DNA from: a virus
DNA: 64,000 nt
Direction: 5' to 3' (one strand)
Virus record (IMG/VR): IMGVR_UViG_3300030012_003086
Coordinates: 32,523 to 96,522 of that record
Both the position numbers and the translations under genes were made by a program. The notes under the pieces were generated by a model. It searched no databases, was not told where the DNA came from, and saw nothing but the letters and a program-made list of their open reading frames with translations. Shown piece after piece: positions 1 through 64,000 of the stretch (position 1 is the first letter of the stretch; the number at the start of each line of letters is the position of its first letter).

Positions 1-2
1 GA

Positions 3-209
3 CTTACCACCGCAGAGATTTATACTAGATTATTAGATTTAGGATATAGAAATATCCCTACACGTCGCCAAGTATCTTCATTACTATATCATCATCCATT
101 TTTTGAAATTATGAAGACCGGTGAAGGCAGTTATAGAAATAAAAGAATTAAATATTGGAGGAATAAAAATGCTATGGACAGAGAAATACAGGCCGAAGAC
201 TCTGAATGA
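3..209 (+). CDS. partial (5'-truncated) winged-HTH-like protein
   Basis: Frame 3 is open from the window edge to TGA at 207-209: LTTAEIYTRLLDLGYRNIPTRRQVSSLL...; resembles the C-terminal domain of 59450..60034. Confidence 0.55.
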   Translation, partial: LTTAEIYTRLLDLGYRNIPTRRQVSSLLYHHPFFEIMKTGEGSYRNKRIKYWRNKNAMDREIQAEDSE

Positions 210-1077
210 AATTGTAGGTCAAGAACATTTTACAATGGATGCAGAAACATGGATTGAAGAAAGAAATATGCCAAATCTTTTGATTTACGGTAAGCCCGGT
301 AATGGTAAAACTACTGCCGGTATTGCATTTTCAAGAACAATGTTAGCAGAAGAATTTGATGATAACTTCTTTGAAATAAACGCATCTGATGATAGAAGAC
401 TAGAAACCGTTAGAACAATAATTAAACAAATTGCACAAAGTGGGACAATAGGTAATTCACCATTTAGAATTGTTCTACTTGACGAAATGGATGGTATGAC
501 TAGCGACGCTCAAAATGCATTAAAAAGAATTATGGAAAGATATTCTAATAATATTAGATTTATTATTACCTGTAATGATAAAAATAAAATTATCTTTGCT
601 TTACAGAGTAGATGTGCTAACTATCATTTTAAGCCATTATCTAATCAATTGATGATGGAGGTCATCAAATCAATACTCGTTAAGGAGAAAATCACTCGCT
701 TTGGAGACAGTGAGTTGTCTTCTTTTATATATGCGATGAATGGTGATATGAGGCGAGCAGTTACAGAATTGCAGGCAGCAAAATCAAGCAACAAAGGCCT
801 CGCAGTGCAATTGAAAACTTCACTAGATGAATACAATAAAATATTAAATAAGTTACAGAATAAAAATAAAAATATACTCGGTGAATTACATGAATTACTT
901 TATCAAGGCAGAACAGTCAGAGAAATCTGTGTTGGCCTTCATGATGCAATTGTATCCTCAGAAATGGATAGCATTGCTAAATTTAAGTATCTAAGAACGA
1001 TAGGTGAAAGTGAATGGCGTTCCAATACAATGACTCCCAAAGTGCTATTATCATGGATGGTGGGACAATTACTTTAG
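169..1077 (+). CDS. rfcS: Replication factor C (clamp loader) small subunit
   Basis: WTEKYRP, Walker A GKPGNGKTT, EINASD, Walker B LLDEMD, SRC motif; ATG at 169 follows GGAGG. Confidence 0.95.
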   Translation: MLWTEKYRPKTLNEIVGQEHFTMDAETWIEERNMPNLLIYGKPGNGKTTAGIAFSRTMLAEEFDDNFFEINASDDRRLETVRTIIKQIAQSGTIGNSPFRIVLLDEMDGMTSDAQNALKRIMERYSNNIRFIITCNDKNKIIFALQSRCANYHFKPLSNQLMMEVIKSILVKEKITRFGDSELSSFIYAMNGDMRRAVTELQAAKSSNKGLAVQLKTSLDEYNKILNKLQNKNKNILGELHELLYQGRTVREICVGLHDAIVSSEMDSIAKFKYLRTIGESEWRSNTMTPKVLLSWMVGQLL

Positions 1078-1107
1078 GAAAAACAATGAAAAAAGAGGCG
1101 AAAGAAT

Positions 1108-2316
1108 ATGAATGAAAACATAAAAGCAGAAATTGAAAAAAGCGCACAATACATTGGTATGAGCGTTGAAGAAGCGATAGCGAAGTTTGAGGAAATTTGT
1201 TCCGCAAACGGACTTGAAACCGGCAACCCTGCATCAATTGGTGTATGGAGAAACTATGTAGCAAATGCTAGAAGGCAAAACGACAGTGGCGAAAAGAAAG
1301 ATGACTCTCTTTTCAAGGCTGCTTTTGGATTCTTTGTTTCCCTAGATGCACCTAGAGATATGATGGCTTGGAACAGAAACAAGGCAAAAGAAGAATTTTT
1401 GCGTGATGAAGACAATGCACTTGAGAAGGGTATTGTTGCAGTAGCAACAGAAAATGCTCTAGGAAAGTTTGTTATTTCTCGTTATCACAAGAATGAGTAT
1501 CAAGAAGTTACTGTTAATACACTACCGGAAGGAGCAGAAATTATGGAAGATGGAAGAATTTACATTCCTCTAGATAATACTGCTACTTACATGAATGGTG
1601 GAACTAATGCTAACTACGGTAAACCTCTTCCTGCACAACAAATGAGAAGAAGTGGTGTATTCTTTGGTTCTGTAAATAACGGGGAAATGCGACCCTATTA
1701 TTTCTCATACAAGAATCAAGGTGGAGTTGATTTCGCTCCTAATACCTTTGAATGGGTTCATTTCCTTTGTGTAGAAGGTTCTAATGGCACAGACATTTAT
1801 GGCGCAACAGATTTGACTGTTGGTAGTCTTTCTCTAAATTCTGAGTTAGACCCTGAAAGTAATGTCTATCGCAACATGGATAACTTTAACTTTGAAGAAG
1901 CACTAAAGAATCACTTTGATGAACACATTATCATGTTGTTTGATATTGATAGAGAACATATACAAAGACAAGCACTTCCTTCTAAAGAGCGATATGTTAT
2001 TACTGAGGGAACAGTTTGTAATATGAACATGATGCCGACTAAGAATGGTAACAGAATCATTAACATTACAGACCTTAATACTGAAATGAATTATGAAGAT
2101 GATTCAGGAATGGTAACTTGTTGGGTTCCCGAACACTTAACTCTAGATTTCGGTATTGGTTCAACAGTATTTGTTGTCGGAAGAACAAGTCAAAGGACTA
2201 TTGATGGAGTAGTTGAACCTGCAACCATCAATACTTCCGGTATTTACTGCTTAATCAAACATGGTTCAGCAGTTGAAGTATCTCAACCAATTGAAGAAGA
2301 CTTTGATTGGTTTTGA
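1108..2316 (+). CDS. probable single-stranded DNA-binding protein (RPA-like OB fold)
   Basis: C-terminal OB-fold-like strand pattern (VITEGTV...IINITD...VTCW...VFVVGR), acidic/aromatic tail EEDFDWF, position in the replication module. Confidence 0.55.
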   Translation: MNENIKAEIEKSAQYIGMSVEEAIAKFEEICSANGLETGNPASIGVWRNYVANARRQNDSGEKKDDSLFKAAFGFFVSLDAPRDMMAWNRNKAKEEFLRDEDNALEKGIVAVATENALGKFVISRYHKNEYQEVTVNTLPEGAEIMEDGRIYIPLDNTATYMNGGTNANYGKPLPAQQMRRSGVFFGSVNNGEMRPYYFSYKNQGGVDFAPNTFEWVHFLCVEGSNGTDIYGATDLTVGSLSLNSELDPESNVYRNMDNFNFEEALKNHFDEHIIMLFDIDREHIQRQALPSKERYVITEGTVCNMNMMPTKNGNRIINITDLNTEMNYEDDSGMVTCWVPEHLTLDFGIGSTVFVVGRTSQRTIDGVVEPATINTSGIYCLIKHGSAVEVSQPIEEDFDWF

Positions 2317-2332
2317 AATCTAACTCCACGCT

Positions 2333-2400
2333 TGGGGCTTTTAGTGTAAGCATAAACTAATTGGAGAAATTGATGCTCAAATGGGTGCAAAGCCCTACCC
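2333..2400 (+). ncRNA. putative structured RNA / tRNA-like intergenic element
   Basis: GGGCTTT...AAAGCCC and AGCAT...ATGCT complementary pairs; GGG-TGCAAAG-CCC T-arm-like hairpin; lies in one of the few intergenic gaps. Confidence 0.3.
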
Positions 2401-2413
2401 TTGAGGGGATAAA

Positions 2414-2665
2414 ATGATATTACAAGAAAATAAATTTTTAATTAAAAAAGGAACATATATTGTAGACCTTGAAAAAGTTGATTTTATTACTTGGAGAAAT
2501 AATGAGAAAGAAGAAGGTAAATACCTAGTTAGACTTCACATTGGCTCTAAAGAAGCGACTTATATGTGTCAAACAATAGATGACGTAAAAGACCTAATAA
2601 GAAATTGGTCAATAGCAAATGGAAAAGGAACAAAAATAGATAATGAGGCGATTATATGGGCTTAA
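2414..2665 (+). CDS. hypothetical protein
   Basis: 83 aa ORF with GAGGGG RBS, overlapping the next gene. Confidence 0.75.
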   Translation: MILQENKFLIKKGTYIVDLEKVDFITWRNNEKEEGKYLVRLHIGSKEATYMCQTIDDVKDLIRNWSIANGKGTKIDNEAIIWA

Positions 2666-3477
2666 CAGACAATAAGAAAACAGAAGCAGTAGGAATAGAA
2701 ACAAGCAACAATGCTAGAGTGGCGGCTTTTAGAAATAAACTAAAAGAACAAACAGATACTAGGTTAAAGAGAAATAACCGTTTAGTATGTGGTATTTGGG
2801 GAGAGCCTAAAACAGTTAAGAGCGGGCTAGCATTAGATTTTCCATCTAAGAAAATTTATGTCTTAGATTGGGATGATGGTTGCGAACCAACATGGAGACA
2901 GAATCATGATTGCACAGACAGAATTACACTTTGGAATCCCGAAGTTAGGAATGCTAATGGTGAATTAGATATTCAAAAGTCTGAACAAAATTCAGAAGAT
3001 TTTGTTCTTTTTGTAAAGGAACAAATTAGTAATGGTGAAAATGTTCTCTTTGTATTCGATGGAGTGGATAAGTGGTTAGATTGCTGCACACTACATGTAA
3101 CAGGTTCTTCTAAGATTGGTAAACCACAAAAGATGAAATTTGAATGGGGTAAAAGAAATGCACCTTTCTATTCTCTTTTGATGATGTGTAAGAACTTAGA
3201 TTGTGACCAAGTGTATATTACTCATGCTAAAGCAGATTATGGGGCAACGGGAGAAGTAATTGGTTCTAAACCGAATTGGCATAATTGGGGAGATTACCTT
3301 CACCAAATCATCAATACTAAAAGAACCCTTAGAAAGGGTGATGTTATTTACAAATCAACATTAGAAAGTAGTAAATCTAATACTTCCTTAGTTGGAAAAA
3401 CATGGGAAACTTTAGAGGTCGGTAAAGGAACTGTAAAGTGGAATGGTATTTCTGAATTAAGAGAGGGATTAATTTGA
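2656..3477 (+). CDS. RecA-superfamily ATPase (AAA_24/Sak4/RadA-like recombinase)
   Basis: Walker A-like GEPKTVKS, YVLDWDDG, Walker B FVFDG, VYITH. Confidence 0.7.
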   Translation: MGLTDNKKTEAVGIETSNNARVAAFRNKLKEQTDTRLKRNNRLVCGIWGEPKTVKSGLALDFPSKKIYVLDWDDGCEPTWRQNHDCTDRITLWNPEVRNANGELDIQKSEQNSEDFVLFVKEQISNGENVLFVFDGVDKWLDCCTLHVTGSSKIGKPQKMKFEWGKRNAPFYSLLMMCKNLDCDQVYITHAKADYGATGEVIGSKPNWHNWGDYLHQIINTKRTLRKGDVIYKSTLESSKSNTSLVGKTWETLEVGKGTVKWNGISELREGLI

Positions 3478-4238
3478 TATTTACAATAGAAACAGATTTA
3501 CTAAAAGAAGCATTAACAAGTTTACAAGTAAAGGGTAAACATTTGACAAGCACAGGATTTACTAACTCTAGTCTAGGCCAGTATGTTTATTGTTTACTTG
3601 GAGATAATACTCTAACTATGTATAATGGAGATAATACCTTTATCGCTAGTATTGTGTTGGAAGTCGAAGGAGAGAAAGATGGCTCAGTAGTAATTGATAC
3701 TGACCTTCTTCTTCCTTATCTTCGTTCCTTTACAGGAAACATGAAGTTTGATTCCGGTGATTTTATTGTTATTTCTAATGGAAGCAGAAAGGCTTCTATT
3801 CCATTAGTAGTTAATCATCCGAATCAAGGTGCAATTGTTAGAATGATGAATATGATTAATCATGTGAGTTATCAACCTCAGCCCGAAGTATTGTTTAACT
3901 TTGGTCAAGGTAAATTTGAAGGTGCATTTACTTTACCGTTAAAATCATTTACAACTGCAATTAAGAATTGTGAGTTAGTGAAAAGCGGTGTCTATAAATT
4001 AGACTTTAATGAAGGTGTAACTAACCTTTCGACTAGACTAAATGTTCAGAATAAATATGAAGAACAGATAGAACCTATGTTTGTTTTAGGAGAGCCAGCC
4101 ACTATTGAGTTTAGTGGCCCTCTCTATTCCTTTTTCAAAGAAGGACAATTACTAAACTTCTATGTAAAGGATGACTTTCCTTTGCTAGTAGTTTCTGATG
4201 ATAGAATTTTAATAAAAGCACCATATGTTAATGGGTGA
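3474..4238 (+). CDS. pcn: PCNA-like sliding clamp
   Basis: 254 aa, two-domain clamp pattern, C-terminal FPLLV...ILIKAP; lies between RFC and PolB. Confidence 0.7.
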   Translation: MIFTIETDLLKEALTSLQVKGKHLTSTGFTNSSLGQYVYCLLGDNTLTMYNGDNTFIASIVLEVEGEKDGSVVIDTDLLLPYLRSFTGNMKFDSGDFIVISNGSRKASIPLVVNHPNQGAIVRMMNMINHVSYQPQPEVLFNFGQGKFEGAFTLPLKSFTTAIKNCELVKSGVYKLDFNEGVTNLSTRLNVQNKYEEQIEPMFVLGEPATIEFSGPLYSFFKEGQLLNFYVKDDFPLLVVSDDRILIKAPYVNG

Positions 4239-4244
4239 ATAAAT

Positions 4245-5897
4245 ATGATAATAAGCAAAACAGAAGATGGAAAAGGCATATACTTATCTTGGAGAGAGAA
4301 TGGAGTAAAGCAATCTAAAACAGTAAATTTTAGACCTTACTTTTACATTCTAGATTCAAGTGGAGAAATACCTAGTTACAAGCCTAGTAAATATCTTGAA
4401 AGAGATTTTGATTATGAAGAAGGTGATTGGGTTAATCTTGAAGGTAATAAACTAAAGAAAGTTTATGTTGATAATTCATTTGATGTTTACAAGGCTAAAG
4501 AATTATTTGCTACAACTTATGAAGCAGATGTTCCTTATCATTTTAGATATGCGGTTGATAATATACATGAAATGCCCGAATATAAAATGCGTAAATGGTA
4601 TTGGGATATGGAATGGCAACAAGGTGGAGAACATCATGATAAGATTACTACTATTGTAATGTATGATAATTATGATTTGGAATATAGCCAATGGGTGTGG
4701 TTTCCTAATATAACAGAAGAAACAAAATTAGATTCTGATGAAATTAATCTTCATGTATTTGATAATGAAAAGGATATGCTTGAACATTTCATTAATACAA
4801 TGATAGAGAAAGACCCGGATATGTTGATTGCATGGTTTGGTAACTTTGCTGATATACCTAAATTGCTTGAAAGGTGTTGTGCTTTAGGAATTGACCCTAA
4901 TAGAATGTCACCGACTTCATTCATTAAGGGTGTTAAAAAGAGCAAGGATGGCTTTACTTTTGCTTATAGTGAAAATGGCTTCTCTCCTATTGAGCAGCCT
5001 ATAGGGGGCCGCATAACCCTCAGTTTAGACCTTGCTTTTGAGAGACAATGGAACGATTCTCAAAGGGGAACGTTACCATCCTTGAGTCTCGATTATGTTG
5101 GTGAATTAGTCCTTAATAAAAAGAAATTAGTTTCTGAGAAGTTTTCAGATACAAATGAGTTTTATCGTAGGGCTTGGTTAGAAGATACACAAACATATCT
5201 TGATTATGCAATAAAAGATGTTGAGTTAATTGTTGAATTAGATGAAACTAATTATTGCAGTGAAGCAATTCTTTCATTACAAAGATTACTAAAAGCACCA
5301 TTTGATGCTTGTTTCTATGCTTCTCACATGGGTAGTATTTACTTTATGAGAAATGCGTGGTGGAAAGCACCAACAGGAAATAAAAATGTAAAGCGTGAAG
5401 ATTATCAAGGGGCTATGATTTATCATCCCGAAAGTGAAGGAACAAATGGTTTACATTTAGGAGTAGCGGCATTTGATTTCGCAGGACTATATCCTAGTAT
5501 GATTGTAGCAAGAAATATTTCTTGGGAAACTCTTTCTGAAATACCTACTGAATTTGGTGCAAATATCTTAACTCCTAGAGACTTCAGTGAAGTTACAGAA
5601 ACAGATATGGTGTATTTCAAAACTGATGAATTGGGTCTTTTACCAAAGGCTATCTTAGAATTAAAAGAGTTAAGAGACTATTACAAAAAGAGAATGAAAT
5701 CAGCAGAAGATAAATTAGAGTATGCGAAATGGCATAATAATCAAATGGCAGTTAAGAGATTATCAGCCTCCTTTTATGGCATTATTGCGTTTCAAGGGTT
5801 TGGTTGGGCTAATGTAAAACTAGCCGCTAGTATTACTGCTAGTGCTAGGGAAGCAATTAGATTAGCGGCTTTTGCAGCAAAGGAGTTGGAAGCATGA
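4245..5897 (+). CDS. polB: family B DNA polymerase, N-terminal subunit (3'-5' exonuclease, motifs A and B)
   Basis: Exo motifs WDME, WFGNFADIP, YAIKDVE; motif A FDFAGLYPSMI; motif B KRLSASFYG; stops before motif C. Confidence 0.93.
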   Translation: MIISKTEDGKGIYLSWRENGVKQSKTVNFRPYFYILDSSGEIPSYKPSKYLERDFDYEEGDWVNLEGNKLKKVYVDNSFDVYKAKELFATTYEADVPYHFRYAVDNIHEMPEYKMRKWYWDMEWQQGGEHHDKITTIVMYDNYDLEYSQWVWFPNITEETKLDSDEINLHVFDNEKDMLEHFINTMIEKDPDMLIAWFGNFADIPKLLERCCALGIDPNRMSPTSFIKGVKKSKDGFTFAYSENGFSPIEQPIGGRITLSLDLAFERQWNDSQRGTLPSLSLDYVGELVLNKKKLVSEKFSDTNEFYRRAWLEDTQTYLDYAIKDVELIVELDETNYCSEAILSLQRLLKAPFDACFYASHMGSIYFMRNAWWKAPTGNKNVKREDYQGAMIYHPESEGTNGLHLGVAAFDFAGLYPSMIVARNISWETLSEIPTEFGANILTPRDFSEVTETDMVYFKTDELGLLPKAILELKELRDYYKKRMKSAEDKLEYAKWHNNQMAVKRLSASFYGIIAFQGFGWANVKLAASITASAREAIRLAAFAAKELEA

Positions 5898-6040
5898 AAT
5901 GTCCTATGTGCGGTAAAAGAGATTCATTGAGAATAATTAAAAAGAAAGACCTAGAAGCCTATACTCATTTGCATTCTTGGCAGAATAAAGCGGGAGTATT
6001 AGGTTGTATTTCTTGTGACTATGTGGAGGTATTTCGATGA
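5894..6040 (+). CDS. small Zn-ribbon protein (48 aa)
   Basis: MKCPMCG...GCISCDY; ATGA overlaps with both neighbours; not in the ORF track. Confidence 0.65.
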   Translation: MKCPMCGKRDSLRIIKKKDLEAYTHLHSWQNKAGVLGCISCDYVEVFR

Positions 6041-6408
6041 ATCAACATAGCCAAAGAAGGATAAAGGAATTAATCTATGAATTAGAAGAACCCTTTACTG
6101 CCCAAAATGTAAAGACTGCTCTAATAGAAAAACACGGCACTGCCTATACTCCTAGTAATATTAGTTTAGGCCAATTCCTAAATAGAATATGCATACGGAT
6201 AGGAAAACATCGTGGGAGATTTTTATACAAGGTGAAGACAATGAAAAAGAAAATAGTAAAAGTTGAAGTAACATATGATACAGAAGAAACATGGGAAACT
6301 ACTTTACAGGAAGTAAAGGAGTTATTTCAAATGATGAATAACATAAAGCGTAATGCTATCATTATTGATATTCAAGGTGATAAAGATGATGATGGACAAG
6401 ACGAATGA
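6037..6408 (+). CDS. hypothetical protein; N-half wHTH-like, possible internal start at 6241
   Basis: GGAGGT RBS; a second GGTGA RBS precedes the in-frame ATG at 6241. Confidence 0.65.
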   Translation: MNQHSQRRIKELIYELEEPFTAQNVKTALIEKHGTAYTPSNISLGQFLNRICIRIGKHRGRFLYKVKTMKKKIVKVEVTYDTEETWETTLQEVKELFQMMNNIKRNAIIIDIQGDKDDDGQDE

Positions 6409-6517
6409 GTTATTAGAGGAATTGCTGGCTATGATAGCAAAATCAAATAAGATATTGATGATGGTAAATATCGTAAACATAGCAACCATTTTAACAATAG
6501 TGACGGTGATACTATGA
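6386..6517 (+). CDS. small membrane protein (~43 aa)
   Basis: MDKTNELLEELLAMIAKSNKILMMVNIVNIATILTIVTVIL; GGTGA RBS; TGA overlaps the next ATG. Confidence 0.6.
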   Translation: MMMDKTNELLEELLAMIAKSNKILMMVNIVNIATILTIVTVIL

Positions 6518-6765
6518 ATAGTTATGAAATAAAAAAACTGAATGAAGAAATAAAGAGATTAACAATGGAAAACGAAGCCCTAGTGGAAAGAATACAGGGT
6601 CTTGAAAAAAGACTAAGATTACTTGAATCTGAATCTGAAGAAAGAGTTCCAGTATATTCTGTGGCAAAGGCAGTCCATGAAATACAGAACGACCTTAAAA
6701 AATTGCATCCTGAATTGAATTTTAATAATTCTATTTATGCACCCGATAAGGTGGGCGGAGTATGA
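6514..6765 (+). CDS. coiled-coil hypothetical protein
   Basis: 83 aa heptad-rich ORF, coupled to both neighbours. Confidence 0.7.
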   Translation: MNSYEIKKLNEEIKRLTMENEALVERIQGLEKRLRLLESESEERVPVYSVAKAVHEIQNDLKKLHPELNFNNSIYAPDKVGGV

Positions 6766-7652
6766 AAGTAGTTTATGGGCACACTGATTCAATCTATGTT
6801 CAGATTGATTCTGTTAAAAAGGCCCAAACTGCTATCAAGAAAATAGAAGAAAATGTTAGAGAACATTTTCCTAATATTTTGGGATTAGATAACCATCCCG
6901 TAGTTTTAGAGTTTGAAAAATACTTTTCAGCATTGGGTGTAGGTTTAACTAAAAATCGTAACGCAGGATTAGTATCTTGGGAAGATGGTAATTGGTTAGA
7001 TGAACCTAAGTTTACTATGACGGGTTTTACTGCTAAAAGGGTCAGTGAAACAATATTAGCAAAAGAAGTGCAAACAACTGTATTAAAAATGTGGGTTGAA
7101 AATAAATCACAAGCAGAAATCAACAAGTATTTGCATGATACCTACGATTCTGTTATCAAAGGAGAAATTAAAATTGATACTATTATCAAAAGAAGTCGCC
7201 TTAGAAAAAACAGGTTCATGGTAAAATGCCCTACTTGTAAAAAGAAATATCACTTGAAAGAGTGTCTTAAATTAAAACACAAAGCATGTAAGAAATGCGC
7301 TACCGATTCTTCTAAGTTTATTACTCTAGAAGGAAAGAAACCTTCTATTGGTTCCGGTATTGCAGGTGTGCTTTATGGTTGGGAAAAACAAAATATGGAG
7401 TTTGATGACTCTTACCTCTTCCTAAAAGTGAAAGCGAATGATTACTATACTAATCCGCTAACTCATGAAAGAAGAGAAGTGGAATATGTTTCCGGTGTTA
7501 CATTAAAAGATTTTAAAAATGTAAAGCCCGATTGGAAACACTATGCTCAACAGGTAATTGATAAAGCAAAACCCATTTACAATTCTATGGGATGGGATTT
7601 GAGCAGCATTAAAACGGGCAAAATACAAATGAGTTTGGAGGAATGGTTTTGA
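6762..7652 (+). CDS. polB: family B DNA polymerase, C-terminal subunit (motif C, thumb, Zn finger)
   Basis: Starts MKVVYGHTDS (motif C variant), LEFEK, KNRNAG, PDWKHY..QV; CPTC/CKKC insert; PIP-box-like tail QMSLEEWF. Confidence 0.92.
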   Translation: MKVVYGHTDSIYVQIDSVKKAQTAIKKIEENVREHFPNILGLDNHPVVLEFEKYFSALGVGLTKNRNAGLVSWEDGNWLDEPKFTMTGFTAKRVSETILAKEVQTTVLKMWVENKSQAEINKYLHDTYDSVIKGEIKIDTIIKRSRLRKNRFMVKCPTCKKKYHLKECLKLKHKACKKCATDSSKFITLEGKKPSIGSGIAGVLYGWEKQNMEFDDSYLFLKVKANDYYTNPLTHERREVEYVSGVTLKDFKNVKPDWKHYAQQVIDKAKPIYNSMGWDLSSIKTGKIQMSLEEWF

Positions 7653-8578
7653 ATAAAGAAGAAAAATACGGTGCAAAGTTAGCATCAATGAGAGGATATA
7701 CATACAAATGGCTACCAGAAAATTATGATGACCCAACTAAGCCAATACTAAAGATTAGTAAATCATCTTTAGGTTCGTTTAATTGGTGTCCTAAGAAATA
7801 TGAATTTAGTTATATCGAGAGATTACCTCAAGACCAAACTGAAGCCATGAAAAAAGGAACGATTTTACATAACCATAGAGAAAATTTCTTTAATGAATTT
7901 GATATTAAGAAGGCAGCAGATATGAATAACTCAGAAATTATCGAATATTGTAATAGTTTAATGCCTGTTGATGAGTATTTTGATATTTCTTTGACAGTCG
8001 CTGCATTTGAAGCACAAAGATTCATAGAAGCAAAGAGTGAAGGAAAGATTGATGAATATTTACCTGCAATTAATGAAGAATTGTTTGATTGTGAGATAAT
8101 TATACCTGCTGGACCGTATAAGGGTGGTGCTTGGAATAATTATGAAGAATATTCCCTTAATAGAGACTATACTGTTCATCTTCAAGGTATTATTGATAGG
8201 GTTTTCATAGAAAATGGAGGCTTAATACCTTTTGAATATAAGACAGGTGCGTGGAAAGATTACAAAACAACTTCTATGAGACAAGAAATGGCATTTTATC
8301 AACTAATGATTGAAAATTCTTCAGAAGAAGTGCTTGAATTCTTGGGAATTGACAAAGATACTCCTGTTACTCATTGGGGATGGTATTACCCTGCTTCAAA
8401 TTATGTCTTTGTTGAAAAGGTGAAGCCTAGAAGTATGACTTCTGTTAAAAACAATATAGCAAAATTGCTTTATGCTTATGAACAGAAACAATTTAAACCT
8501 AAATTTTACTATAAGACCTGTTCACATTGTAGTTACTTTGGTATCTGTGATGCTGCTAATGCTAATACATGGGGTTGA
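7643..8578 (+). CDS. Cas4/RecB-like PD-(D/E)XK exonuclease with Fe-S cysteines
   Basis: SKSSL...WCP, GIIDRV, EYKTG, QEMAFY, CSHCSYFGIC. Confidence 0.85.
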   Translation: MVLNKEEKYGAKLASMRGYTYKWLPENYDDPTKPILKISKSSLGSFNWCPKKYEFSYIERLPQDQTEAMKKGTILHNHRENFFNEFDIKKAADMNNSEIIEYCNSLMPVDEYFDISLTVAAFEAQRFIEAKSEGKIDEYLPAINEELFDCEIIIPAGPYKGGAWNNYEEYSLNRDYTVHLQGIIDRVFIENGGLIPFEYKTGAWKDYKTTSMRQEMAFYQLMIENSSEEVLEFLGIDKDTPVTHWGWYYPASNYVFVEKVKPRSMTSVKNNIAKLLYAYEQKQFKPKFYYKTCSHCSYFGICDAANANTWG

Positions 8579-8582
8579 CTAA

Positions 8583-8711
8583 ATGAAATGTAAATTATGT
8601 AAAAAAGAAATTGAAGGATATGGTCACATGTTATCTAAAGGAGGATATTGTTGTGATGATTGTAATTATGATATAGTATTACCAGCAAGAATGAAGGGGG
8701 TTCACTATTGA
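8583..8711 (+). CDS. small Zn-finger protein (42 aa)
   Basis: MKCKLC...CCDDC; fills the gap and overlaps the next start. Confidence 0.6.
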   Translation: MKCKLCKKEIEGYGHMLSKGGYCCDDCNYDIVLPARMKGVHY

Positions 8712-9079
8712 AAGAATTAATTAAAAAGAAAGTTTTGGCTAAAAATTGGACATTTAATGAAATATCTGATTTAACTTCGACAATACAAATCCTTTCCGAA
8801 GAAGTATGGTCTGAAATGACTTTACTTGAAAGAATAGATTTAGTGAGAGATATTAGAATAAATGAAAACTTAGTAGGTATGGGATTTGAACAGGCTATTA
8901 AAGAAGTAGTGATAACTTATTTGAAAGGTGATATAGCAGAAGTAATTAAGAATATGCTAAGTAAAGCAACAATAAATTTTGGAGGGAATAATAATGAAAT
9001 ATCCGAGAGAAGTATGGGCGGGAAGTCACATAAAGAACGCACCTCAGATGAAGAGGAAAATAGCGTGGTCGAGGAATGA
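8708..9079 (+). CDS. hypothetical protein
   Basis: 123 aa ORF with TTG start and purine-rich RBS. Confidence 0.65.
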   Translation: MKELIKKKVLAKNWTFNEISDLTSTIQILSEEVWSEMTLLERIDLVRDIRINENLVGMGFEQAIKEVVITYLKGDIAEVIKNMLSKATINFGGNNNEISERSMGGKSHKERTSDEEENSVVEE

Positions 9080-10022
9080 ATATGTTCAGTTTGTTAATGC
9101 TCAAAATAATAAAACCAATGTTTATACAACTGTATATGACTTTGAACATTTTTCAGAAAAAGCGAAAATAGAATCTTCTGTTGTTTTAGACAGAGTGTTT
9201 TTGGATTTTGACGGCCATGATAATGATTTAGATAGAGCGTGGAGAGATGTTAAAATGGTAATGCAAAAAGTTCTTGAGAATAATTGGGAATATACTCTTT
9301 TCTTTTCGGGAAGGGGATTTCATCTTTTCTTATTCGGTGAAAGAACAGATAACATAAGAAACATACAAGTTTTCTTTAGAGAAATCAAAAAGACTCTTGA
9401 TGCTAACTTTTATCCTAATACTTTAGATGAAAGAGTAGGGCAAACAACAAGATTGCGAAGAGTGCCAAATACAGTAAACATGTCATCCTCTAATAATGAA
9501 GGTAATCCCTATTATTGTATTCCATTAACAAAAAATGAATTATCATTTACGCTAGACGGTATTCTTGATTTAGCCTCAAGGCCTAGACATATTCCTTTCA
9601 AAAAAGGTGGTTCGGTCAAGGTAGTATTTCCTAAAGCACCCCCTCTTGAAGCAATAGAGGGTGAGGTTTCCGTTCCCGATACAATAGGAAAACTTCCTAT
9701 ACTACCCTGTTTACATAATGCCATCATGGTTGAAAATCCCTCGCATATCGCTAGAGCATACCTAGTTTCTTGGTATCGAGATTTGCTTTCGGGATATAGA
9801 GATTTAACTTCACATTCGGACAAAAAGAAAGTTTTGGATTTAGTTGTTGAGGAATTAGAAAGGGTCTTTGCTAATTCCGATTCTGTTTGGTTAGATTGGG
9901 ATAAAGACACTACTCGTAAACATTCTAAGTTTACTGTTTTTAATAATTACAATACACCCCATTGTGACAAACTAATTGGTGAAGGTTTCTGTATAGGAAA
10001 ATGTTGGAGGTTCCCACAATGA
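8994..10022 (+). CDS. archaeo-eukaryotic primase (PriS catalytic domain fused to PriL-CTD-like Cys domain)
   Basis: FLDFDG, SGRGFH, RLRRVPNT; C-terminal LPCL...PHC...C.GKC; ATG at 8994 after GGAGG. Confidence 0.85.
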   Translation: MKYPREVWAGSHIKNAPQMKRKIAWSRNEYVQFVNAQNNKTNVYTTVYDFEHFSEKAKIESSVVLDRVFLDFDGHDNDLDRAWRDVKMVMQKVLENNWEYTLFFSGRGFHLFLFGERTDNIRNIQVFFREIKKTLDANFYPNTLDERVGQTTRLRRVPNTVNMSSSNNEGNPYYCIPLTKNELSFTLDGILDLASRPRHIPFKKGGSVKVVFPKAPPLEAIEGEVSVPDTIGKLPILPCLHNAIMVENPSHIARAYLVSWYRDLLSGYRDLTSHSDKKKVLDLVVEELERVFANSDSVWLDWDKDTTRKHSKFTVFNNYNTPHCDKLIGEGFCIGKCWRFPQ

Positions 10023-10336
10023 GACAAAAACTAAACATGGAATTACTTAGACAAGTAACAAAAAAAGAGTTAGGAAATATTTCTGAAAATGAAATTTGGT
10101 TAAGTGAATTAGTTGAACAAGTGGCTACCAGATACTCAAAACTCAATCACTATCCTCTTCATTCTATTACTTACAGAAAAGTAAAACAATCTGACCATGT
10201 TGTTCGTAACATAGCCAAGAATTTTGGTTGGGTTGCTAAAAGAAAAAGTAAAAAGCAGCACCTTCTTATTGAGGGAAAGTGGCATTATACTCAAAAATTC
10301 TTATGCCGATTGTATAGATTACAGGAGGAAGAATAA
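10019..10336 (+). CDS. hypothetical basic protein
   Basis: ATG at 10019 follows GGAGGT and overlaps the primase stop. Confidence 0.65.
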   Translation: MRQKLNMELLRQVTKKELGNISENEIWLSELVEQVATRYSKLNHYPLHSITYRKVKQSDHVVRNIAKNFGWVAKRKSKKQHLLIEGKWHYTQKFLCRLYRLQEEE

Positions 10337-11025
10337 TGTTAGTAATTGATTCAAGAGAAAACTCCAAACTATCTAAGTTAGTAATTCAAAAAGCGGAAGC
10401 GATAAGAATACCTTATGATAAAAAGTGGATTGAGATAGGAGACTATGTTTTTGATGATGTTTGTTTTGAAGCCAAATCAACAACGGATTTTTTAGGCTCA
10501 GTAATGTCAAAGAGACTTTGGACTCAATTAGATAACATGGATAGACATTACAATACAAATGTTGTAATTATCTATGGAGATATGCAGGAAGCCATTCTAA
10601 ATGTAATTCAGCATTCTCCTAGTAAAATGCCTATTTCAACTAGAACAATTATGTTAAACAACAAGTTTCTAGGTGCAATAGGAAGAATTGTATTAGATAC
10701 AGACATAAAACCCTTTTGGGTTCAAACAGAAGAAGAAGCAGCACTAATAATAACCGCAGTAAGTAAAATGAAACCAATAACAAGAGACACAATAGCACCA
10801 CAATTGTTTAAAAGAATTACAACAGATGATTTGAGAATAGATTTGTTAAGTAGCATAAAAGGCGTATCAATCAAAAAAGCAAAAGAATTAGTAAATAAAT
10901 TCGGCTCTATTATGGAAATAGGTGAGTGTTCAACATTTGAATTACAAGCCATTGAAGGTATTGGAGAAACCTTAGCCAAAAGAATAATCTCCACCTTAAA
11001 TTCAGAAGAGAAGGTGAAAATATGA
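10336..11025 (+). CDS. XPF/ERCC4 structure-specific nuclease with HhH domain
   Basis: VIDSRE, GDY, EAKS..DF, C-terminal IKGVS and IEGIGE HhH motifs. Confidence 0.9.
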   Translation: MLVIDSRENSKLSKLVIQKAEAIRIPYDKKWIEIGDYVFDDVCFEAKSTTDFLGSVMSKRLWTQLDNMDRHYNTNVVIIYGDMQEAILNVIQHSPSKMPISTRTIMLNNKFLGAIGRIVLDTDIKPFWVQTEEEAALIITAVSKMKPITRDTIAPQLFKRITTDDLRIDLLSSIKGVSIKKAKELVNKFGSIMEIGECSTFELQAIEGIGETLAKRIISTLNSEEKVKI

Positions 11026-12557
11026 ATAACAATACGATAGACGAAGAAAAGGCAAACATCCTGTATGAGGATGTAGATGAATGGGAAAATTACGAAGAAA
11101 CACTAAATATGAATGCAGCAGCATTTAGTGAAGCACTTCCGGCAGTAGTTAGAGAATTTCAAAAATCAGCAATAGAAGTATCACACTATAATGATATCCC
11201 TGCTGGTATTTCGTTTTTCAATATCTTAGGACAGGTTGTAAAAGATTTCGTTATTATTCCAAATGGAAGAAATCATGAAGATACAAGAATACATTTTTGT
11301 TGGGTTCAAACAAGTGGAACGGGTAAATCAACACTATGGAATTTTGTTGGACCGGTTGCTAATAAGACCTTTGAATTAATCAATAAAAGAGGCAAGCATC
11401 CTCCGTTTTTAACAACTGATGAAAACAATTTACTTATGCCCATGCCAAGAATATTTGATACATTTGGTGTAACTGATTATACAGATGCGGTTCTTATCGG
11501 TGGGTATGAAAGTGTTCAACAGAAAGATGAAGTCGGTAATCTTCTTCCACAGTGGGAACAAGAAAGAAGACCCGGCATCTTAGAAGGTAATGGATTAGCC
11601 CATTGGGATGAATTTGAATACTCCGGTATATTTTCAACTAGCGCACATAAAGAAAATGCAATTGTATATCTAAACACATTGATGAATTCTTTAGCAGGTG
11701 AATCTTGGATTATATCTAAGGCTCTTAGAGAATACAGTGGTAAAGTAATGGAGTGCTACTGTGAACGTTCAGTATTGGCTATGACTTACCCTCCAAGTAA
11801 CTTGAATGATGTTATGGCTCAAAAAGGTGTATTACAAAGAATGCTATTGTATGTTTGGGAAGTCCCTGAATTTATTCAGCATCAAATGAGACTTAAACAA
11901 ATAGAAAAGGCAGGAACAATTGAGGAGGTAAATCAACCAATTGATAGGTTCGCCGAGGCTCTATTCTCTCTTTATGAATTAACAAGAGAAAGATTCAATG
12001 AAGTAGGCGGCGACCCTCTTAAAACCATTAGTTATACTAAGGACTTCAATCAAGTATTAGCACTAGAATACAACAGTATGAGAAACTATCTCATGAATAC
12101 TAGAAAAGACGTGGCTAAGATTGCAGGTAACTTTACTACTAGACTAATGAAGATATTATACAAGATGTCGGTTCTTTGTTCAATTGCTTCTGCTCCTTCA
12201 ATTAAGGATAAGGATAAGCGATTTATTGTTACGGGTTTAAACGTTAGACAAGCGGCTACCATCGTGCGACACAGTTATATGACACTTGTGGATTGGTTAG
12301 AACGAAGCCTAAGAGTTAAGAGAAGGGGCCAAGCGATTGATGCACAAGAAGATGTATTTACTCAAGTGTTTGATAAAATGGCGGCGACTTCCAAAGATGG
12401 TTTAGTAAACAAAGCGGCTTATCTCAAAGAAGTGATGAAGAAACTTAAAAAATCACAAGCACAGGTGTATAGACAATATAATCACATCAAACACAATTTT
12501 GAAGAAGAGAAGCATGGTCGCAGTAATTACATACGAAAAAAAGAGGTTGAGGAATAA
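11022..12557 (+). CDS. MCM-like AAA+ replicative helicase
   Basis: RIHFCWVQTSGTGKS Walker A, PGILEGNGLAHWDEFE Walker B, C-terminal wHTH-like region. Confidence 0.7.
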   Translation: MNNNTIDEEKANILYEDVDEWENYEETLNMNAAAFSEALPAVVREFQKSAIEVSHYNDIPAGISFFNILGQVVKDFVIIPNGRNHEDTRIHFCWVQTSGTGKSTLWNFVGPVANKTFELINKRGKHPPFLTTDENNLLMPMPRIFDTFGVTDYTDAVLIGGYESVQQKDEVGNLLPQWEQERRPGILEGNGLAHWDEFEYSGIFSTSAHKENAIVYLNTLMNSLAGESWIISKALREYSGKVMECYCERSVLAMTYPPSNLNDVMAQKGVLQRMLLYVWEVPEFIQHQMRLKQIEKAGTIEEVNQPIDRFAEALFSLYELTRERFNEVGGDPLKTISYTKDFNQVLALEYNSMRNYLMNTRKDVAKIAGNFTTRLMKILYKMSVLCSIASAPSIKDKDKRFIVTGLNVRQAATIVRHSYMTLVDWLERSLRVKRRGQAIDAQEDVFTQVFDKMAATSKDGLVNKAAYLKEVMKKLKKSQAQVYRQYNHIKHNFEEEKHGRSNYIRKKEVEE

Positions 12558-12778
12558 TGAAGTGGGAAAACACATATTTAGTCTTTGAAGTAGCAAAAGG
12601 ACCGAAGGTAATCATTGAAACTTTGAATACCTATGGTGATGATGGTTGGGAATGTTGTTCTCAATTGATTGTCGCAGGTTCTCAAATAGTCTGTTTCTTG
12701 AAAAGAAGACTTGATGCACCGGAACCGGTAAACAAGGAAGAAGAAAAGATTAGCAAACTTTGGTCTAATAAGGAATGA
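12557..12778 (+). CDS. DUF4177-like small protein
   Basis: MKWE...LNTYGDDGWE...FLKR pattern. Confidence 0.65.
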   Translation: MKWENTYLVFEVAKGPKVIIETLNTYGDDGWECCSQLIVAGSQIVCFLKRRLDAPEPVNKEEEKISKLWSNKE

Positions 12779-12782
12779 TAGC

Positions 12783-13376
12783 ATGTCTGTATTAGCATTA
12801 GATATTGAAACAAAAAATATGTCGCATGAAATAGGCGGCTTTGGTAATACCCATATGTTTCAGGTATCAACAGTCGCTACATGGGATGGCAATAACGGAA
12901 CGGTTTATGTTGATGAGCCTGTTGATAACTTTGCTAAATCGGGCCATGTTATCAAAAGCCTTAGAGAATTAAAGTATGATTTAGACGACCATTTACAAAA
13001 AGGCGGAGTTTTGCTAGGACATAATATAGCAGCATTTGATTTACCTATTCTTAGGGATTCTTTAGATATTTATTGTATTAGAAAATACTTATCTGAAAAG
13101 AAATATATTGATACTAGCAAAATACTATTGAAGGAACATGGAGAAAGATTCCAACTTAAGAATTTAGTAAAATGCACTATGAATGATTTTAAGTTAATGG
13201 ATAGTGCTGATGCTCCTAAATTGTGGAAAATGGGTAAATTTGATGAAGTGGTGGATTATTGTATGAAAGATACACAGTTAGTATATGATTTGTGGAAATA
13301 TGGTAAAGATAATGGAATAGTAAAGGCTTTTTCGTTAGAACAATCAGAACATAAAGACTTGGAGGTGAATTGGTAA
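12783..13376 (+). CDS. DEDD / RNase H-like 3'-5' exonuclease
   Basis: LDIET, GHNIAAFDLP, YCMKDT. Confidence 0.85.
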   Translation: MSVLALDIETKNMSHEIGGFGNTHMFQVSTVATWDGNNGTVYVDEPVDNFAKSGHVIKSLRELKYDLDDHLQKGGVLLGHNIAAFDLPILRDSLDIYCIRKYLSEKKYIDTSKILLKEHGERFQLKNLVKCTMNDFKLMDSADAPKLWKMGKFDEVVDYCMKDTQLVYDLWKYGKDNGIVKAFSLEQSEHKDLEVNW

Positions 13377-13528
13377 TGACCGGTTGGGAATGGTTTGGCC
13401 TAATTGTTTTCGTTATTATTCTTCTTTTGTTGTTCTTTGCTGCTTTTGGTGGTAGTAATATCACTGATGAAAGCGTTGAAGATTACATGAGAAGACTAAT
13501 GCGAAATGATAAAGGCGGTCAAAGATGA
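13376..13528 (+). CDS. small single-pass membrane protein (50 aa)
   Basis: MTGWEWFGLIVFVIILLLLFFAAFGGS...; GGAGGTGA RBS; TAATG coupling. Confidence 0.7.
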   Translation: MTGWEWFGLIVFVIILLLLFFAAFGGSNITDESVEDYMRRLMRNDKGGQR

Positions 13529-13683
13529 CTTTAAAACAAAAATGTATTTTTTGTGGAGAATCAACTATCGCTAAAAGAATTTCCGGGTTTTATTTAGGTT
13601 CTAATGAACAAATAAAACTATGGGAATGTAGGAGTTGTAAAGGCATTTGGTCTAACAAAACAAAACTTGGAGGGGAGGCTTAA
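13525..13683 (+). CDS. small Zn-ribbon protein (52 aa)
   Basis: CIFC...WECRSC; ATGA overlap. Confidence 0.65.
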   Translation: MTLKQKCIFCGESTIAKRISGFYLGSNEQIKLWECRSCKGIWSNKTKLGGEA

Positions 13684-13705
13684 CGGCTTCCCCTCCATTT
13701 TTTTT
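13656..13705. terminator. intrinsic hairpin terminator between the convergent arms, probably bidirectional
   Basis: TGGAGGGGAGGC-TTAACG-GCTTCCCCTCCA (12 bp stem with one G-U) followed by T8; A-rich run on the other side. Confidence 0.8.
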
Positions 13706-13763
13706 GGCCTTTTGAATTCTAATAATCAGTTTTTTTAAAGCCCGCATTATCAGTATAATAGCC

Positions 13764-15662
13764 TCAAATTCCTATTACATACCAACCTGTTTGTATTGGT
13801 GCGCCACCTGAATCTGTTATTGCGTGAAGTGTTATTGATTGTCCTACGGCTAAAGTAATTACATTTGGACTTGTAACATAAGGATGGTCGGTTTGTCCAA
13901 AATCAATTGTATCACCTACTAAAGGTGCAGGTAGAATAGTAAGTGCATTTTGAGAAACCACACTACCTGAATTTACATTTTTTATTGTTAATCTTGTTGT
14001 AGCAGCAGTATTAGCGCGTGGTAATTCAAGTGCATGAGGAGTGGGTCCGGCGTTTATTACGCTACTTGCTAATTCATTAACATATACCATAGATTTGAAA
14101 CCAGAAATGAAAGTCTGTCCACTATCATCTAATACTTCAGCATCAAGCATTTCTAGACCTAATGCTTTTTGAAAAACATTGCTTATTACTTCAGGAGCCG
14201 TTACAGAAGTGGTTGCCGCTATTGTATCGCCATCAATGGATGTTGTGGCGGCAATAGAACCTGTTACATCTAAAGTAGCAGAAGGGTTAGTTTTACCAAT
14301 ACCAACATTACCTGTATCAGTTATTCTCATTCTTTCTGCCAAAGTTCCAGCATTAGCCGTTGATAATACTAAACTTCCATCATCAACTCCCGTTGCTTCA
14401 TTAATGGCAGCGATTCTCGCACCGACATATGAAGAGGGGCCATGACTGTCATAGTTTTTTAAATCAATTTGTGCGTAATTAGTTCCCGTTGCATTTCTCG
14501 CACCCTCAATACTTAATATTCTAGTTTGGCTTAAATCAGCAGTTCTTGATATTGTGACATCTCCTTTAACATGTAAGGCAGTATCGGGAGAAGTAGTTCC
14601 AATACCGACTTTACCATCCATTGTCATTTTGTGGTCTGTTCCATCTTTGTCAGAATAAACATGTAAAACAGAAGTAGTAGTTCCTACTCTATTTATTCTA
14701 AAATTACCATCAACTGCTGATTGGGAATCTCTAAAGATTCTAAGTATTTGGTCAGTTCCGGTTGCGGTGGAAACAGGACTTATATCAAATGTAATGGGTT
14801 CAGATGCAGTATTATTGATTGCTTTCAATCTTGTTTGTGAATCCACCACCGAAGTTAATTCAGTATGTCCCGTTTGCCCTGTTTCTTGCACTCTTATTGT
14901 AGGATTAGAAGCCGATTCAACATGCAGTTCACTTGAAGGGCTACTTGTTCCTATTCCTACTCTATTGTTTGAAGCATCAACATGAAGCGTATTAGTATCA
15001 ACTGTTAAGTCTTTACCTGCTGCAATAGTTACATCTCCTGTTAAATCCAATGTTGGTTCTCCTTCAACTGCCGCTATTGCATCAGCAGAAGTTATTCCTG
15101 TTCCTGCCGTTTCAGAACTTGTTAAATACTGAATATGTCTTGTTGCTTTTGCTTCTCCCCTTTGCATTCTTAATACTGCAATAGGGATATCTCCGCTATT
15201 TAAATCGGCTACTTTATCCACACCGGCAGACTGTCTAATTTTAACTACATTTGATGAATCGACTACAATAAGATGATAGCGATTAGCACCGGCAGAATCA
15301 GCAGTTACTTCTTGAAATTGAATAGAAGTATCAGTCATACTACCACTATCAATTATTTCTGTAATTGTTGCTTCAGTAGTTGCATTTTGTAATACTCCGC
15401 CTCTAATTACCTTACCTGTCCTAACTGTAATTACAGTTAGACCCGATGAATCATTCATTTGCATATTGAAGTTTTTAGAACCTGTTCCTGCGCTAGCAGT
15501 TAAACCTGCATAACCTGTTGTAGCCATAGCGTTTAATGCTTTAATTAGACCGGAATGTGGAAAATCAGTTCCGTCAACCGGTTGCCCTGCTGAACCATTA
15601 TGTGTGCTATTATCTCCCATTTTTGTTATATATCCGCTATTTATGTATTCATTATCTGCCAT
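13764..15662 (-). CDS. tail fibre / receptor-binding protein
   Basis: Three VGIG(T/K)..P...L.V repeats, Gly/Thr/Ser-rich, last gene of the tail operon. Confidence 0.75.
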   Translation of the reverse strand: MADNEYINSGYITKMGDNSTHNGSAGQPVDGTDFPHSGLIKALNAMATTGYAGLTASAGTGSKNFNMQMNDSSGLTVITVRTGKVIRGGVLQNATTEATITEIIDSGSMTDTSIQFQEVTADSAGANRYHLIVVDSSNVVKIRQSAGVDKVADLNSGDIPIAVLRMQRGEAKATRHIQYLTSSETAGTGITSADAIAAVEGEPTLDLTGDVTIAAGKDLTVDTNTLHVDASNNRVGIGTSSPSSELHVESASNPTIRVQETGQTGHTELTSVVDSQTRLKAINNTASEPITFDISPVSTATGTDQILRIFRDSQSAVDGNFRINRVGTTTSVLHVYSDKDGTDHKMTMDGKVGIGTTSPDTALHVKGDVTISRTADLSQTRILSIEGARNATGTNYAQIDLKNYDSHGPSSYVGARIAAINEATGVDDGSLVLSTANAGTLAERMRITDTGNVGIGKTNPSATLDVTGSIAATTSIDGDTIAATTSVTAPEVISNVFQKALGLEMLDAEVLDDSGQTFISGFKSMVYVNELASSVINAGPTPHALELPRANTAATTRLTIKNVNSGSVVSQNALTILPAPLVGDTIDFGQTDHPYVTSPNVITLAVGQSITLHAITDSGGAPIQTGWYVIGI

Positions 15663-15663
15663 A

Positions 15664-16032
15664 TTAATCAACCTCAACTGCTATAAAAAATTCTATTTCT
15701 TCACTTGCACTAAACGGACCTATTCCTTCAAACGGTATTCTTAACAAAAGATTATTGTTTGATGTTTCATCAGTTATGCAAATTTCTCTTAGAGTCCTTT
15801 GTGTAATATTAGAATCACTTCCTTGAATAGTTATTTTGAAATCAACTACGTTCTCTCCCGATTTTACCGATGAAATAGATACGCCATGTGCAGCACCGGA
15901 GCCTCCCAGTAAAGGAACATCTAAAGTAGTTTGAGAAGGACTTGAACCATCTCCGCCGGTTCCTACATTTCCTCTAGTAAAAGTGTTAACTAAATGTTGT
16001 GCTAAAATAGACTTTGCTGCATCCGTAATCAT
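15664..16032 (-). CDS. baseplate / fibre-attachment small protein
   Basis: VGTGGD.....T.L, LREI pattern; position. Confidence 0.55.
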   Translation of the reverse strand: MITDAAKSILAQHLVNTFTRGNVGTGGDGSSPSQTTLDVPLLGGSGAAHGVSISSVKSGENVVDFKITIQGSDSNITQRTLREICITDETSNNNLLLRIPFEGIGPFSASEEIEFFIAVEVD

Positions 16033-19000
16033 AATTGTTCCTCCAATAAATCAGAATAGACAATAGTAGTGCCTGCCGTGAATCCTATTGTAGCGGCAGC
16101 AGTATTTAACGGTGTGGAGAAACCTAATGTAAACGCAGTGCCACTTGTGGTTCTTGTTCTCGCTTTGATTCTAATTGGTTTTATTTTGATTTCTTCAAAG
16201 AAGTCAGATGATTTACTTGGTTCCTTGAATGTTTTAGTTCTTCTTAATCCTTTAATGTTTTTATTTTCTAGAAGTAATTCACCAAATCTATCTTCTAAAC
16301 CTTTATTATTTTCTCCTAATTTTAGTTTAGTTAATCCTGTTATAGTGTATTCTTTTTCGACTATAACAAATTCTGCTCTTATTGTATTTTGTCTCGCTAA
16401 TAAAAATTGACCTTCTACTTCTATTACATCACCGGGCTTCAAAACAAATAGTCCTCTTCCACTGACTTCAATTTCAATTGTTTCTCCCATTTTACTATGC
16501 ACTTTTAGTAAATTACTTGCTCTTATGTCGGCTTCTTCTTGAGTATATATGTTTTCATCTGTAATTTCTAAAGTCTTTTTGCCATTTTCTTTTATTTTTC
16601 TAATATCTTTACGAACAGATTTTATGTTTCTTCCATACACAATAACTTCATTAAAACTATCAAATAACTTTTTTCCTTTCTTTATGCTTCTAATGTTATA
16701 CTTTGAGTCTCTATCAGAAATTTTTACTTTAGGTCTATTTAGTGCTGAGTTATTATCTCTAAGAATAAATTTTTTATCGTGTGATATTTTTCTATCTTTT
16801 CGGCTAAGTAATGAATTTGCAGCAGCCAATAAACTAACTCCTCTAAACTCAGGAGAAACAAACACAGGATATTCTGTTAAATTTTGCTTGGTAAATTCTA
16901 ATCCTTCATCTTCAAATATATCATTGAGTAACTCATCGGTTTCAAAACAAACATTTACTCCACAACCTATTGTTGCGATATCATAATCACCTTTAATATT
17001 TTCAAGTATTTTTAATGAAAATATTTCTCCTATTGAAACTGCTCCAACCATTTCTGCCATTTTACTAAAAGTTAATTGATGAGTATTGAAACTAGAATTA
17101 GAAACTACGCTAATATCGGTTTTTAATTTATTTTCACCATCTGTCATTCCCGCAGTAAAACTATCTTCATCATTTAGTAATCCGGCAATATCAGTTTGAT
17201 TTCTATATACTAAGTGTGAACCACTGCCTTTATTGCTTGGGTCAGCAATAATATACATTGATGATATTCCTTCGCCGTGACCTGTATTTTCATAAGTTTT
17301 ACTACCATTTCCTCTATTTTCAATTACTGTTTTCGGTCCTTTCGTATTTCTGTATTTATAGGATTTAATTTCAGAATAACATTCATCATCATACGGTTTC
17401 TTTGTAAATGTTGGAGATAAACAGTAGGTCTTAATAATTTTAGGACTAAAATCATAAAAAGTATTTTCTGCAACTCTCATAACTTTATACGCTACATCAA
17501 CAGATGAAGCGTTATCTATTACTATCTCATGTCTAGTATTAGTAGCAGTCCTTGTAATTGTATGTGAAATAACATAATGTATTCTTTGAGGAATAGATTC
17601 ACCTGTTCCTCTTAATGATTTTTCACCTGCTGCCGAATCGCTACTTTCAAATGCATCTTCATTACTAGAATTTTGTCCAAAGGTTTTTCCGCTAAAACTA
17701 ACTAAATAACAACCTGTTAGATTAGGTGCATAATTGAGCCACAAATTTTTAACTTCAGTCCCTGTTCCTTCTTCATCAACTGTAAATGAAAATTTCTTAC
17801 AGTCAGTGCTATCCCCCACTGCTTTTACTGTATGAGAACCTGTGTATAGATTGCCGCCGCTTTGTGTTGTAAATGACAGATATGGCTTAAATAAAACATA
17901 TCCTCCATCTGCTTGAAAGGGCGTTTCCCCATCTTTGGAAACTTTACCGCTTCCTGTATAATGAGCAAATCCTTGTTGAGATTTTCTTCTAAGCATTAAT
18001 TTATGAGGATGTGTAACACTTACATTACTTTCAGCATGGAAGTTATTTAGTAAAGGAGCATGTTCCATAATCATTGATGAAGTCATGCCTGCACTAACAG
18101 ATGCTTGTCCTCCATCTTCAATATCATATCTATCTAAGAATACAGGGAGTGTCTGTTGATATGTATTTCTATTTTGTAGTCTAGATATTGATTTAAGAAC
18201 CTCTGACTTGTGAGTATTTCCATCTGTGCGAACTAAAGATTCATCTCCGACTTCAGCATATTGAACATTTCTCATAGGATTGATGGCTTTCGCACTTGCG
18301 GTTGCGGTTTGTAATTTATCAAATAAAAATAATCTTTCCATAACAACAGTGCTACTGCTATACGTCTGACTCGTTGTTCTTCCTAAATAATGACCTGCTT
18401 CGGTAAATAGATGATACTGCTTATTTGCCGTTAAAACAGGAGTTCCTGTTAAAACTAAATTTACATTATTGCCATTGTTTACTGCCTGTCCGATATTAAT
18501 TCTTAATTGCGTTCCTGAACTATCCACTAAATTAGCCCTTGTTGGCAACGATGTAGGAACAGTAAATACAGGCGGCAAAGCAATATCAAATAATTCGGCT
18601 TCTGCCGACGCTATGTTATCAGTAAGACTAAAAGTATGGGGTGGATTGGCTGACGTGCTTGCTATGTTATTTGGCAAAAAGTCTTCATGATATTCATCGT
18701 CATTATCTTCAGCATATCCATCCATACCATCTCTTCTTCCAAATAATTCGTTTTGGAATACTGCTCCTTTTATCATGTGTATAGGCTGATTAAACATATC
18801 AACAAATGTGTCTTTACTACCATGTCCTTGAATAAACAAACCCGGAGCATCCTTATCAATAGCATATATTACAGTTAAACTTCCTTTTGTGTTATTATCA
18901 TTAGCATACGGACCTGCTCCGCCCGATGAAGAATCAAAGTCAATTGTAGCACCATATGTTTGAGCGAAAGATTGTCCAATCCAATTTCCATTGTCAGTAT

Positions 19001-22000
19001 AAAAATTATACCCTTTTGAATTTTCTAAATTATTTGGAGCAGCATTTAGTGTTATTGAATCAGCACCGTAGTCTGAACTCGCTAAAGTAACATTTGAACC
19101 TCCCGAATCCACAACTTTGAAAAGATTACCCATAGTATTTCCTCGTTGTAAATCAATGGTTTTTTCTTTGTCAGGTAAATTTTCAGCATCAACCGAATTA
19201 AAATGCCAATCTAATGTCATTTCAACTAATCTTAACATTGTAAATTTTTTAAGATTATTAATATTAGGTCCACTTACAATTTGAGCCAACTGCGTTTCAT
19301 CATCTGTATTAGATATAGATGAACCTCCACCTAAAGACTTAGTGTGCGAAGAAGAAACTTCTGATTCGTTACCATTTCTTTGTAATAAAATACTAAAATC
19401 ACTTAAGTCTCTAGAACCATAGTATAAACTTGTTTTTCTTAAATCAGATTCTGGTAATAAATCACAGGTAGTAAACAAAAAATTGCGGGAAACTTTAGAA
19501 TCAAATTGTTGTAAATTTCTTTCCCAATTTCTTTGTCCCGAAATATATTCATTAGACATATATCTTCTTTTAGGAGCAGTGTTTCCTGTTAAATAGTAAT
19601 CCCAAAAATTAGTTCCTCTTGACGGTAAATTTCCTCTTTTCTCAAACATACCTTGTTTTGCATGTAAATCAGTAAAGTCATCTTTTCGAGAATTAGTTAT
19701 TGTTGGAACGCTAGTAACATATCCATTTCTAAATCTATAAGCGAGAGCATAGTAATTAGTTTTACTAGGTAAATCATAGTATGCACCTACTTCTTTTTGA
19801 TTAGAAGTATTTTTCTTTATAGGATATTCGTTAAAGAGATTGTAATTTCCTCTCTCTAAATCTAAGAATCTGTAATATGGTGGCCCATATCTAGTTATGT
19901 AATCAGTAGTTACTGTTGAAGAAAGAGTATCATGTATATGAATATTGAAAGGTAATAGTCCCTTTGTGTTGCTTATTATAGGACTAGCCTTTTGAATTAA
20001 AGAAGAAGGCTTATTTATAAAATACATATCAGTAGTATCTTTACCAATAAGTGACCATATCTGATGGCTACTAGAACTTGAAGCACTTATGCTTATTTCT
20101 CTGTCTAATAACAATAAGTGATGAGTCCCGCCTAAATCAGAAACAGACCTAATAAAATAACCCATAAATGTAAATTCGCCTGTAGAAACTTCTTTAACGA
20201 ATACAGGGTCATTTCTCTTAAACAGTCCCTCTATTCCCGCACCTGTGGTTAAATAGGCTTTGTTTGTAAGAGTATGAGGATAGGATGAACCGGTTATGGT
20301 AAGACTCGTATTTGCTAGAGTCATATTGTCTGCATCATAGGTATCATTTTCATCAACCCTTCCTAGATATAGTCCTACTCTCGGTGCTAGTTGAAGAACA
20401 GTATTTTTATCCTCAGTTTTTTTAGAAATAATTACAAAGTCACTCAAGCCGTTTACTACATCATCTTCTAAATAGTTTCCACTAACATCATCCTTTAATC
20501 TAGATTGAAATGCTCTATCCTTTTTGATATTTGCAATTGCTTCAAAATTATATCCTATTGCTCCTGTTGTAGTATTTTTTGATGAGCCTGCTAATTTTCC
20601 GGTTTTTGCACCCGAAGAATCAACAGTTATTCCTCCGTTAAAGAAAACTCCTTTGTTTGATGCCCCATGTAATGAACTAACACTTTCTGAGTTTTTAGTG
20701 CTGGCTTGTAATGCTTTCTTGAAAGTAAATGGTTTTTTATTTTGTATATACAATGCTGAAGATGAGGCTAATTTAACGCAACTTCCAAATTCTAAAGTTA
20801 ATGTAGTGCTATCATGACCACTTTGTATTATGCCTATGAAGTTTTTATTTGTGTCAAATATAGCGTCACCCACTGCCAGTGATGCTATAATTCCACTAAT
20901 TGATATGCTTGTGCTATTGATATCCTTATCAGCCGATACTGTAACAGAAGCACCTCCACTCGTTTCTGCCGCAGTAATGCTCTGTAAAGGAGAAATAGAT
21001 GAATGTATTATATCTTGTGTAAATAGAGTATTTTTATTTATTATAGGAGAAACTAATTTGCGTATATCATCTCTTCCTACTATTTCTATTACAGGCTGAC
21101 CATTATCAAAATCTTTACTTATTTCTTCAACTGCCCCGTTAAATAATTCTAACTCTACTGAACATTTACCAAATGCATAGTCCAAACTTGTAAAACTATT
21201 TACTGTATTTTCTCTATAATGTGTTTTTTCAGGCTCTAATCTAAAGCAACTATGAACTCTATCTCCAAATAAAACTCTAACAGTTCTGCTAGTATAATTT
21301 ACATCATTAAATAAAATAACTGCATTATTATATCTAGAATCTGTATAAGAAGATAAAGTAGCCCCGTTTATTTTATATGTGAATGAATCAACATCGAGAG
21401 GCAAAGTATGACTTGTTAATGCACTTAATCCTGTATAAGTAACATCAGTATCTAATTCTAAATTTGTCATTAGAGTTTTTGTTATAGGCGACCATTTTCT
21501 TCGATATATTTTATCTCCGACTGAGAAAGGTGCTGAAGACCTAACTGAAAAAAAAGTTTCACTCTCTAAACGCCATTTATTATTACAAACTACTGTGTGT
21601 AAATTACTAGACGGAGCAGAAATACTATCAACAAAGCCTATGTAATTACCTATTTTTATTTCTTCATTTTGCCCCCATAATACTCTAGCATCGTAATCTC
21701 CTTGAGTTTTAAACTTTAGATTAGTGCTTCCGCTAGTAATTGAATCTAAAACCAAATCGGTTTCAAACCAACCACTCAAATGTATTTCTTCTATTTGTTC
21801 TCTAATTACTAAATCGTCTTGAATATTATTTTTTAAAGAAAATACGTTTTTTATGTCTAATATTTTACATTCTGCAATACCTGATTTATCAGAAAGAGAA
21901 TCAAAAATAACACTTTCAAATAAATTATTTTCTCTATTTAAGATATTAGGCGAGTCTTCATAATGAAGGTAAGTTATTGGGCCTGTAAAATCATCTAAAG

Positions 22001-22919
22001 GTGTATTATCATCTAACTGTCTTCTAGCGTTTAATGCCCAAGTATTGTAACTATTAGGATTAGGTGTAATAGAACCCACATCATAATACAATTTAGTATC
22101 TGTCTGATTATCTGCCGTAGGAGTGTCCATTAATTTTCTGTTATCTATTATTTCTGCATTTAAAGTAAATTTACTTTTATCTATAACTCTAAATTTTGCA
22201 CTTTGCTTAGTAGTAAAGGTTGAAATTGTGTTTAAAGTAATAGAAGTAGCAGTCCCTCTAGCATAACATAATTTGTATTTTGTATTGTGGTCTAGTTGAT
22301 TCTTTTTATCTAGCCTGTCATTATAAAAATGAAATAGAGGTCTAGAAACCATAAGATTGTCATTATGTCTTGTATCTGAACTTGCGCCCTTTAACAGTAA
22401 ACCAGCAGTTACGGCAACTACTGAGTTATCAGTTACACTTGGTCCTTTAAATACAATAAATTTAGTGCCTTTTGGTATTTCATTACCTAACTTAGGAGTA
22501 AATTCTAACGCATCCCCTAATACATCATCAGTAATTACATCAGTAATTTTAGCAAAATGATGTTCCTTTATTTTATCAGCATAGATTAGAATGAAGTGGT
22601 CATGAGTAGTTAAGTTAATTGCGTTAAACTGTTGTCCCTCATTATTTTCTTTTCTAAATGCTTTTACTCTATAACCGGGAGTATTTTCTAAATTTTCGTT
22701 ATGGTTATCATATGCTCCCGTTGTAATCTTTTGCATAGTAGTAACTGTGCTATTATCGTTTCTTATTTCGGCACATATATATTCGTTACCGGGGGAAACA
22801 TTGTATCTAATTACGGGATTAGTAGGGCAGTCATGATTAATATTATTGCCGGTATCTCCCCAAGTAGTATTTATTCCTGTGCTACTATGCACACCTTCTT
22901 TCATAACATACAATGACAT
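16029..22919 (-). CDS. very large tail tip / baseplate hub protein (2296 aa)
   Basis: Beta-rich; hub-like segments (FNGAVEEI...IEIVGRD; C-terminal NEVIVYG...LKPGDVIEV); position after the distal tail genes. Confidence 0.7.
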   Translation of the reverse strand: MSLYVMKEGVHSSTGINTTWGDTGNNINHDCPTNPVIRYNVSPGNEYICAEIRNDNSTVTTMQKITTGAYDNHNENLENTPGYRVKAFRKENNEGQQFNAINLTTHDHFILIYADKIKEHHFAKITDVITDDVLGDALEFTPKLGNEIPKGTKFIVFKGPSVTDNSVVAVTAGLLLKGASSDTRHNDNLMVSRPLFHFYNDRLDKKNQLDHNTKYKLCYARGTATSITLNTISTFTTKQSAKFRVIDKSKFTLNAEIIDNRKLMDTPTADNQTDTKLYYDVGSITPNPNSYNTWALNARRQLDDNTPLDDFTGPITYLHYEDSPNILNRENNLFESVIFDSLSDKSGIAECKILDIKNVFSLKNNIQDDLVIREQIEEIHLSGWFETDLVLDSITSGSTNLKFKTQGDYDARVLWGQNEEIKIGNYIGFVDSISAPSSNLHTVVCNNKWRLESETFFSVRSSAPFSVGDKIYRRKWSPITKTLMTNLELDTDVTYTGLSALTSHTLPLDVDSFTYKINGATLSSYTDSRYNNAVILFNDVNYTSRTVRVLFGDRVHSCFRLEPEKTHYRENTVNSFTSLDYAFGKCSVELELFNGAVEEISKDFDNGQPVIEIVGRDDIRKLVSPIINKNTLFTQDIIHSSISPLQSITAAETSGGASVTVSADKDINSTSISISGIIASLAVGDAIFDTNKNFIGIIQSGHDSTTLTLEFGSCVKLASSSALYIQNKKPFTFKKALQASTKNSESVSSLHGASNKGVFFNGGITVDSSGAKTGKLAGSSKNTTTGAIGYNFEAIANIKKDRAFQSRLKDDVSGNYLEDDVVNGLSDFVIISKKTEDKNTVLQLAPRVGLYLGRVDENDTYDADNMTLANTSLTITGSSYPHTLTNKAYLTTGAGIEGLFKRNDPVFVKEVSTGEFTFMGYFIRSVSDLGGTHHLLLLDREISISASSSSSHQIWSLIGKDTTDMYFINKPSSLIQKASPIISNTKGLLPFNIHIHDTLSSTVTTDYITRYGPPYYRFLDLERGNYNLFNEYPIKKNTSNQKEVGAYYDLPSKTNYYALAYRFRNGYVTSVPTITNSRKDDFTDLHAKQGMFEKRGNLPSRGTNFWDYYLTGNTAPKRRYMSNEYISGQRNWERNLQQFDSKVSRNFLFTTCDLLPESDLRKTSLYYGSRDLSDFSILLQRNGNESEVSSSHTKSLGGGSSISNTDDETQLAQIVSGPNINNLKKFTMLRLVEMTLDWHFNSVDAENLPDKEKTIDLQRGNTMGNLFKVVDSGGSNVTLASSDYGADSITLNAAPNNLENSKGYNFYTDNGNWIGQSFAQTYGATIDFDSSSGGAGPYANDNNTKGSLTVIYAIDKDAPGLFIQGHGSKDTFVDMFNQPIHMIKGAVFQNELFGRRDGMDGYAEDNDDEYHEDFLPNNIASTSANPPHTFSLTDNIASAEAELFDIALPPVFTVPTSLPTRANLVDSSGTQLRINIGQAVNNGNNVNLVLTGTPVLTANKQYHLFTEAGHYLGRTTSQTYSSSTVVMERLFLFDKLQTATASAKAINPMRNVQYAEVGDESLVRTDGNTHKSEVLKSISRLQNRNTYQQTLPVFLDRYDIEDGGQASVSAGMTSSMIMEHAPLLNNFHAESNVSVTHPHKLMLRRKSQQGFAHYTGSGKVSKDGETPFQADGGYVLFKPYLSFTTQSGGNLYTGSHTVKAVGDSTDCKKFSFTVDEEGTGTEVKNLWLNYAPNLTGCYLVSFSGKTFGQNSSNEDAFESSDSAAGEKSLRGTGESIPQRIHYVISHTITRTATNTRHEIVIDNASSVDVAYKVMRVAENTFYDFSPKIIKTYCLSPTFTKKPYDDECYSEIKSYKYRNTKGPKTVIENRGNGSKTYENTGHGEGISSMYIIADPSNKGSGSHLVYRNQTDIAGLLNDEDSFTAGMTDGENKLKTDISVVSNSSFNTHQLTFSKMAEMVGAVSIGEIFSLKILENIKGDYDIATIGCGVNVCFETDELLNDIFEDEGLEFTKQNLTEYPVFVSPEFRGVSLLAAANSLLSRKDRKISHDKKFILRDNNSALNRPKVKISDRDSKYNIRSIKKGKKLFDSFNEVIVYGRNIKSVRKDIRKIKENGKKTLEITDENIYTQEEADIRASNLLKVHSKMGETIEIEVSGRGLFVLKPGDVIEVEGQFLLARQNTIRAEFVIVEKEYTITGLTKLKLGENNKGLEDRFGELLLENKNIKGLRRTKTFKEPSKSSDFFEEIKIKPIRIKARTRTTSGTAFTLGFSTPLNTAAATIGFTAGTTIVYSDLLEEQL

Positions 22920-24034
22920 TACAAATCCACCTCTTCAAATGTTAAAAACATTAAATTATTTTCAGCAGTGGGTTTCAAAACGCCGGAATCAAAGGCTGAT
23001 ACCGTTCCTTTTGAATAAGACATTTCATGAAATACTCCATAAAATTGTTTATTACTAACTGCCATGTTAGTAGGTATTCCCGATTGTCTTGGAAAAACAT
23101 TAGTCCCATTTGCTCCTAAAAATAAATCCTCGGCATCCAATTGAAAATCAGTAGTTTCTGTTCTATCAACTGATTTAATTATTCGCCCGTTGTATAATAT
23201 GCTGAGAGTCCTTCTTACATTATTGTATGTTACTCCTATATGACACACGTCATTAACATAGGTTGCTTCTTTTAGTGCTTCTCTATATATGGATTGACCA
23301 ACAAGAGAAGAAGAAGGAGTCTTACTCAATGTAACCGTTGTTCCGCTTAAATTAGTAATTCTTCCTATATTTACTGAATTAAATCCATTTCTAGTAAACA
23401 ATAAATCTCCTAAGTTATACACACTAGAGGCGGGTGAAAATGCCGAAGTAAATGTATTACCTCCACTATAAGCCGAACCCCCTAAAGACTCTAATCTTTT
23501 ATGAGTTAATCTTCCGTCTGTATTGAATATACCCAAAGCATCTGATAGTCTAATAGGTTGAGTTACCGAAGGATTAATTATTGCGTCGCTAGTTAAAGTA
23601 GTCGTGGTTGAACCGGTTGTTAATTCAACTTTAATTTTGTATGTGGCAGGATTATTGTAATTCAAAGTATCAGTAAAATTTGAACCTGTAGTATAAGAAT
23701 CATTTACTAAGAAAATTTTCAATTTAGTGCTATGAAATATAGTCATTTCATGACCAGCACCCACATAACTCTTCACGGAAAAATGACCTGCGTTAGGCAT
23801 GGTCTTCTTTGAAGTAGTAACATTCTCACTGCTACCATTTGTTTCATAGGGAGTAATTAAAGCATCAAATGTAAATGAACCTTGATGACCCCATATTCCG
23901 TAAGGTTGGTCTGTTGTTGTTAAAGAATCACTTTCAATATCCGGTATATTATCTGAGTAATCTATTTTAACACAACCATTACACATTATAGGAAATACCA
24001 ATCCTTTTTTATTTCCTATTGTTAATGTCTGCAT
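22919..24034 (-). CDS. tail protein with LamG/concanavalin-like domain
   Basis: SFTFDALITP...HIGVTYN...LYNG...LFLGA...FYGVFHEM. Confidence 0.6.
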   Translation of the reverse strand: MQTLTIGNKKGLVFPIMCNGCVKIDYSDNIPDIESDSLTTTDQPYGIWGHQGSFTFDALITPYETNGSSENVTTSKKTMPNAGHFSVKSYVGAGHEMTIFHSTKLKIFLVNDSYTTGSNFTDTLNYNNPATYKIKVELTTGSTTTTLTSDAIINPSVTQPIRLSDALGIFNTDGRLTHKRLESLGGSAYSGGNTFTSAFSPASSVYNLGDLLFTRNGFNSVNIGRITNLSGTTVTLSKTPSSSLVGQSIYREALKEATYVNDVCHIGVTYNNVRRTLSILYNGRIIKSVDRTETTDFQLDAEDLFLGANGTNVFPRQSGIPTNMAVSNKQFYGVFHEMSYSKGTVSAFDSGVLKPTAENNLMFLTFEEVDL

Positions 24035-24038
24035 ATTA

Positions 24039-24770
24039 TCACACCGTAAATGCTATTTCAAATTCTAAACTAAAACTTATGCTACTTGGGTCTGCCGCAG
24101 CAAAATCGGTTGAGAAACTTCTAACAAATCCTTTTAGTCCCGTAGCGGTTTGTGAATCGGGAAAATCAGTAACTAATAAAATAGCACCTTGATTATCTAA
24201 AGTATTATCATATCCTCTAGCAGCATATGTAAATGGAATTAAATTAGAAGACCTATCCGAGTTTCTATATTGATATCTGCTATTTACTTTAGAATCCATC
24301 AAAAAAATCAACTCATTCATATTTTGCATATCTTGAAATGTAGTCCCATCTGTATTAGAGTGTATTAATTGAGCAACTTCTTCCTTTGTCATATCTATTG
24401 TTAATATCTCATCCACAAGTGAAGGATTCATATCACTTTCAGCAAATGTTCCTGCTGCTCTTGAAGCAGTAGGCGTATTTTCTGAGGCATCATAAAACTC
24501 CGGCCCAGTATCGTCAAATTTTCTTTTAATAGTTTGGTCAACTATAATTCCTGTAACGGAAACAGTTTTACTAGCCATACCTAAATTTAACGCCACTGTT
24601 CTAGATTCACCACTAAACATACCGGATAAAGGAACGTCAAAAGATGGAACTGTCTTAGTGGTTGATACGCTAATACTTTCTGCTTTTAGTGCAACAGTAT
24701 TTATTCCTAAGTTATCACTATCATAAGAACCTAGTTTTAGATATACAAAATGCGTTCCATCTGCCGTCAT
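24039..24770 (-). CDS. distal tail / tail-tube-initiator-like protein
   Basis: Directly downstream of the tape measure gene; beta-rich, ends SFSLEFEIA. Confidence 0.55.
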   Translation of the reverse strand: MTADGTHFVYLKLGSYDSDNLGINTVALKAESISVSTTKTVPSFDVPLSGMFSGESRTVALNLGMASKTVSVTGIIVDQTIKRKFDDTGPEFYDASENTPTASRAAGTFAESDMNPSLVDEILTIDMTKEEVAQLIHSNTDGTTFQDMQNMNELIFLMDSKVNSRYQYRNSDRSSNLIPFTYAARGYDNTLDNQGAILLVTDFPDSQTATGLKGFVRSFSTDFAAADPSSISFSLEFEIAFTV

Positions 24771-24774
24771 ATAA

Positions 24775-26673
24775 TCACCTGCTCATGCTTGAAGATGTGC
24801 TTCTATTAATTTCTCTATTGATGATGTTCGCAACCTTTTGGGCTATCTTTCTTATTTCCCCGTCGCTAGTGCCACTTGCATTTACTGTTACGTTGATGAC
24901 ATTACCGCCGCCCCTATTCAGCATTTTTTGTGAATCTTTGTTACTATGGACTCTAGAACCCTTTGGAAGACTGACTATTTCCGGTCCCTTTTCTCCAACA
25001 ACCTGCATTGGAGTAGTTACAGGACCACCGTTAGCAAGGAAATCAACCTTATCTTCGAGGAATTTATACAAAGCATAAGCAATATATCCTGCTATTACTA
25101 TCCAATACAAAGGTGTTCCCTTTAACGCATCTGCTCGGCTCCATATGAACCATGCAAGAGCAAAGGTAGCAAGTATTCCTACTGCTTTTGCTAAATTTTT
25201 ACTCGATTTAGTTGCCCATTTAAATCCGGCAGTGAATAATTCTTTTGCTAAAGATATTACTAAACCAACTGTAACTACTAATAGAATACCAAGCGTTGCC
25301 GCTATTGTTCCTAAGAAACCTTTCAAAAAAGTCCCCGCAGCAAAAACAATTTCTTTTACGTCACCTTTTATTATTGCATTAATAAGTTCAGTAAAACCTT
25401 CATACATTTCCATTACCCGTTCTCCCAAGAAATCTCGAACGATTTCTAATATAGGATAAATGGCTTCATATGCATCTTCAAGATACGGCTTAATGAAATT
25501 AAATACTGCCATCGCTATACCTATGAATAGAGTAGCAAAAAAGATAAATTTCAAAGCATGGAGTGTAAATTTAGCAACTGAATACAATCCGTCCCCCACT
25601 GCTTTAAATCCTTCAGCAAAAATGTTCTTATGTATTTGTAACTGCTCAATTTGTTTTTCAGCATTATCTCTTACTTCATTAGCAGCCTCTTCATTTTTTA
25701 TTGCATAATCTAATTGATTTTCTAGTATTCTTCTTCTTTTTTGGAAATCTTCTTGGCTTTCTTGAACCGTAATTTCAAATGTTCTATTACTCTCAAGTTG
25801 CCTTTGCATTTCTTCTTCAAATCTATATGCATCAGTTAATTGCTTTTGCATCTCTTCCATTCTTTTATCAAACTTTTCTTGGCTTTCTTGCCCTGCTTTT
25901 TTTCCCTTTCTTCCGGGTTTTGTTCTTCGACCCTTTTTTCGTGCTTTTTCAAATTTTTCTTCCAATTCTTCTCTTGCTTTCAGTGCATCTTGATGTTGTT
26001 TATGGAAAACTTGCATTTCGGATGCGGCTCTTTGTTGTATTTCAATTAAATTCTGTGGGCCTTGTTCCTGTAATTCTTGTAATTTTTTTTCTTGCTGCAT
26101 TCTTTCCTCTGTTGCTGCCTTTGCTTGTTGAACAAGCCCGTCTTCTTGGTCCATCAATTCTTTTAATTCTTTTTTCTTTTGTCTTCTCATAAAGGCTTCT
26201 TCTCTAGTATAACCTAAAGTGGCTTTATATCCTCTAATTAAAGTAGTAAACATATTATTTTGAATTTCAGCATCTTCTCCTGACTTTCCTGAAACTGCAA
26301 GCATGGCTTGATTTACTGCTAAAATAGATGTTGAAAATTTATTTACTAATCGGAAAGCACCCGGAGGGAGAAAACCATATACAATTTTTCTAGCGGTTTT
26401 TGCTCTTAAGCCGAAAACTTTAGTTTCATCTGAGGTTGAAGTTAAAACATCATAAAACCCCTTCATTTTTTTACTAGCGAATTCAGTTCCATCAGCAGAT
26501 TCAATCGCTGCCTTAGTCTTTTTCTTTTCTGCTTTTTCACTTAATGTTTTAAGTTTAGTTTGGCGTTCCTCTAATTTATTGAGTTCATCCATCGCTTTAA
26601 TCTGCTTTTCAAGAGCAATAGTCAATTTGTTAATTGAATCCTCCATCTGTGCGATTTTACCCATAAACATCAC
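24775..26673 (-). CDS. tail tape measure protein
   Basis: Coiled coil plus hydrophobic helices, C-terminal LANGG...VVGEKGPE motif; follows the tail chaperone. Confidence 0.85.
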   Translation of the reverse strand: MMFMGKIAQMEDSINKLTIALEKQIKAMDELNKLEERQTKLKTLSEKAEKKKTKAAIESADGTEFASKKMKGFYDVLTSTSDETKVFGLRAKTARKIVYGFLPPGAFRLVNKFSTSILAVNQAMLAVSGKSGEDAEIQNNMFTTLIRGYKATLGYTREEAFMRRQKKKELKELMDQEDGLVQQAKAATEERMQQEKKLQELQEQGPQNLIEIQQRAASEMQVFHKQHQDALKAREELEEKFEKARKKGRRTKPGRKGKKAGQESQEKFDKRMEEMQKQLTDAYRFEEEMQRQLESNRTFEITVQESQEDFQKRRRILENQLDYAIKNEEAANEVRDNAEKQIEQLQIHKNIFAEGFKAVGDGLYSVAKFTLHALKFIFFATLFIGIAMAVFNFIKPYLEDAYEAIYPILEIVRDFLGERVMEMYEGFTELINAIIKGDVKEIVFAAGTFLKGFLGTIAATLGILLVVTVGLVISLAKELFTAGFKWATKSSKNLAKAVGILATFALAWFIWSRADALKGTPLYWIVIAGYIAYALYKFLEDKVDFLANGGPVTTPMQVVGEKGPEIVSLPKGSRVHSNKDSQKMLNRGGGNVINVTVNASGTSDGEIRKIAQKVANIINREINRSTSSSMSR

Positions 26674-26888
26674 TTTACCTTTTTAGTAGCCTTGTCAATT
26701 TCTTCTGCTTCTAATTTTTTGTATTCCATATGTATATTTAACATATCCGATACTAATGATGCTGGCATCCTATACACTTCCAACGGGCTTATGTGAAAAG
26801 CCTGTGCTATTGTATAAACGATGAATTTGGAGGTATCTTCCGGTTCTATTTTACCGGTTTTAACGGCCCTCCTTATTCTTCGTTTTTT
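26670..26888 (-). CDS. tail assembly chaperone, -1 frameshift extension (gpGT-like)
   Basis: Slippery A AAA AAC at 26888-26882; the -1 frame reads KRRIRRAVKTG...IAQAFHISPLEVYRMPASLV...KKVK to a TGA overlapping the TMP start. Confidence 0.8.
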   Translation of the reverse strand, partial: KKRRIRRAVKTGKIEPEDTSKFIVYTIAQAFHISPLEVYRMPASLVSDMLNIHMEYKKLEAEEIDKATKKVK

Positions 26889-27238
26889 TCCTTGTCCTCC
26901 CCGATATCTAGAGGATTAGGAAGTATTTCTTTTAATTGGTTTCCTACGAATGGAGACAATTTTAGCATATCAATTGCTGATAAGTTTGGTTCAGTTTTGA
27001 CAATAAAGTTTTCCATCATGTATTTGAACATGGCATTCATGTCCATTTTCATGTCTTGGCTCTTTACATCAATCTTCATTAAAGAATTTATGGCTTTATC
27101 AACTTCAAGCCATGTAGGTTCTTTAATCCATACCTTAAGGTATTCATCACTTTCGGGTGCTACTTTAACATAATGTAGCACAGGTTCTGCTAGCGCAAAT
27201 AGCGCACTCTTATCTGTTACAATTTTTTTCTCTAACAT
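26873..27238 (-). CDS. tail assembly chaperone (gpG-like)
   Basis: Between tail tube and TMP; ATG at 27238 after GGTGGAG; ends at the slippery site. Confidence 0.8.
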   Translation of the reverse strand: MLEKKIVTDKSALFALAEPVLHYVKVAPESDEYLKVWIKEPTWLEVDKAINSLMKIDVKSQDMKMDMNAMFKYMMENFIVKTEPNLSAIDMLKLSPFVGNQLKEILPNPLDIGEDKEKNEE

Positions 27239-27286
27239 TTTCTCCACCTTCTAACCAACAAACAAACAAACGGTGTTGGTGGAATA

Positions 27287-27409
27287 TTATTCTGTTTTAG
27301 ACTTAGGGGTTTCCTTTTTTTCTTCTTTAACGGCTTTCTTTTCAGCCTTGATTTCTTTCTTAGTCTTATTGCGAGCAATAATTCTTGCTCTCTTTGCATA
27401 CTTATCCAA
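27287..27409 (-). CDS. small Lys/Glu-rich protein (40 aa)
   Basis: TTG start after GGTGA: MDKYAKRARIIARNKTKKEIKAEKK... Confidence 0.5.
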   Translation of the reverse strand: MDKYAKRARIIARNKTKKEIKAEKKAVKEEKKETPKSKTE

Positions 27410-27414
27410 ATCAA

Positions 27415-29067
27415 TCACCCCTGTAAAATCCAATGTGTTTCCACTTTGCATAGGCTTAGGTTTCTAGGCATAACTGTTGTTTCAACAACAATTGGTCCTT
27501 TGTCTTCCTGTATTGGGAAATTATTAGCCGATATAAAGTAATCTGTAAAGTTTAGAGTAATTTTTTCTCCATTAGGCTTTGTAAATACTAACTCGATAGT
27601 TTGTGTTTGATTCTCATCATCACTTCTAAGAGCCTTATACAGTGCGTTGTCAGTAACATGACCTGTAAATTGAATCTCATATGTTCTTTGTGCTGGAAGA
27701 GAAACCTGCACTTCTTTAGATGCGACTCCTAAGAATCTTCTATCTTGTAAAGTATTATTCATTGTCAATGTCAAAGTATTTATCTTTAAGAAAGGTTGAC
27801 CTAATACCTTGAATGTTCCATCAGAAAAGAAGAATGGCTCTCTAAATTGCTGCGCTGAGTTAGCAGCACCGACTCCACCTTCAAAATTAAAGAACGCCTT
27901 TTCATCTGTTACACCTCTTCGAGCATCATACTTCTCATCTTCTGCTAATTGATGAACATTTCTAGTATTCAAACTCATAGTCATCTTAACTTCTTCATTT
28001 TCATTAGCAGTCATAGTTAGAGTATTAACTCGGCAACCTCTTGCTATTTGAACGAAGTTTAAATCTTCATCAACACTTCCATCGCTATTTGTTCTATAAA
28101 TATTAGTCCCTGTTAATTTAGAATGATTATATTCTAAAGCAAAAGAAGGTAACAGGTCACTGTTTTGTTCTTCAAAAGTATAAGTTATTGAATCTGTAAT
28201 AGAGGTTGTTCCCGAAGCCCTATTAACTAATTTTACATCTCCTATATCTGATGTAGTGATTTCTTGTGGAGAAATAGGTGGACAAAATTTACCATCAATT
28301 GCTCTTCTAAAAAATGGACCTGTATCAGCAAAACCCGCCAAATCTCTTACTCCGGCATTTTGTCCGTTGCCAGACGCATCGGTGCTTTCTACAAATAATT
28401 GGTTATTATCTCCCGCATTAGCAACATCAAATCTATGTGAAGCGGTTGAAAGAGCAGTGCTAGCATCTGCTATTTTGCAGTTTATGTTTGTGCATTTACC
28501 TAAGAAATAATATAACCATGCACCGTGATTTGCTACTATGTTTAAATCAGCAGTGCCAAAATTAGTAACTCCTTTGTATTGATAAGTATAGTTTCTTGAA
28601 CCGCCCAGACTTAGATTCATTTGTTTCATTTCGGGTTCAACAGTAGGAAATGTTGCACTTTCAAGAATACCTAGCCATTGGTCAGAAAGTAGGTTTTTTA
28701 CATCAGTATCGACGCTATCAAAAGGTGCAGGAACAGGTGCGCCATAAGACTTGATAACGAAGTAATCTGTTGAGACAGGTGTAACTTCATCTGTAATAGT
28801 TACGCTATCAGCATCATTGGCTTTAATTATATGTGAAGAAGAAAGGGTTCCACCGGTAGCATATCTTTCTAGAGTGCATCCTATATACAGATTGTTTACT
28901 AATTTATAATTAGCAGTAAATCCTGTTGCTGCTTGAATAACATTTACAGTTTCAGCACCCGTAAATGCACTTCCTCCGTTTTGAACTCCTACTCCTAAAT
29001 ACAAATCACATTCCGGTATGAATGTTAAACTTGTTCCTGCTCCCAAAAATATCTCTTCATTTGCCAT
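27415..29067 (-). CDS. major tail (tube) protein
   Basis: LPSFALE...GCRVNTLTM...LTLTMNNTL...RTYEIQF tail-tube pattern; position. Confidence 0.75.
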   Translation of the reverse strand: MANEEIFLGAGTSLTFIPECDLYLGVGVQNGGSAFTGAETVNVIQAATGFTANYKLVNNLYIGCTLERYATGGTLSSSHIIKANDADSVTITDEVTPVSTDYFVIKSYGAPVPAPFDSVDTDVKNLLSDQWLGILESATFPTVEPEMKQMNLSLGGSRNYTYQYKGVTNFGTADLNIVANHGAWLYYFLGKCTNINCKIADASTALSTASHRFDVANAGDNNQLFVESTDASGNGQNAGVRDLAGFADTGPFFRRAIDGKFCPPISPQEITTSDIGDVKLVNRASGTTSITDSITYTFEEQNSDLLPSFALEYNHSKLTGTNIYRTNSDGSVDEDLNFVQIARGCRVNTLTMTANENEEVKMTMSLNTRNVHQLAEDEKYDARRGVTDEKAFFNFEGGVGAANSAQQFREPFFFSDGTFKVLGQPFLKINTLTLTMNNTLQDRRFLGVASKEVQVSLPAQRTYEIQFTGHVTDNALYKALRSDDENQTQTIELVFTKPNGEKITLNFTDYFISANNFPIQEDKGPIVVETTVMPRNLSLCKVETHWILQG

Positions 29068-29094
29068 ATTAAACTCCCCCTTCCTACTAACTTA

Positions 29095-29607
29095 CTAGGG
29101 AATACTTTGTGCGAATCTTTTTGCTTCTGTTGTGACTTTATATCCGAATAAACGTTTTGCTCTATCATTACTTTCTGTTCTGCTTCCTAAAAATAATTGG
29201 TCAAATTTAGAACCATCACTTGCAGTATAGCCTTTCCGCTTACTCTCAATTACACGACGCAGTATCAAGTATATAGCCCTTAGCCTATCTTTGCCATAAG
29301 AGGCATCTATTCCGCCTCTTTCGTCATGTAATACTCTAATATGAATAGTAAATGTATAACTCTCATTTCTTATATCGTAATGAATAGTGTTGTATTCTAT
29401 GTTTTGGCTATCTTCAAAAACAACAATTGTAGCAGGTGAACGACTCAAATCAACTCTTACTCCCTTATGTTTAGTAGTATTTCTAACATCTAAAAACTCC
29501 GGGGTAACTGCATGACTAGCAGAAATGGTTCCTGCACTAACTAAAGCAGTAGCATTACTACTCCAATTATTAGACAATAAATCTAAGAGTAAACTGACTT
29601 CATCCAT
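29095..29607 (-). CDS. tail terminator / completion protein
   Basis: 170 aa, immediately upstream of the tail tube gene. Confidence 0.5.
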   Translation of the reverse strand: MDEVSLLLDLLSNNWSSNATALVSAGTISASHAVTPEFLDVRNTTKHKGVRVDLSRSPATIVVFEDSQNIEYNTIHYDIRNESYTFTIHIRVLHDERGGIDASYGKDRLRAIYLILRRVIESKRKGYTASDGSKFDQLFLGSRTESNDRAKRLFGYKVTTEAKRFAQSIP

Positions 29608-29780
29608 GTTTCTATTCCCTCGATTATTGCTTTTTCATAGGCTTCTTCTGCGAATTTTAAAACTTCTTCATCACTAAATGAAATGTCATATCCTAATATT
29701 TCTGATAATTCCTGTAATGCTAATTGCCTTTCTTTTTGAATTGATAATAATTCATTAAACAATTGTAAATTTACTTTCAT
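29583..29780 (-). CDS. hypothetical protein
   Basis: 65 aa, coupled within the operon. Confidence 0.65.
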   Translation of the reverse strand: MKVNLQLFNELLSIQKERQLALQELSEILGYDISFSDEEVLKFAEEAYEKAIIEGIETWMKSVYS

Positions 29781-29781
29781 A

Positions 29782-31101
29782 CTAACCGAGGAAATATACT
29801 AAGTCTCCCTTCCCCTTGAGAATATCCATAGCCTCTTGTTTTAAAATATCATACTTTTCTTTAGTAGTAATATTAGCACCTGTTTCAGCAATTAATACAC
29901 TTTGGTCATCATGCCTTAGTATTTCTGCTGCTGCTAATTTAGTTGCTGCTTCATGTATAGCAGCAGGAACTCTCCCATTACCTGCTAGATAAGTAACTAT
30001 TACTGAATTCTTTTCATGGTAAGGATAATCTCTTAAGAAAAATATTCTTCCTTCTGATTTAATAGTCCAATAAGAACCTAGTCTTCTTAGGTCTTCTTTA
30101 TCAGTAAAGTTAGTTAAATCACAAACTGTTGGTATTTTATCATCAGTTGTAAAAGTCAAATTAGAACTACTAAAGGAACCACTTGTAGTAGCATTACTTA
30201 GAACGACTGTAGTCGAATCAGTAATAGAAGTAATTGTGGAACCACTTACAATGTTACTGATTCCGCTTACCGTCATACCTACGGCTAATTTAGACGAATC
30301 TGCAACGGTAAGATTAACTGAATTATTACCGGAACATGATTGTTTTATGGTTGCTTTAAGAACACATTCTGCCCCGTCATCACCGGAAAGTAGGGATGAA
30401 ATGAGGACTCTCTTGCCGTTTGCTCTGTCCTTTGCAGCATAGAAAAAATCAGAAATTGACAAATTATTCGGTGTTGATGACACTGATTTCAGAGCCGTAG
30501 CACCTGTAAAATTAGATGTGTTAGACGGAAATTGTTCATTAACTAGAGAAACTATTTCATCATTCGTAGTTTTAACGCCAAACGTATTACAGAATTCATC
30601 ATTTCCTAAACCCGAAATGTCATTCTCAGCAACCATTTCAAATGAATCTCCACTATTAGGTAATTCTAAAATTATAGAATTTAAATCTCTAAAGTTTTCT
30701 TGAAGCAATATCTTGGCCTGTGCTGATGCTAATTCTTCATATTCGCTACCTTGCCAAACTTGTAAAGATATTACTTTTCTCAGTCTTAGTTGAGATAGTT
30801 GAATAAAGCCAACATATCCTCCATAGTAAGAATGCATTGGTAATGTCTTAAATTGAAAATCATGAAATTCGTTCTTAGTAATAATAGGTCTAAAAGAACG
30901 CTTTACTTTATCGTCAATAAGTCCCTCGACTCTTTTGATAATTGCACCGACTTGTGCTAAAGTAGGATAAGTAGTGCTAGCAGTAAAAACAGGAACTTGT
31001 AATAGATTAGCGACTTCAGTTGCATTGGTATAGAATCCTCTTCCATCTGAATAACTAGGATTTATTTCTGTAAAATCACTTGGCGACACTGTTACTGACA
31101 T
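29782..31101 (-). CDS. head-tail adaptor (gp6/gp15-like) with inserted beta domains
   Basis: YTNATEVANLL at the N-terminus; VTYLAG..VPAAIHEAATKLAA at the C-terminus. Confidence 0.7.
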   Translation of the reverse strand: MSVTVSPSDFTEINPSYSDGRGFYTNATEVANLLQVPVFTASTTYPTLAQVGAIIKRVEGLIDDKVKRSFRPIITKNEFHDFQFKTLPMHSYYGGYVGFIQLSQLRLRKVISLQVWQGSEYEELASAQAKILLQENFRDLNSIILELPNSGDSFEMVAENDISGLGNDEFCNTFGVKTTNDEIVSLVNEQFPSNTSNFTGATALKSVSSTPNNLSISDFFYAAKDRANGKRVLISSLLSGDDGAECVLKATIKQSCSGNNSVNLTVADSSKLAVGMTVSGISNIVSGSTITSITDSTTVVLSNATTSGSFSSSNLTFTTDDKIPTVCDLTNFTDKEDLRRLGSYWTIKSEGRIFFLRDYPYHEKNSVIVTYLAGNGRVPAAIHEAATKLAAAEILRHDDQSVLIAETGANITTKEKYDILKQEAMDILKGKGDLVYFLG

Positions 31102-33143
31102 TATTCAAGTCCTCCTATTAGTCTCTTAATTTTTCTGATAACCTTTCTATATCCACCGATTGTTCTATTCATTTCCTTATTTCTTCTAGGCCTAAGTTGA
31201 ACTGAAGGTATTTCATACGCCTGCATAAGATAACCTTTAATCGAGACATTAGTATCTTTGAACGATTCATTTATTTCGTCTATTGGAACTTGTCCTGTTC
31301 GATAAGTTATTTTCCCAAACTCAGAAGTAATGTCTTCTCCTGTCTTTGCATCTAATACTTCTTTTACTCCTTCTCTTTTAATTCTAGCAATATCTTCTGC
31401 TTGTGTCTCTCGGTAAACTCTTTCATATTCCTGTTTTTCCTTTGGGGAGAGTTTATTGTATTCCTTATCAGTAATTTGCTTACCTTCTTTGTTTTTCCAA
31501 CCTTCGCTTACTTCATAAACATCTGCATCTTCATCTGTTATTCCTTGTTCAAATGCGTCTTTCATGCTAGAATATAACTCCTTAGTTTTGCCCTTTTTGA
31601 CTTTAAACGTGACATATACTCTTATTCCCATAACTCTGTTATATTCTTCAAATAAATCAGAATCTTTTGCTTCTTTCTTTACCATTTCAGTAATTCTTTT
31701 TACTAACTTTTCAATTTGGTCATCATTATCATATGACATAGAAATGGGAGTGCTTTCACCACCTTTTACTGTGTATTCGATTGGTTCATCAACTTCTTCC
31801 CATTTCTTAGTAATACTATTGTATTTATAATTTAATTTAGCCTTATTTTTTCCTTGCGCTACTTGTTCAAAAGCAGCAGCAATAAAACCATCAACAGGAT
31901 AAGATATGGTTGTTGCAGGTATTCCGACGGAAGCCTCATACTCTTCATAAGTTAGTTTTCTTTCAATTATTTTTCTTTTGTATTTTTCTTTTTCTCTATT
32001 AGATAATTTATCATAATCTTCATTACTAATTGTTATGTTTTTATTTTCTTTACTTATCCACATTGTTTCGTCTTCTTCCTGTTCATTAAGAACATCAGAA
32101 ACATCACTAATCTTTTTGTTTTCTGACTGTGCTCGTTTTTCTGCGTCGTCATATTCTTTAGAATATTTATCAAACATTTCTTTCATTCTTCTATTTTTTT
32201 CGCCTTCAGAAACCTTTTCTCTTTCTCCGGCCATTTGACCTAGTTTACCCATTTCAAAAACTTTAGTTTGGATTGTTCTTTTAGATAATTCATCATTCAA
32301 TTTTTCTATGAAATCTTCATCTAAACTGAGGTCATATCCCTCTAATGTATCTTCTAGCAAATCAAAAGATTGATTTTTAGCCACAGGCTTTACTACATTA
32401 CCTGACATATTAGACAATACAGATGCTCTTTTTTTGCTTATATCTTCTAATTCATCTGTCAGAGGTCTATCTGGCCCTAATTGATTTGGATAATCAATAA
32501 TTAAATGTGCTTTATCTTTCAGGTTTTTATCTGTCAAAACACTTGTTCCTGTATTTAGTTTACCTGTGGGTTCTCCGCCTCTTGTGGATTCTTCTAAAAC
32601 TAATTCATAATCAAACTTAGGAGAGCGAACTATTTTGTTAATTTCTTCTTCACTTAGTTTCTTTTCTAAGTTTTCTTCTTGACTTCTTAGATAATTTAAT
32701 CCCTTAAGTCTTCTAATAACTTCGGGTTTCATTAAATCCTTTAATTTTTTATTTTGAATATATTTCTTATTGGCTTCGTTTTCAACCTGAACATCCTTTG
32801 TTTCAAATACATCAACTACTTTGCCATCAACTTCTTTTGTTCCTGTTTTTGTTCTTTTAGAAGTTCTTCTTCTTTTGATAAAATTATTCCATCCGGGTGA
32901 TTTTTTTAGCCATTCTGATAATTCCTCATCAAGAACTTCGCCTATGACTTTTTTTAAAACTAAAGAAAATTCATCCATTTCCTCATCATCATCTTCCAAA
33001 GCATATTGAACTCCTAGAATTTTCCTATAAAAAGCATCATCATTTGGATTCATTAATGCGTTTCTAAATTCTGTTTTAAAATCGTCTTCGGTTGATTTGT
33101 CTTCAGTATCAACATAATTGTCTCCCCATAAAAAATCAACCAT
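31101..33143 (-). CDS. large charged hypothetical protein
   Basis: 680 aa, E/K-rich, one internal repeated motif. Confidence 0.8.
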   Translation of the reverse strand: MVDFLWGDNYVDTEDKSTEDDFKTEFRNALMNPNDDAFYRKILGVQYALEDDDEEMDEFSLVLKKVIGEVLDEELSEWLKKSPGWNNFIKRRRTSKRTKTGTKEVDGKVVDVFETKDVQVENEANKKYIQNKKLKDLMKPEVIRRLKGLNYLRSQEENLEKKLSEEEINKIVRSPKFDYELVLEESTRGGEPTGKLNTGTSVLTDKNLKDKAHLIIDYPNQLGPDRPLTDELEDISKKRASVLSNMSGNVVKPVAKNQSFDLLEDTLEGYDLSLDEDFIEKLNDELSKRTIQTKVFEMGKLGQMAGEREKVSEGEKNRRMKEMFDKYSKEYDDAEKRAQSENKKISDVSDVLNEQEEDETMWISKENKNITISNEDYDKLSNREKEKYKRKIIERKLTYEEYEASVGIPATTISYPVDGFIAAAFEQVAQGKNKAKLNYKYNSITKKWEEVDEPIEYTVKGGESTPISMSYDNDDQIEKLVKRITEMVKKEAKDSDLFEEYNRVMGIRVYVTFKVKKGKTKELYSSMKDAFEQGITDEDADVYEVSEGWKNKEGKQITDKEYNKLSPKEKQEYERVYRETQAEDIARIKREGVKEVLDAKTGEDITSEFGKITYRTGQVPIDEINESFKDTNVSIKGYLMQAYEIPSVQLRPRRNKEMNRTIGGYRKVIRKIKRLIGGLE

Positions 33144-33154
33144 TTAGGTTCACC

Positions 33155-33808
33155 TCACATCAACCATTTAGCCCATGCAGCACCCTTTTGTATTGCTGAA
33201 CCTAAACCTAAGCCTGCCTTTGGCGGCTCATAACTCATTTGTCCTGTTTGTGGGTCTATCCAATATGGCCTACCATATCCGTCTGTTCCATTAGGAGGAA
33301 TAGGATAACCTGTGCCATTATTCATAGCACCCTGCATTTGGTTATATTGTTGCGTATTACCTGTTACTCCTGCAATAGCAGCACCGGCGGTAATTTGTTG
33401 TGTTTGTCCTCCACCGAATCCTTGAGATTCTAGATATTGTTGCTTTGCCATCTTTCTTTGGTTTACTACTTCTGCATTGATAGCGGATTGAAGCAATCTT
33501 TGAATATCCAAATCAATATTTTCTTGAGTAATTCTTTCGTATTCTCTCATAGCATCAGCATCAATTTGTATTGAATTCCCTGTCATTGTAAATTTCAATT
33601 TACCTAGCATTTGGGAAACTACTCTCTCAATCACGTCTTCCATCAGTTTTTCCAAAGCAGTCAAGAAATGTTCTCCATGATACTGAAAGAATTCCTCAAC
33701 ATGGTTATCTTGTAATGATAACAAATTATTCATTGATTTGAATTGCTGGTCGCCTTGTGCTTGCACTGCTCCTAAAACAGTGCCATTACTTGTTCCTAAT
33801 AATCCCAT
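33155..33808 (-). CDS. hypothetical protein (coiled coil, Gln/Gly-rich, amphipathic C-terminus)
   Basis: 217 aa; ends GLGLGSAIQKGAAWAKWLM. Confidence 0.8.
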   Translation of the reverse strand: MGLLGTSNGTVLGAVQAQGDQQFKSMNNLLSLQDNHVEEFFQYHGEHFLTALEKLMEDVIERVVSQMLGKLKFTMTGNSIQIDADAMREYERITQENIDLDIQRLLQSAINAEVVNQRKMAKQQYLESQGFGGGQTQQITAGAAIAGVTGNTQQYNQMQGAMNNGTGYPIPPNGTDGYGRPYWIDPQTGQMSYEPPKAGLGLGSAIQKGAAWAKWLM

Positions 33809-33810
33809 AA

Positions 33811-34470
33811 TTATTCCTCTTTAGTTTCTTCTCTAGTGGGTATTTTTACCCCTTCATTAATCATTAAGTAATTTAGCCTATCAGTAAGTATGTTTATCTC
33901 ACCAACAATCTCAATTACTTCGTTAGTAGCACTCCTATTATCTCCTAATGAGGGTGGCTTTATTAAATAACCGCTTGCAGTAAGTGTTGCTATATTTTCT
34001 TTAGTCAAATGAGTCAAAGGACCACTTTTTAGAACCTTTGGCATCTTAGGAATATATTTAGCAAACTCTAAGCCATGCTTATCCGCAAGTATCGTTTGTT
34101 GTAGCATTTCTAATTGCATAAACATAGCAGCGTGTTTAGGGCAATATGTTCCTGCTAGTGGTCTACCTTTCACTACATTATCTAGTGGAATAGGAGGCCT
34201 TAATGAATCTCCGGGTTCCCATATATGATGAAAACCACAAACTACGCATCTATCTTTTAGATTAAATTTTTTACCGTATTTTAATCCCAAAAATTTCTTT
34301 GGTTCGGGCTTTAAAACGGCAACTAATTCTTTTAATTGTTTTTTAGGTTTAATTGCTACAAACTTGTATTCCATTATAGAACCGCTCGCTCTTGCTGCTC
34401 TTAATGGAGACAAGAATGCGGTCGGTAACATATTTGGATTCTGTCCTATAATATTTGGTTGTTGATACAT
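33811..34470 (-). CDS. Zn-finger-containing hypothetical protein
   Basis: CVVC...YCPKH. Confidence 0.75.
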   Translation of the reverse strand: MYQQPNIIGQNPNMLPTAFLSPLRAARASGSIMEYKFVAIKPKKQLKELVAVLKPEPKKFLGLKYGKKFNLKDRCVVCGFHHIWEPGDSLRPPIPLDNVVKGRPLAGTYCPKHAAMFMQLEMLQQTILADKHGLEFAKYIPKMPKVLKSGPLTHLTKENIATLTASGYLIKPPSLGDNRSATNEVIEIVGEINILTDRLNYLMINEGVKIPTREETKEE

Positions 34471-34761
34471 CTATCTCCCTCTTCTTCTAATTGATTGAAT
34501 AATATTTTTGCTTAACATTTTATCCCAAAATTTATCTGCTACGGGTAGTGTTCCATCAGCCTCTATGTCTCCGTCTTTTATTGAAAGTAAATACTTAACC
34601 ATTTCTTTTAGGTATTTTTCTCCTAATCCCTGTCTTTCTTCTGCATTATGACCAAAGCCCATAATTCCCCAATATCCAGCATAAAACGCATCTCCGGTTG
34701 CTTTACCATCTTTTGAATGCCAAGTGACTTCTAATTCTTCTTTGATAATATTAAACCACAT
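34471..34761 (-). CDS. WxxIIK-leader protein with GNAT-like fragment
   Basis: MWFNIIK leader; RQGLGEKYL and ADKFWDKM resemble GNAT motifs A/B. Confidence 0.6.
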   Translation of the reverse strand: MWFNIIKEELEVTWHSKDGKATGDAFYAGYWGIMGFGHNAEERQGLGEKYLKEMVKYLLSIKDGDIEADGTLPVADKFWDKMLSKNIIQSIRRRGR

Positions 34762-34766
34762 AATAA

Positions 34767-35435
34767 TCAATAATCCTTTATCATCGTCATTACGCCTCTA
34801 TATACCATTTCGGGTTCTGATTTTGCTGAAACTATATATTTGAAGCAAGGTATTCCTTTATCGTTTAATTGTCTCATTCCATACTTAAACGGTTCAAAAA
34901 TTTCATGTTTATCTATTGTTTGTCCTTCTTTTAGCGGGTATTTTTCTCCCCATATGTCATATTTATTTGCCCATATTCCTACTGCCATTGGATAATCTGA
35001 ATCTCTTTTTTTCCTATTAGTAGGCCAAATATTAGAACAGATTGTATCAACTAAAAATTTCCATGCTACTTGATGGTCTAAGTTAGAAGAATTATCTAAA
35101 TGCCTGTGGTCTATCATAAAAATCACATATTTTACTTTTCTTTTTTGCATGTCTTTAACCCATTCTTTCCAATAGATTGCTTCTCCACCAACATCTGCGC
35201 TTCTAACAGTATAGGAATCTCCGTCTATTTTAACATTTTTTCTTGAAGCCCTATGTAATCCTACTGTTCTTTCATTTATTTGAGGCACTTCGCCCCTTGT
35301 TCTTAACTGATTACTTAACGTTGTTTTGCCGACCATTGTTGCACCATACACACCGAAATTGATTGCATGAACCTTTCTATAAAAACTAATGAATGCTTCT
35401 CCTACTAAAATTGCAAAGCCTGTCATCATTGACAA
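34767..35435 (-). CDS. Arf/Ras-superfamily small GTPase
   Basis: G1 GATMVGKTT, G2 RTVG, G3 DVGGE, G4 NKYD, G5 SAK; hydrophobic/amphipathic N-terminal helix; likely TTG start after GGAGGT. Confidence 0.88.
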   Translation of the reverse strand: MSMMTGFAILVGEAFISFYRKVHAINFGVYGATMVGKTTLSNQLRTRGEVPQINERTVGLHRASRKNVKIDGDSYTVRSADVGGEAIYWKEWVKDMQKRKVKYVIFMIDHRHLDNSSNLDHQVAWKFLVDTICSNIWPTNRKKRDSDYPMAVGIWANKYDIWGEKYPLKEGQTIDKHEIFEPFKYGMRQLNDKGIPCFKYIVSAKSEPEMVYRGVMTMIKDY

Positions 35436-35437
35436 AA

Positions 35438-35653
35438 CTATACCTCCCAACTGTGCCAAAAGGTATCTAATATCCAACCTAGAATATTAATATCAAAAAC
35501 ACCCATAATGTTTCCAATAAAGAAAGAGAATATAGCGGCAAAAGTGCCCCAAAACCATGCTCTCATTTTTAAAAATAAAATATCTGCTGAATGCGCTCTT
35601 TGCTGATTATATGCATAATCAGAATCAGAAAAACCTAGAAAATCAGAAATCAT
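35438..35653 (-). CDS. small membrane protein
   Basis: 71 aa, hydrophobic C-half (WFWGTFAAIFSFFIGNIMGVF). Confidence 0.75.
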   Translation of the reverse strand: MISDFLGFSDSDYAYNQQRAHSADILFLKMRAWFWGTFAAIFSFFIGNIMGVFDINILGWILDTFWHSWEV

Positions 35654-35662
35654 TTAACCGCC

Positions 35663-36058
35663 TCACTGAAGAGTAGCGGCTAAAAATTCACTTCCAACAG
35701 TGTTATCATCAGTGGTTTCGATGTTAGAATACTGCTGGAAAGTCGTTCCACCATATTGCTTTGCGCTTTCTTGCATCTTTCTCAACTGTTGCTCATCTCT
35801 TGCTTTTCTTTCCCAATAGGCCGCAATTTTTCTATCAAGTAGCCACATCTCTATTTTATCATTTAGTGCCAAATCAAACAGTGCTTTCATTACCATAATA
35901 GCACCTATCGTTCCTAAACCAAATAATACAGAGTGTGCTAAAGGACCATATGGGAATCCTAAACCTATCTGTGCATAAACCATAACGTTAGCACCACTTA
36001 ATGCACCAACGAAAAGTATAGTCATAACTAATCTAGTATCTTGATTCAATGCAGGCAT
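35663..36058 (-). CDS. two-TM membrane protein with cytoplasmic coiled coil
   Basis: Two hydrophobic segments followed by a charged helix; GGTGA RBS. Confidence 0.8.
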   Translation of the reverse strand: MPALNQDTRLVMTILFVGALSGANVMVYAQIGLGFPYGPLAHSVLFGLGTIGAIMVMKALFDLALNDKIEMWLLDRKIAAYWERKARDEQQLRKMQESAKQYGGTTFQQYSNIETTDDNTVGSEFLAATLQ

Positions 36059-36068
36059 TTAATTCACC

Positions 36069-36356
36069 TCAAGCAAATTCGACGGAAACTGCTGCGCCTT
36101 CGTCTGCTCCACTACTAATGTCCAAATAAAGACCATTGGTTGCAATTACACCATGCATATCAAACTCGATGTTTTCGGTTTGACCTAGCGTAATTCTAAC
36201 CAATTCCTTACCCGATGCAGCCGAAGCATTATCCCATACTGACACTGTTGTTGGATTAATTCCTGTTAGTGAAGCATGTATTGAAATAAGTTTACACCTA
36301 TCACCGCTAATAGTCTGACTTGAAGTTAAAACTCCGCTACTTCTGCAACCCGACAT
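36069..36356 (-). CDS. small beta-rich virion (decoration/spike-like) protein
   Basis: VSVWDNASAASG...GVIATNGLY pattern; position after the capsid genes. Confidence 0.5.
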   Translation of the reverse strand: MSGCRSSGVLTSSQTISGDRCKLISIHASLTGINPTTVSVWDNASAASGKELVRITLGQTENIEFDMHGVIATNGLYLDISSGADEGAAVSVEFA

Positions 36357-36408
36357 ATGTTTCCACCATTCGACTTTAGGGATAACTCCCACTTAAACCT
36401 TATTGGGA

Positions 36409-36747
36409 TTATTCGGACTCTTCGGCCTTTTCAACTACCGGAGCAGTTGTTTTTTTGGCTTTAGATTTTCTAGTCTTCTTTGGTAAAAGAAGAGCACACA
36501 ATTCCTCATGAGTGGTAATATTAGTGCCTAATTCTTTAGAAAGCACTTCAAAAATCCCGATATCTAATTGCATCATTTCTTCTCTGTCTGATTCATCAAA
36601 AACAAAATTTAAGTTTTTGTCACTATATCGAACCAAAGCCCCAATTAATGATGGGAATGTAACGGGTTCGAGACTTGTTTTACTTAGCCTCAAACCCATT
36701 ACATTCAAAGAAAACGGAGATGCACTACTCAGTTTTACTTTAACCAA
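36409..36747 (-). CDS. hypothetical protein
   Basis: 112 aa in the capsid operon. Confidence 0.7.
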   Translation of the reverse strand: MVKVKLSSASPFSLNVMGLRLSKTSLEPVTFPSLIGALVRYSDKNLNFVFDESDREEMMQLDIGIFEVLSKELGTNITTHEELCALLLPKKTRKSKAKKTTAPVVEKAEESE

Positions 36748-36756
36748 TCAAATCCC

Positions 36757-37122
36757 TCAGATATTGCCGAACACTCTAACTCGGAATTGCATTCCACTGT
36801 GAGTCCCACCATCCGCTACTTCAGCAGGGGTCGCTTGTAACGCTTGAACCAATAACATTGTTACTGAATCTGCGCTAGTATAACTTCCATCTGTTCCTGA
36901 TATTACAAATGTCGGGTAAAACAATACATTACTTGTTCCCGTATGGGAAATTGAACTGATTGAATTTAGCCCAAATTTGCTTGCAGACATGACTACTCCG
37001 CTTGCATCGTATGTGGAAACATCAATTAGAGCATCAACCATATATTCATCACCATTTGCTCTAGGCTTAGTGAATCCCTTATGGTCGGCTAATAGAGTAA
37101 CCGTAAATACTTCTTCTGTCAA
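36757..37122 (-). CDS. probable capsid decoration / minor head protein
   Basis: Directly after the MCP; YDASG...FGL...RVRVFG pattern. Confidence 0.55.
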   Translation of the reverse strand: MTEEVFTVTLLADHKGFTKPRANGDEYMVDALIDVSTYDASGVVMSASKFGLNSISSISHTGTSNVLFYPTFVISGTDGSYTSADSVTMLLVQALQATPAEVADGGTHSGMQFRVRVFGNI

Positions 37123-37133
37123 GTTAAATCACC

Positions 37134-38489
37134 TCACAGAAGGTTTGTGACTTTACCTTGTCCTTTCCAATATGAGCAACCCAATTCACCAATTGTTCGG
37201 TAAAGAGCCTTGTTTCCGAGGGTTCCGACACCGAATGGGTTTCCGTTGCTAATACCATCCTCAAAGTATTGAGTTGGTTTCATAACAGATAGCCATAGAT
37301 GGTCTGTATCTAGGAATAACATATCGCTAATACAAGATGAATTTACACCTGTGGAAGCCATAGCAGCAACAGGAATTAGAGGAATATCGTAGTAAGTTGA
37401 TACTCTAAATCCTACTTCTTGACCTTTAACACCACGAACACCGTTTACGGTTGGAACAATTTCTTTTCTATCCATAAATCTCTCTTGTGCTTGTAGCAAA
37501 TCAGAGATAGTTTGTAGTGTATCATATCCTGTTAGAATAACCTTTGGTGAACCACCGGCAACACGAATTAGTCTTAGCATTTCATTAAGAACAGTTAGTG
37601 TTAGTTGGCGAGCATCTGCGCTAGCATAAGAATCACCAAAAGTAACCTGTGAATCTAGGAAAGAAGCAGCGTCACGGTTTGTTGAGAATAGATGACTCAA
37701 TTCATTCGCAGTTGCGCTTGATACTAGATTTGCGGTAGCCATAGCATCCAATTCAGCCTTTGAAGAAACAATCTTGTTTAGAGAAGTATAGTTTCTCTCA
37801 ATTGTATCAACAGTAACTGAACCGGAAACTGCTGAACCTGCTGCATAGAATTCTAGAGGCATAACTAGCATAGCATTCTGAACTTCAGCGTGGTGCTTAC
37901 CCATATCTTCACGCATTTGCGCTCTAATATCGCCAATTCCATCATCAATTTGTGCCATTTCCATAGCCAATTCGCTGAATTCAAATTGATGTGCAATAAT
38001 TTTAGGACTTGTGAACAATTGCTCATACTTTGGCGCAATAGAAGCCAAACCATCAGCAACAGTATCTAGACCTGCGTTCTCAGGAACACCACCAATAATA
38101 TCTGCTCTAGGAGAAGTTGAACCGAGATTTGCAGCATCTTTTGAACCTTCAACATCTAATGCTAGGAAATTACCACTACCACCAGCAGGTCTTTCTGACA
38201 ATACTCTCCAACCGCTAGAAGTATATGGCCTCTTAGAAATTACTGAAAGAGCATTACATTCACGGTTTAACATAGACCAAACTTTTTGTCCGTAAACTTG
38301 ATTGTATAATGCTCCTAGAGAAGAAGCAGCAGTAGTTCCACTACCGACTCCTAGAGAAACATCATGGCCTGTGTGAATACCTGCCACTGCACCAACCTGT
38401 TTTAGCAATTGGTTGTTTAGTCCCGCATTTGCGCCCATTCCGTAAGTATTAGCCTCTAAATCTGCAATTGTGTTAATATATCCACTCAT
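37134..38489 (-). CDS. HK97-fold major capsid protein
   Basis: 451 aa after the protease-scaffold; PKIIAHQFEFSE, PKVILTG, YDIPLIP, C-terminal GKVTNL. Confidence 0.88.
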   Translation of the reverse strand: MSGYINTIADLEANTYGMGANAGLNNQLLKQVGAVAGIHTGHDVSLGVGSGTTAASSLGALYNQVYGQKVWSMLNRECNALSVISKRPYTSSGWRVLSERPAGGSGNFLALDVEGSKDAANLGSTSPRADIIGGVPENAGLDTVADGLASIAPKYEQLFTSPKIIAHQFEFSELAMEMAQIDDGIGDIRAQMREDMGKHHAEVQNAMLVMPLEFYAAGSAVSGSVTVDTIERNYTSLNKIVSSKAELDAMATANLVSSATANELSHLFSTNRDAASFLDSQVTFGDSYASADARQLTLTVLNEMLRLIRVAGGSPKVILTGYDTLQTISDLLQAQERFMDRKEIVPTVNGVRGVKGQEVGFRVSTYYDIPLIPVAAMASTGVNSSCISDMLFLDTDHLWLSVMKPTQYFEDGISNGNPFGVGTLGNKALYRTIGELGCSYWKGQGKVTNLL

Positions 38490-38490
38490 C

Positions 38491-39717
38491 TTAAATTCCT
38501 CCTACCATCTTATGAATGTCATTCCAGTCCATTTCTGCAATTTCATCCAATGAAGGGAGTTTAATTTGAGACTCTTCTTGAGCCTTTAGAATAGTCTCTT
38601 TCTCAGCAGTTAGAGACTTTCTTAGTTGTGTAAATTCTTCCTTTAGGGAAGCAATTTCTGTCTTTGCATCGTAATTTGCTTTAGCGATTGCATTTGTTCT
38701 TGATGTAGTTTCAGCCTCAAATCTGGCTTCAAACTGCTTTTGAAGATTATCGTAAGCCAATTTTTCTAATTGTTCTTGACGGAATGCTTCGTAAGCCTTC
38801 TCAATGTTTCCTACTGACAAATCAAGTGTTTCTAATTCATTGTTGTTATATGCTTTAACAACAGGCAAATCAGAAGCCTTTGGATTTCCATTCTCAATAA
38901 CGACTCTATCCGCAGGTTCACCGATTTCAACACCAGCACCATCTAGAGTTGAAAGCAAAGCCTTTGCTTCTCTGTCTCTTTCTTCAGTGCCCATATCCAT
39001 CAATTCTTCTTCTTCTTCATCGGCTCTTTCCATGTTGTCCATGTATTCGCCCATGCCCTTTTCTTTTTCTTCAGGCATTTCTTTTGCATACATGCCTTTT
39101 TCATCTTCTTTTTCTTCTTCTTTTCTTAACATATTGACTTCCTCCATTAGAGTGTCCAATTCTGCTAGTGCTTTTTCTAGTTTACTCATTTTTTTTGCCT
39201 CCTTATCTTGCTTTAAAATATCAAATTTCGCTTCCGGGTTTATTCCTTTTTCACATATTGTTACTTCATGCAATTCTAGTTTGCTTATTTCATTGTAATC
39301 TCCTAACTCTGGGTGATTTTTCTTTACTTTATGTATCGCTTGCCCCCCAATGCTAAATGACCTCAATGAACCTTTTCTTATGCCTCGATTTATTTCTTTG
39401 GCTTTTTCTATATCATCCCTTAATTTAATCACTACAAAAAATCCTACATCATCAACTTCAGTTTTCCATAGTTTTCCGTTCTTATCTCGATATGATTTAA
39501 TTACCTCTCCGACTTGAACATTTGAATGGTTTGTCATTACATTCCTAAATTTGGGATTCTCCATGTATTTTTCGACTGCATCTTCTAATGCTTTGAGTGT
39601 AATTAAATCATTTTGCTTATCAACGATTTCGATGCTTGCATATCCTCCAATCATTAAATCGTCACTTTTGAGTATTCTGAAATCATCATTATGATTAGCC
39701 ATAATAGCAGATGCCAT
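38491..39717 (-). CDS. prohead protease fused to scaffold
   Basis: IGGYASIEIVDKQND, H(S)N..VG, SFSIGG, LHEVTICEKGINPEA followed by an acidic coiled-coil scaffold. Confidence 0.9.
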   Translation of the reverse strand: MASAIMANHNDDFRILKSDDLMIGGYASIEIVDKQNDLITLKALEDAVEKYMENPKFRNVMTNHSNVQVGEVIKSYRDKNGKLWKTEVDDVGFFVVIKLRDDIEKAKEINRGIRKGSLRSFSIGGQAIHKVKKNHPELGDYNEISKLELHEVTICEKGINPEAKFDILKQDKEAKKMSKLEKALAELDTLMEEVNMLRKEEEKEDEKGMYAKEMPEEKEKGMGEYMDNMERADEEEEELMDMGTEERDREAKALLSTLDGAGVEIGEPADRVVIENGNPKASDLPVVKAYNNNELETLDLSVGNIEKAYEAFRQEQLEKLAYDNLQKQFEARFEAETTSRTNAIAKANYDAKTEIASLKEEFTQLRKSLTAEKETILKAQEESQIKLPSLDEIAEMDWNDIHKMVGGI

Positions 39718-39757
39718 TCTTCCTCACCCCTGTTTATTTCCTTTCACTATATTAACT
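39718..39757 (-). promoter_or_regulatory. putative archaeal TATA-box promoter and RBS for the head operon
   Basis: TTAATATAG about 30-35 nt upstream of the ATG; GGGGTGAGG RBS. Confidence 0.4.
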
Positions 39758-42256
39758 TCACTGTGGAATTTTAATTTTTGCATACTTATCTTCGTAAATA
39801 TTCCAAATACCATCATCAGTTTTACTATCCACAGGTTCCTGTTCATAACCTGTCCATGCTAACCACATCTTTTTACCCTTTACAGGTAGATATCTGATAT
39901 GAAGTTTAGTCTCAAACTTGTTTCCATCTAAGAAATATTCATGATATCCCTCTCTTTGAACGCCTAATTCAACAGTTCCACTATCAATTACCTTTTCTTT
40001 TTCTATATTAGTCGCTACTTGTGCAGGATATTTTCCCGCAGCACCAAACAAATCAAACAATTCTTCCTCGTTTTCTAAATCAATAGTCCAATTAATAGTA
40101 TCTTCACCTAACTTAATTGATAGAGTAATATTATCATCTTCTCTAGCATATATTTTGAAAGGACCGCTTCTTTTTTCTTTGGGGGTTTTATACTCTTTCT
40201 TAATTTCTTCAGTGTCCTTTTGGACTTTATCGTAACTCATGAAGAGTTTTTTAGTTTGAGGATTGTAATCTATACCATCTCTATTATCAGCCCATTCCAC
40301 TAAACCATCTTTTCCATCTTTTACAATGTCTTTATATTCAGCAATGTTTTCTTTTACTAGATAGTCATGCACTTCTTTTAATGTTCTAGGACCATTGTCT
40401 GTTAAATAACGAATAATTGCATTTGCCAAAATTCCTTGTTTAGTTTTCATTATCTCTTGCACTTGTTCTTTCCAAATATCAATATCCAACATAGCATTCT
40501 TAGACATTAAATTATGTTCTTCAAAGAAAGTAAAACCGCTTAAGTCAAACTTTAATATTGCTTCACCGTGAATATGGTCCGTTATTTTGAATCCTTTTGT
40601 TAGTGCAGTTACATCATAATTTAGAGATTTCTTAGTATCTTGTGCTAAGAATTCTAAAGTAACCACTTTGTCGGGCATTTCGACTTCCGGTATTTCTATT
40701 ACCTTTGCAGAATATAGAGTAAATCTTTCACCGGCTTGTTTTACTTCATCAACTTTTACTCTAACTATATCTCCTACATTTACAGAAGTTTTAGTATTAA
40801 GAGTCTTACCGACGTTCATGTATTTTTTACCGTCAATTTCTTCTATAAATTTACTTTCCTCATCAGTCGGACCAATATCAACACCAACAGTATAAGAATA
40901 TAAATTGCTTTTTGTTTTCTTTTTATCCAAGATAATAACATCTAAATCAACAAACTTTTTCCACTTAATCCATTTAGGGTTCTTTCTTGTTCCTAGATAA
41001 TAAGTCGAAGTAGCATCTTTAATTACTACGCCTTCAGCAGTAGGCATATTCATAATTGTCTTAGAATATTCTTCTATATCTTTTAGACTATCTGCCATTC
41101 TAGTATCTCTCTTAGATGGGAATACTAAATACTCAGAAGAATGGGACGAATAATTATTGAATAAGGTAGTAATTCTATTGGACAATTCTTCGTCAAGAAG
41201 AGTTTGTTCTTCGTGTCGCATAATATCAAAAACATGGCATTTTAATTTAGCATCTTTGTATTTTCCTTTGAATACGTGAGCAATAGTGTCTGCCCTATGT
41301 AAAGAATCTTCACCACTAAATAAAATCAATTCAGCATCTAAAATACAGTCGCCAAAGTGTTTTTTCTTTAATTCATCAACTATATCAGAGCATTTATCTG
41401 TTATATTCTTTTTATTATAGGAATAGACTTTAACCGACTTATCAAACTTATGAAGTTGCACTCTCATGCCATCATATTTTTCTTGAACAACCCAATCGCC
41501 ACTGAAACCTTTCAATTCATTGATATCTTCAATGTCAAATATCCTATACATCGGTTTATTAGGAATAATGAAATCACTAATTGACTTTTCTTCTTCTGAT
41601 TTTTTCATGTCAATATCAACCAATTCTTCCCATTCCTTTTCTTCATGTTGGGAAAAGAAAACTAAATGCAATAGGTCTAAGGCTGCCTTTACTTTAGATT
41701 CCACTTTTTTTGAGTCTTTCCCATCCCCATAATGCTCAATAATATACAGTGCTATATCGTCTTCCTCTAGGTCAAGACCCATAAGACCCTCGGTAATTGA
41801 GTCCGGTTCCATGTCTTTTATTGATAATGTTTCAGCAGTTAGAGCATTGTTGTGATTTCTTAGCGCATAATGAACAAATTTGACCATAGATTCGGGATTT
41901 GTCATTAACTCTTCAAGAACATTACCTTTGAATCTTTTAGCAAACGGGTCTTCAACTAATTTAGAATTATATCTTAGAAGTTTTATTTTTTCAAATAAGT
42001 TTTTTGCTTCAGTTGTTTTAACATCATTAACGCTATTGTTTTCTAAATCATCTTCATCAATAAAATTTTTCATTTCTTTTCCAGCAGCATCTAATTCATC
42101 ATAGGATTCTTTAATTAATTTAACTGTTGCTCTCCAACGACTCCCATATTCTTTTGGGTCATGTCGTGCAGATAAATAGGCAACCCTTGTCTTTTCAAAA
42201 AGACGCATTATTTCGACTGATGGTTGTCTATCTTTTTCGATAGAACCTAATTTCAT
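39758..42256 (-). CDS. lig: ATP-dependent DNA ligase with N- and C-terminal extensions
   Basis: QEKYDGMR, ILDAEL, VFDIM, EGVVIKD, WIKWK, OB domain. Confidence 0.9.
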   Translation of the reverse strand: MKLGSIEKDRQPSVEIMRLFEKTRVAYLSARHDPKEYGSRWRATVKLIKESYDELDAAGKEMKNFIDEDDLENNSVNDVKTTEAKNLFEKIKLLRYNSKLVEDPFAKRFKGNVLEELMTNPESMVKFVHYALRNHNNALTAETLSIKDMEPDSITEGLMGLDLEEDDIALYIIEHYGDGKDSKKVESKVKAALDLLHLVFFSQHEEKEWEELVDIDMKKSEEEKSISDFIIPNKPMYRIFDIEDINELKGFSGDWVVQEKYDGMRVQLHKFDKSVKVYSYNKKNITDKCSDIVDELKKKHFGDCILDAELILFSGEDSLHRADTIAHVFKGKYKDAKLKCHVFDIMRHEEQTLLDEELSNRITTLFNNYSSHSSEYLVFPSKRDTRMADSLKDIEEYSKTIMNMPTAEGVVIKDATSTYYLGTRKNPKWIKWKKFVDLDVIILDKKKTKSNLYSYTVGVDIGPTDEESKFIEEIDGKKYMNVGKTLNTKTSVNVGDIVRVKVDEVKQAGERFTLYSAKVIEIPEVEMPDKVVTLEFLAQDTKKSLNYDVTALTKGFKITDHIHGEAILKFDLSGFTFFEEHNLMSKNAMLDIDIWKEQVQEIMKTKQGILANAIIRYLTDNGPRTLKEVHDYLVKENIAEYKDIVKDGKDGLVEWADNRDGIDYNPQTKKLFMSYDKVQKDTEEIKKEYKTPKEKRSGPFKIYAREDDNITLSIKLGEDTINWTIDLENEEELFDLFGAAGKYPAQVATNIEKEKVIDSGTVELGVQREGYHEYFLDGNKFETKLHIRYLPVKGKKMWLAWTGYEQEPVDSKTDDGIWNIYEDKYAKIKIPQ

Positions 42257-42267
42257 TGTATCACTTC

Positions 42268-42507
42268 TTAATACTTAGATTCTTGACCTGCTAAACCATA
42301 TCCATCAGTTTCTCTATTTTTAGGAATTAATTCACTATCTTTAACTTCTTCTGCTTTTGGTCTTTTTACTTTGACTACTTCAGCATCATCCTTTTCGGGA
42401 CTTCTGTTATTATCATTAAGAGACAATTCTAATTCTTTTTTAGCACTTCTAGCCTTTTCAATAGCAAGACTGACAATTCTTTCTTCTTTTGTTACTCTTT
42501 CCGGCAT
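42268..42507 (-). CDS. hypothetical protein
   Basis: 79 aa, coupled. Confidence 0.7.
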   Translation of the reverse strand: MPERVTKEERIVSLAIEKARSAKKELELSLNDNNRSPEKDDAEVVKVKRPKAEEVKDSELIPKNRETDGYGLAGQESKY

Positions 42508-42758
42508 TAATTTCCACCTGCCTTTTCGACCATTTTATGAATCTCGGACCAATCCATAGTTGAAATATCTTTTGGCATTCCTGTTGGAGAACCAATTGAA
42601 TTATCCATAGCAGGAGTTGGACTATTAGTTACTACAAAGCCTGCTTTCATGAGTATGCTATCTTTAGCATAAATTGTCTTTTCTAAATCTTCAACCTTTG
42701 AGGCTAGTGCTTTAATTATCTCTAATAATTCTTCATTAATTGTGTTTTCTTCTGTCAT
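42507..42758 (-). CDS. scaffold-like small protein
   Basis: Coiled coil; C-terminus MDWSEIHKMV nearly identical to the scaffold C-terminus MDWNDIHKMV. Confidence 0.7.
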   Translation of the reverse strand: MTEENTINEELLEIIKALASKVEDLEKTIYAKDSILMKAGFVVTNSPTPAMDNSIGSPTGMPKDISTMDWSEIHKMVEKAGGN

Positions 42759-42762
42759 AATA

Positions 42763-43119
42763 TCACTTCTTTTTTGTCCGGCCATAAATTAAATCATCAA
42801 GTTGCCTATACAGTAACTCATATTCTTTACGTAACTTCGTAGCAGTAGCAACAATATCAAGGTTCCTATCATCCATTGATTTCATTTTCTTACTAAGTTT
42901 CTTATCAGATTTAGTTAAATCCAATTCTTTGAGAGTATCAATCAATTCACCTAATTTAGTAAAGTCTTGACCAAAAAATTCAGTGGGAGAAGCCGCTTGA
43001 ATAGTCTTTTTAAGTCTCTTTCTAGCCTTTGGGTCTAACGAATCGAGTATGCTTTTAGGCTTAGTTTTTTCTTTTTTTATGATAATCTCTTTTCCATCAT
43101 TATAATAATCCCATGTCAT
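42763..43119 (-). CDS. hypothetical helical protein
   Basis: 118 aa, coupled. Confidence 0.75.
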   Translation of the reverse strand: MTWDYYNDGKEIIIKKEKTKPKSILDSLDPKARKRLKKTIQAASPTEFFGQDFTKLGELIDTLKELDLTKSDKKLSKKMKSMDDRNLDIVATATKLRKEYELLYRQLDDLIYGRTKKK

Positions 43120-45068
43120 TCAAAACCCTCCTTATATTTTTTACCACCCATTTGCCTTTCGGGGTCAAAGTCTTCCTCAATCCAAGATGGTATCTCATAT
43201 TCAAATGGAATTTCAGGAACTACTTCTTTTTCTGAATCTTCTTTCTTTCTGCTTTTAATATCGCTATTTATTTCTGCTCTATCACTACTAATATCTTGCA
43301 ACATTTCTTCTATTTCAGATATAGGGATATTTATATTTTGAACATTTTTGAAATCTATACCTAACTCTGTAAACTTATTTTTTGCTTGGTCTTCGCTTAC
43401 TTCCATAAGTATTCGCATGGTTCTATCTATTCTATAACCTACGCTACTTGCTAGATTTTCTCCCTTCTTTCTTTTTTTGGGTTTATCTGCTTCTAAGTCT
43501 TTTAGACTTTCAGAATCTTCTTTTAGGAATTCTTTCCATTTTTCCTTTGTCTCATCATCTAATTCATCTAGTGCCTTTGTTAAAGAATTGATTTTAGAAA
43601 ACAATTTTCTAATAGGTCGTCTAATCTGTCTTATTTTTTTACTCAACTCTTTACTAGGGTCTTTAATTTCCTCAGCAGAGGATATTGTTTGTTTTATTAG
43701 ATTAATTTCTGCAATCAAATTCTTCATAAATTTCATATTAAATTTATCGTAAATTTTTTCGTAATCTTCTTTTACTTCGACCCATTGGTTTGCTAAATCC
43801 ATTCTTAGGTCATCTAGTTTTTCTTCAGGGTTTTCTCTTAGAGTTTTTATTTCTTCTCTTAAATTTCTTATGTATTCCGGCATTTCATTTGAACCTTCTT
43901 TAACAGTAAATACCTTTAGTGAAACTGCTAACTCTCTAGCCTTATCTGTTACTAAATCCTCTGCATATTCTAGAAGATAATCATCATCAACATTTTCAAA
44001 CTCTTCTAAAGTATTCTTCAAAGAAGAATTTGAATTATTTAAGTATTTGATATGATTCTCAATATTTTGTAATGTCTTGTTTAAAGACGATACTGCCCTT
44101 CTAAATCTAACATTATATCCTTTAGCATCTCTTTCTGCAATTTTTGTTTTAAATCCTGAAAAGTCTCTTGCTATTCTTCCGACATCGGCAAGGGCTTTTG
44201 CTTCACTATTAAACGCTCTTAAATGAAGCATTCCCATAACTTCTATAACAGACATGTCTTTATTCGATGGAGTGTTATCAATTATAGAATTGGCAAGAGC
44301 AGAGTAAGTATTATTTAAATCAAAAATATTTATTTCAGAAGTAACTTTATTTTTAATGGTCCTCTCGCCTTTTTCTCTTTTATACATTTTTTTAGAATAT
44401 ATCGGGAATTCACCATTAAATGAAAATTGTTTGAATCTATTTACTATAAAATTAGTCTCGGTTCCTTTTTGGAATTCTGGCAGTGTGGACATGATTCTTA
44501 GAACCCTTATTAAAAAATTAGAATCCTTTTTACTAATATCTCTATATGCACTTGCCCCTGTTATAGCAGGAGGCGAAATATTAGTTTGGATTCTAACGTT
44601 TCTAATTAAATCATTTACTTTTTCCCTAGCATTTATTAAAAATTTAATTTCATTCTGTGCCCTTCTATGTTCTGTTTCTTCTTTACTCTTTTCTCTCTGT
44701 TCAGCAGAAAGCATAGTGCTTTGTCTAAATGTATCGGATTCTTTGAAACTTTCTTGTTCAGTCTGTTCTTGTTCAGTCTGCGCTTGTAATGTTTCCTTTC
44801 TTTGTTCTCTTTCTCTTGCCTTACCCGAAGTATATCTAGTATCTCCTGCAAATTCACCATAGTCTTCATCTTCTTTTTGCTTAAGTATTGCTTTTTCTAT
44901 TAGTTTTCTATAAACAACAATGTTAGTAGAATCTATGTTTTTAATTAGAGAATTTTTAATCATAGCAGCACTCGCTTGGTTTTCAACAAGTTCTTTTGTT
45001 TCACTATCTAAATCATATTTCAATAGAACACTGTGTAGTGTCTTATCTTTAGATAGTTGAAAGAACAT
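43116..45068 (-). CDS. large coiled-coil hypothetical protein
   Basis: 650 aa, E/K-rich; GGTGA RBS. Confidence 0.8.
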   Translation of the reverse strand: MFFQLSKDKTLHSVLLKYDLDSETKELVENQASAAMIKNSLIKNIDSTNIVVYRKLIEKAILKQKEDEDYGEFAGDTRYTSGKAREREQRKETLQAQTEQEQTEQESFKESDTFRQSTMLSAEQREKSKEETEHRRAQNEIKFLINAREKVNDLIRNVRIQTNISPPAITGASAYRDISKKDSNFLIRVLRIMSTLPEFQKGTETNFIVNRFKQFSFNGEFPIYSKKMYKREKGERTIKNKVTSEINIFDLNNTYSALANSIIDNTPSNKDMSVIEVMGMLHLRAFNSEAKALADVGRIARDFSGFKTKIAERDAKGYNVRFRRAVSSLNKTLQNIENHIKYLNNSNSSLKNTLEEFENVDDDYLLEYAEDLVTDKARELAVSLKVFTVKEGSNEMPEYIRNLREEIKTLRENPEEKLDDLRMDLANQWVEVKEDYEKIYDKFNMKFMKNLIAEINLIKQTISSAEEIKDPSKELSKKIRQIRRPIRKLFSKINSLTKALDELDDETKEKWKEFLKEDSESLKDLEADKPKKRKKGENLASSVGYRIDRTMRILMEVSEDQAKNKFTELGIDFKNVQNINIPISEIEEMLQDISSDRAEINSDIKSRKKEDSEKEVVPEIPFEYEIPSWIEEDFDPERQMGGKKYKEGFE

Positions 45069-45077
45069 CTAATCACC

Positions 45078-45305
45078 TCAGAATGGAATATTTTCTTTTC
45101 TTCCTTTTCTCTTAGGGGGAAGTGTAACTACATCAGGAACATCAGCCGAATGTAGTTTAGCCTTATGTGTAGTATCGGGAGGAACCCCACCAATACTGAA
45201 ATCTCTTGTTTTGCTTAGTTTAGTATCGGCATTAGCGTTAATTGCTTTTACTTGTGCCAATTCTTTCTTTAGTCTTATTTCTTTTTGTTTCAAATCTTCT
45301 GTCAT
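45078..45305 (-). CDS. hypothetical protein
   Basis: 75 aa after the portal gene. Confidence 0.7.
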   Translation of the reverse strand: MTEDLKQKEIRLKKELAQVKAINANADTKLSKTRDFSIGGVPPDTTHKAKLHSADVPDVVTLPPKRKGRKENIPF

Positions 45306-45306
45306 A

Positions 45307-46962
45307 TCAACCCACTCTCCTTTCTGTTCTTCTATCCACGTTTTGATTACCTGCTTCTCTAGGTAGTCCGGCTAATCTCTTATCCGGCCCCGTTGCCATA
45401 CTTGGCTTATTTCTATTGGCTTTAACCTTTGCCGGTTTAGCAGGCATTCCTGCTTCTTCCGGTGAAGGTTTAGTTCCCGCTTCCATCATTTGACCTAATT
45501 GACTTTGGTCTATATTAGTGCCCGCATAAGGGTCTAATTCTATTTCTTCTTGATTTTCCTCTTCTCCCTCATTTTCTTTAGGTTCGGGTTTAGTAAAGGT
45601 AAAGTTACCATCTTCATCCATATCAACCTCAAATCCTAAATTCTTAGTTGAAGCAGCAATATTAACTTCTATCTCTCTCTTTCTCAATACTGCAATTTCA
45701 TCCTCTTCTTCGGATGGCGGTAGTTTTAGTTTCCAATCACTAATACCAAATTGCTTTACTAGGAACGGGAATACATATTCATTGTAAACATTCTGTGCCA
45801 TTTGAACGGCTCTATTAGTAACTAAGATTTGCATACCTTCATTATTTAATCCACCACTTGTAGTATTATCAGCCATGAAAACTTTACTTACGCCATAGAA
45901 CGCTGAGATTCTATCTCGCAAATCATCCTTAACAGAAACATAATCCATTTCCTTTAGACTATCCATGAATTTAATCCATTCAACCGCACCCTTTCCTCCT
46001 TCGGCTTCAATACCCATAACAGGAATAAAGTGAGGGTCTTGTTCCATTTTTTCTTTTACTGAACGCCAAAAAGAACGCATAGAATCCATGTTTCTAGTTT
46101 GCACTGCTAGAAGACCTTTTGGCATTCGGCTTTTAGTATAAGATGAATTGACGTAATTTTCCATAGCAATAAGAGTCATAATGTTATTGTAAAGTGTAAT
46201 TACAGGAGACATTCCGTATAGTCTAGAAGGACTATACTTACTAAAATGAAGGACTTCTCCCTTTAGGAAATATTGGTCTTCACCATGCACTCTATTTACA
46301 TAATGAACAGGAAATAAATTGGAGCCACATGTTTCACATAATTCATGTGGTTCTGTTGATAGCATATTACGATGATTAATACAAGTAAATCCTTTGGTTC
46401 CCCTTTCACCTAACTCATCAGTATAGATAGCCATAGTAACAGGGTCGCCCCTATATACTTCTTTGATTCGGTGCATTCTAATTTTACCATTACCATCTAT
46501 GAAGTATTCCTTTACAAGAACAATGTAAGCATCATCCATTATATTTAGGTCATCTTCTAATTCTCTTAGAACATCAATGAATAATTGTTCTGCTTTATTT
46601 ACATACCCTTCAATAAATTTCTCAGCATATTCTAATTGCTTAACATCGGGAATTTTAAGATTAGTGCTTTTACATCTAGAACACTCTTGAACAGGCCTTT
46701 TGTGTTCTTTACCACAATCCTTACACAGGGCTTCGTATGCCTTTTCCCAATAATATCCTCTCCTGAACACTTCTTGCTTTAGTTGAGTAATACATGTTCT
46801 AGCAATAACTGATTGATTTACTAAATGATAAATCAGAGGAGCGGTCATTATGTTTTGGTTGTGCCTTTCTTGAATACCGATATTGTATATCTTCCTATCA
46901 GCAGGTTTGGGGGTCTGTCTTCTAAACAAATTTGTAATGGAGAATCTTCTCTTTTCTGCCAC
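45307..46962 (-). CDS. portal protein (HK97-like) with Zn-ribbon inserts
   Basis: EVLHF....P....YGMSP, MPKGLL, ISAFYGVS; two Cys/His clusters. Confidence 0.88.
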   Translation of the reverse strand: MAEKRRFSITNLFRRQTPKPADRKIYNIGIQERHNQNIMTAPLIYHLVNQSVIARTCITQLKQEVFRRGYYWEKAYEALCKDCGKEHKRPVQECSRCKSTNLKIPDVKQLEYAEKFIEGYVNKAEQLFIDVLRELEDDLNIMDDAYIVLVKEYFIDGNGKIRMHRIKEVYRGDPVTMAIYTDELGERGTKGFTCINHRNMLSTEPHELCETCGSNLFPVHYVNRVHGEDQYFLKGEVLHFSKYSPSRLYGMSPVITLYNNIMTLIAMENYVNSSYTKSRMPKGLLAVQTRNMDSMRSFWRSVKEKMEQDPHFIPVMGIEAEGGKGAVEWIKFMDSLKEMDYVSVKDDLRDRISAFYGVSKVFMADNTTSGGLNNEGMQILVTNRAVQMAQNVYNEYVFPFLVKQFGISDWKLKLPPSEEEDEIAVLRKREIEVNIAASTKNLGFEVDMDEDGNFTFTKPEPKENEGEEENQEEIELDPYAGTNIDQSQLGQMMEAGTKPSPEEAGMPAKPAKVKANRNKPSMATGPDKRLAGLPREAGNQNVDRRTERRVG

Positions 46963-46994
46963 TATAACCCCTCCTATTTATCTGTCAGAGATGA

Positions 46995-47114
46995 TTAGTT
47001 ATCAACCTTACTAACTTTCATACTCTTTGGTTTACCTGCTTTTATCCAGCACGATTCACAAAACCCAAAAGGATAATTATTTTCTGAACAATAACATTTA
47101 CCACAATATATCAT
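46995..47114 (-). CDS. small Zn-finger protein (39 aa)
   Basis: MIYCGKC...FCESCW; ATGA overlap with the upstream gene. Confidence 0.55.
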   Translation of the reverse strand: MIYCGKCYCSENNYPFGFCESCWIKAGKPKSMKVSKVDN

Positions 47115-47491
47115 AGTCTCCGCCTCTGATTCTTTGGCCGTGTTAAATGCTTTCCGGGGTCAGAAGCAACGCTACCGAAATTTGTTCGGGGGCTAACTGC
47201 TCCTGTGTCAGACATATCTCCGGTAGTTTGATTTACAATATTTGTTGTTCTTGGTGTAGGATTATCAAATCTAGCACCTGCAAGAACTCCTAACATTTTT
47301 TTCATCTCTTCAACTGTTCTTTGTTGTTTAGGCTTGAATCTTAAATATCTTTTAAATTTCTTTTTAGCATCATCAGAATAATTGGATAAACTCATCTGAA
47401 AATCATAAAATTCTTTTGCTTCCTGATTAGGAAAAAAACCAAAAATACCTTTTTCTAAATCAGATTTAAGTATTAATTTCCATTCTTCCAT
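47111..47491 (-). CDS. WxxILK-leader protein
   Basis: MEEWKLILKS. Confidence 0.75.
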   Translation of the reverse strand: MEEWKLILKSDLEKGIFGFFPNQEAKEFYDFQMSLSNYSDDAKKKFKRYLRFKPKQQRTVEEMKKMLGVLAGARFDNPTPRTTNIVNQTTGDMSDTGAVSPRTNFGSVASDPGKHLTRPKNQRRRL

Positions 47492-47495
47492 ACAA

Positions 47496-47813
47496 TCATC
47501 TCCTTGATTTATTTCCGTGACATTTCCATTTTTTACGGCTTAAATTATTCGGGCTATTTGGGTCACTTCTCCAATTTCCTTTAATTTTATTTGACCTCGC
47601 ACAATAAGCATCTCCCTTAGAAGTTCCGGGCCTTATTCTATCTCCACCATCTTTGGCTTTACCTGCTTGACCATATGAAACCTTTCTGCCCGAAGCAGTT
47701 CTTTTAACAAACCTTTTTCCTTTTCGAGGTTTGCCTAATTTCTTTTTCCTTCTTTTAGAACCGGCCTTTCGTCTAGCCTTACTTTTCTTTTGAAGAATAT
47801 CTTGCCAAGTCAT
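47496..47813 (-). CDS. WxxIL-leader highly basic protein
   Basis: MTWQDILQKK; K/R-rich; AYCARS motif. Confidence 0.75.
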   Translation of the reverse strand: MTWQDILQKKSKARRKAGSKRRKKKLGKPRKGKRFVKRTASGRKVSYGQAGKAKDGGDRIRPGTSKGDAYCARSNKIKGNWRSDPNSPNNLSRKKWKCHGNKSRR

Positions 47814-48253
47814 TACTTTTCTCCTCTCATTTGGTTTTGTTTAGAGGTTTTATCATCAACAATTGGCCCGCCCTTCGCCCAAGTATAGCAAGTTCTCGCT
47901 GAATGACATTTAAAGTGATGCATCCAACAATAGCCCAGAGTTTCCCACTTTTTATTATTTTTTATAGCGGATTTTATTTCCTCTTGACTCATAATTTCTA
48001 AAGGCATACATTCATCCATTCTTGGAGATATATCAAATGCAATACAATTACTACAATTAGATTCCTTTGCTACATCAGCAGTAGTGTTCCACCTTTTAGC
48101 ATATTCCTCCCAATATTCTTCATCTTCTAGATTAAGTGGCCCATATCTGATATTAGGATTTTTAACTGCGGCATCTCTATTCTTAGTATTGAGCATCAAA
48201 TCTTGTGTTGCTCTAGGACAAGCCATTTCTTTTAGGATAATTTGCCAAGTCAT
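47813..48253 (-). CDS. WxxILK-leader Cys/His-rich protein
   Basis: MTWQIILKE; CSNC...YCWMHHFKCHSARTC. Confidence 0.8.
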   Translation of the reverse strand: MTWQIILKEMACPRATQDLMLNTKNRDAAVKNPNIRYGPLNLEDEEYWEEYAKRWNTTADVAKESNCSNCIAFDISPRMDECMPLEIMSQEEIKSAIKNNKKWETLGYCWMHHFKCHSARTCYTWAKGGPIVDDKTSKQNQMRGEK

Positions 48254-48642
48254 GCAGTGAAACCTCTCCCTTTACTTGGTTTTTTATTAGATATAATATC
48301 TCCATCTGAGTGAATGTATGCTTTTCCATCCTCAACTAAAGCCATTACTTCGCCCTTTATTTGAGCAGGGCTAAGTTTTTTCTTAAATTTTTTATTTAAG
48401 TGACTATAACCTAAAGCACCACCTTCTTTTTCTATTTCTCTTAAAATCAATCCTCTGATTGCTCCGGCTTTAGCCTTCTTGACTTTCTTTCCATCTTTAT
48501 CAAGAACACCTCTTCCAATTAGAACATCCTTTCTAGTAACTTTACCGTCACCGGATAAATCCTCTAAATCTTTTTCAAAAATCTGCTTTTCACTATCGGT
48601 TTTTTCATTACAGTGTCTTTTTATTATATCTTTCCAATTCAT
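48250..48642 (-). CDS. WxxIIK-leader protein (EF-hand/dockerin-like loop plus wHTH-like module)
   Basis: MNWKDIIKR; DLSGDGKVTRKD. Confidence 0.75.
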   Translation of the reverse strand: MNWKDIIKRHCNEKTDSEKQIFEKDLEDLSGDGKVTRKDVLIGRGVLDKDGKKVKKAKAGAIRGLILREIEKEGGALGYSHLNKKFKKKLSPAQIKGEVMALVEDGKAYIHSDGDIISNKKPSKGRGFTA

Positions 48643-49070
48643 GTTTTAGCCATCCTTTGTGTTTTTCTTTTACTTGATTCCTTTCTTGCCGAAGCAACTT
48701 TATGTGCAGCATTTAATCTCTTCTTTGTTTTGGGGTCTTTTGCTCTCCTAGCCGCTACTCTTGCTCTTTGTTCAACTAAATTAATTATTTGCGATTGTCT
48801 TTTATGTGGCTTAGAACGGAATGCCGCACTACTGAATGTATCTCTCACATCTTTAGCAGTTTTAAAACTAACGGGAACAGTATCTTTTGGATTTTCATCT
48901 GTGTATAATCTTCTTCTAGACCCTTTTGGCTTTTTACCTGTTCCTTTTTTGGGGTCGGTTTTTTTTATTTCTTTACTTCGACAATGTGCTTTACAAGTAA
49001 ATCCTTTAGTTTTATTTGGCCCACTACAAACGCAATAAGACATATCTTTCTTTAGAATATCTTGCCACAT
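48639..49070 (-). CDS. WxxILK-leader basic protein
   Basis: MWQDILKK; TAATG coupling at 49070. Confidence 0.75.
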   Translation of the reverse strand: MWQDILKKDMSYCVCSGPNKTKGFTCKAHCRSKEIKKTDPKKGTGKKPKGSRRRLYTDENPKDTVPVSFKTAKDVRDTFSSAAFRSKPHKRQSQIINLVEQRARVAARRAKDPKTKKRLNAAHKVASARKESSKRKTQRMAKT

Positions 49071-49867
49071 TATTTTGTCTTCCCCCATTTCTTACCTTTA
49101 CCTTTAGTTTTACAGGCTGATGGTGTAGGGCGACAAGCAGGATATCTTTTTCTTTTTTCACCGGAAGAACGACCACATGATTTGTAGCCACCACTTCCAT
49201 CGGGCGCATTACAATCAACCCAACCGCCTTTACTCCCTTTAGCACCTTTACGACCAAACCAATCTTTAAGACTTGATTCAGAAGAAGGCTTTGAAGTCAA
49301 TCTTCTTCTTTGTTTCTTTTTATAACGTTTAGCACTTCTTCTTCTTCGAGCCTTGCTCTTTTTATGAAGAATATCTTCCCATGCAGATTTTTTAACAGAA
49401 GCCATAGTTATATCAGTAACTGCAATTAATACACCAAACAGTAATATTTTCAAAAACATTCTATTATTCTCTATAACGTTAATTATCCCCTCATCAATAA
49501 ATTCTTCAAACAAAAAAGATTTTAGTTTTGTAATCATATTATTTATAGTGATATCAGATATGCTTTTTCTAATTATATGAATTAGTTCAGGATTAGAAAA
49601 ACCTTCATCCTGCGTGTTTAAATCCACTTCTTTTACTTTATCTAAACACAACAATATGATTTCACTGAGAATTACGTTAACAGGAGTATCTAAATTATTA
49701 TCATCAATATAATTATTATATTCTTTCAGAAATTTATCTGAATATGTATCAACAAGATTCTTCATATCGGGATGTATATAATTTATTTTATCATATAAAT
49801 TTGGCATAGCACTATCAAAAACATTTGATAAATCAATAGATTCCTTCAATATGTTATGCCAACTCAT
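49070..49867 (-). CDS. WxxILK-leader two-module protein
   Basis: MSWHNILKE; acidic helical domain, then internal WEDILHK and a basic Cys module. Confidence 0.75.
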   Translation of the reverse strand: MSWHNILKESIDLSNVFDSAMPNLYDKINYIHPDMKNLVDTYSDKFLKEYNNYIDDNNLDTPVNVILSEIILLCLDKVKEVDLNTQDEGFSNPELIHIIRKSISDITINNMITKLKSFLFEEFIDEGIINVIENNRMFLKILLFGVLIAVTDITMASVKKSAWEDILHKKSKARRRRSAKRYKKKQRRRLTSKPSSESSLKDWFGRKGAKGSKGGWVDCNAPDGSGGYKSCGRSSGEKRKRYPACRPTPSACKTKGKGKKWGKTK

Positions 49868-49872
49868 ATCAA

Positions 49873-50073
49873 TCACTTCTTAGATTTATTGCCCCAATTA
49901 GCAGCACCTACTTTACGGCATTGGACTAAAGCACCACTAGCGTAAGCGGAAGGCCATTTTTTATATCTACTTCTTACCTTATAATAACAAGCATCTTGTT
50001 TTTTACCAGACCTTTGGGTTCTCCTTCTTCGGAGTTTTTTCTTTTTTCTTTTAAGAATATCTTGCCACTTCAA
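49873..50073 (-). CDS. WxxILK-leader highly basic protein
   Basis: MKWQDILKR...DACYYKV...WPSAYASGALVQCRK. Confidence 0.75.
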   Translation of the reverse strand: MKWQDILKRKKKKLRRRRTQRSGKKQDACYYKVRSRYKKWPSAYASGALVQCRKVGAANWGNKSKK

Positions 50074-51431
50074 GCCAATATCCCCCCTATTCCTTCTAAC
50101 TCATCCATTACTGAAATTTTACAATTATCTTTGTATTTTTGAATGTCATCTAAATTTATATTTTCTTTACCAAAATCAAATCCAACATGGTCTTTATGAT
50201 TTTCCCACTTCATCAATTTGAAAATTTCGTCACACCTTTGCTTATACCAATCAGCCTTCTTATATGATTTTTTCATTCGTATCAACTCTATAAGTAATTC
50301 GGCATTTCCTTTCTTTAATCTAAAATGAGGAAGACACTTAGTTAGTAAACCCATAACGTCTTTTTGTGAATAAAAATTTAAACGATTTACGGGTCTAGTA
50401 TCTTGTGGAGATTTTTGGTCTAAATGTAATCTTCCAAAACCAATTGATTTATGCATCTCTTCCATGAATGCCCTGCCTCTTTCTCCGGTAGCGACCAAAC
50501 CAACTCTAGGATTCATATTACGGTCAAGAGTAATATAACCATCAGAGTCAATAAAAGCAGCAGTATAAGCCCATACATTTTTCTTTAACATAGTAGGGGC
50601 CTTGTAATAATTGCCCTTAACGGATAATATATCTAGTGACTTTGCTGATTTAGATATAGAGTTAGCATTGGTTGTTCTAAATAAATCAGCAGGCATTCTA
50701 TCATGTATTCCCTTCGCACTAATACCGGGGTTTTCACACACCATCTTTACAATAAAGTCATTTTGTCTGTCCTTTTTCGACTTAACTAAAGACTGATTAG
50801 AAACCTTAGAAATAGCATTTCTAAATTCTTTTTTACTTTGTCTCATAGTCTTGTATAGTGCAGAATAATCATCACAGTAAACCATTCCTGTTTGTTCTAG
50901 TTCAGCCTCCCAATACTTACACAAAGCATCAACGACTTCTCTTCTAGATTCCACATCTTTCATTTTGTAAAGTTTCTGTAAGTCTTTTTCATTAAATCTC
51001 ATTTTCTTTAAAGGCACTTCGTAAGGAGATAACCAAGAAATAGAATCTATACATTTCTGCAAATGGTCTGAGTAAGCATCAATCATTGTATCAATTACTC
51101 TTGTCATCTTTTCTCTATTTTCACCCTTAAGGACTCTTCTAGCCTTCCTCATCTTAGTGACTAAATCAGGAATAGTCTGTTCTTGTATGATATATTCATC
51201 GGGGAATGAAACAATATACTTTCTTGCTTGAGAAGCATTAATCCCTAAATCATTTGATAGTTTAGTTATCTGCTCATTCTCCGACATAACATATGTGTCA
51301 AAAGAAGCAGTGACTAAATCTTTATTTTGAGCATCTTCAATCTCATCCTCAACCTTTTCTTCTCTCTCAGTAATTCTAGACAACTCTTCATATTTGCTAG
51401 AAATTTCTTTTAATCTTTCAGCCTTCGACAT
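50070..51431 (-). CDS. protein with a C-terminal LAGLIDADG endonuclease domain
   Basis: YTAAFIDSDGYI, GFGRL, LPHFRLKK; long helical N-terminus. Confidence 0.8.
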   Translation of the reverse strand: MSKAERLKEISSKYEELSRITEREEKVEDEIEDAQNKDLVTASFDTYVMSENEQITKLSNDLGINASQARKYIVSFPDEYIIQEQTIPDLVTKMRKARRVLKGENREKMTRVIDTMIDAYSDHLQKCIDSISWLSPYEVPLKKMRFNEKDLQKLYKMKDVESRREVVDALCKYWEAELEQTGMVYCDDYSALYKTMRQSKKEFRNAISKVSNQSLVKSKKDRQNDFIVKMVCENPGISAKGIHDRMPADLFRTTNANSISKSAKSLDILSVKGNYYKAPTMLKKNVWAYTAAFIDSDGYITLDRNMNPRVGLVATGERGRAFMEEMHKSIGFGRLHLDQKSPQDTRPVNRLNFYSQKDVMGLLTKCLPHFRLKKGNAELLIELIRMKKSYKKADWYKQRCDEIFKLMKWENHKDHVGFDFGKENINLDDIQKYKDNCKISVMDELEGIGGILA

Positions 51432-51439
51432 AATACCAC

Positions 51440-52852
51440 CTAGAAATTAAGACCCAATGAATTCCTTTTAGGACCACTATCAAATAAACCTATATCATCT
51501 AACAGAATGAAGTTTTCAACTAATTGATATGTAGCAGCGTTAGCCAATGCTAAACTCATAACCATATCGTCATGTGCGCCTATTCCCTCAAACTTACCAC
51601 GTTCAGTAATAGCAAACATTGACAATTCCTCAACTAATGTTGAAGTAACTCTTCGGCTTTCTTCATTACCATAAGGAAAATTCATTTTTTGATTCTCTAA
51701 AGTCATCTGTAAATTAAGAATAATTTCCTGCTTCTTTCTTCTAGTGGTGTTGAAATCATGCACGTTTAAATCAGCCACCTGTCTCAACTCCTGTGTAAAA
51801 GATTTAGCGAAAGTATTAGTCTCAAAAAGAATAGCCTCCGGTCTGAAAATTTGACCTATCAATTTTACTTTGTTGATATTTTCTCTAAACTCAACATTCT
51901 TTGCCCGGTCAATGTAAACTATGGATTTGTTTTCATTCTCATCGACTTCTAAAACAGTAATTACATTGTAGTCTCCATCAGTGGATATAGCAGGGTCCAC
52001 TCCTACAAAATACTTGTAGCCTTCTCTTCTCATAGGTTTCAAAACCAAATCTTTATTCTTAGCACTATCCAAATATTCGGGATTAAATAAAGAAGTGCCC
52101 GTTGATATAGGAACACACATATATTCTCTTGTAAACATGAGAGAACCTACTTCAGCCTTTCTTGCCATTAGTGCATCATAATTCCATCTTTCGGGCCATA
52201 GCGGTTCGTTTAAAGAATTTAAACAAGGATATGTTCTAACTGTATAAGCCTCATTTTCTGCTAGTTGCTGATAAATATCTGTGTAACTAAAAGGAGTTCC
52301 GATTACTCTAAGAGAAGCAGTGTGGTGAAGTGTTGGTATCATGTCACCATAAAACCAATCTGTAACTTTCTGAATACCTGTCATACTAAACTCCTTTAAA
52401 GGGTCATCAATAATAATCTCTTGAGGGTGTAACCCACGAATCTGAGAACCTACTGACCTTTCTAGAATTTGATTTCCATTAGTCAAAGTAATATTACCAA
52501 TAGCCCAACCTCTAGCAGGTTTAAACTTCTTAAGCATAGGATGAGTAAACATCTTATCAATGTCTCTCATGTGAACCAAAGTCTGTTTTTGGTTAGAAGA
52601 AATGTAAAGCATTTGATATGGGGGTTCTTCAAAGATTAATTTCCATACAACCCAACTGTGCATAAATACAGATTTTCCGTGGTCACGACTACAAATAATT
52701 ACAGTTCTTTGAGTGCTATTCATCAACTCATGCCACTCTTGAATATAAGAGGGAAAATGATAACCTAATACATTTTGAAAAAAATATGGAAAAGAGTTAC
52801 GAGATAACTCCATATCCATCTGATGTTCAAAATTAAATGCTTCTAATTCCAT
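51440..52852 (-). CDS. terL: terminase large subunit
   Basis: SRDHGKS Walker A, IIIDDP Walker B, VIGTP, GVDPA, HDDMVMSLA. Confidence 0.95.
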   Translation of the reverse strand: MELEAFNFEHQMDMELSRNSFPYFFQNVLGYHFPSYIQEWHELMNSTQRTVIICSRDHGKSVFMHSWVVWKLIFEEPPYQMLYISSNQKQTLVHMRDIDKMFTHPMLKKFKPARGWAIGNITLTNGNQILERSVGSQIRGLHPQEIIIDDPLKEFSMTGIQKVTDWFYGDMIPTLHHTASLRVIGTPFSYTDIYQQLAENEAYTVRTYPCLNSLNEPLWPERWNYDALMARKAEVGSLMFTREYMCVPISTGTSLFNPEYLDSAKNKDLVLKPMRREGYKYFVGVDPAISTDGDYNVITVLEVDENENKSIVYIDRAKNVEFRENINKVKLIGQIFRPEAILFETNTFAKSFTQELRQVADLNVHDFNTTRRKKQEIILNLQMTLENQKMNFPYGNEESRRVTSTLVEELSMFAITERGKFEGIGAHDDMVMSLALANAATYQLVENFILLDDIGLFDSGPKRNSLGLNF

Positions 52853-54057
52853 TACATATCCTCCGGTGAATAAAATACGGGAAGTTTGCTATTTAATCTC
52901 AACCTATCATACATTTTCTGATGAAACCTACCCTTATCCATTTCACCTATTTTTAAACTTCTAGTCCTCATTTTACGGTGATATTTTCTTTTTTCATCAT
53001 TAGTCATGTTTTCATATTCTTCCCTTGTGTTCGTTTTACCTTTTATGCTTTCCCCACCATATTTAGGGGATGCAAAGGTAGGAAATTTGTAATTTCTTTT
53101 TTTATCAAGCCTTCCTCTCATTCTTATATGAAATTTTTTCTCTTCGCCCTCAGTTAGTTTAATCCTACCTGTATGATACTTGTGCTTTTCACTATTAGTT
53201 AAAGTTTCATAAACTTCTTGTGAAAGTTCTTGATATAGCAAAGGATTACCATGAGCGGTTTGTCGCCCTTTTATTTTAAATCTATTATTTTCTAAATCTA
53301 AAGAATAAAAATCTTCTTTCTTTGAGTTTGTAATTATTCTTTGATATTGCCTTGTATGAAATCTAGCCAATTCTTGTAATTCTACCATTTCCTGATATAA
53401 TGGAGATTTTTCATCAGTAACATTAACTCTTGCTTGTAGGTTTTTTAGTCTTTTATTGTAGGCCTCATATTGACTCGAATGCCATCTTTTTCTATCATCA
53501 GGACTCGCTCTTTCATATTGTTCAGCACTACGAATGTCCACTAAATTTTTAATAATGTTCCACCATCCTTTTGCCAAAGGCAATCCTTTAACTGCCCATT
53601 TAGCCCCTCTAGGGTGGTCATCATAATATTCTTTGAATGCCTTAATAGTATTATCATTAGCATATTTTCCTAACTCTTTATCTGTTGGAGTTACCGACCA
53701 ACCTCTCTTTTCAAAAGACTTAGCCCATTCTTCATTAGGCATAACAGTTGAAGAAATACCTGTTATGTAAGGACCGGAAGTATTTCTCTCAAGATGTCTA
53801 TCTAACTGCTGATAATGATTGTTGCCTCTTTCAGATTCAATGACAAATGCACCACCTCTAGTAGTGAATTCTCCTTTCTTACCATAACCAATCGCAGCAA
53901 TAGGCAGGCCGTCTTGTAATTTAACAAAGTAATCAGTTATAGGATAGAATGGGTCTAAAGGAGAATTCTTACTACGGGCAGCAGGAAATTCACTGTCATT
54001 ATTTGATTCCCACAAAGAAAACAATTCTTCTTTAGACATATCCTCTATCAAAATCAA
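52852..54057 (-). CDS. GNAT-like domain + internal WWNIIK + triple His-repeat domain
   Basis: PIAAIG...AFVIESERGNN (GNAT-like); three ~45-60 aa repeats. Confidence 0.7.
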   Translation of the reverse strand: MILIEDMSKEELFSLWESNNDSEFPAARSKNSPLDPFYPITDYFVKLQDGLPIAAIGYGKKGEFTTRGGAFVIESERGNNHYQQLDRHLERNTSGPYITGISSTVMPNEEWAKSFEKRGWSVTPTDKELGKYANDNTIKAFKEYYDDHPRGAKWAVKGLPLAKGWWNIIKNLVDIRSAEQYERASPDDRKRWHSSQYEAYNKRLKNLQARVNVTDEKSPLYQEMVELQELARFHTRQYQRIITNSKKEDFYSLDLENNRFKIKGRQTAHGNPLLYQELSQEVYETLTNSEKHKYHTGRIKLTEGEEKKFHIRMRGRLDKKRNYKFPTFASPKYGGESIKGKTNTREEYENMTNDEKRKYHRKMRTRSLKIGEMDKGRFHQKMYDRLRLNSKLPVFYSPEDM

Positions 54058-54323
54058 CCCTCTTTATTCTCATAATCAGTAATTAATTTTCTTACTTTCA
54101 TAGCGACTTTTTTAATTTCATCAGCAAGGTCCAAATACTGTTGACTTCTTCTTTTATCAATATAAGCAAACCTAGCCAACTCAGGAACAAGTCCATTTAC
54201 TCCCTTGTGAAATTTAGTTTTGTTCATAGTTTGTCGCAACAATTTAGAAACTTCTTCTCTAGGATATTGGATAGGGTTAGCCAAATCTAATCTCTCTGCT
54301 TTCAATACTTCTTGCCAATTCAT
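54054..54323 (-). CDS. WxxVLK-leader protein
   Basis: MNWQEVLKA. Confidence 0.75.
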   Translation of the reverse strand: MNWQEVLKAERLDLANPIQYPREEVSKLLRQTMNKTKFHKGVNGLVPELARFAYIDKRRSQQYLDLADEIKKVAMKVRKLITDYENKEG

Positions 54324-54327
54324 ATTA

Positions 54328-57015
54328 TCACTGCCTAAATGATGCTTTTATTAAATACACCTGCTCTTTGCTAATACCATATTCCTTTGATAGATTACCA
54401 TGAGCGTCATCGGATTTTACAATATTTTCGACTTCTAAATTACTCAAATCAATTTGATGATTATGATACATATCATCAATAAACGAACCTACATCTCTAT
54501 TTAAATCAAGGAAACCATAAACAACGGGTTTTCCTAATTGCTTTCTAATAACGTCATGGGCCTTTAACAACTTAGTTACTCTTTCCGGTAAGTCCTTCTG
54601 TCTTTCTTCGTATATTTGCATGATTCTATCATACTGTGATTTCATGTTATCATCTTGTGTTAGAACTCCTTGTTGTTCTAATAAGAAGTTAAACAACGCC
54701 ACTAGATATCTTCTTTGTCCAGCAGATTCAAAGTATTCAGAAACTCTTTCTTTAATTGTTTTAGTGCTATCTTTAGGGAATCTCTTGTCTTCTAATCTAG
54801 TATCTTCTACTTCATTCATCAGAATATAAATTTGAGTCGCTATCTCATTAGCAATTTGCTCTCTATTATTTTCTCCAAAAATCTCAGATATAGAATCCAA
54901 TGCTGCTTGTCCTGTTACAAATGTATTACTGTTTATTTGTAAGTTTCTTGCATTTTTAATCTCAAAGAATTCAGCAATATTAGATAAGTCATTAACTCCT
55001 ATTTCATCCACTTCTCCTTCGGATAGTATCTCATATGCTCGACCAAATGCAGACTCTAGACCTAACATATCTGCCCAAACACTGAATCCTCGGTTAGCCC
55101 TGCTAGTGGAAAATCTAGGATTATTAATTACAGTAAAACCTGCTTGGACAGGAAGAGAAAAATAGTCTGTCATTCTCTTAATTAGTTCTTTTAAAGGTTC
55201 AATAATCACTTTATATTTCTCATCTATTTGTGCTAGAGAAGGGTCATCATCAATATCTCCTCGGAAAAATGACATGGTTTTACCTGCTGATAGTGCTTCG
55301 CCATATTGAACGGTTGTTCCTTTGGGTTGGCCTTTAGTGGTTCTAGAAGCAATATGGAAAGCAAAAGGAACAGGTTCAGATTTATCGCCTACCTTCTTAC
55401 CTTCGGGTATTTCTCCTGCATCTTCCATTTCTTGAGTATAGGTTATTGGTTTTTCTTTTAGAGCATTAAGTAAGTCTTCTAAGAAATCCTTGATATCATC
55501 TTCTCTATCTAGTAAAGTTTCAGAATCCATTCCTTGATATAGACTATTAAATTTTGAATTTCTAAGAACAGAAGCAGGAAGATAATACCCACTAAATGCA
55601 ACTTCATCTTCTTCAACAATAGTAGTATCTTCTAATTCATCAGCCCACCTATTTAATTGGGCTTCATAAGTGCCGGTAACTTTTAGTTCACCATCAGCAA
55701 TATCATCCAATTCATCATCAATATACTCAATCAATTCATCATACTGTTCTTCTGAAATACTAATGAGTTTCTTTTCAGTATCGTCTTTCTTCAATTCCCA
55801 ACCTAAGAGAGGGTCAATTGATTCAAGACTGTTTTTCATTTGTTCAAATACTTCTTCATCTTTATCTTTGAATGCCATATCTTCAACTAATTTATTGTCT
55901 ATTAGTTCGGCTCCTTCTCTCAGGGCTTCATCAGCCGAACCTGCCGCAGCAGTTTGTATAGATTGCATAGCAGCATCTTTACTGCTCTGTGCTTCCTGTT
56001 CTATTCTTTGCATCTCTTTGACTTCTTCTTGAGACATTTGTGCATCCCTTTCGCCCAAACCTTTTCTGTCCTCAAATTGAGCATACATATCCTCAATTTT
56101 TTCTCCCACGTTGTTAAGTATCATCCAATACATTACTGTGGAATACAATCTTCCTAGAGCCTCCATTTGCATAGAATCTACTTTATCAAACTTAACAATA
56201 TATTGTAAATTCTTATTTGAATATCTATTCAAGACCTTTAACAATTCATCTCGATAGTCTTGAGGTAAACTCTTTTCTTTTGCTACCGCAGTTTTAAAAT
56301 CATCTAATGCTTCTTTGAAAAAATCATATTTTTCAAAAACATTGCCCCAATGATTATACACTAATTGTCTAAATGTTTTCTTACTTACATCAACTGCACC
56401 CAAAACAAAATCGAAATCTATTGGGCTTTCCATAGTTTTTGCAGGGGAAATATCTGTTCTATATCTCCCTGTTCTTTCTCTAGGTCTTTCTTCGCCCTCG
56501 GCTACATCTAATTCGTCTTCAATGAATAAATAAATTTCTTCAAAGTTATGAATCAGATTCTCAATTAATTCATTTTGTTCCATGTTTCTTAAAGAGGTAA
56601 GTGCAGAAGTTACTGTATCTAAATCAGAAGGACTGAATCCTCTTACTCTAAATCTCTCTGGCTTAAGACGAATACTTGCTAATTGCTGATAGCCTAACTT
56701 TTGTCCTTTTAGGGTTTCAATAGTCAAGTTATTGATTACGTTTCTGATTTGTCCTATTGGAGTGCTTGACATCTCACCTGCTCTTTCATCAGTTTTCTTA
56801 TCGACTAAAGACCTAAATTCTCTTTCAAAACGATTAGTGAATTTTTTAATTTCTTCTTCACTTCCCTTGTCCATCAAGAATTGCCTAAACTTTACAAGTT
56901 GTTGACGAATGGCTCTTTGTTTCTTTGCACCTTTCATAGCAGATATATCCTTGATATCATTTTCAGAAACATCATATTCTGTATTTAATTCGGATAAATC
57001 AATTACCTTCACCAT
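54328..57015 (-). CDS. large acidic hypothetical protein with C-terminal HTH
   Basis: 895 aa; ends LSKEYGISKEQVYLIK. Confidence 0.8.
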   Translation of the reverse strand: MVKVIDLSELNTEYDVSENDIKDISAMKGAKKQRAIRQQLVKFRQFLMDKGSEEEIKKFTNRFEREFRSLVDKKTDERAGEMSSTPIGQIRNVINNLTIETLKGQKLGYQQLASIRLKPERFRVRGFSPSDLDTVTSALTSLRNMEQNELIENLIHNFEEIYLFIEDELDVAEGEERPRERTGRYRTDISPAKTMESPIDFDFVLGAVDVSKKTFRQLVYNHWGNVFEKYDFFKEALDDFKTAVAKEKSLPQDYRDELLKVLNRYSNKNLQYIVKFDKVDSMQMEALGRLYSTVMYWMILNNVGEKIEDMYAQFEDRKGLGERDAQMSQEEVKEMQRIEQEAQSSKDAAMQSIQTAAAGSADEALREGAELIDNKLVEDMAFKDKDEEVFEQMKNSLESIDPLLGWELKKDDTEKKLISISEEQYDELIEYIDDELDDIADGELKVTGTYEAQLNRWADELEDTTIVEEDEVAFSGYYLPASVLRNSKFNSLYQGMDSETLLDREDDIKDFLEDLLNALKEKPITYTQEMEDAGEIPEGKKVGDKSEPVPFAFHIASRTTKGQPKGTTVQYGEALSAGKTMSFFRGDIDDDPSLAQIDEKYKVIIEPLKELIKRMTDYFSLPVQAGFTVINNPRFSTSRANRGFSVWADMLGLESAFGRAYEILSEGEVDEIGVNDLSNIAEFFEIKNARNLQINSNTFVTGQAALDSISEIFGENNREQIANEIATQIYILMNEVEDTRLEDKRFPKDSTKTIKERVSEYFESAGQRRYLVALFNFLLEQQGVLTQDDNMKSQYDRIMQIYEERQKDLPERVTKLLKAHDVIRKQLGKPVVYGFLDLNRDVGSFIDDMYHNHQIDLSNLEVENIVKSDDAHGNLSKEYGISKEQVYLIKASFRQ

Positions 57016-57017
57016 TG

Positions 57018-59453
57018 TTATACCTCCTCAATTAATCCTGCTTTTTCAAAGACATTTACAATATTCGCTATTTTGTTTTTATCATAAGTAAACATATGAA
57101 GAGTGAAGTTTTTCAATTGGTTTTCAAAGGCCTTAACTACTAATTCTTTCATTTCTTGTAAAAACTTGGACATCTTTTTATCTAATTTTTCAGCGATTGA
57201 CTTAGCATCATCGGGTCTATTATCAATACTCTCATAAGCAGTTTGTATAAAGTCTTTATCATCGGGATAGAAAGAAGCAAGATAAGACAAAAACCCTGCT
57301 GCATCTTTAGGATTCAATATTGACAACTTGTTAAAATCATTTTTAATTTCATCCGCTAAAGAAGATAAACCTCCCTCATCTTTTCTCTCCTTAGATAAAT
57401 CAACTAAGAATGAAACAAAGTCCTTTGCACTCGAAGATAGATTTCTAACCGCCCCAATAGCAGACTTGGTTCTCTGCTTTTCCTTATTTTCAACATCTTC
57501 AAACCTTTCAATGTTAGCCTCTCTTTGAGCAATTGTGTTTCTAATTTCATCTTTTCTTGCACTACTTATATCAGTATTCAAAAGTTCACGTAGTTTATCA
57601 TTCTGCTCCTTCTTCTTTTGTGTAATTTTGTCGTAATTTCTTTTTCTTCGCTCTTTTTGCTTTTCAAACGATTCACCTAATTTTTCAGCAGTTTCTAAAG
57701 GAGTAAATGTCTTATAGTCTTCGTATTCGGCAGATGCAATATTATAGTCATCATCATACTCTATCGTTTCTTCTATTACCCACGCAATCTCTATTCTAGC
57801 AAAAGAAGCAGCATCAATCATATTCTGTTCGGAAGCAAAATCTTCTTGAATTAAAGGTCTAGGTGAAATCGGACTAGAATACCAATTGACTCTTACTTTA
57901 CCCTCAGCCCCTTCATATTCTCCTTCATTCCAAAATTCCAAAAATCGAAGTGCTTCTGATTTAGTCCATCCCCTATCTAAATTAAACAAGGTGTCTCTTC
58001 TCATTTGGCTAGTGACACTTTTGACCTCATTTTTCCTAGAAGAGTTGTTTCTTATGTTCTCTTTTATCTTCTTTCTAGCAAAATCAGCATCATTGAAGTC
58101 AATATTTTTACCTTTTAGTGTCTTTTTATAGGGATTTAAAGGAATATCATACGCAAAACTTCTTTGAATATCCCCATGAACACCCGAAAGACTAGAATAT
58201 AAGTCATCAATAATCATTTTTTCTGCTCTGTCTTCTGATATAAATTCGGTCTGTTTTGCCATTTTTAGATAGGTTTCAAACCAATTTTTACGCATAGAAT
58301 GGTATAAAATAGCAGAACCATAGGGATTTAGCACTATTTTCTTCATATTTTTGGTCGCTCTCTGTAAAAACAAGTTATCGGGGAAAGGTAAGATGGTTCC
58401 CGTAGGATTTCTTCCTATTGTGGTCTGATTATAATCAGAATTATCGGGATTTTTTCCAGAAATCCAAGATGGAATCAATTGACCCGGTTCACCAATAACA
58501 TCTTCATAGGCCTTTATGTATAATTCAACAGATTTTGCCGTAAATGGGGTATGAGCAGGCGCAATTTTATATTTTGTTCCCAAAAATGCCATTTTACTTC
58601 CCAAATCTTCTTTAGTTTCTTTATTTTTATTTTTTCCTGCAAAAATAACATTGATTTTGTATTTTTTATTGAGAGTATTATACAAATTTTTTATTTTTTT
58701 CTTATTTTTTACTAAATCCTTTTTTCCTTCAGCAATTACATCAATAATTTCTTCTCTGTTTTCAGGATTTTGTATTCTTTTAATCTCCCAATTAGATTTA
58801 TTTTTATCTGAATAAATAATTGGGTTCAAAAGAGAAATAAATTCTCCATGAGTGCTTACATTTAATTCAATTATTCCATTTTCAAACTTAGACTCTAATA
58901 ATTTAGCAAATTCTGTAACTTCGCTATCACTTTCACTTGGAGTTGTATCAAACGTTATCATATTTTTGGATTTTCTTCTATTAATATACTCTTGATACTG
59001 TATAATTTTCTTTGCTTCGGGATATCTTCTCCACTTGCCTCTATTTTTTGGCATTAATTCAATTAATTTTGCAATTAATTTCTTTTTTTCTGAGAAATCT
59101 GACCCTTGTATCTGTTCAACTAATAACTTTATTTGTTGGGATTTTTCAGGAGCCTGTTTTTTCGGTAAAAATTCTATAATTTGTTCTATGTTAGCCTTAA
59201 ATTGTTCTTTCGTTTGGTCTGCTTGTGGTAATTTTCCATACAAATCATACGCTCTTTGAATTTTAGCATCATCGACTTTGAGTTGGTCTAGACGATTCTT
59301 TAACTTTGACAAATTTTCTTTTGAAAATTTGCCACTCTGAATATTTTCTAGAAATTCTTGAAAATTTTCCGAAGATATTAGGTCAAGATAGAGGACTTCA
59401 TCAGCATCGGGAAACATTCCATAAGGTGCTTTAAGGACATTAAACCAATTCAT
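57018..59453 (-). CDS. large WxxVLK-leader protein
   Basis: MNWFNVLKA at ATG 59453 after GGAG; ~811 aa, helical. Confidence 0.8.
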   Translation of the reverse strand: MNWFNVLKAPYGMFPDADEVLYLDLISSENFQEFLENIQSGKFSKENLSKLKNRLDQLKVDDAKIQRAYDLYGKLPQADQTKEQFKANIEQIIEFLPKKQAPEKSQQIKLLVEQIQGSDFSEKKKLIAKLIELMPKNRGKWRRYPEAKKIIQYQEYINRRKSKNMITFDTTPSESDSEVTEFAKLLESKFENGIIELNVSTHGEFISLLNPIIYSDKNKSNWEIKRIQNPENREEIIDVIAEGKKDLVKNKKKIKNLYNTLNKKYKINVIFAGKNKNKETKEDLGSKMAFLGTKYKIAPAHTPFTAKSVELYIKAYEDVIGEPGQLIPSWISGKNPDNSDYNQTTIGRNPTGTILPFPDNLFLQRATKNMKKIVLNPYGSAILYHSMRKNWFETYLKMAKQTEFISEDRAEKMIIDDLYSSLSGVHGDIQRSFAYDIPLNPYKKTLKGKNIDFNDADFARKKIKENIRNNSSRKNEVKSVTSQMRRDTLFNLDRGWTKSEALRFLEFWNEGEYEGAEGKVRVNWYSSPISPRPLIQEDFASEQNMIDAASFARIEIAWVIEETIEYDDDYNIASAEYEDYKTFTPLETAEKLGESFEKQKERRKRNYDKITQKKKEQNDKLRELLNTDISSARKDEIRNTIAQREANIERFEDVENKEKQRTKSAIGAVRNLSSSAKDFVSFLVDLSKERKDEGGLSSLADEIKNDFNKLSILNPKDAAGFLSYLASFYPDDKDFIQTAYESIDNRPDDAKSIAEKLDKKMSKFLQEMKELVVKAFENQLKNFTLHMFTYDKNKIANIVNVFEKAGLIEEV

Positions 59454-60034
59454 TCTCCTATCCACCTGTATTTGTTAGGCCTACCTTTTATTTTTTCATA
59501 TCTTTTGTAGGCGACGCTATTAAGATATCCGCTAACTTCAGCAGTAGTGGGAATATTTCCTCCGCTTCTATCGGGCTTGTTAATATAATAATCTTGTAAA
59601 GATAAAAAAGCCTCTTTAGCAGTTCTCTCCTTTCCATCTCTCATAATATTATCAAGATTCTTACCAAATTGAAATCTCCTACGTCTGCCTTTCATAAGTG
59701 ACTCCTTGTAATAGTCTTGACCGTCATCTAATCTAATTAATTTATATTTTGCCTTATTATGAACTTTAGCATACCCCCGTCTAAGGCCAAAATTAGTAAA
59801 ATAATTGGGAAACCATTTTCGTCCTTTACCCTTAGACCAAACAGACCATGTTCTTCTAGAAATATTATCCGAACCTACCATAGGTTCAACCACTTCCATA
59901 AATTTTTCATAATAATCACTACTGGTAAAAATTGTTCCAGCAGGAATAGTCAGGTAAACTTTCTCTATTCCTTTTTTTAGCATAGGCAAATTTTTGTTAC
60001 TATAACTTGCTTTAATGATATCCTTCCAAATCAT
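59450..60034 (-). CDS. WxxIIK-leader protein with wHTH-like domains
   Basis: MIWKDIIKA; C-terminal RTAKEAF...NIPTTAEVSGYL. Confidence 0.75.
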   Translation of the reverse strand: MIWKDIIKASYSNKNLPMLKKGIEKVYLTIPAGTIFTSSDYYEKFMEVVEPMVGSDNISRRTWSVWSKGKGRKWFPNYFTNFGLRRGYAKVHNKAKYKLIRLDDGQDYYKESLMKGRRRRFQFGKNLDNIMRDGKERTAKEAFLSLQDYYINKPDRSGGNIPTTAEVSGYLNSVAYKRYEKIKGRPNKYRWIGE

Positions 60035-60035
60035 T

Positions 60036-60473
60036 CTAATCCCTCTTCATGTGTTTTTTATTTTGTGGCGGTTCATAGCCTTTTTCTCTATAAAATGCTT
60101 CATCAAATTTAGGTTGTTTAAATCCATGATAAGGTCTAATATCTTCAGGTTCTTGTCCTTGAAAGAAACCTACTGCGTGTCGGTATTCAAAATCTATTTT
60201 TTCATCTATTGCATATATTTCTTTCATTTCAGGAGAGTTTCTTTTTTCTTTATGCCACCTAGAATAAGGAGTTCCTTCGGGTTTCCATTCTCCGGCCGGT
60301 GGTTCAGGACCAAATTCTCTTTCCATTCTTTCTTGTAAATCTTTAAACAATTGTGTTCTTTTTTCTTGAAGAGGATGTTGTTCTTTTCTTTTTGGTCGCA
60401 TTATTTTATCTTCGGCCATATACGCTTCAATTCTTTTCCAAGCATCATTTTTAAGAATAGATTGCCAACTCAT
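60036..60473 (-). CDS. WxxILK-leader protein
   Basis: MSWQSILKN. Confidence 0.75.
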   Translation of the reverse strand: MSWQSILKNDAWKRIEAYMAEDKIMRPKRKEQHPLQEKRTQLFKDLQERMEREFGPEPPAGEWKPEGTPYSRWHKEKRNSPEMKEIYAIDEKIDFEYRHAVGFFQGQEPEDIRPYHGFKQPKFDEAFYREKGYEPPQNKKHMKRD

Positions 60474-60685
60474 TGCAATTCCTCTTGCCTGTCTCTCATT
60501 TTTTCTAAAGCCACAATAGCCTGACCCATATCAATAATAGAGGCCGCTAAATCTTGCATTTCTACAGATGTTTCAGTTTCAAAATCTTTGAACTCTTCTT
60601 GTGCTAAAAGGTTGATTCGTTTCATTTTTCGTATAAAAGAGTCAATGTCTTTAAAATCGTCTTTAATTATTTTTTCCCAACTGAT
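60470..60685 (-). CDS. WxxIIK-leader protein with ATC in place of ATG (71 aa)
   Basis: GGAGG RBS then ATC AGT TGG GAA AAA ATA ATT AAA (xSWEKIIK); open to a TGA overlapping the next ATG. Confidence 0.55.
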   Translation of the reverse strand: MSWEKIIKDDFKDIDSFIRKMKRINLLAQEEFKDFETETSVEMQDLAASIIDMGQAIVALEKMRDRQEELQ

Positions 60686-60846
60686 TGCAATTCCTCCTTT
60701 AATGTTTTAATAAATGGTTCATAATTATGTTTGCCATAATCTCTTTCTAATACTTCTGCTACCTTTCTCGCAAAACTGTGTATAGATTCATCTTCCTCAA
60801 GAACAATGGTATCTAAAGTGACTTTAACTATGTTTTCCCAATTCAT
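60667..60846 (-). CDS. WxxIVK-leader protein (59 aa)
   Basis: MNWENIVKV...; GGAG RBS; not in the ORF track. Confidence 0.7.
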   Translation of the reverse strand: MNWENIVKVTLDTIVLEEDESIHSFARKVAEVLERDYGKHNYEPFIKTLKEELQSVGKK

Positions 60847-60870
60847 TGTTATTTCTCCTAAATTAAATTC

Positions 60871-61071
60871 TTAACCCATAATAGCATCCAATATGTTAAA
60901 TCTTGCATCTTTTCTAAAAAACCTACTATGTCCACAATTATTACAAAAAACCACTGTAAATACTTTGTTTGAATAATTGAATAACCTTGACCATTTTCCT
61001 GTCATTGCCATTTCTTCAAAAGAAAATGAAGTGCTCTGACATACTTCACAAAATAAAGTTAGTTGGTTCAT
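60871..61071 (-). CDS. Zn-ribbon nucleic-acid-binding protein (zinc_ribbon_13/DUF2082-like)
   Basis: CEVC...MTG..SRLFN..NKVF.VV.CNNCGHS.FF. Confidence 0.7.
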   Translation of the reverse strand: MNQLTLFCEVCQSTSFSFEEMAMTGKWSRLFNYSNKVFTVVFCNNCGHSRFFRKDARFNILDAIMG

Positions 61072-61082
61072 TATAATTTCTC

Positions 61083-61316
61083 CTATTCATAATTTAGAAT
61101 CGGTGATGACTTCCAATCATCAGCAAGTAAATCCTTTTTGTGCATTTCAGTTGCTAATAAAAAAAGTGTATTTTTATCATATTTATTTTCTAAAGATTCA
61201 ATATAAGACATAACTAATTTTTTTTCTTCTTCATTGAACTTATCCAAATTATTTTTTGCGTGGCTTGTCCAATTGTATGCTGCCCTTTCACTTTTCAAAA
61301 TATCTTGCCAATTCAT
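61083..61316 (-). CDS. WxxILK-leader protein
   Basis: MNWQDILKS. Confidence 0.75.
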   Translation of the reverse strand: MNWQDILKSERAAYNWTSHAKNNLDKFNEEEKKLVMSYIESLENKYDKNTLFLLATEMHKKDLLADDWKSSPILNYE

Positions 61317-61975
61317 TGTAATTTCTCCTGCATTCTTTTCTTAATATCTAACCAAATCTCAGGATTGTTCTGTGCAAGCACTTCTTGAACAATTTGCATT
61401 TGTGCAACAATAATTGTGTCTTGTCTCTTGTGTATAAGTTTTCCTTTAAACTCCATGAGATATTTTAACGACTCTCTAATTTCTCTTGCTAACTTAGTTA
61501 AAGCGTCAATCATCTTAGGGTCTAAATCATTTCCTAATTCATGAAATACTTGTTCAAGCCTAGCGTCTAATTTCTCAACGTTGTTAGAAAGTAATTCAAC
61601 TTCGTTAACTTCTTTCTTAGCAATAATAGCAGCAGCACTTTGTTGAACTATTGGGGTTAAGTGATGTTTCATATGTCTTTGAATCTGTGCCTTTGTAGTA
61701 TCTAAGGCTAAAGCAACTGCGTCACTATCTATATCTCCATTACTTAATGCCTGTTCGTAATGTTTTCTCATAGGGTCTGTGCATAGATTACATTTAGGAT
61801 TAGATGACATCACATAATCCCCCATGTGGTTTCTCTGATGTTGAGCAGCAGTTCCGCTTCTCCAACCATTAGCAGCATCTAACTCATCACAAGTAACAAT
61901 ACCATTCTCTAGAGAGTTTTCTATTTCTTCTCTATCTTCATGCTGACATAAACCGCAACGTTTTCTAGTTACCAT
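61313..61975 (-). CDS. putative terminase small subunit (tandem CxxC-HTH-HxxxH domains plus coiled coil)
   Basis: CGLC...HQRNH and CNLC...RHMKHH duplicated domain, followed by oligomerisation-type helices. Confidence 0.55.
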   Translation of the reverse strand: MVTRKRCGLCQHEDREEIENSLENGIVTCDELDAANGWRSGTAAQHQRNHMGDYVMSSNPKCNLCTDPMRKHYEQALSNGDIDSDAVALALDTTKAQIQRHMKHHLTPIVQQSAAAIIAKKEVNEVELLSNNVEKLDARLEQVFHELGNDLDPKMIDALTKLAREIRESLKYLMEFKGKLIHKRQDTIIVAQMQIVQEVLAQNNPEIWLDIKKRMQEKLQ

Positions 61976-61979
61976 GTAA

Positions 61980-63419
61980 CTACCTCCAAAGATAAGACTG
62001 CCACATTCTCTTCAATACAATCCTCTCATCAGTATTAGGTGCATTCATACTTTGTAAATCTCTAGTTCTACTAATTACAGACTGATTCAACAATGCTTTC
62101 ATAGCATTTTTTGTAAGTTTAACCTGAATTGTTTTGGGATTACTTTTCTCTTTTCTAAATAAGTCTAAAACTTTCTGCTTAGATGAAGGAGGAAAGTCAA
62201 ACTTTCTTTCGCTTAATCTCGCTGCTGCTTGGCTAGTATTAAAATTAGCACCATCATACAATTCTGTCTTTTTCAAAAGACCTTGTGCGAATCTTTTAAT
62301 TTCGGGAATCTTTGCTAATTCCTTTGCCATTCTTACACTATTAACAGGGAACACGACTTCTTCCTGTCCTTCTTCTCTAAAGTCAAATCCTCCCCTAACA
62401 GTGTTTTGCCAAGCCGGTTTATCATTAGGAGCAAGTGCAACACCTCTTGGAGTTTTTCTTCTTAATGCTCTTTCAATTAAAATTACAATTCCTTTAGGGG
62501 TTGCTGATAAAGTAATCTCAGTAATTTTTCCAGCAGGTGCATCTTTAGCATCAAGTTGAGCAATCTCTCTTACTAATCTTCTGTCGGTATTTCCCAATTT
62601 AAATTTAGTATTTTCAAAATCCCTTCTTAGTTTGGCTACATTCAGTTTACCGTCTTTATTCCAAAATGCAGTATTTTTAATAGCCTTGTCAAAATATCTT
62701 TCTATCTCGCCTATTTCTTCCCAATCAACAATAGTGTCATCGTCTTCGGTCATTGGAACATCATCCACTTCATTTGTTATCTGTGCCAATTTTCCTTTAG
62801 CATCCATCATCATAACTGCTAATCCTCTTGAATCAAAATCAGCAGTCGGCTTTTCATTGAATAGTGCTTTGTGTGGTAAATTACTACCTGTAAACCAATC
62901 TGCGGGGGCTGCTTCGCCTCCATATTTTTCCTTGTATTTTTCTGTTCTATAATGCCCTTGAACAGGCTTAGGTGCAAGTCTTTCATTACCTCTTACTTCT
63001 TCAACGTCTGTAAATAAAATAAATGCAGGGTCTAGTGCTTTACCGTCACCTCCGGCATCTTCACCAGTTCCCTTTAACGCCATCAAAGCGTCGCCTAGAG
63101 AAGAAATAGCAATTTCATCTGCTAGCGTATAATATTTATTTTCTATAACTCTTTCAATGAAGGCAATATATTTTTTATTTGCCCCTTCATCAGTAAAGCC
63201 CTTATTACGACTATTGTCTCTTACATTTGTTGAAGTAATATGATTAACTAAGAAATCATATAGAGTGGGAATCCTACTACTAACCATCATGTCTGAGTTA
63301 CTAATACCCATGCACGTTTTTTTCCAATTGCGATATTCTTTTATAAACTCAGCCTTATCAGAATTTTGTGTGACTCTCATTCCTTTATAGTCATCAACAT
63401 TCTTCTTTTCTTTACTCAT
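61980..63419 (-). CDS. hypothetical protein
   Basis: ~480 aa ORF in the late arm. Confidence 0.8.
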   Translation of the reverse strand: MSKEKKNVDDYKGMRVTQNSDKAEFIKEYRNWKKTCMGISNSDMMVSSRIPTLYDFLVNHITSTNVRDNSRNKGFTDEGANKKYIAFIERVIENKYYTLADEIAISSLGDALMALKGTGEDAGGDGKALDPAFILFTDVEEVRGNERLAPKPVQGHYRTEKYKEKYGGEAAPADWFTGSNLPHKALFNEKPTADFDSRGLAVMMMDAKGKLAQITNEVDDVPMTEDDDTIVDWEEIGEIERYFDKAIKNTAFWNKDGKLNVAKLRRDFENTKFKLGNTDRRLVREIAQLDAKDAPAGKITEITLSATPKGIVILIERALRRKTPRGVALAPNDKPAWQNTVRGGFDFREEGQEEVVFPVNSVRMAKELAKIPEIKRFAQGLLKKTELYDGANFNTSQAAARLSERKFDFPPSSKQKVLDLFRKEKSNPKTIQVKLTKNAMKALLNQSVISRTRDLQSMNAPNTDERIVLKRMWQSYLWR

Positions 63420-63558
63420 CTTCCTCATCCTCTTTTCGTGGATTGACGACCTCAGAGTTAATTATACCCGGAGTTGATGTAGTGACTGCCCCTAATGCTT
63501 TTTTCTCACAGTCCGAACAACCGCAGCCTTTCTTTTTTAGAATAGTTTGCCAAGTCAA
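63412..63558 (-). CDS. WxxILK-leader small protein (48 aa)
   Basis: TTG start after GAGGTGA: MTWQTILKKKGCGCSDC...; not in the ORF track. Confidence 0.7.
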   Translation of the reverse strand: MTWQTILKKKGCGCSDCEKKALGAVTTSTPGIINSEVVNPRKEDEEDE

Positions 63559-63830
63559 TCTTTCACCTCAAAAATATCTTGTAACTCCATTCTTAATTCT
63601 TCATATCTTTCAGCGTCAATCTTTCCTTTGGAAAATAATCTTGCTAATTTTTCCATACCTTGAGGATATGTATTTGCTCCCTTTTGTAATTCGGGCGACC
63701 TTGTGGATTTATCTTTCTTTGCTGATGTAGGCCCTTCATAAGAAGCACCACCATATTCATCAAAAGAATCAGCACTAATATTTCTTTCATTATCAGAGGT
63801 TTTTCTTTTTAGCATATCTTCCCATGTCAT
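63555..63830 (-). CDS. WxxMLK-leader protein
   Basis: MTWEDMLKR. Confidence 0.75.
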   Translation of the reverse strand: MTWEDMLKRKTSDNERNISADSFDEYGGASYEGPTSAKKDKSTRSPELQKGANTYPQGMEKLARLFSKGKIDAERYEELRMELQDIFEVKD

Positions 63831-64000
63831 TATTCCACCAACCTATTTGGGTCTTTGCTATCATATTGTTCATCATCAAAGTAATCGCTATATCTTTTAT
63901 TTCCACCGAGAGTCCCTTTACGAATAGTAACAATGTATCTGCTACTTGGTATATCAACAACATAACCATCAGTTTTGATTCCCATTTCTTCTAATTTATC
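63830..64000 (-). CDS. partial (5'-truncated) hypothetical protein
   Basis: Open from the window edge to a TAA overlapping the next ATG (TAATG). Confidence 0.55.
   Translation of the reverse strand, partial: DKLEEMGIKTDGYVVDIPSSRYIVTIRKGTLGGNKRYSDYFDDEQYDSKDPNRLVE

Follow-up and report, generated by a model that had tools for sequence, protein, structure and literature searches.

According to our analysis, a small GTPase encoded by a tailed magrovirus is part of a core, strongly conserved module of five genes, and the comparison of viral sequences shows that three viral clades retain this cassette, even where GTPase identity falls to about 30%. The cassette encodes, in order, a protein with two transmembrane (TM) helices, a protein with one TM helix, the GTPase, a Cys/His protein and a Q/G-rich helical protein. 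The virus has a complete genome of 96.5 kb and its host group is the Marine Group II archaea; the window analyzed here is a stretch of 64,000 nucleotides of this genome. Both the sequence profile and the modeled fold confirmed the GTPase as a very divergent member of the Arf/Sar/SRbeta/Galpha clade.

Organization and conservation of the cassette

The gene coordinates given by the first-pass annotation proved correct, and all of these genes lie on the minus strand (Table 1). The late block consists of 14 co-oriented genes with intergenic gaps of -4 to 16 nt, most of them preceded by a GAGG-type motif, and this packing suggests that the cassette is made late, along with the capsid proteins. Ten terminator-like matches were found against 6.7 +/- 3.2 expected, which corresponds to the chance level. 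The cassette had been placed between capsid and adaptor genes; the capsid side of this placement is supported by the Pfam match to SU10_MCP, whereas the gene at 29782-31101, previously labeled as the adaptor, gave no match in Pfam.

Table 1. Late genes of the magrovirus and members of the cassette (positions in the window)
Feature	Position	Strand	Description
Tail tube gene	27415-29067		downstream of the cassette
Late gene block	29782..39717	-	prohead protease, major capsid protein, three small genes, cassette, 680-aa acidic/basic protein, 439-aa protein
cc217, 217 aa	33155..33808	-	N-terminal M-G-x-(F/L); helical core of ~120 aa; Q/G/M-rich low-complexity stretches
Zn219, 219 aa	33811..34470	-	conserved Cys/His site (C75, C110 and H113, usually also C78); helices after it
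g99, 99-aa ORF	34471..34770	-	between GTPase and Zn219; 4-nt overlap with the GTPase stop
Small GTPase, 222 aa	34767..35435	-	N-terminal hydrophobic helix (residues 2-22) and G domain with G1-G5
TM71, 71 aa	35438..35653	-	one TM helix (about residues 34-58); Trp-rich C-terminus
TM131, 131 aa	35663..36058	-	two predicted TM helices (about residues 10-28 and 43-61); charged, helical C-terminal tail; first cassette gene
Major capsid protein	37134-38489	-	Pfam SU10_MCP; upstream of the cassette
Prohead protease	38491-39717	-	upstream of the cassette

The GTPase gene starts with a TTG codon at 35435 (the protein begins with M-S-M-M-T-G-F), and its Shine-Dalgarno-like motif, GGGAGGT, lies inside the 3' end of TM71, whose TAG stop codon occupies 35438-35440. 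The resulting gap of 2 nt, together with the upstream position that both membrane protein genes have in nearly all loci of clades 1 and 2, bears out the tight coupling that had been proposed for these genes. In the 1.2 kb upstream of the GTPase, a TM131 homologue was found in 76/78 loci of clade 1 and 76/76 loci of clade 2, and a TM71 homologue in 78/78 and 76/76, respectively. In clade 3, the corresponding positions are occupied by a protein of ~185 aa with one or two TM helices and by a single-TM analogue of ~82 aa (66/76 loci in each case). Homology of these clade-3 proteins to TM131 and TM71 was not significant, with hhalign probabilities below 7%; only position and topology agree.

On the downstream side, a Zn-binding protein and then a helical protein do follow the GTPase, as was noted earlier, but they do not directly adjoin it in this genome, where g99 intervenes. 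This ORF has homologues in only 9/240 related loci and gave no family match in Pfam, PHROG or PADLOC; it is variable and stands outside the conserved cassette. In most relatives, the GTPase and Zn genes are about 10-24 nt apart, and inserts of up to 685 nt occur now and then. Zn219 directly follows the GTPase in 64/65, 69/70 and 79/80 loci of the three clades, and cc217 follows Zn219 in all of them (65/65, 70/70 and 80/80). The neighbors are therefore conserved with the GTPase, since the synteny holds in all three clades.

The genomic surroundings of the cassette differ among the clades. In clades 1 and 2 its place is always between the capsid and neck/tail genes, in a tightly packed block. 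In clade 3, a capsid gene was found within 2.6 kb upstream in 0/61 loci, while the downstream pair was still present; the neighbors in the two loci examined include genes for HTH/Zn-ribbon proteins and for proteins with domains of unknown function, with no recognizable head genes. Among capsid-anchored virus records, the GTPase is present in 24/27, including 5/5 of the complete ones, and the contigs of the three negative records end less than 1.3 kb past the capsid gene. Between clades 1 and 2, the GTPase (60-62% identity) is as conserved as the capsid protein (56-62%).

The other cassette proteins have few recognizable features. The hydropathy peaks are 1.88 and 1.85 for TM131 and 1.75 for TM71; Pfam, PHROG and PADLOC assigned no family to TM131, for which the Atlas shows clusters of viral hypothetical proteins only. 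In Zn219, residues C75, G79, C110 and H113 are invariant across the three clades. Its AF2 model is poor (pLDDT 63.5), with a best fold match of Z 5.5; the profile search against PDB found nothing, Pfam gave no match, and the Atlas scores were 0.82 or lower. The helical core of cc217 contains an invariant N97 and a near-invariant E96, and its C-terminal tail is composed of hydrophobic and small residues; here, too, the profile search against PDB returned nothing. Two candidate assignments for cc217 were discarded: the PHROG match to a virion structural protein (E 8e-4) holds for 1/18 family members, and a WW-like motif is sub-threshold, confined to clades 1-2 and absent from clade 3. None of the cassette proteins matched the PADLOC defence models.

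Affiliation and motifs of the GTPase

The GTPase motifs G1 (GATMVGKTT, residues 31-39), G2 (RTVG, 56-59), G3 (DVGGE, 81-85), G4 (NKYD, 157-160) and G5 (SAK, 203-205), which had been read from the single sequence, are all invariant in an alignment of 27 sequences of relatives with 69-97% identity; G1 and NKxD are kept in 240/240 viral loci examined. In switch II, D-V-G-G-E is followed by Y-W-K-E-W, and an I-D-H-R-H-L motif follows strand 4. The position of the usual catalytic Gln is occupied by Glu in 80/80 clade-1 loci and in 119/120 homologues among those listed, and by Q, E, D or T in other clades. Thus, the Glu pointed out in the first-pass annotation is indeed there, but it is clade-wide rather than a peculiarity of this protein. 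The variability of this residue suggests that hydrolysis of GTP by the viral enzyme may be slow or finished by a partner. The predicted complex of the GTPase, GTP and Mg with Zn219 had a score of 0.00, which speaks neither for nor against binding, and the GAP/GEF-like contacts considered earlier were neither supported nor contradicted by it; a search for fused or longer forms of the GTPase found none, which is weak evidence.

The AF2 model predicts an N-terminal helix at residues 2-22, and basic residues come after it. This helix had been described as hydrophobic or amphipathic. In clade 1 it is hydrophobic (residues 2-19, mean hydrophobicity 0.61) and, with a low moment of 0.19, does not appear amphipathic. 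In clades 2 and 3 its hydrophobicity is lower, and a permanent membrane anchor is therefore not certain.

The modeled fold is that of the small-GTPase alpha/beta type (pLDDT 75.9, pTM 0.76). Foldseek returned more than 500 GTPase chains from PDB at E<=1e-3 and was unable to tell the GTPase families apart; VIA-align and the sequence profile served for this purpose. The top fold matches were Arf6 (Z 16.7 and 16.5), LokiRagO (16.1), SRbeta (16.1), Sar1 (15.5) and Gs-alpha (15.3), and the best 10 all belonged to the Arf/Rag/SRbeta/Sar/Galpha clade, with Z up to 16.7 over 160-176 residues. In the search of the profile against PDB sequences, the Asgard ArfR 8OUN was the best match (E 3.5e-11), followed by Arl3 (about 6e-9), Galpha, Arl1 and SRbeta (7e-8), with partial matches to Der/EngA; 8OUM and Arf were also within the best 60 matches, from which Ras, Rab and Rho were absent. 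Together with the hhalign match to an Arf-like family of Chloroflexota (see below), these results agree with the earlier assignment to an Arf-like clade. Since Galpha, SRbeta and RagA-like proteins lie within 1-2 Z units, it is the Arf clade that is supported and not the Arf family in the strict sense. Pfam Arf (PF00025) was not among the matches of the GTPase at E<=1 and was reached only by a distant relative, P0159 (27.2 bits; cut-off 22.3), and by the Chloroflexota family; Pfam SRPRB gave sub-threshold matches in the GTPase of the window and in its relatives. Having missed the Pfam Arf threshold, the protein represents a new, isolated family.

The protein collection contained 316 homologues, and three scans recovered 475, 140 and 266 viral contigs, numbers well beyond what chance would give. 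Only 79 clusters at E<=1e-3 were found among 1.84 billion representatives. No close copies occurred in 185,579 species genomes except in two mis-binned viral contigs; a tblastn search of the GenBank phage collection, which may lack near-identical records, gave no match. In a midpoint-rooted tree restricted to viral, metagenomic and Chloroflexota sequences, all viral clades grouped together (support 99/97), apart from the cell-encoded relatives. The closest relatives encoded by cells that sequence comparison turned up are Arf-like proteins of bacteria (Chloroflexota) rather than proteins of the host. For this reason, and because Pfam Arf was missed, the suggested bearing of the gene on how eukaryote-like GTPases originated is weak. 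The idea that the gene is a host GTPase captured sporadically and recently, or a P-loop ORF arisen by chance, without a function in a module, could draw on the Pfam scores of this one sequence, which are sub-threshold, and on nothing more; it is refuted by the number of homologues, the cluster count, the core status of the gene, the tree and the genome scan, and we find it hardly credible. The gene is thus not the sporadic host acquisition that the first-pass annotation had considered.

Possible functions of the cassette

The reading that we prefer, albeit tentatively and with somewhat less than an even chance of being correct, is that the cassette serves a timed, GTPase-gated disruption or remodeling of the membrane for virion release. 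The GTPase would be located at the cytoplasmic side of the host membrane, tethered by its N-terminal helix and adjoining the two small membrane proteins whose genes lie just upstream. It would alternate between a GTP-bound and a GDP-bound form, one of which would recruit or release Zn219 and cc217. TM131, with its charged tail, would act in a holin-like manner with the GTPase as its gate or timer, and the most likely output would be a timed disruption or remodeling of the host membrane, by which finished virions exit. This reading derives from the link to the membrane, i.e., the hydrophobicity of the N-terminal helix in clade 1 and the two TM genes directly upstream, and the shared neighbors kept at ~30% GTPase identity, even away from the capsid gene, argue for a functional coupling of the cassette genes. 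What machinery archaeal tailed viruses use for egress is not known (PMC10791045). That the cassette is this missing machine, with an Arf-type GTP switch replacing the holin-endolysin logic, is a bolder proposal, which we consider doubtful.

Several observations count against a role in egress. TM131 and TM71 matched no holin family in Pfam or PHROG, the Atlas neighbors of TM131 being viral hypothetical proteins; in clades 2 and 3 the N-terminal helix has a lower hydrophobicity, and the TM proteins of clade 3 show no demonstrable homology to TM131 and TM71. The genome encodes at least one further small TM ORF outside the cassette (window 13370-13528), and the cassette is therefore not the sole possible membrane actor. 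Moreover, we know of no phage or archaeal virus lysis system that uses a small GTPase. The lack of a recognizable endolysin, previously taken as an argument for egress, is a weak one: no murein or pseudomurein wall is known from Poseidoniales, and an endolysin may thus be unneeded.

The position of the cassette among head and neck genes fits a role in assembly equally well. The GTPase and its partners might mark a membrane site at which procapsid, neck or tail assembly or DNA packaging takes place, with the nucleotide state as a checkpoint. The constant placement between capsid and neck/tail genes within the same packed block in clades 1 and 2 and the capsid-like conservation of the GTPase are in favor of such an organizer, yet in clade 3 the cassette was not found near the capsid gene and, in the two loci examined, has no recognizable head-gene neighbors, the sole hint of a virion structural protein (the PHROG match of cc217) is limited to one family member, and tailed viruses are not known to us to need a membrane site for head assembly; we regard this explanation as unlikely. 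The same position next to the capsid gene would suit virion-borne entry proteins, as tailed phages often encode membrane-active ejection proteins among their head genes. Here the packaged TM proteins and their partners would form or control a membrane channel during genome delivery. A GTP-dependent switch would be hard to power within a virion, however, and no structural homologue was found for Zn219 or cc217, which makes this proposal quite improbable. An Arf/SRbeta-like switch could also manipulate the host membrane in some other way, for instance by excluding superinfection, masking receptors, producing vesicles or taking over a host membrane process. The clade of the GTPase and its membrane helix are compatible with this, and GTPase-driven vesiculation in Euryarchaeota (ArvA; PMC10927574) offers a precedent; nevertheless, core-gene status and capsid-like conservation are unusual for accessory genes, placement in the late structural block speaks against an early takeover, and PADLOC gave no family match, so that this alternative appears distinctly unlikely.

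With this finding, the range over which Arf-like GTPases are known comes to include prokaryotic viruses, and a core viral Arf-like switch wired to membrane proteins is a concrete, testable candidate for virus release. The hosts of magroviruses rank among the most abundant microbial groups of the surface ocean (PMC5434244), and the mechanism of their release therefore bears on marine carbon turnover. If the cassette is indeed an egress machine, Arf-like membrane mechanics would be at work in a non-Asgard, prokaryotic virus-host pair. A GTPase is mentioned neither in the magrovirus papers searched nor in a review on archaeal tailed viruses in which magroviruses are treated, and a full-text literature search for Marine Group II viruses and GTPases returned nothing relevant; the coverage of both was incomplete, and an earlier description may exist elsewhere.

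Comparison with known systems

The viral GTPase resembles the Arf family in the D-x-G-G-[Q/E] motif and conserved Trp of switch II, the T-V-G of switch I and an N-terminal helix ahead of strand 1; Arl13B is among its fold matches (Z 14.8). It differs from Arf proteins in G5 (S-A-K, whereas Arf has C-A-T), the absence of a Trp before D-x-G-G, the Glu in place of Gln in clade 1, an N-terminal helix that is hydrophobic with a low moment and does not appear amphipathic, the additional I-D-H-R and N-K-x-D-x-W signatures and an insert of ~20 aa before G4. The Asgard ArfR structures that gave the best profile match are 8OUN/8OUM (bioRxiv 10.1101/2024.02.28.582541). In SRbeta, too, a hydrophobic segment at the N-terminus tethers an Arf-like G domain, its fold matches reach Z 16.1 (2fh5_B) and 14.8 (7obq_v), and the profile alignment (E 7e-8) runs into the N-terminal region; in contrast to SRbeta, the viral GTPase belongs to a late operon and is accompanied by small TM proteins and a Zn protein.

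Among cellular systems, the ArvA-ArvB-ArvC (OapA/B/C) operon of Haloferax volcanii, in which an archaeal GTPase drives vesicle budding, is similar in combining a small GTPase bearing an N-terminal membrane helix with a Zn-binding protein, which in Haloferax is of the Zn-ribbon type (PMC10927574). The viral system differs in that a six-frame search of the whole 96.5-kb genome gave no match to OapB (PF09846; Haloferax and Methanosarcina controls were positive), Zn219 has no Pfam match, that of OapC included, and the cassette adds two TM proteins. The "ADP-ribosylation factor-like" proteins of Chloroflexota/Anaerolineae (P0195 family) align with the viral GTPase over 181 columns (hhalign probability 97.8%, E 6.8e-13) and have in common with it D-V-G-G-E, I-D-H, N-K-x-D-x-W and an N-terminal hydrophobic segment; the Glu at the Gln position is invariant in the 12 Chloroflexota relatives that were aligned. 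These proteins differ in their low identity (about 22%), their bacterial origin (contigs of up to several Mb), their separate group in the tree (100/98) and their partner, which is a different conserved protein (about 215-245 aa); both the TM pair and the Zn protein are absent. Taken together, the viral GTPase, ArvA of Haloferax and the Chloroflexota relatives suggest that prokaryotes have long used membrane-tethered Arf-like switches, which would not be a trait of Asgard archaea and eukaryotes alone.

With phage holins, TM131 shares, by a loose criterion, its small size, two TM helices, a charged C-terminal tail and a place in the late block. The cassette departs from holin systems in having no endolysin partner and in its coupling to a GTPase, and we know of no holin system coupled in this way. 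A precedent for Ras-superfamily GTPases on viruses is the mimivirus Rab (PDB 5xc5), which matched the viral fold with Z 14.2, and Arf-like genes have been described on a mobile-like region of Atabeyarchaeia (PMC11529989). These GTPases are close to cellular Rab and Arf, whereas the magrovirus protein forms an isolated family and, unlike them, is encoded by a core gene of a prokaryotic tailed virus within a fixed membrane cassette.

Genomic setting and reality of the GTPase gene

The window represents the right-hand 64 kb of a complete virus record of 96.5 kb, and relatives including Poseidoniales virus YSH_150918 identify its carrier as a magrovirus, i.e., a tailed virus infecting Marine Group II archaea (PMC5434244). 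Two separate ORFs encode the family B DNA polymerase (Pfam DNA_pol_B positions 35–193 and 222–372), in agreement with the split polymerase known from magrovirus group B1 (PMC5434244).

The cassette and all surrounding genes of the late block lie on the minus strand. From the prohead protease to the 439-aa gene, the intergenic gaps range from −4 to 16 nt, a GAGG-type motif precedes most of the genes, and terminator-like sites do not exceed the chance level; given these features, it is reasonable to infer that this stretch is co-transcribed as one late unit.

Features of the window discussed in the text, with the late block in transcription order
Feature	Window position	Strand	Remark
Prohead protease	38491-39717	-	first in transcription order
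Major capsid protein	37134-38489	-	directly after the protease
Three small genes		-	between the capsid gene and the two-TM gene
TM131, 131-aa two-TM protein	35663-36058	-	
TM71, 71-aa one-TM protein	35438-35653	-	
GTPase	34767-35435	-	
99-aa ORF	34471-34770	-	between the GTPase and Zn protein genes
Zn219, 219-aa Cys/His protein	33811-34470	-	
cc217, 217-aa helical Q/G-rich protein	33155-33808	-	
680-aa protein, then 439-aa protein		-	downstream of cc217
Tail tube gene	27415-29067	-	separated from the 439-aa gene by two more genes
632-aa protein	24775-26673	-	downstream of the tail tube gene
52-aa ORF	13370-13528	+	one TM helix
DNA polymerase B, second ORF	6762-7652	+	
123-aa ORF	6037-6408		separates the two polymerase ORFs
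DNA polymerase B, first ORF	4245-5897	+	

The 632-aa protein, which has no Pfam match and carries three hydrophobic segments (around residues 366, 457, and 494), may be a tape-measure-like protein.

As a single sequence, the GTPase gave only sub-threshold Pfam scores (MMR_HSR1 at 7e-4, Roc, Ras, and SRPRB). Metagenomes contain 316 homologues of about 220 aa, and in an alignment of 27 homologues at 69–97% identity the G1 motif, the switch I Thr, D-x-G-G-E, N-K-x-D, and S-A-K are invariant, with a mean column identity of 78%. The alignment-based AlphaFold model (pLDDT 75.9) consists of an N-terminal helix (residues 2–22) followed by a small-GTPase fold. The homologues, the invariant motifs, and the model confirm the small GTPase gene that the first-pass annotation had recognized. 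Its start is a TTG at 35435, 2 bases past the stop of the upstream gene, within which its GGGAGGT motif sits.

Conservation of the cassette and the viral lineage

Three scans together turned up roughly 880 viral contigs. The cassette was followed by iterated profile searches over the ORFs of 240 viral loci, all on IMG/VR contigs of up to ~100 kb, which form three sets: clade 1 (81–97% GTPase identity to the window), clade 2 (~60%), and clade 3 (~30%, with proteins of ~240 aa). Upstream of the GTPase, TM131 was found in 76/78 clade-1 and 76/76 clade-2 loci and TM71 in 78/78 and 76/76, respectively. Downstream, the Zn protein was present in 64/65, 69/70, and 79/80 loci of clades 1, 2, and 3, and the helical protein in 65/65, 70/70, and 80/80. 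The upstream genes of clade 3 show no detectable homology to TM131 or TM71; in 66 of 76 loci, these positions are taken by two TM ORFs, one of ~82 aa with a single TM helix and one of ~185 aa. A capsid gene lies at most 2.6 kb upstream of the cassette in 71/73 clade-1 and 69/69 clade-2 loci, but in none of 61 clade-3 loci, where genes for HTH/Zn-ribbon proteins and for proteins with domains of unknown function are among the neighbours looked at. The clade-3 counts and the absence of the capsid gene there indicate that the layout outlasts a change of surroundings, the cassette retaining its downstream genes and its upstream arrangement of TM proteins. This constancy is the strongest evidence that the genes work together. 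No recognisable fold was found for the partner proteins.

The 99-aa ORF shares 4 nt with the end of the GTPase gene and has no family match. It is rarely present, with homologues found in only 9 of the 240 loci. Since inserts of up to 685 nt occur at the GTPase-to-Zn gene junction in other genomes, this junction appears to be a hot spot for insertions. Each of the four clade-3 loci examined has a two-TM ORF of ~82–88 aa immediately after the helical protein (e.g., 10576-10824 in locus L200 and 10378-10638 in L163), and the clade-3 cassette may comprise six genes; the window has no counterpart of this ORF at that place.

Of 27 virus records selected by their capsid gene and not by the GTPase, 24 carried the GTPase, as did 5/5 of those at least 90% complete; the three negative records are contigs ending less than 1.3 kb past the capsid gene. 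Measured between clades 1 and 2, conservation of the GTPase (60–62% identity) equals that of the capsid protein (56–62%) and exceeds that of the protease, of the ligase, and of the remaining cassette genes. A search covering 185,579 prokaryote species, with a single genome per species, revealed the GTPase at two loci only, both in a MAG assigned to “Maricaulis sp.”; they lie on contigs of 12 and 29 kb (NZMJ01000024.1 and NZMJ01000101.1; loci L242 and L243) that encode magrovirus-type GTPases (88% and 61% identity) and are most likely viral sequence mis-binned into a bacterial genome. In a maximum-likelihood tree, which was midpoint-rooted without Arf, Sar, or ArvA references and thus informs on a single viral lineage and not on the donor, all viral clades cluster together (99/97), separate from the cell-encoded relatives (100/98). 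The GTPase is a core gene rather than a recent capture. One virus record (IMGVR_UViG_3300021958_000021; 184,733 bp) holds two GTPase copies ~92 kb apart (67182-67847 and 159021-159677); its length, roughly double that of a typical genome, may reflect either a concatemer or two related genomes joined together.

Class of the GTPase, the Gln position, and the N-terminal helix

Foldseek did not separate the GTPase families. In an exhaustive structural alignment the model matched Arf6 best (Z 16.7 and 16.5), followed by an Asgard RagA-like protein (16.1), SRbeta (16.1), Sar1 (15.5), Gs-alpha (15.3), and Arl13B (14.8), with Rab and Ras proteins at about 14. When the viral family profile was compared with all PDB sequences, the top match was the Asgard ArfR 8OUN (E 3.5e-11), and then came mini-Galpha, Arl3, Arl1, a further ArfR structure (8OUM), SRbeta, and Arf; partial matches to the tandem-G-domain GTPase Der/EngA also appeared, and no Ras, Rab, or Rho was among the top 60. 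Among distant relatives there are matches to Pfam Arf, SRPRB, or Gtr1_RagA, some of them above threshold. These structural, profile, and Pfam results agree in placing the protein in the Arf/Sar/SRbeta/Galpha/Rag clade. We do not file it in the Arf family in the strict sense, because the window GTPase does not reach Pfam Arf, its G5 reads S-A-K, the catalytic Gln is not conserved, and the helix and interswitch switch that defines Arf proteins (10.1101/2024.02.28.582541) is only putative here. The family is isolated: among 1.84 billion cluster representatives, its profile matched only 79 clusters at E ≤ 1e-3.

The replacement of the catalytic Gln by Glu, claimed in the first-pass annotation, holds for 80/80 clade-1 loci and 119 of 120 listed homologues, and Glu is also invariant in the nearest cell-encoded family (12 sequences aligned). 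The other viral clades vary: in the second, 42 loci have Q and 38 have E, and the third shows Q, E, D, or T. This variation indicates a position free of selection for Gln, and suggests that hydrolysis may be slow or finished by a partner. The same annotation described the N-terminal helix as hydrophobic/amphipathic, of which the hydrophobic part stands; in clade 1, residues 2–19 combine a mean hydrophobicity of 0.61 with a low moment of 0.19, which suggests a hydrophobic helix more than an amphipathic one. It has an invariant Glu13, and basic residues come after it. The helix resembles the anchor of SRbeta more closely than the amphipathic helix of Arf proteins. Its lower hydrophobicity in clades 2 and 3 leaves room for a helix that may be reversible and interfacial.

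Possible output of the cassette and known systems

Our analysis confirms the underlying observation, namely, a conserved core Arf-clade GTPase with a hydrophobic N-terminal helix in a fixed cassette with two small membrane proteins, a Zn-binding protein, and a helical protein within the late gene block. The earlier reading of a late GTP-switched membrane-remodelling module, for egress/lysis or membrane-anchored assembly, is supported in part, and its output can be ranked only tentatively. In the proposed mechanism, the GTPase would sit at the cytoplasmic side of the host membrane alongside the two TM proteins and would engage the two soluble partners depending on the bound nucleotide.

We tentatively put first a timed disruption or remodelling of the membrane that would release the virions. 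To our knowledge, any lytic virus whose host has only an S-layer as its wall must at the very least make a lesion in the membrane. TM131 has holin-like features, and the machinery for egress of archaeal tailed viruses is not known (PMC10791045). A membrane-anchored assembly site comes next and seems unlikely; some other manipulation of the host membrane is rated slightly lower still, and virion-borne entry proteins are the most doubtful of the four. Separately, the 52-aa ORF, whose single TM helix is very hydrophobic (hydropathy 3.04), lies where the plus-strand replication genes meet the minus-strand late genes and is possibly another membrane-active small protein.

The viral GTPase profile search also reached a cell-encoded protein on a 572-kb contig. 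Its family, named “ADP-ribosylation factor-like protein” by NCBI, occurs in Chloroflexota/Anaerolineae genomes, has Pfam Arf, and matches the viral family in a profile-profile comparison (97.8% probability, E 6.8e-13, 181 columns). Both families share D-V-G-G-E, I-D-H, N-K-x-D-x-W, and an N-terminal hydrophobic segment. The viral partners do not follow the Chloroflexota gene. In 9/13 metagenome loci, it precedes a conserved protein of ~215–245 aa with no assigned family and a faint Pfam GAP1-N2 match (E 0.052). Such pairs, seen around 5900-7460 on contigs L249, L263, L271, and L276, may represent a bacterial two-gene GTPase system.

The magrovirus literature covered by our search does not mention a GTPase. 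The nearest precedents are the Arf-like genes on an Asgard mobile-like region (PMC11529989) and the mimivirus Rab (PDB 5xc5). In Haloferax volcanii, the small GTPase ArvA, which has an N-terminal helix, controls extracellular vesicle formation together with ArvB (OapB, SepF-like) and the Zn-ribbon protein ArvC (PMC10927574). In outline, the viral cassette is similar, as it also pairs a membrane-helix GTPase with a Zn protein, but it differs in that no OapB was found in the viral genome and the viral Zn protein has no Pfam family match. By analogy, the cassette may work like the ArvA system without being a member of it.

Follow-up and report, generated by a model that had tools for sequence, protein, structure and literature searches.

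A C-terminal peptide shared by the protease-scaffold and a small head-module protein of an ocean magrovirus is a candidate docking handle

Encapsulin cargo-loading peptides are short terminal peptides, carried by unrelated proteins, that dock inside an HK97-fold shell. In phage 80alpha, the scaffold docks on the capsid N-arm through its last 16 residues, an amphipathic helix with a hook, and the protein CpmB carries the same element (PMC5644958, Dearborn et al. 2017). The gp4 protease of HK97 has a C-terminal capsid-targeting segment (Duda et al. 2013, as reported in PMC12749128). In the capsid targeting sequence (CTS) of T4 internal proteins (Mullaney and Black 1996), residues 4 and 7 serve in targeting while residues 8 and 10 are involved in processing (PMC9026906).

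The DNA analyzed here, referred to as the window, is a stretch of 64,000 nucleotides at the right-hand end of a virus record of 96,522 bp and has a G+C content of 34%. Its plus strand carries an archaeal-type replication block and its minus strand a long block that includes TerL (51440–52852), the portal (45307–46962), an ATP-dependent DNA ligase (39758–42256) and an HK97-type major capsid protein (37134..38489; Pfam SU10_MCP, 2e-6; PHROG major head protein, 2e-20). Among named capsid proteins, haloarchaeal tailed viruses have the closest, with 23% identity to the capsid protein of HCTV-1. Judged by its sequence, the virus is an ocean magrovirus of archaea. Magroviruses are uncultured and among the most abundant archaeal viruses of the ocean, and we know of nothing that has been described about how their heads are assembled. 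A ligase within the structural module is a feature of the magroviruses of marine group II archaea, and the paper that describes them makes no mention of terminal motifs (PMC5434244).

Directly upstream of the capsid gene lies a gene for a 408-aa protein (38491..39717, minus strand) in which a prohead protease of the S78 type is fused to a scaffold region (Pfam Peptidase_S78, 6e-9, residues 22–174; PHROG head maturation protease, 4e-16), with the scaffold stop 1 nt before the capsid gene start. The protein ends in a 13-residue tail, M-D-W-N-D-I-H-K-M-V-G-G-I (38494..38532, minus strand; stop codon at 38491–38493), the core of which is M-D-W-N-D-I-H-K-M-V. Counted from the Trp as position 0, its hydrophobic residues fall at 0, +3, +6 and +7. 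Like the capsid-binding helix of P22, 80alpha and herpesvirus scaffolds, the tail is the extreme C-terminus of a scaffold encoded beside the capsid gene. In the relatives L032, L050, L056, L184, L228 and L235, the scaffold gene stops at TGA and the capsid gene begins 1–4 codons later in frame with it; read-through at these junctions would yield a scaffold–capsid fusion of the HK97 delta-domain kind, and the in-frame arrangement may be due to chance because one-third of arrangements are in frame.

A tail of the same kind closes a second, much smaller protein of 83 aa (42507..42758, minus strand; an upstream ATG at 42785 would extend it to 92 aa), where the core M-D-W-S-E-I-H-K-M-V is followed by six residues (42510..42557, minus strand). 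Both tails had been noted in the original prediction, exactly as we find them in coordinates and sequence. Eight of the ten core residues are identical between the two, and three of these eight are encoded by differing synonymous codons (GAC/GAT, AAG/AAA and GTA/GTC); since codons differ at identical residues, the tails do not stem from a recent DNA copy.

Alignments of orthologues place the small proteins in one family, built from an N-terminal helix, a nearly invariant central L-L-x-K-A-G-[FY]-V motif (L-L-M-K-A-G-F-V in the window), a variable linker and the tail, with L36, K38 and G40 nearly or fully invariant in 35 orthologues. An AlphaFold2 model of the window's protein has helices at residues 3–30, 32–38 and 70–79 and disorder at residues 39–64; the last helix covers the tail with a block pLDDT of about 78, and the tail is accordingly predicted to be an amphipathic helix. 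No family match was obtained for the small protein in Pfam or PHROGs, and a search of the protein atlas returned only unnamed viral clusters, with the phi29 scaffolding protein below threshold at 0.76. Small proteins of clade B, L098:2593-2913 for example, have a short tandem echo just before the tail (E-E-I-H-x-M-[ST]-W-x-E-I-H), which looks like a duplication of the I-H turn.

Across more than 300 related viral contigs the tail is kept in both genes and changes in step between them, and the small gene with its tail is present in every magrovirus lineage sampled. The sequence M-[DE]-W-x-x-I-H-K-M-[VA] closes both proteins in 80 close IMG/VR relatives, and the residues just upstream of the small-protein tail are hypervariable. 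The clade B scaffold, which is 46% identical, ends in M-S-W-[DE]-E-V-H-x-L-A, and its small-protein orthologue of 106–154 aa in M-[ST]-W-x-[DE]-I-H-[ED]-M-A (the clade's G+C content, 44%, is that of one whole genome); both tail copies are also present in two further lineage sets. The overall consensus of this presumed handle is M-[SD]-W-x-[DE]-[IV]-[HN]-x-[LM]-[VA]. Related loci yielded 69 distinct scaffold tails, in which the motif is conserved, and 65 distinct small-protein tails. The two tails of one genome agree beyond shuffled pairs at positions -1, +2, +4, +5 and +7 (0 to 1 of 2,000 shuffles matched the observed agreement); I-N-A-L is paired with I-N-D-L, for example, and I-H-K-M with I-H-K-M. 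Such concerted change fits a partner shared by both tails, with the reservation that the signal is inflated by common descent. Within genomes, scaffold-type tails keep systematic differences from small-type tails. The earlier suggestion that the small gene encodes a second mini-scaffold or adaptor is reasonable because the gene is a conserved carrier of the tail, its tail changes with that of the scaffold and its tail helix is predicted.

The tail also extends beyond close relatives. At least 27 of the 150 best matches to the protease-scaffold among 1.84 billion representative proteins end in the tail motif, at 37–60% identity, which makes the handle older than this virus group and not confined to it. 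It is kept across lineages in which the middle regions of the scaffold can barely be aligned. A search for relatives with P0013 found none. Those found with P0088 are small, unrelated-looking viruses in which the tail variant lacks Trp and tags of the kind described below are absent; in one smaller, unrelated-looking virus (L326:7070-8647), a protease-scaffold directly upstream of a related capsid gene ends in the Trp-less K-I-P-F-S-K-I-R-K, with no tags in 17.8 kb. The scaffold of halovirus HCTV-1 has no clear tail, and a small tail-bearing protein was not seen at the HCTV-1 locus. Its 666-aa protease-scaffold (L081:9644-11641) has S-W-E-E-E about 25 residues from the end, possibly a handle-related sequence that has degenerated and become acidified.

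A Trp-centered motif is also found at the N-termini of many genes of this virus. The tag M-(x)-W-x-x-[IV]-[LI]-K starts 16 genes of the window and about 29 of the 134 genes of the 96.5-kb genome. Fifteen of the 16 are in gene arrays at 47111..63830 (minus strand), and the other is a 95-aa gene in the structural module (34471..34758, minus strand), which starts at 34758 with M-W-F-N-I-I-K. The codons for the Ile, Leu and Lys of the tag vary between genes, so conservation acts on the protein; on the same grounds we rejected a DNA-level origin of the tags, such as a recombination boundary or a leader RNA. As in T4-type capsid targeting, a short N-terminal peptide is common to otherwise unrelated protein bodies. 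Searches with 13 tagged proteins of this genome, 12 of them against Pfam and 11 against PHROGs, yielded no family, ten clade B tagged proteins had no match in Pfam and an 811-aa tagged protein had none in the protein atlas. Those tested have no recognizable families, and it is on the basis of the tag itself that the tagged proteins are regarded as putative cargo.

In clade B the tag reads [FM]-[DNE]-x-A-W-x-h-L-K, in about ten genes per genome, with the Trp one residue nearer the Lys. The longer clade B leader M-x-x-[FM]-[DNE]-x-A-W-x-h-L-K-A (L082-L155, G001 L160-L165) also turns up at one C-terminus (L135:14300-15076) and in the interior of longer homologues. Outside the window (genome G000:C1, L245:496-4419), seven tandem paralogues of 142–257 aa share the tag and a leader of about 45 residues. 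The leader contains a conserved Cys and an acidic run as well as K-Q-x-S-R and N-L-D-W-D-E-E, and the bodies behind it are divergent and have a second, invariant Cys. Tag-like copies also occur inside genes on the minus strand of the window: W-E-D-I-L-H-K at residue 166 (gene 49070–49876), W-W-N-I-I-K at residue 165 (52852–54057) and W-K-E-F-L-K at residue 511 (43116–45068). These may be fused cassettes or internal processing sites. A further copy, S-W-E-K-I-I-K (60662–60685, minus strand), has ATC in place of ATG behind a normal ribosome-binding-like GGAGG and may represent a dead start or a non-canonical one.

The h-L-K end of the tag matches both an invariant motif near the capsid protein N-terminus and the two borders of the protease domain. 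In the capsid protein, [LIVM]-[LI]-K is invariant at residues about 25–35 in approximately 100 distinct N-termini, within variable, Gly/Asn-rich flanks; the window's copy, Q-L-L-K (residues 27–30; 38400..38411, minus strand), is a candidate maturation cleavage site. Candidate sites in the protease-scaffold, all on the minus strand, are F-R-I-L-K before the protease domain (residues 13–17; 39667..39681), where L-K is conserved in clades A and B and is followed by S; F-D-I-L-K at the domain end (residues 165–169; 39211..39225), which takes the form F-x-I-L-K-[QE]-D in both clades and is common in that form among distant homologues; and T-I-L-K (residues 375–378; 38584..38595), about 20 residues before the tail, where cleavage could release it. 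In relatives, hydrophobic-x-K-[AS] recurs roughly 20–30 residues ahead of the scaffold tail. The small protein has I-L-M-K (residues 35–38; 42645..42656, minus strand) in its nearly invariant L-L-x-K-A-G motif. As the simplest reading of these alignments, we infer that h-L-K is a prohead-protease site, and the analogy with T4 suggests that the tag is a cleavable two-part signal like the CTS.

Taking the tails and tags together, we favor, with modest confidence, a reading in which the two tails are copies of one docking handle that binds the capsid protein, the small protein is an auxiliary scaffold or adaptor, and the tags are a separate signal. Conservation of the tails, their concerted change, the helix prediction and the absence of covariation between tags and tails (below) are observations, onto which this reading would add every step of binding and cleavage. 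By analogy with the scaffolds of P22, 80alpha and herpesviruses and with the HK97 protease, the handle would bind the capsid protein on its inner face within the procapsid and would thereby tether the scaffold body and the small protein under the shell, the latter acting through its N-terminal helix as auxiliary scaffold or adaptor. On that N-terminal side, the small protein might engage the portal, cargo or itself. At maturation, the prohead protease could cut both carriers loose at the conserved hydrophobic-x-Lys upstream of the handle. The tag would pair a Trp-centered half for targeting with an h-L-K half similar to the likely protease sites.

The original prediction went further and took the tags to be minimal mimics of the scaffold tail that dock cargo in the same inner capsid pocket, with the small protein as a further user of that pocket, which we consider unlikely although the likeness has substance. 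Among 282 distinct tags in relatives, Met is found at -2 in 72% (as start codon, which otherwise stands at -1 in 18% and at -3 in 10%), a small polar residue at -1, Trp at 0, Asp, Glu or Asn at +2 in 68% and Ile or Val at +3 in 97%. These parallel the core of the 69 scaffold tails and 65 small-protein tails, which has Met (Met or Leu in scaffold tails), Ser or Asp, Trp, Asp or Glu, and Ile or Val at the same positions. Further along, the two diverge. Position +4 is hydrophobic (Leu, Ile or Val) in 97% of tags, whereas the tails have His, Asn, Asp or Glu there (polar in at least 95%, Leu in about 1% and never Ile); position +5 is Lys in 98% of tags compared to about 30% of tails, mostly those of the window's clade; and the hydrophobic pair of the tails at +6/+7 has no conserved counterpart in the tags. 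Both tails fit the loose pattern M-x-W-x-x-I-x-K from which the likeness had been proposed, but not the real tag consensus, which calls for Leu or Ile at +4, a position occupied by His in the tails. Scored with a weight matrix made from the tags, the two tails reached -1.6 and -2.1 bits, ranking 36th and 37th of the 402 Trp-centered windows of the proteome, while true tags scored at least +6.8 bits. A matrix built in turn from 27 diverse tails ranked seven tags 3rd to 9th of the 402, right behind the two tails themselves, but the Met forced by the start codon contributes 4.4 of the 5.5–8 bits of these seven. In a comparison of the two profiles against a column-permutation null, p was 0.049 when the Met column was included and 0.13 when it was left out, and the claim that tags copy the scaffold tail, with p in the range 0.05–0.13 and differences at +4 to +7, has weak support.

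Covariation between tag and tail across relatives, which the original prediction had proposed as a check, is absent: in type-A lineages the Leu or Ile at +4 and the Lys at +5 of the tag are invariant and tags still read W-x-x-I-L-K while the tail takes the forms I-H-K-M-V, I-N-A-L-V, I-H-N-L-A, I-H-L-A-M, I-D-E-L-V and I-H-N-I-V. In clade B the tag register shifted while the tail stayed M-S-W-[DE]-E-V-H, and the profiles of tail and clade B tag show no significant resemblance (p = 0.8); an alignment that places the Phe of this tag on the Trp of the tail is attractive by eye and was rejected as not significant at the same p value. If the tag were a true mimic, a receptor pocket that stays the same for the tail would not be expected to accommodate this shift, and the likeness of tag and tail is therefore real but shallow. 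Since the tail matrix picks out seven tags and the core M-S-W-x-D-I is common to tag and tail in most lineages, some functional overlap is possible. It could take the form of a stripped-down handle copy in the first half of the tag, M-S-W-x-D-I, through which around 30 fast-evolving proteins per genome borrow the capsid pocket before the prohead protease frees them within the head at h-L-K, an idea we regard as doubtful. For the tails themselves, the partner could be the portal or the scaffold instead of the capsid protein. A handle for such another partner (portal, protease domain or scaffold core), by which the small protein is co-assembled into the scaffold core and not the shell, would suit the location of the small gene, which in both clades belongs to the portal-proximal region of the head module, as well as the T4 targeting peptides, which address the scaffold core and not the shell (PMC9026906). 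We find this improbable, given that the extreme scaffold C-terminus contacts the capsid protein in 80alpha, P22 and CpmB (PMC5644958, PMC12749128) and that the tail is kept where the scaffold middle regions barely align. The tails might also resemble each other as a functionless by-product of duplication or gene conversion, as the two genes are only about 3 kb apart and could exchange sequence. The synonymous differences within identical residues, the retention of the tail over the whole depth of the family between hypervariable flanks and the lasting distinction between scaffold-type and small-type tails in the same genomes make this very improbable.

A probable handle of 10 residues, conserved on two head proteins, gives a starting point for the study of magrovirus head assembly, in the form of a peptide, a presumed pocket and a small adaptor. 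The results also limit the idea that tagged proteins enter the capsid by copying the scaffold, which the sequence evidence does not show. Were the tag a copy of the handle after all, magroviruses would be running a programmable cargo-loading system built from a scaffold docking peptide. The handle could serve for loading foreign proteins into HK97-fold shells.

Among known systems, encapsulin peptides differ from the magrovirus peptides in being usually C-terminal and Gly/Leu-rich, without a Trp anchor, a protease or a scaffold, and their shell is cellular, not viral. The CTS of T4 internal proteins is an analogue of the tags rather than of the tail: in both, a peptide of about ten residues stands at the N-terminus of unrelated proteins and would combine a targeting half with a processing half that closes with the prohead-protease site. 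However, the CTS of T4 terminates in L/I-x-E and is directed to the gp22 core, whereas the magrovirus tag ends in h-L-K and is a putative signal. In P22 gp8, herpesvirus scaffolds and HK97 gp4, the extreme C-terminus holds the protein in the procapsid, and the magrovirus protein is an S78 protease with a scaffold extension; these C-termini have no sequence similarity to the magrovirus tail, and P22 uses a helix-turn-helix. To our knowledge, none of P22, herpesviruses and HK97 has a second conserved protein that carries a copy of the C-terminal element. That arrangement is the one of the 80alpha scaffold and SaPI1 CpmB, where, as here, one short amphipathic helix (predicted in the magrovirus) plus a short hook closes both the scaffold and a small helical protein; in 80alpha both bind one site on an HK97-fold capsid protein, at the N-arm helix and the A/P cleft. 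CpmB and the magrovirus small protein each have an N-terminal helical part, which by analogy with CpmB may serve oligomerization. The motifs are unrelated, with an R-I-I-K hook in 80alpha and CpmB compared to M-[SD]-W-x-[DE]-I-H in magroviruses. CpmB is, moreover, a satellite protein that competes with the phage scaffold and shrinks the capsid, whereas the magrovirus small protein is encoded in the virus's own head module in all lineages. Because it is virus-encoded and kept in every lineage, cooperation with the scaffold is likelier than competition. The small protein is thus CpmB-like by virtue of a C-terminus that copies that of the scaffold, and not as a member of the CpmB family.

Follow-up and report, generated by a model that had tools for sequence, protein, structure and literature searches.

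About one fifth of the genes of this virus begin with the same eight-residue N-terminal peptide, with the consensus M-x-W-x-x-I-L-K. This tag is modular and lineage-specific, is restricted to one strand, is selected as a peptide and is similar to the tails of the viral scaffold proteins. On balance we lean, by a small degree, towards reading it as a portable capsid-loading propeptide of the group B magroviruses, by analogy the counterpart of the capsid-targeting sequence (CTS) of T4. In the literature no paper was found that describes the tag.

Virus identity and inventory of the tagged genes

The analyzed window of 64,000 nucleotides comprises positions 32523-96522 of a contig of 96,522 bp. 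By its gene content the virus is a group B magrovirus (Magrovirales), an ocean archaeal virus: the 96.5-kb contig carries a halovirus-like head module, archaeal replisome genes and a split PolB (4245-5897 and 6762-7652, the latter with the motif YGHTDS), and the portal protein shares 28% identity with the HCTV-5 portal. Group B magroviruses are described with genomes of about 100 kb, a halovirus-like head, an archaeal replisome, a split PolB and GroEL (PMC5434244). Here GroEL is suggested only by the N-terminal sequence of an ORF that lies beyond the window.

In the whole contig 26 ORFs start with M-x(0-2)-W-x-x-[IV]-[ILV]-K, whereas 0.05 N-terminal matches are expected from residue shuffles. 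All of them are encoded on the minus strand; ten lie past the end of the window, seven of which are paralogues. In a crude gene call, from which the totals of 73 minus-strand and 61 plus-strand genes derive, the tag was found on 21 of the former and on none of the latter. The tagged ORFs are thus confined to the head/tail strand, where they are interleaved with the terminase gene and lie directly upstream of the portal gene (Table 1); the label "late genes" is given to them from gene position only. A previous sequence-only reading of this DNA had listed 17 tagged gene starts, every one of which translates as stated there, and had claimed that replication-arm genes are devoid of the tag, which holds for all 61.

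Table 1. Tagged genes and further features discussed in the text (window coordinates).
Position	Strand	Length (aa)	Tag or motif	Feature
63555..63830	-	91	MTWEDMLK	Tagged gene
63412..63558	-	48	(M)TWQTILK	Tagged gene, TTG start, Cys-rich
61083..61316	-	77	MNWQDILK	Tagged gene, consensus tag
60667..60846	-	59	MNWENIVK	Tagged gene
60470..60685	-		ISWEKIIK	Tag-bearing ORF, ATC at start-codon position
60036..60473	-	145	MSWQSILK	Tagged gene
59450..60034	-	194	MIWKDIIK	Tagged gene, pI 10
57018..59453	-	811	MNWFNVLK	Tagged gene
54054..54323	-	89	MNWQEVLK	Tagged gene
52852..54057	-	401	Internal GWWNIIK (W at 53565)	N-terminus untagged
51440..52852	-			Large terminase subunit (Terminase_6C), untagged, amid tagged genes
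49873..50073	-	66	(M)KWQDILK	Tagged gene, TTG start, basic module DACYYKV..WPSAYASGALVQCRKVGAANWG
49070..49867	-	265	MSWHNILK; internal SAWEDILHK (W at 49381)	Tagged gene, basic module after the second, internal tag
48639..49070	-	143	MWQDILK	Tagged gene, basic, Cys module
48250..48642	-	130	MNWKDIIK	Tagged gene, variable linker, then winged-helix domain
47813..48253	-	146	MTWQIILK	Tagged gene, 7 Cys
47496..47813	-	105	MTWQDILQK	Tagged gene, pI 11.8
47111..47491	-	126	MEEWKLILK	Tagged gene
45307..46962	-			Portal protein, untagged
42507..42785	-	92	Ends MDWSEIHKMV...	Mini-scaffold
38491..39717	-			S78 prohead protease fused to scaffold
37134..38489	-			Major capsid protein (MCP), HK97 fold
34471..34761	-	96	MWFNIIK	Outlying tagged gene within the head-tail module

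The gene starting at 47813 reads ILQK where the others have ILK. The ORF at 60470..60685 is possibly decayed, or an unusual start codon may be in use. Internal copies of the tag are located at fusion joints, and the internal motif of the 401-aa protein looks like such a joint.

Modularity of the tag among relatives

Across 80 related contigs, about 80-90 families that BLAST can separate begin with the tag, 52 of them singletons, and 331 of the 333 tags found in these relatives sit on the portal strand. The tag density amounts to 12.7 to 23.3 per 100 kb here versus 0 to 0.3 in other viral contigs (2.4 Mb in total), in which the tag is at least 40-fold rarer. The gene content of the tagged region turns over rapidly. 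The most widespread tagged family is the winged-helix family (51 of 80 loci), in which the linker joining tag and domain is indel-rich; in the case of the 811-aa protein the tag is retained in homologues at 39-41% identity. Moreover, tag-like peptides form the extreme C-termini of other proteins.

The sequences behind the Lys, which the sequence-only reading had taken to be unrelated, are largely so, with the exception of the genes at 49861 and 50067, the only tagged pair in the window that is clustered by BLAST, and of the gene at 47807, which is paralogous to an internal part of the 49070-49867 protein. Among the payloads proposed there, the winged helix was borne out for 48250-48642 and the GNAT-like one found no Pfam support.

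A shared leader in front of hypervariable followers, a few of which are small and rich in Cys as at 63412-63558, is reminiscent of the precursors of a RiPP-like system, in which one modifying enzyme recognizes the leader of many precursors and the leader is then removed; prochlorosin-type precursor families are built in this way. We regard such a system as very improbable in this virus and rejected it, since the leader has just 8 residues, the followers are up to 811 aa long, with a folded winged-helix domain among them, and no Pfam or PHROG match to a modifying enzyme was obtained among the neighboring genes tested. A Sec/Tat or archaeal class III signal peptide was rejected as well: within eight residues, with polar x positions and the Lys at position 8, there is no hydrophobic core of at least seven residues, and the sequence after the tag is polar or basic.

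Selection on the peptide

In 301 tags of relatives Ile is encoded by ATT (133), ATA (89) and ATC (25), Leu by TTA (88), CTT (57), CTA (56), TTG (29), CTC (20) and CTG (5), and Lys by AAA (204) and AAG (97). Every synonymous codon is used and the amino acids alone are constant, which argues for selection on the peptide, as the sequence-only reading had already concluded from the varying codons of its listed genes. In 9 of 11 families the W, I, L and K columns are conserved about as much as, or more than, the body of the protein.

These data also bear on the idea that the conserved gene start is a junction at the DNA level, namely a recombination linker by which small genes are shuffled as cassettes, or a translation-start context, with the peptide as a by-product. 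The mini-genes at 60.0-61.3 kb do have similar junctions, including Shine-Dalgarno-like GGAG/GGTG, and the fast turnover of the region would suit a cassette. We nevertheless consider this explanation improbable, because the constancy exists only at the amino acid level, the same peptide occurs within proteins and at C-termini, and the best matches outside the N-termini are scaffold tails, not gene starts.

Resemblance to the tails of scaffold proteins

A PSSM was made from the tags of relatives and scored over 29,626 positions of the genome. The best non-N-terminal match was the tail of the protease-scaffold (...AEMDWNDIHKMVGGI, 38491-38532) with 12.5 bits, followed by the tail of the mini-scaffold with 11.6 bits. 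The mini-scaffold is a paralogue of scaffold residues 355-405, and its tag-like tail is kept in relatives. Across 80 loci the two tails are conserved whereas the residues immediately before them drift, and a W-x-[DE]-[IVL] tail is found again in distant S78 protease-scaffolds.

The scaffold of P22 carries a C-terminal capsid-binding tail, and the tail of HK97 gp4 is reportedly of the same kind (a finding attributed to Duda, Oh and Hendrix, 2013). In the case of 80alpha and SaPI1, the scaffold and CpmB compete via a similar C-terminal helix (PMC12749128). Like these systems, the present virus has a short terminal peptide common to two proteins, the protease-scaffold and the mini-scaffold, and by analogy this tail is expected to hold both to the shell interior; a difference is that about 25 accessory proteins of this virus start with a similar peptide.

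The likeness has limits. Within the magrovirus lineages the tails vary (IHKM, IHNL, IHNI, EVNEL) and the tags stay ILK, so that the last positions of tag and tail do not co-vary. In group A magroviruses, whose S78 protease-scaffold is 38-43% identical to that of this virus, an array of unrelated head-arm genes likewise shares one leader ending in W-x-h-h-K, the 12-residue M-T-A-F-D-x-A-W-x-L-L-K; its N-terminal half is different, however, and its W lies one residue nearer to the Lys. The group A scaffold tail (..DGW.A.E.L..RAL) does not resemble this leader, and tail mimicry thus cannot be a general rule.

The tag might instead address another common partner, such as a hub protein of the host, the viral chaperonin, a viral factory, or a membrane or assembly site; its similarity to the scaffold tails would then reflect a shared partner other than the shell, e.g., the portal. 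Short amphipathic W-x-x-[IL]-[IL] helices serve as docking motifs in many systems, and the outlying tagged gene adjoins a GTPase-like gene and genes for membrane proteins (34471-35477). The restriction to the head/tail strand speaks against such a partner, as do the top internal matches, which are tails of head-assembly proteins; for a Sec/Tat signal eight residues lacking a hydrophobic core are too short. We judge this explanation unlikely.

The leader ending and the prohead protease

The h-h-K ending of the tag resembles the MCP sequence ...NNQLLK30|Q, in which K30 is invariant among 56 sequences and LLK is invariant in both magrovirus groups. In HK97 the S78 protease of the phage cuts gp5 after K103. 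An N-terminal h-h-K as such is no more frequent in untagged genes of the head arm (8 of 51) than in replication genes (11 of 61). The motifs FRILK and FDILK in the protease itself are probably part of the protease fold, given their conservation in distant S78 proteases, that of HK97 among them.

A parallel comes from the basic module of 49873..50073, referred to as the WPSAYASGALV module. Among its best 120 homologues about half carry the tag; the remaining ones have other leaders, which end in L-x-E-K and belong to other marine phages. Two of the five contigs with such leaders encode a Peptidase_S77 of the T4 type, and L-x-E-K endings are confined to the leaders of other lineages and absent from the group B tag. 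In T4 it is the S77 protease gp21 that takes off the CTS propeptides (PMC7411985, PMC3012670).

What the two magrovirus leaders have in common is W-x(1-2)-h-h-K and not the part that resembles the scaffold tail. Together with the invariant LLK of the MCP and the L-x-E-K endings that accompany an S77 protease, this would suit a leader that is solely a recognition and cleavage propeptide of the prohead protease, for a timed activation or release and without capsid targeting, or one that docks onto the protease-scaffold rather than the capsid protein, the cargo riding in on the scaffold. The resemblance to the tails in group B remains unexplained by this proposal, to which we give a low probability. 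Since prohead proteases act inside proheads and their substrates normally are inside too, it is a variant of the capsid-loading reading.

Proposed mechanism and comparison with known systems

According to the capsid-loading reading, the tag would form a short amphipathic helix that has W, I and L along the same face and docks the tagged proteins inside the assembling procapsid, at the same site or partner that receives the M-D-W-x-[DE]-I-H-K-M tail of protease-scaffold and mini-scaffold. The S78 prohead protease would then cut after the Lys and free the cargo within the head, a fast-changing set of about 25 proteins with many very basic peptides, Cys modules, the winged-helix protein and the 811-aa protein. 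The cargo would stay with the DNA and probably enter the host with it. We infer docking, cleavage, packaging and delivery alike; DNA condensation and delivery into the host as the role of the cargo are purely inferential. The capsid-targeting, protease-removed tag that the sequence-only reading had proposed is thereby supported in part, in that several indirect lines agree, i.e., the scaffold tails, the tag-like peptides at C-termini and fusion joints, the h-h-K ending and the S77 parallel.

In T4 the internal proteins IPI-III and Alt carry the CTS (Mullaney and Black, 1996, as cited in PMC7411985; PMC3012670). Both systems comprise a short N-terminal peptide (about 10 aa in T4) common to diverse proteins of one virus, a polymorphic locus in which the leader alone is conserved, a leader ending at a plausible prohead-protease site, several very basic cargo proteins and a prohead with scaffold and protease, here an S78-scaffold fusion next to an HK97-fold MCP and a portal. 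They differ in the peptide, as M-x-W-x-x-I-L-K has no sequence likeness to the T4 peptide (MKTYQEFIAE, cut after L/I-x-E), in the protease (S78 of the HK97 type versus S77), in the archaeal host, in the resemblance of the tag to the scaffold's own tail and in the number of tagged genes, about 25 per genome or roughly one fifth of all genes versus four in T4. Packaging and cleavage are demonstrated in T4 and proposed here. To our knowledge 25 cargo species are far above any CTS system, which counts against the capsid-loading reading, as does the large size of the 811-aa cargo. Encapsulin cargo-loading peptides are similar in that unrelated cargo would enter an HK97-fold shell by means of a short terminal peptide; this assignment was ruled out, as the shell belongs to a true tailed virus, which has genes for portal, terminase and tail as well as a maturation protease, and as the peptide has a different sequence and is located mostly at the N-terminus.

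Implications

Magroviruses count among the archaeal viruses that are most abundant in the surface ocean, and for the majority of their genes no function has been assigned (PMC5434244). Should the capsid-loading label apply, about 25 orphan genes per genome, in about 80-90 families, would gain a location and a likely role as proteins packed in the virion and delivered alongside the DNA. The tag would be the first capsid-targeting sequence of an archaeal virus, and its set of tagged cargo would far exceed all those known; it would also provide a very short peptide with which foreign proteins could be loaded into shells of the HK97 fold. The link between leader ending and prohead protease family would provide a simple rule, searchable across viromes. 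More tentatively, and with less confidence than for the propeptide as such, magroviruses may pack about one fifth of their proteome into the virion and deliver it as a rapidly evolving arsenal, using a code that ends in a cut site and in group B derives from the scaffold tail. The same logic may be general in marine tailed viruses, a single cargo module being fitted, in each lineage, with a leader of its own whose end is the cut site of that lineage's protease, I-L-K with S78 and L-x-E with S77.

Genome organization and lineage

The window corresponds to bases 32523-96522 of one viral contig of 96,522 bp. The traits of the genome match those of the group B magroviruses described in PMC5434244 and its main features are compiled in the table. 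The DNA polymerase is split, a hallmark of the group B1 magroviruses (PMC5434244); the exonuclease and the beginning of the polymerase domain are encoded by the first ORF, the second starts with MKVVYGHTDSIYV, and three small ORFs separate the two. The portal shares 28% identity with that of the haloarchaeal siphovirus HCTV-5.

Main features of the window, in window coordinates
Feature	Position	Strand	Remarks
Gene block including family B DNA polymerase	1-13.7 kb	+	
Split family B DNA polymerase	4245-5897 and 6762-7652	+	YGHTDS motif in 6762-7652
Gene block, all genes on this strand	13.8 kb to window end	-	
HK97-fold major capsid protein (MCP)	37134-38489	-	
S78 prohead protease fused to scaffold	38491-39717	-	
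ATP-dependent ligase	39758-42256	-	832 aa; DNA_ligase_A_M, E 7e-28
Portal	45307-46962	-	
Large terminase	51440-52852	-	

The ligase carries long N- and C-terminal extensions and is placed in the head module, between the genes of the 92-aa mini-scaffold type and the protease. Directly upstream of an outlying tagged gene, the head-tail module encodes a protein (34767-35477, minus strand) that resembles small GTPases, with weak Pfam matches (MMR_HSR1, E 7e-4). Outside the window, at contig positions 25155-26905, a 507-aa ORF has an N-terminus which by eye resembles GroEL, and the 76-aa ORF in front of it is possibly GroES-like, again by eye; magroviruses are described as lacking GroES (PMC5434244).

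A leader shared by minus-strand genes

All of the 17 gene starts to which the sequence-only reading had ascribed a common N-terminal tag translate as claimed, with TTG as start codon in two genes and ATC at the start position in one (60685). The neighbours of the latter ORF (60470-60685, ISWEKIIK...) have ATG at this place. The ORF extends into the end of the upstream gene and may be either a cassette in decay or a gene with an unusual start. Within the entire contig, 26 ORFs carry the tag in the form M-x(0-2)-W-x-x-[IV]-[ILV]-K, all 26 of them on the minus strand. The absence of the tag from the replication arm held as well, since with a crude gene call it was present in 0/61 plus-strand and 21/73 minus-strand genes. 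As only 0.05 N-terminal matches are expected when residues are shuffled within proteins, the tag array far exceeds chance expectation and the observation is confirmed.

Ten of the 26 tagged ORFs are located at contig positions 331-5896 and would belong to the same arm if the contig ends were joined; terminal redundancy has been described for published magroviruses (PMC5434244). Seven of these ten are paralogues (MWWNIIK..NLDWDEE). They lie in tandem at contig 496-4415, outside the window, measure 140-232 aa, have acidic bodies and all start with MWW(N/D)I(I/L)K..KQSSRQLxNLDWDEE. A single tagged family has expanded here; none of the seven gave a Pfam or PHROG match.

Within the window, tagged genes are interleaved with the terminase gene and abut the portal gene; their expression timing was judged solely from gene position. 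Pfam and PHROGs searches returned no match for any tagged protein. Nothing of use came from PDB sequence searches with the protease-scaffold and with the 895-, 811- and 650-aa proteins, and an ESM Atlas search with the 811-aa protein was without result. For the 146-aa Cys-rich protein, AF2 gave a model of too low confidence to be used (pLDDT 36.6). The literature, magrovirus papers included, was searched for the motif without a mention of the tag, and we found no paper that describes it.

Conservation of the tag and diversity of the tagged proteins

For comparison, 80 related IMG/VR contigs with portals 78-99% identical were used. They contain 333 tagged ORFs, of which 331 lie on the same strand as the portal; the consensus is M-[STN]-W-[KQEF]-[EDN]-I-L-K. 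Lys terminates the tag in 325/333 cases, though R and Q were also permitted by the search. Stripped of the tag, the ORFs of the relatives and of this genome form 90 BLAST clusters, including 52 singletons; a handful look like spurious ORFs. The most widespread tagged family (48250-48642; n = 23 sequences) has M1 and W3 as its only invariant residues, and between the tag and a conserved C-terminal domain lies a linker of 0-80 aa with many indels. The wHTH that the sequence-only reading had named among the tagged proteins was supported here by the winged-helix topology of this domain in an AF2 model (pLDDT about 70-76): all Foldseek matches were winged-helix domains, albeit with weak E-values (0.05-0.3), and the Rpa2 WH superimposed with an rmsd of 1.3 Å over 60 columns. 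Homologues of the 811-aa protein keep the tag at 39-41% identity. That the tag is a RiPP-like leader we regard as extremely improbable.

Two sets of magrovirus loci have tag densities of 23.3 and 12.7 per 100 kb, compared with 0.13 and 0.32 per 100 kb for other marine viral contigs (1.7 Mb). No tag was counted in group A magrovirus loci (0.63 Mb) or in HCTV-5, which is the closest annotated relative and has no such array. A scan of genome contigs turned up nothing but magrovirus contigs assigned to bacterial MAGs. In the species-representative genome set, MAGs with such contigs bear the labels Maricaulis sp. and Altibacter sp., which is probably a binning error.

Shine-Dalgarno-like GGAG/GGTG sequences precede the tagged starts by 8-12 nt. 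The tag codons vary freely, as had been noted at first sight of the sequence: in 301 tags of related contigs, Ile is encoded by ATT (133), ATA (89) and ATC (25), Leu by TTA (88), CTT (57), CTA (56), TTG (29), CTC (20) and CTG (5), and Lys by AAA (204) and AAG (97). It is the peptide on which selection acts.

Tag-like peptides at scaffold tails and other positions

The protease-scaffold ends in ...AEMDWNDIHKMVGGI and the 92-aa protein (42507-42785) in ...STMDWSEIHKMVEKAGGN. The latter aligns with scaffold residues 355-405 and is thus a stand-alone version of the C-terminal scaffold module. Across the 80 related loci the two tails are retained, whereas the residues immediately preceding them drift. 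A PSSM made solely from the relatives' N-terminal tags was used to score every eight-residue position in the proteins of the genome (29,626 in all); outside N-termini, the protease-scaffold tail (12.5 bits) and the 92-aa tail (11.6 bits) ranked first and second. A related M-S-W-x-[DE]-[IVL]-[HNE] end is often present in distant S78 protease-scaffolds (35-60% identity). Duda and colleagues are said to have found in 2013 that the HK97 protease is held to the shell interior by a terminal peptide. In P22 and 80alpha/SaPI1, a terminal peptide of scaffold or protease anchors to the shell interior (discussed in PMC12749128).

Several unrelated proteins of the relatives end in tag-like sequences (PEWKKILRGD*, KSWQEILRK*, SWFDILRV*), which also occur at apparent fusion joints, SAWEDILHK in a 265-aa and GWWNIIK in a 401-aa protein. 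A signal usable at either protein end argues for a docking peptide and not for a translation-start feature; accordingly, a DNA-level junction at the tag start is very unlikely, because the peptide is also found at C-termini. With odds somewhat better than even, in our estimate, the best-supported reading is that the tag is a removable capsid-loading leader. A single complex prediction, which paired the MCP alignment with residues 1-32 of the 61083-61316 protein, had an ipSAE of 0.00, a value that we count neither for nor against this reading. An address to a partner other than the capsid is a doubtful explanation, and to the same degree so is a propeptide serving the protease only, or one riding piggy-back on the scaffold.

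Putative cleavage sites

The tag ends in two hydrophobic residues (h) followed by Lys. MCP residues 26-30 read ...N-x-L-L-K; among 56 sequences down to 52% identity K30 never varies, and L28 and L29 hardly do. In group A, ...T-D-L-L-K-A is retained near residue 37 of the capsid proteins. In HK97, the type S78 system, gp5 is cut after K103 (...TFNK|SLGSDADS). FRILK and FDILK of the protease itself were rejected as cleavage sites, as they are conserved S78-fold strands shared with distant homologues and HK97 gp4. Untagged head-arm genes show no enrichment of an N-terminal h-h-K (8/51 vs 11/61 replication genes). Post hoc, it was seen in five of the seven ORFs at 37134-45068, namely the MCP, the protease-scaffold and the 92-, 118- and 650-aa proteins; the ligase and a 79-aa ORF are without it.

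Leaders of other magrovirus lineages

Scaffold tails of other magrovirus lineages read MSWGDIHNL, ISWSDIHNI, LSWGDIHNL and LSWEEVNEL while their tags stay W-x-x-I-L-K, so the last positions do not co-vary. Group A magroviruses have a leader of their own, M-T-A-F-D-x-A-W-x-[LIV]-[LVM]-K, which was matched 242 times across 79 loci; a single 97-kb genome has about 13 genes tagged in this way. Tested for likeness to the group A scaffold tail (..DGW.A.E.L..RAL), this leader gave no match, and the tail was absent from the matches to the leader. Common to both magrovirus leaders is W-x(1-2)-h-h-K, consistent with recognition by related S78 proteases.

On a group A contig of 97,368 bp, several large head-arm proteins possess short leaders ending in [IL]-L-K (MNDLILK, MNLNELILK, MSKEQEELILK, ..FDVLLLK) besides the AFDxAWxLLK genes, and in one 143-aa protein the leader is present N-terminally as well as C-terminally.

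The same basic module in other marine phages

For the basic module of a 66-aa tagged protein (DACYYKV..WPSAYASGALVQCRKVGAANWG), 1,660 small homologues were retrieved. About half of the best 120 carry a W-x-x-I-L-[KQ] leader; in the remainder the module is preceded by a different leader, MTKDFLIKIIEEEIKFVLDEK-, MKITEVVGITEQEFEQLAEK-, MEELYEFDEDSLNEEEVELDEK- or MIRLKDLLEIDLQEK-, each of which ends in L-x-E-K. The T4 protease gp21 cuts after L/I-x-E. Peptidase_S77, the family of T4 gp21, is encoded in two of five large contigs with the MKITEVVGITEQEFEQLAEK- form, the other three being fragments of 17-68% completeness. In T4, gp21 strips the propeptides known as capsid targeting sequences (CTS) from IPI-III and Alt (PMC7411985).

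The DACYYKV module is also found inside long multi-module basic proteins ("gp114") in 365 phage records, nearly all of T4-like cyanophages, and these proteins hold further modules common to tagged mini-genes. Such long basic proteins (200-1000 aa) occur in Synechococcus phage Syn9 (gp114, positions 5143-6474 of the retrieved locus), T4-like cyanophages and many marine viral contigs; modules shared with separate tagged mini-genes are SLRDWFG..GGWV, DACYxKV..WPSAYASGALV, YTDENPK.. and CxxGxYYC... In this small sample, which is not a survey, the sequences would fit one cargo with a lineage-specific leader that ends in the protease site of the respective lineage.

As a removable capsid-loading leader, the tag is proposed to work in the same way as the T4 CTS, although the two are unrelated in sequence. 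The tag differs in being tied to an S78 protease, in marking roughly one gene in five and, in this group, in its resemblance to the scaffold tail.
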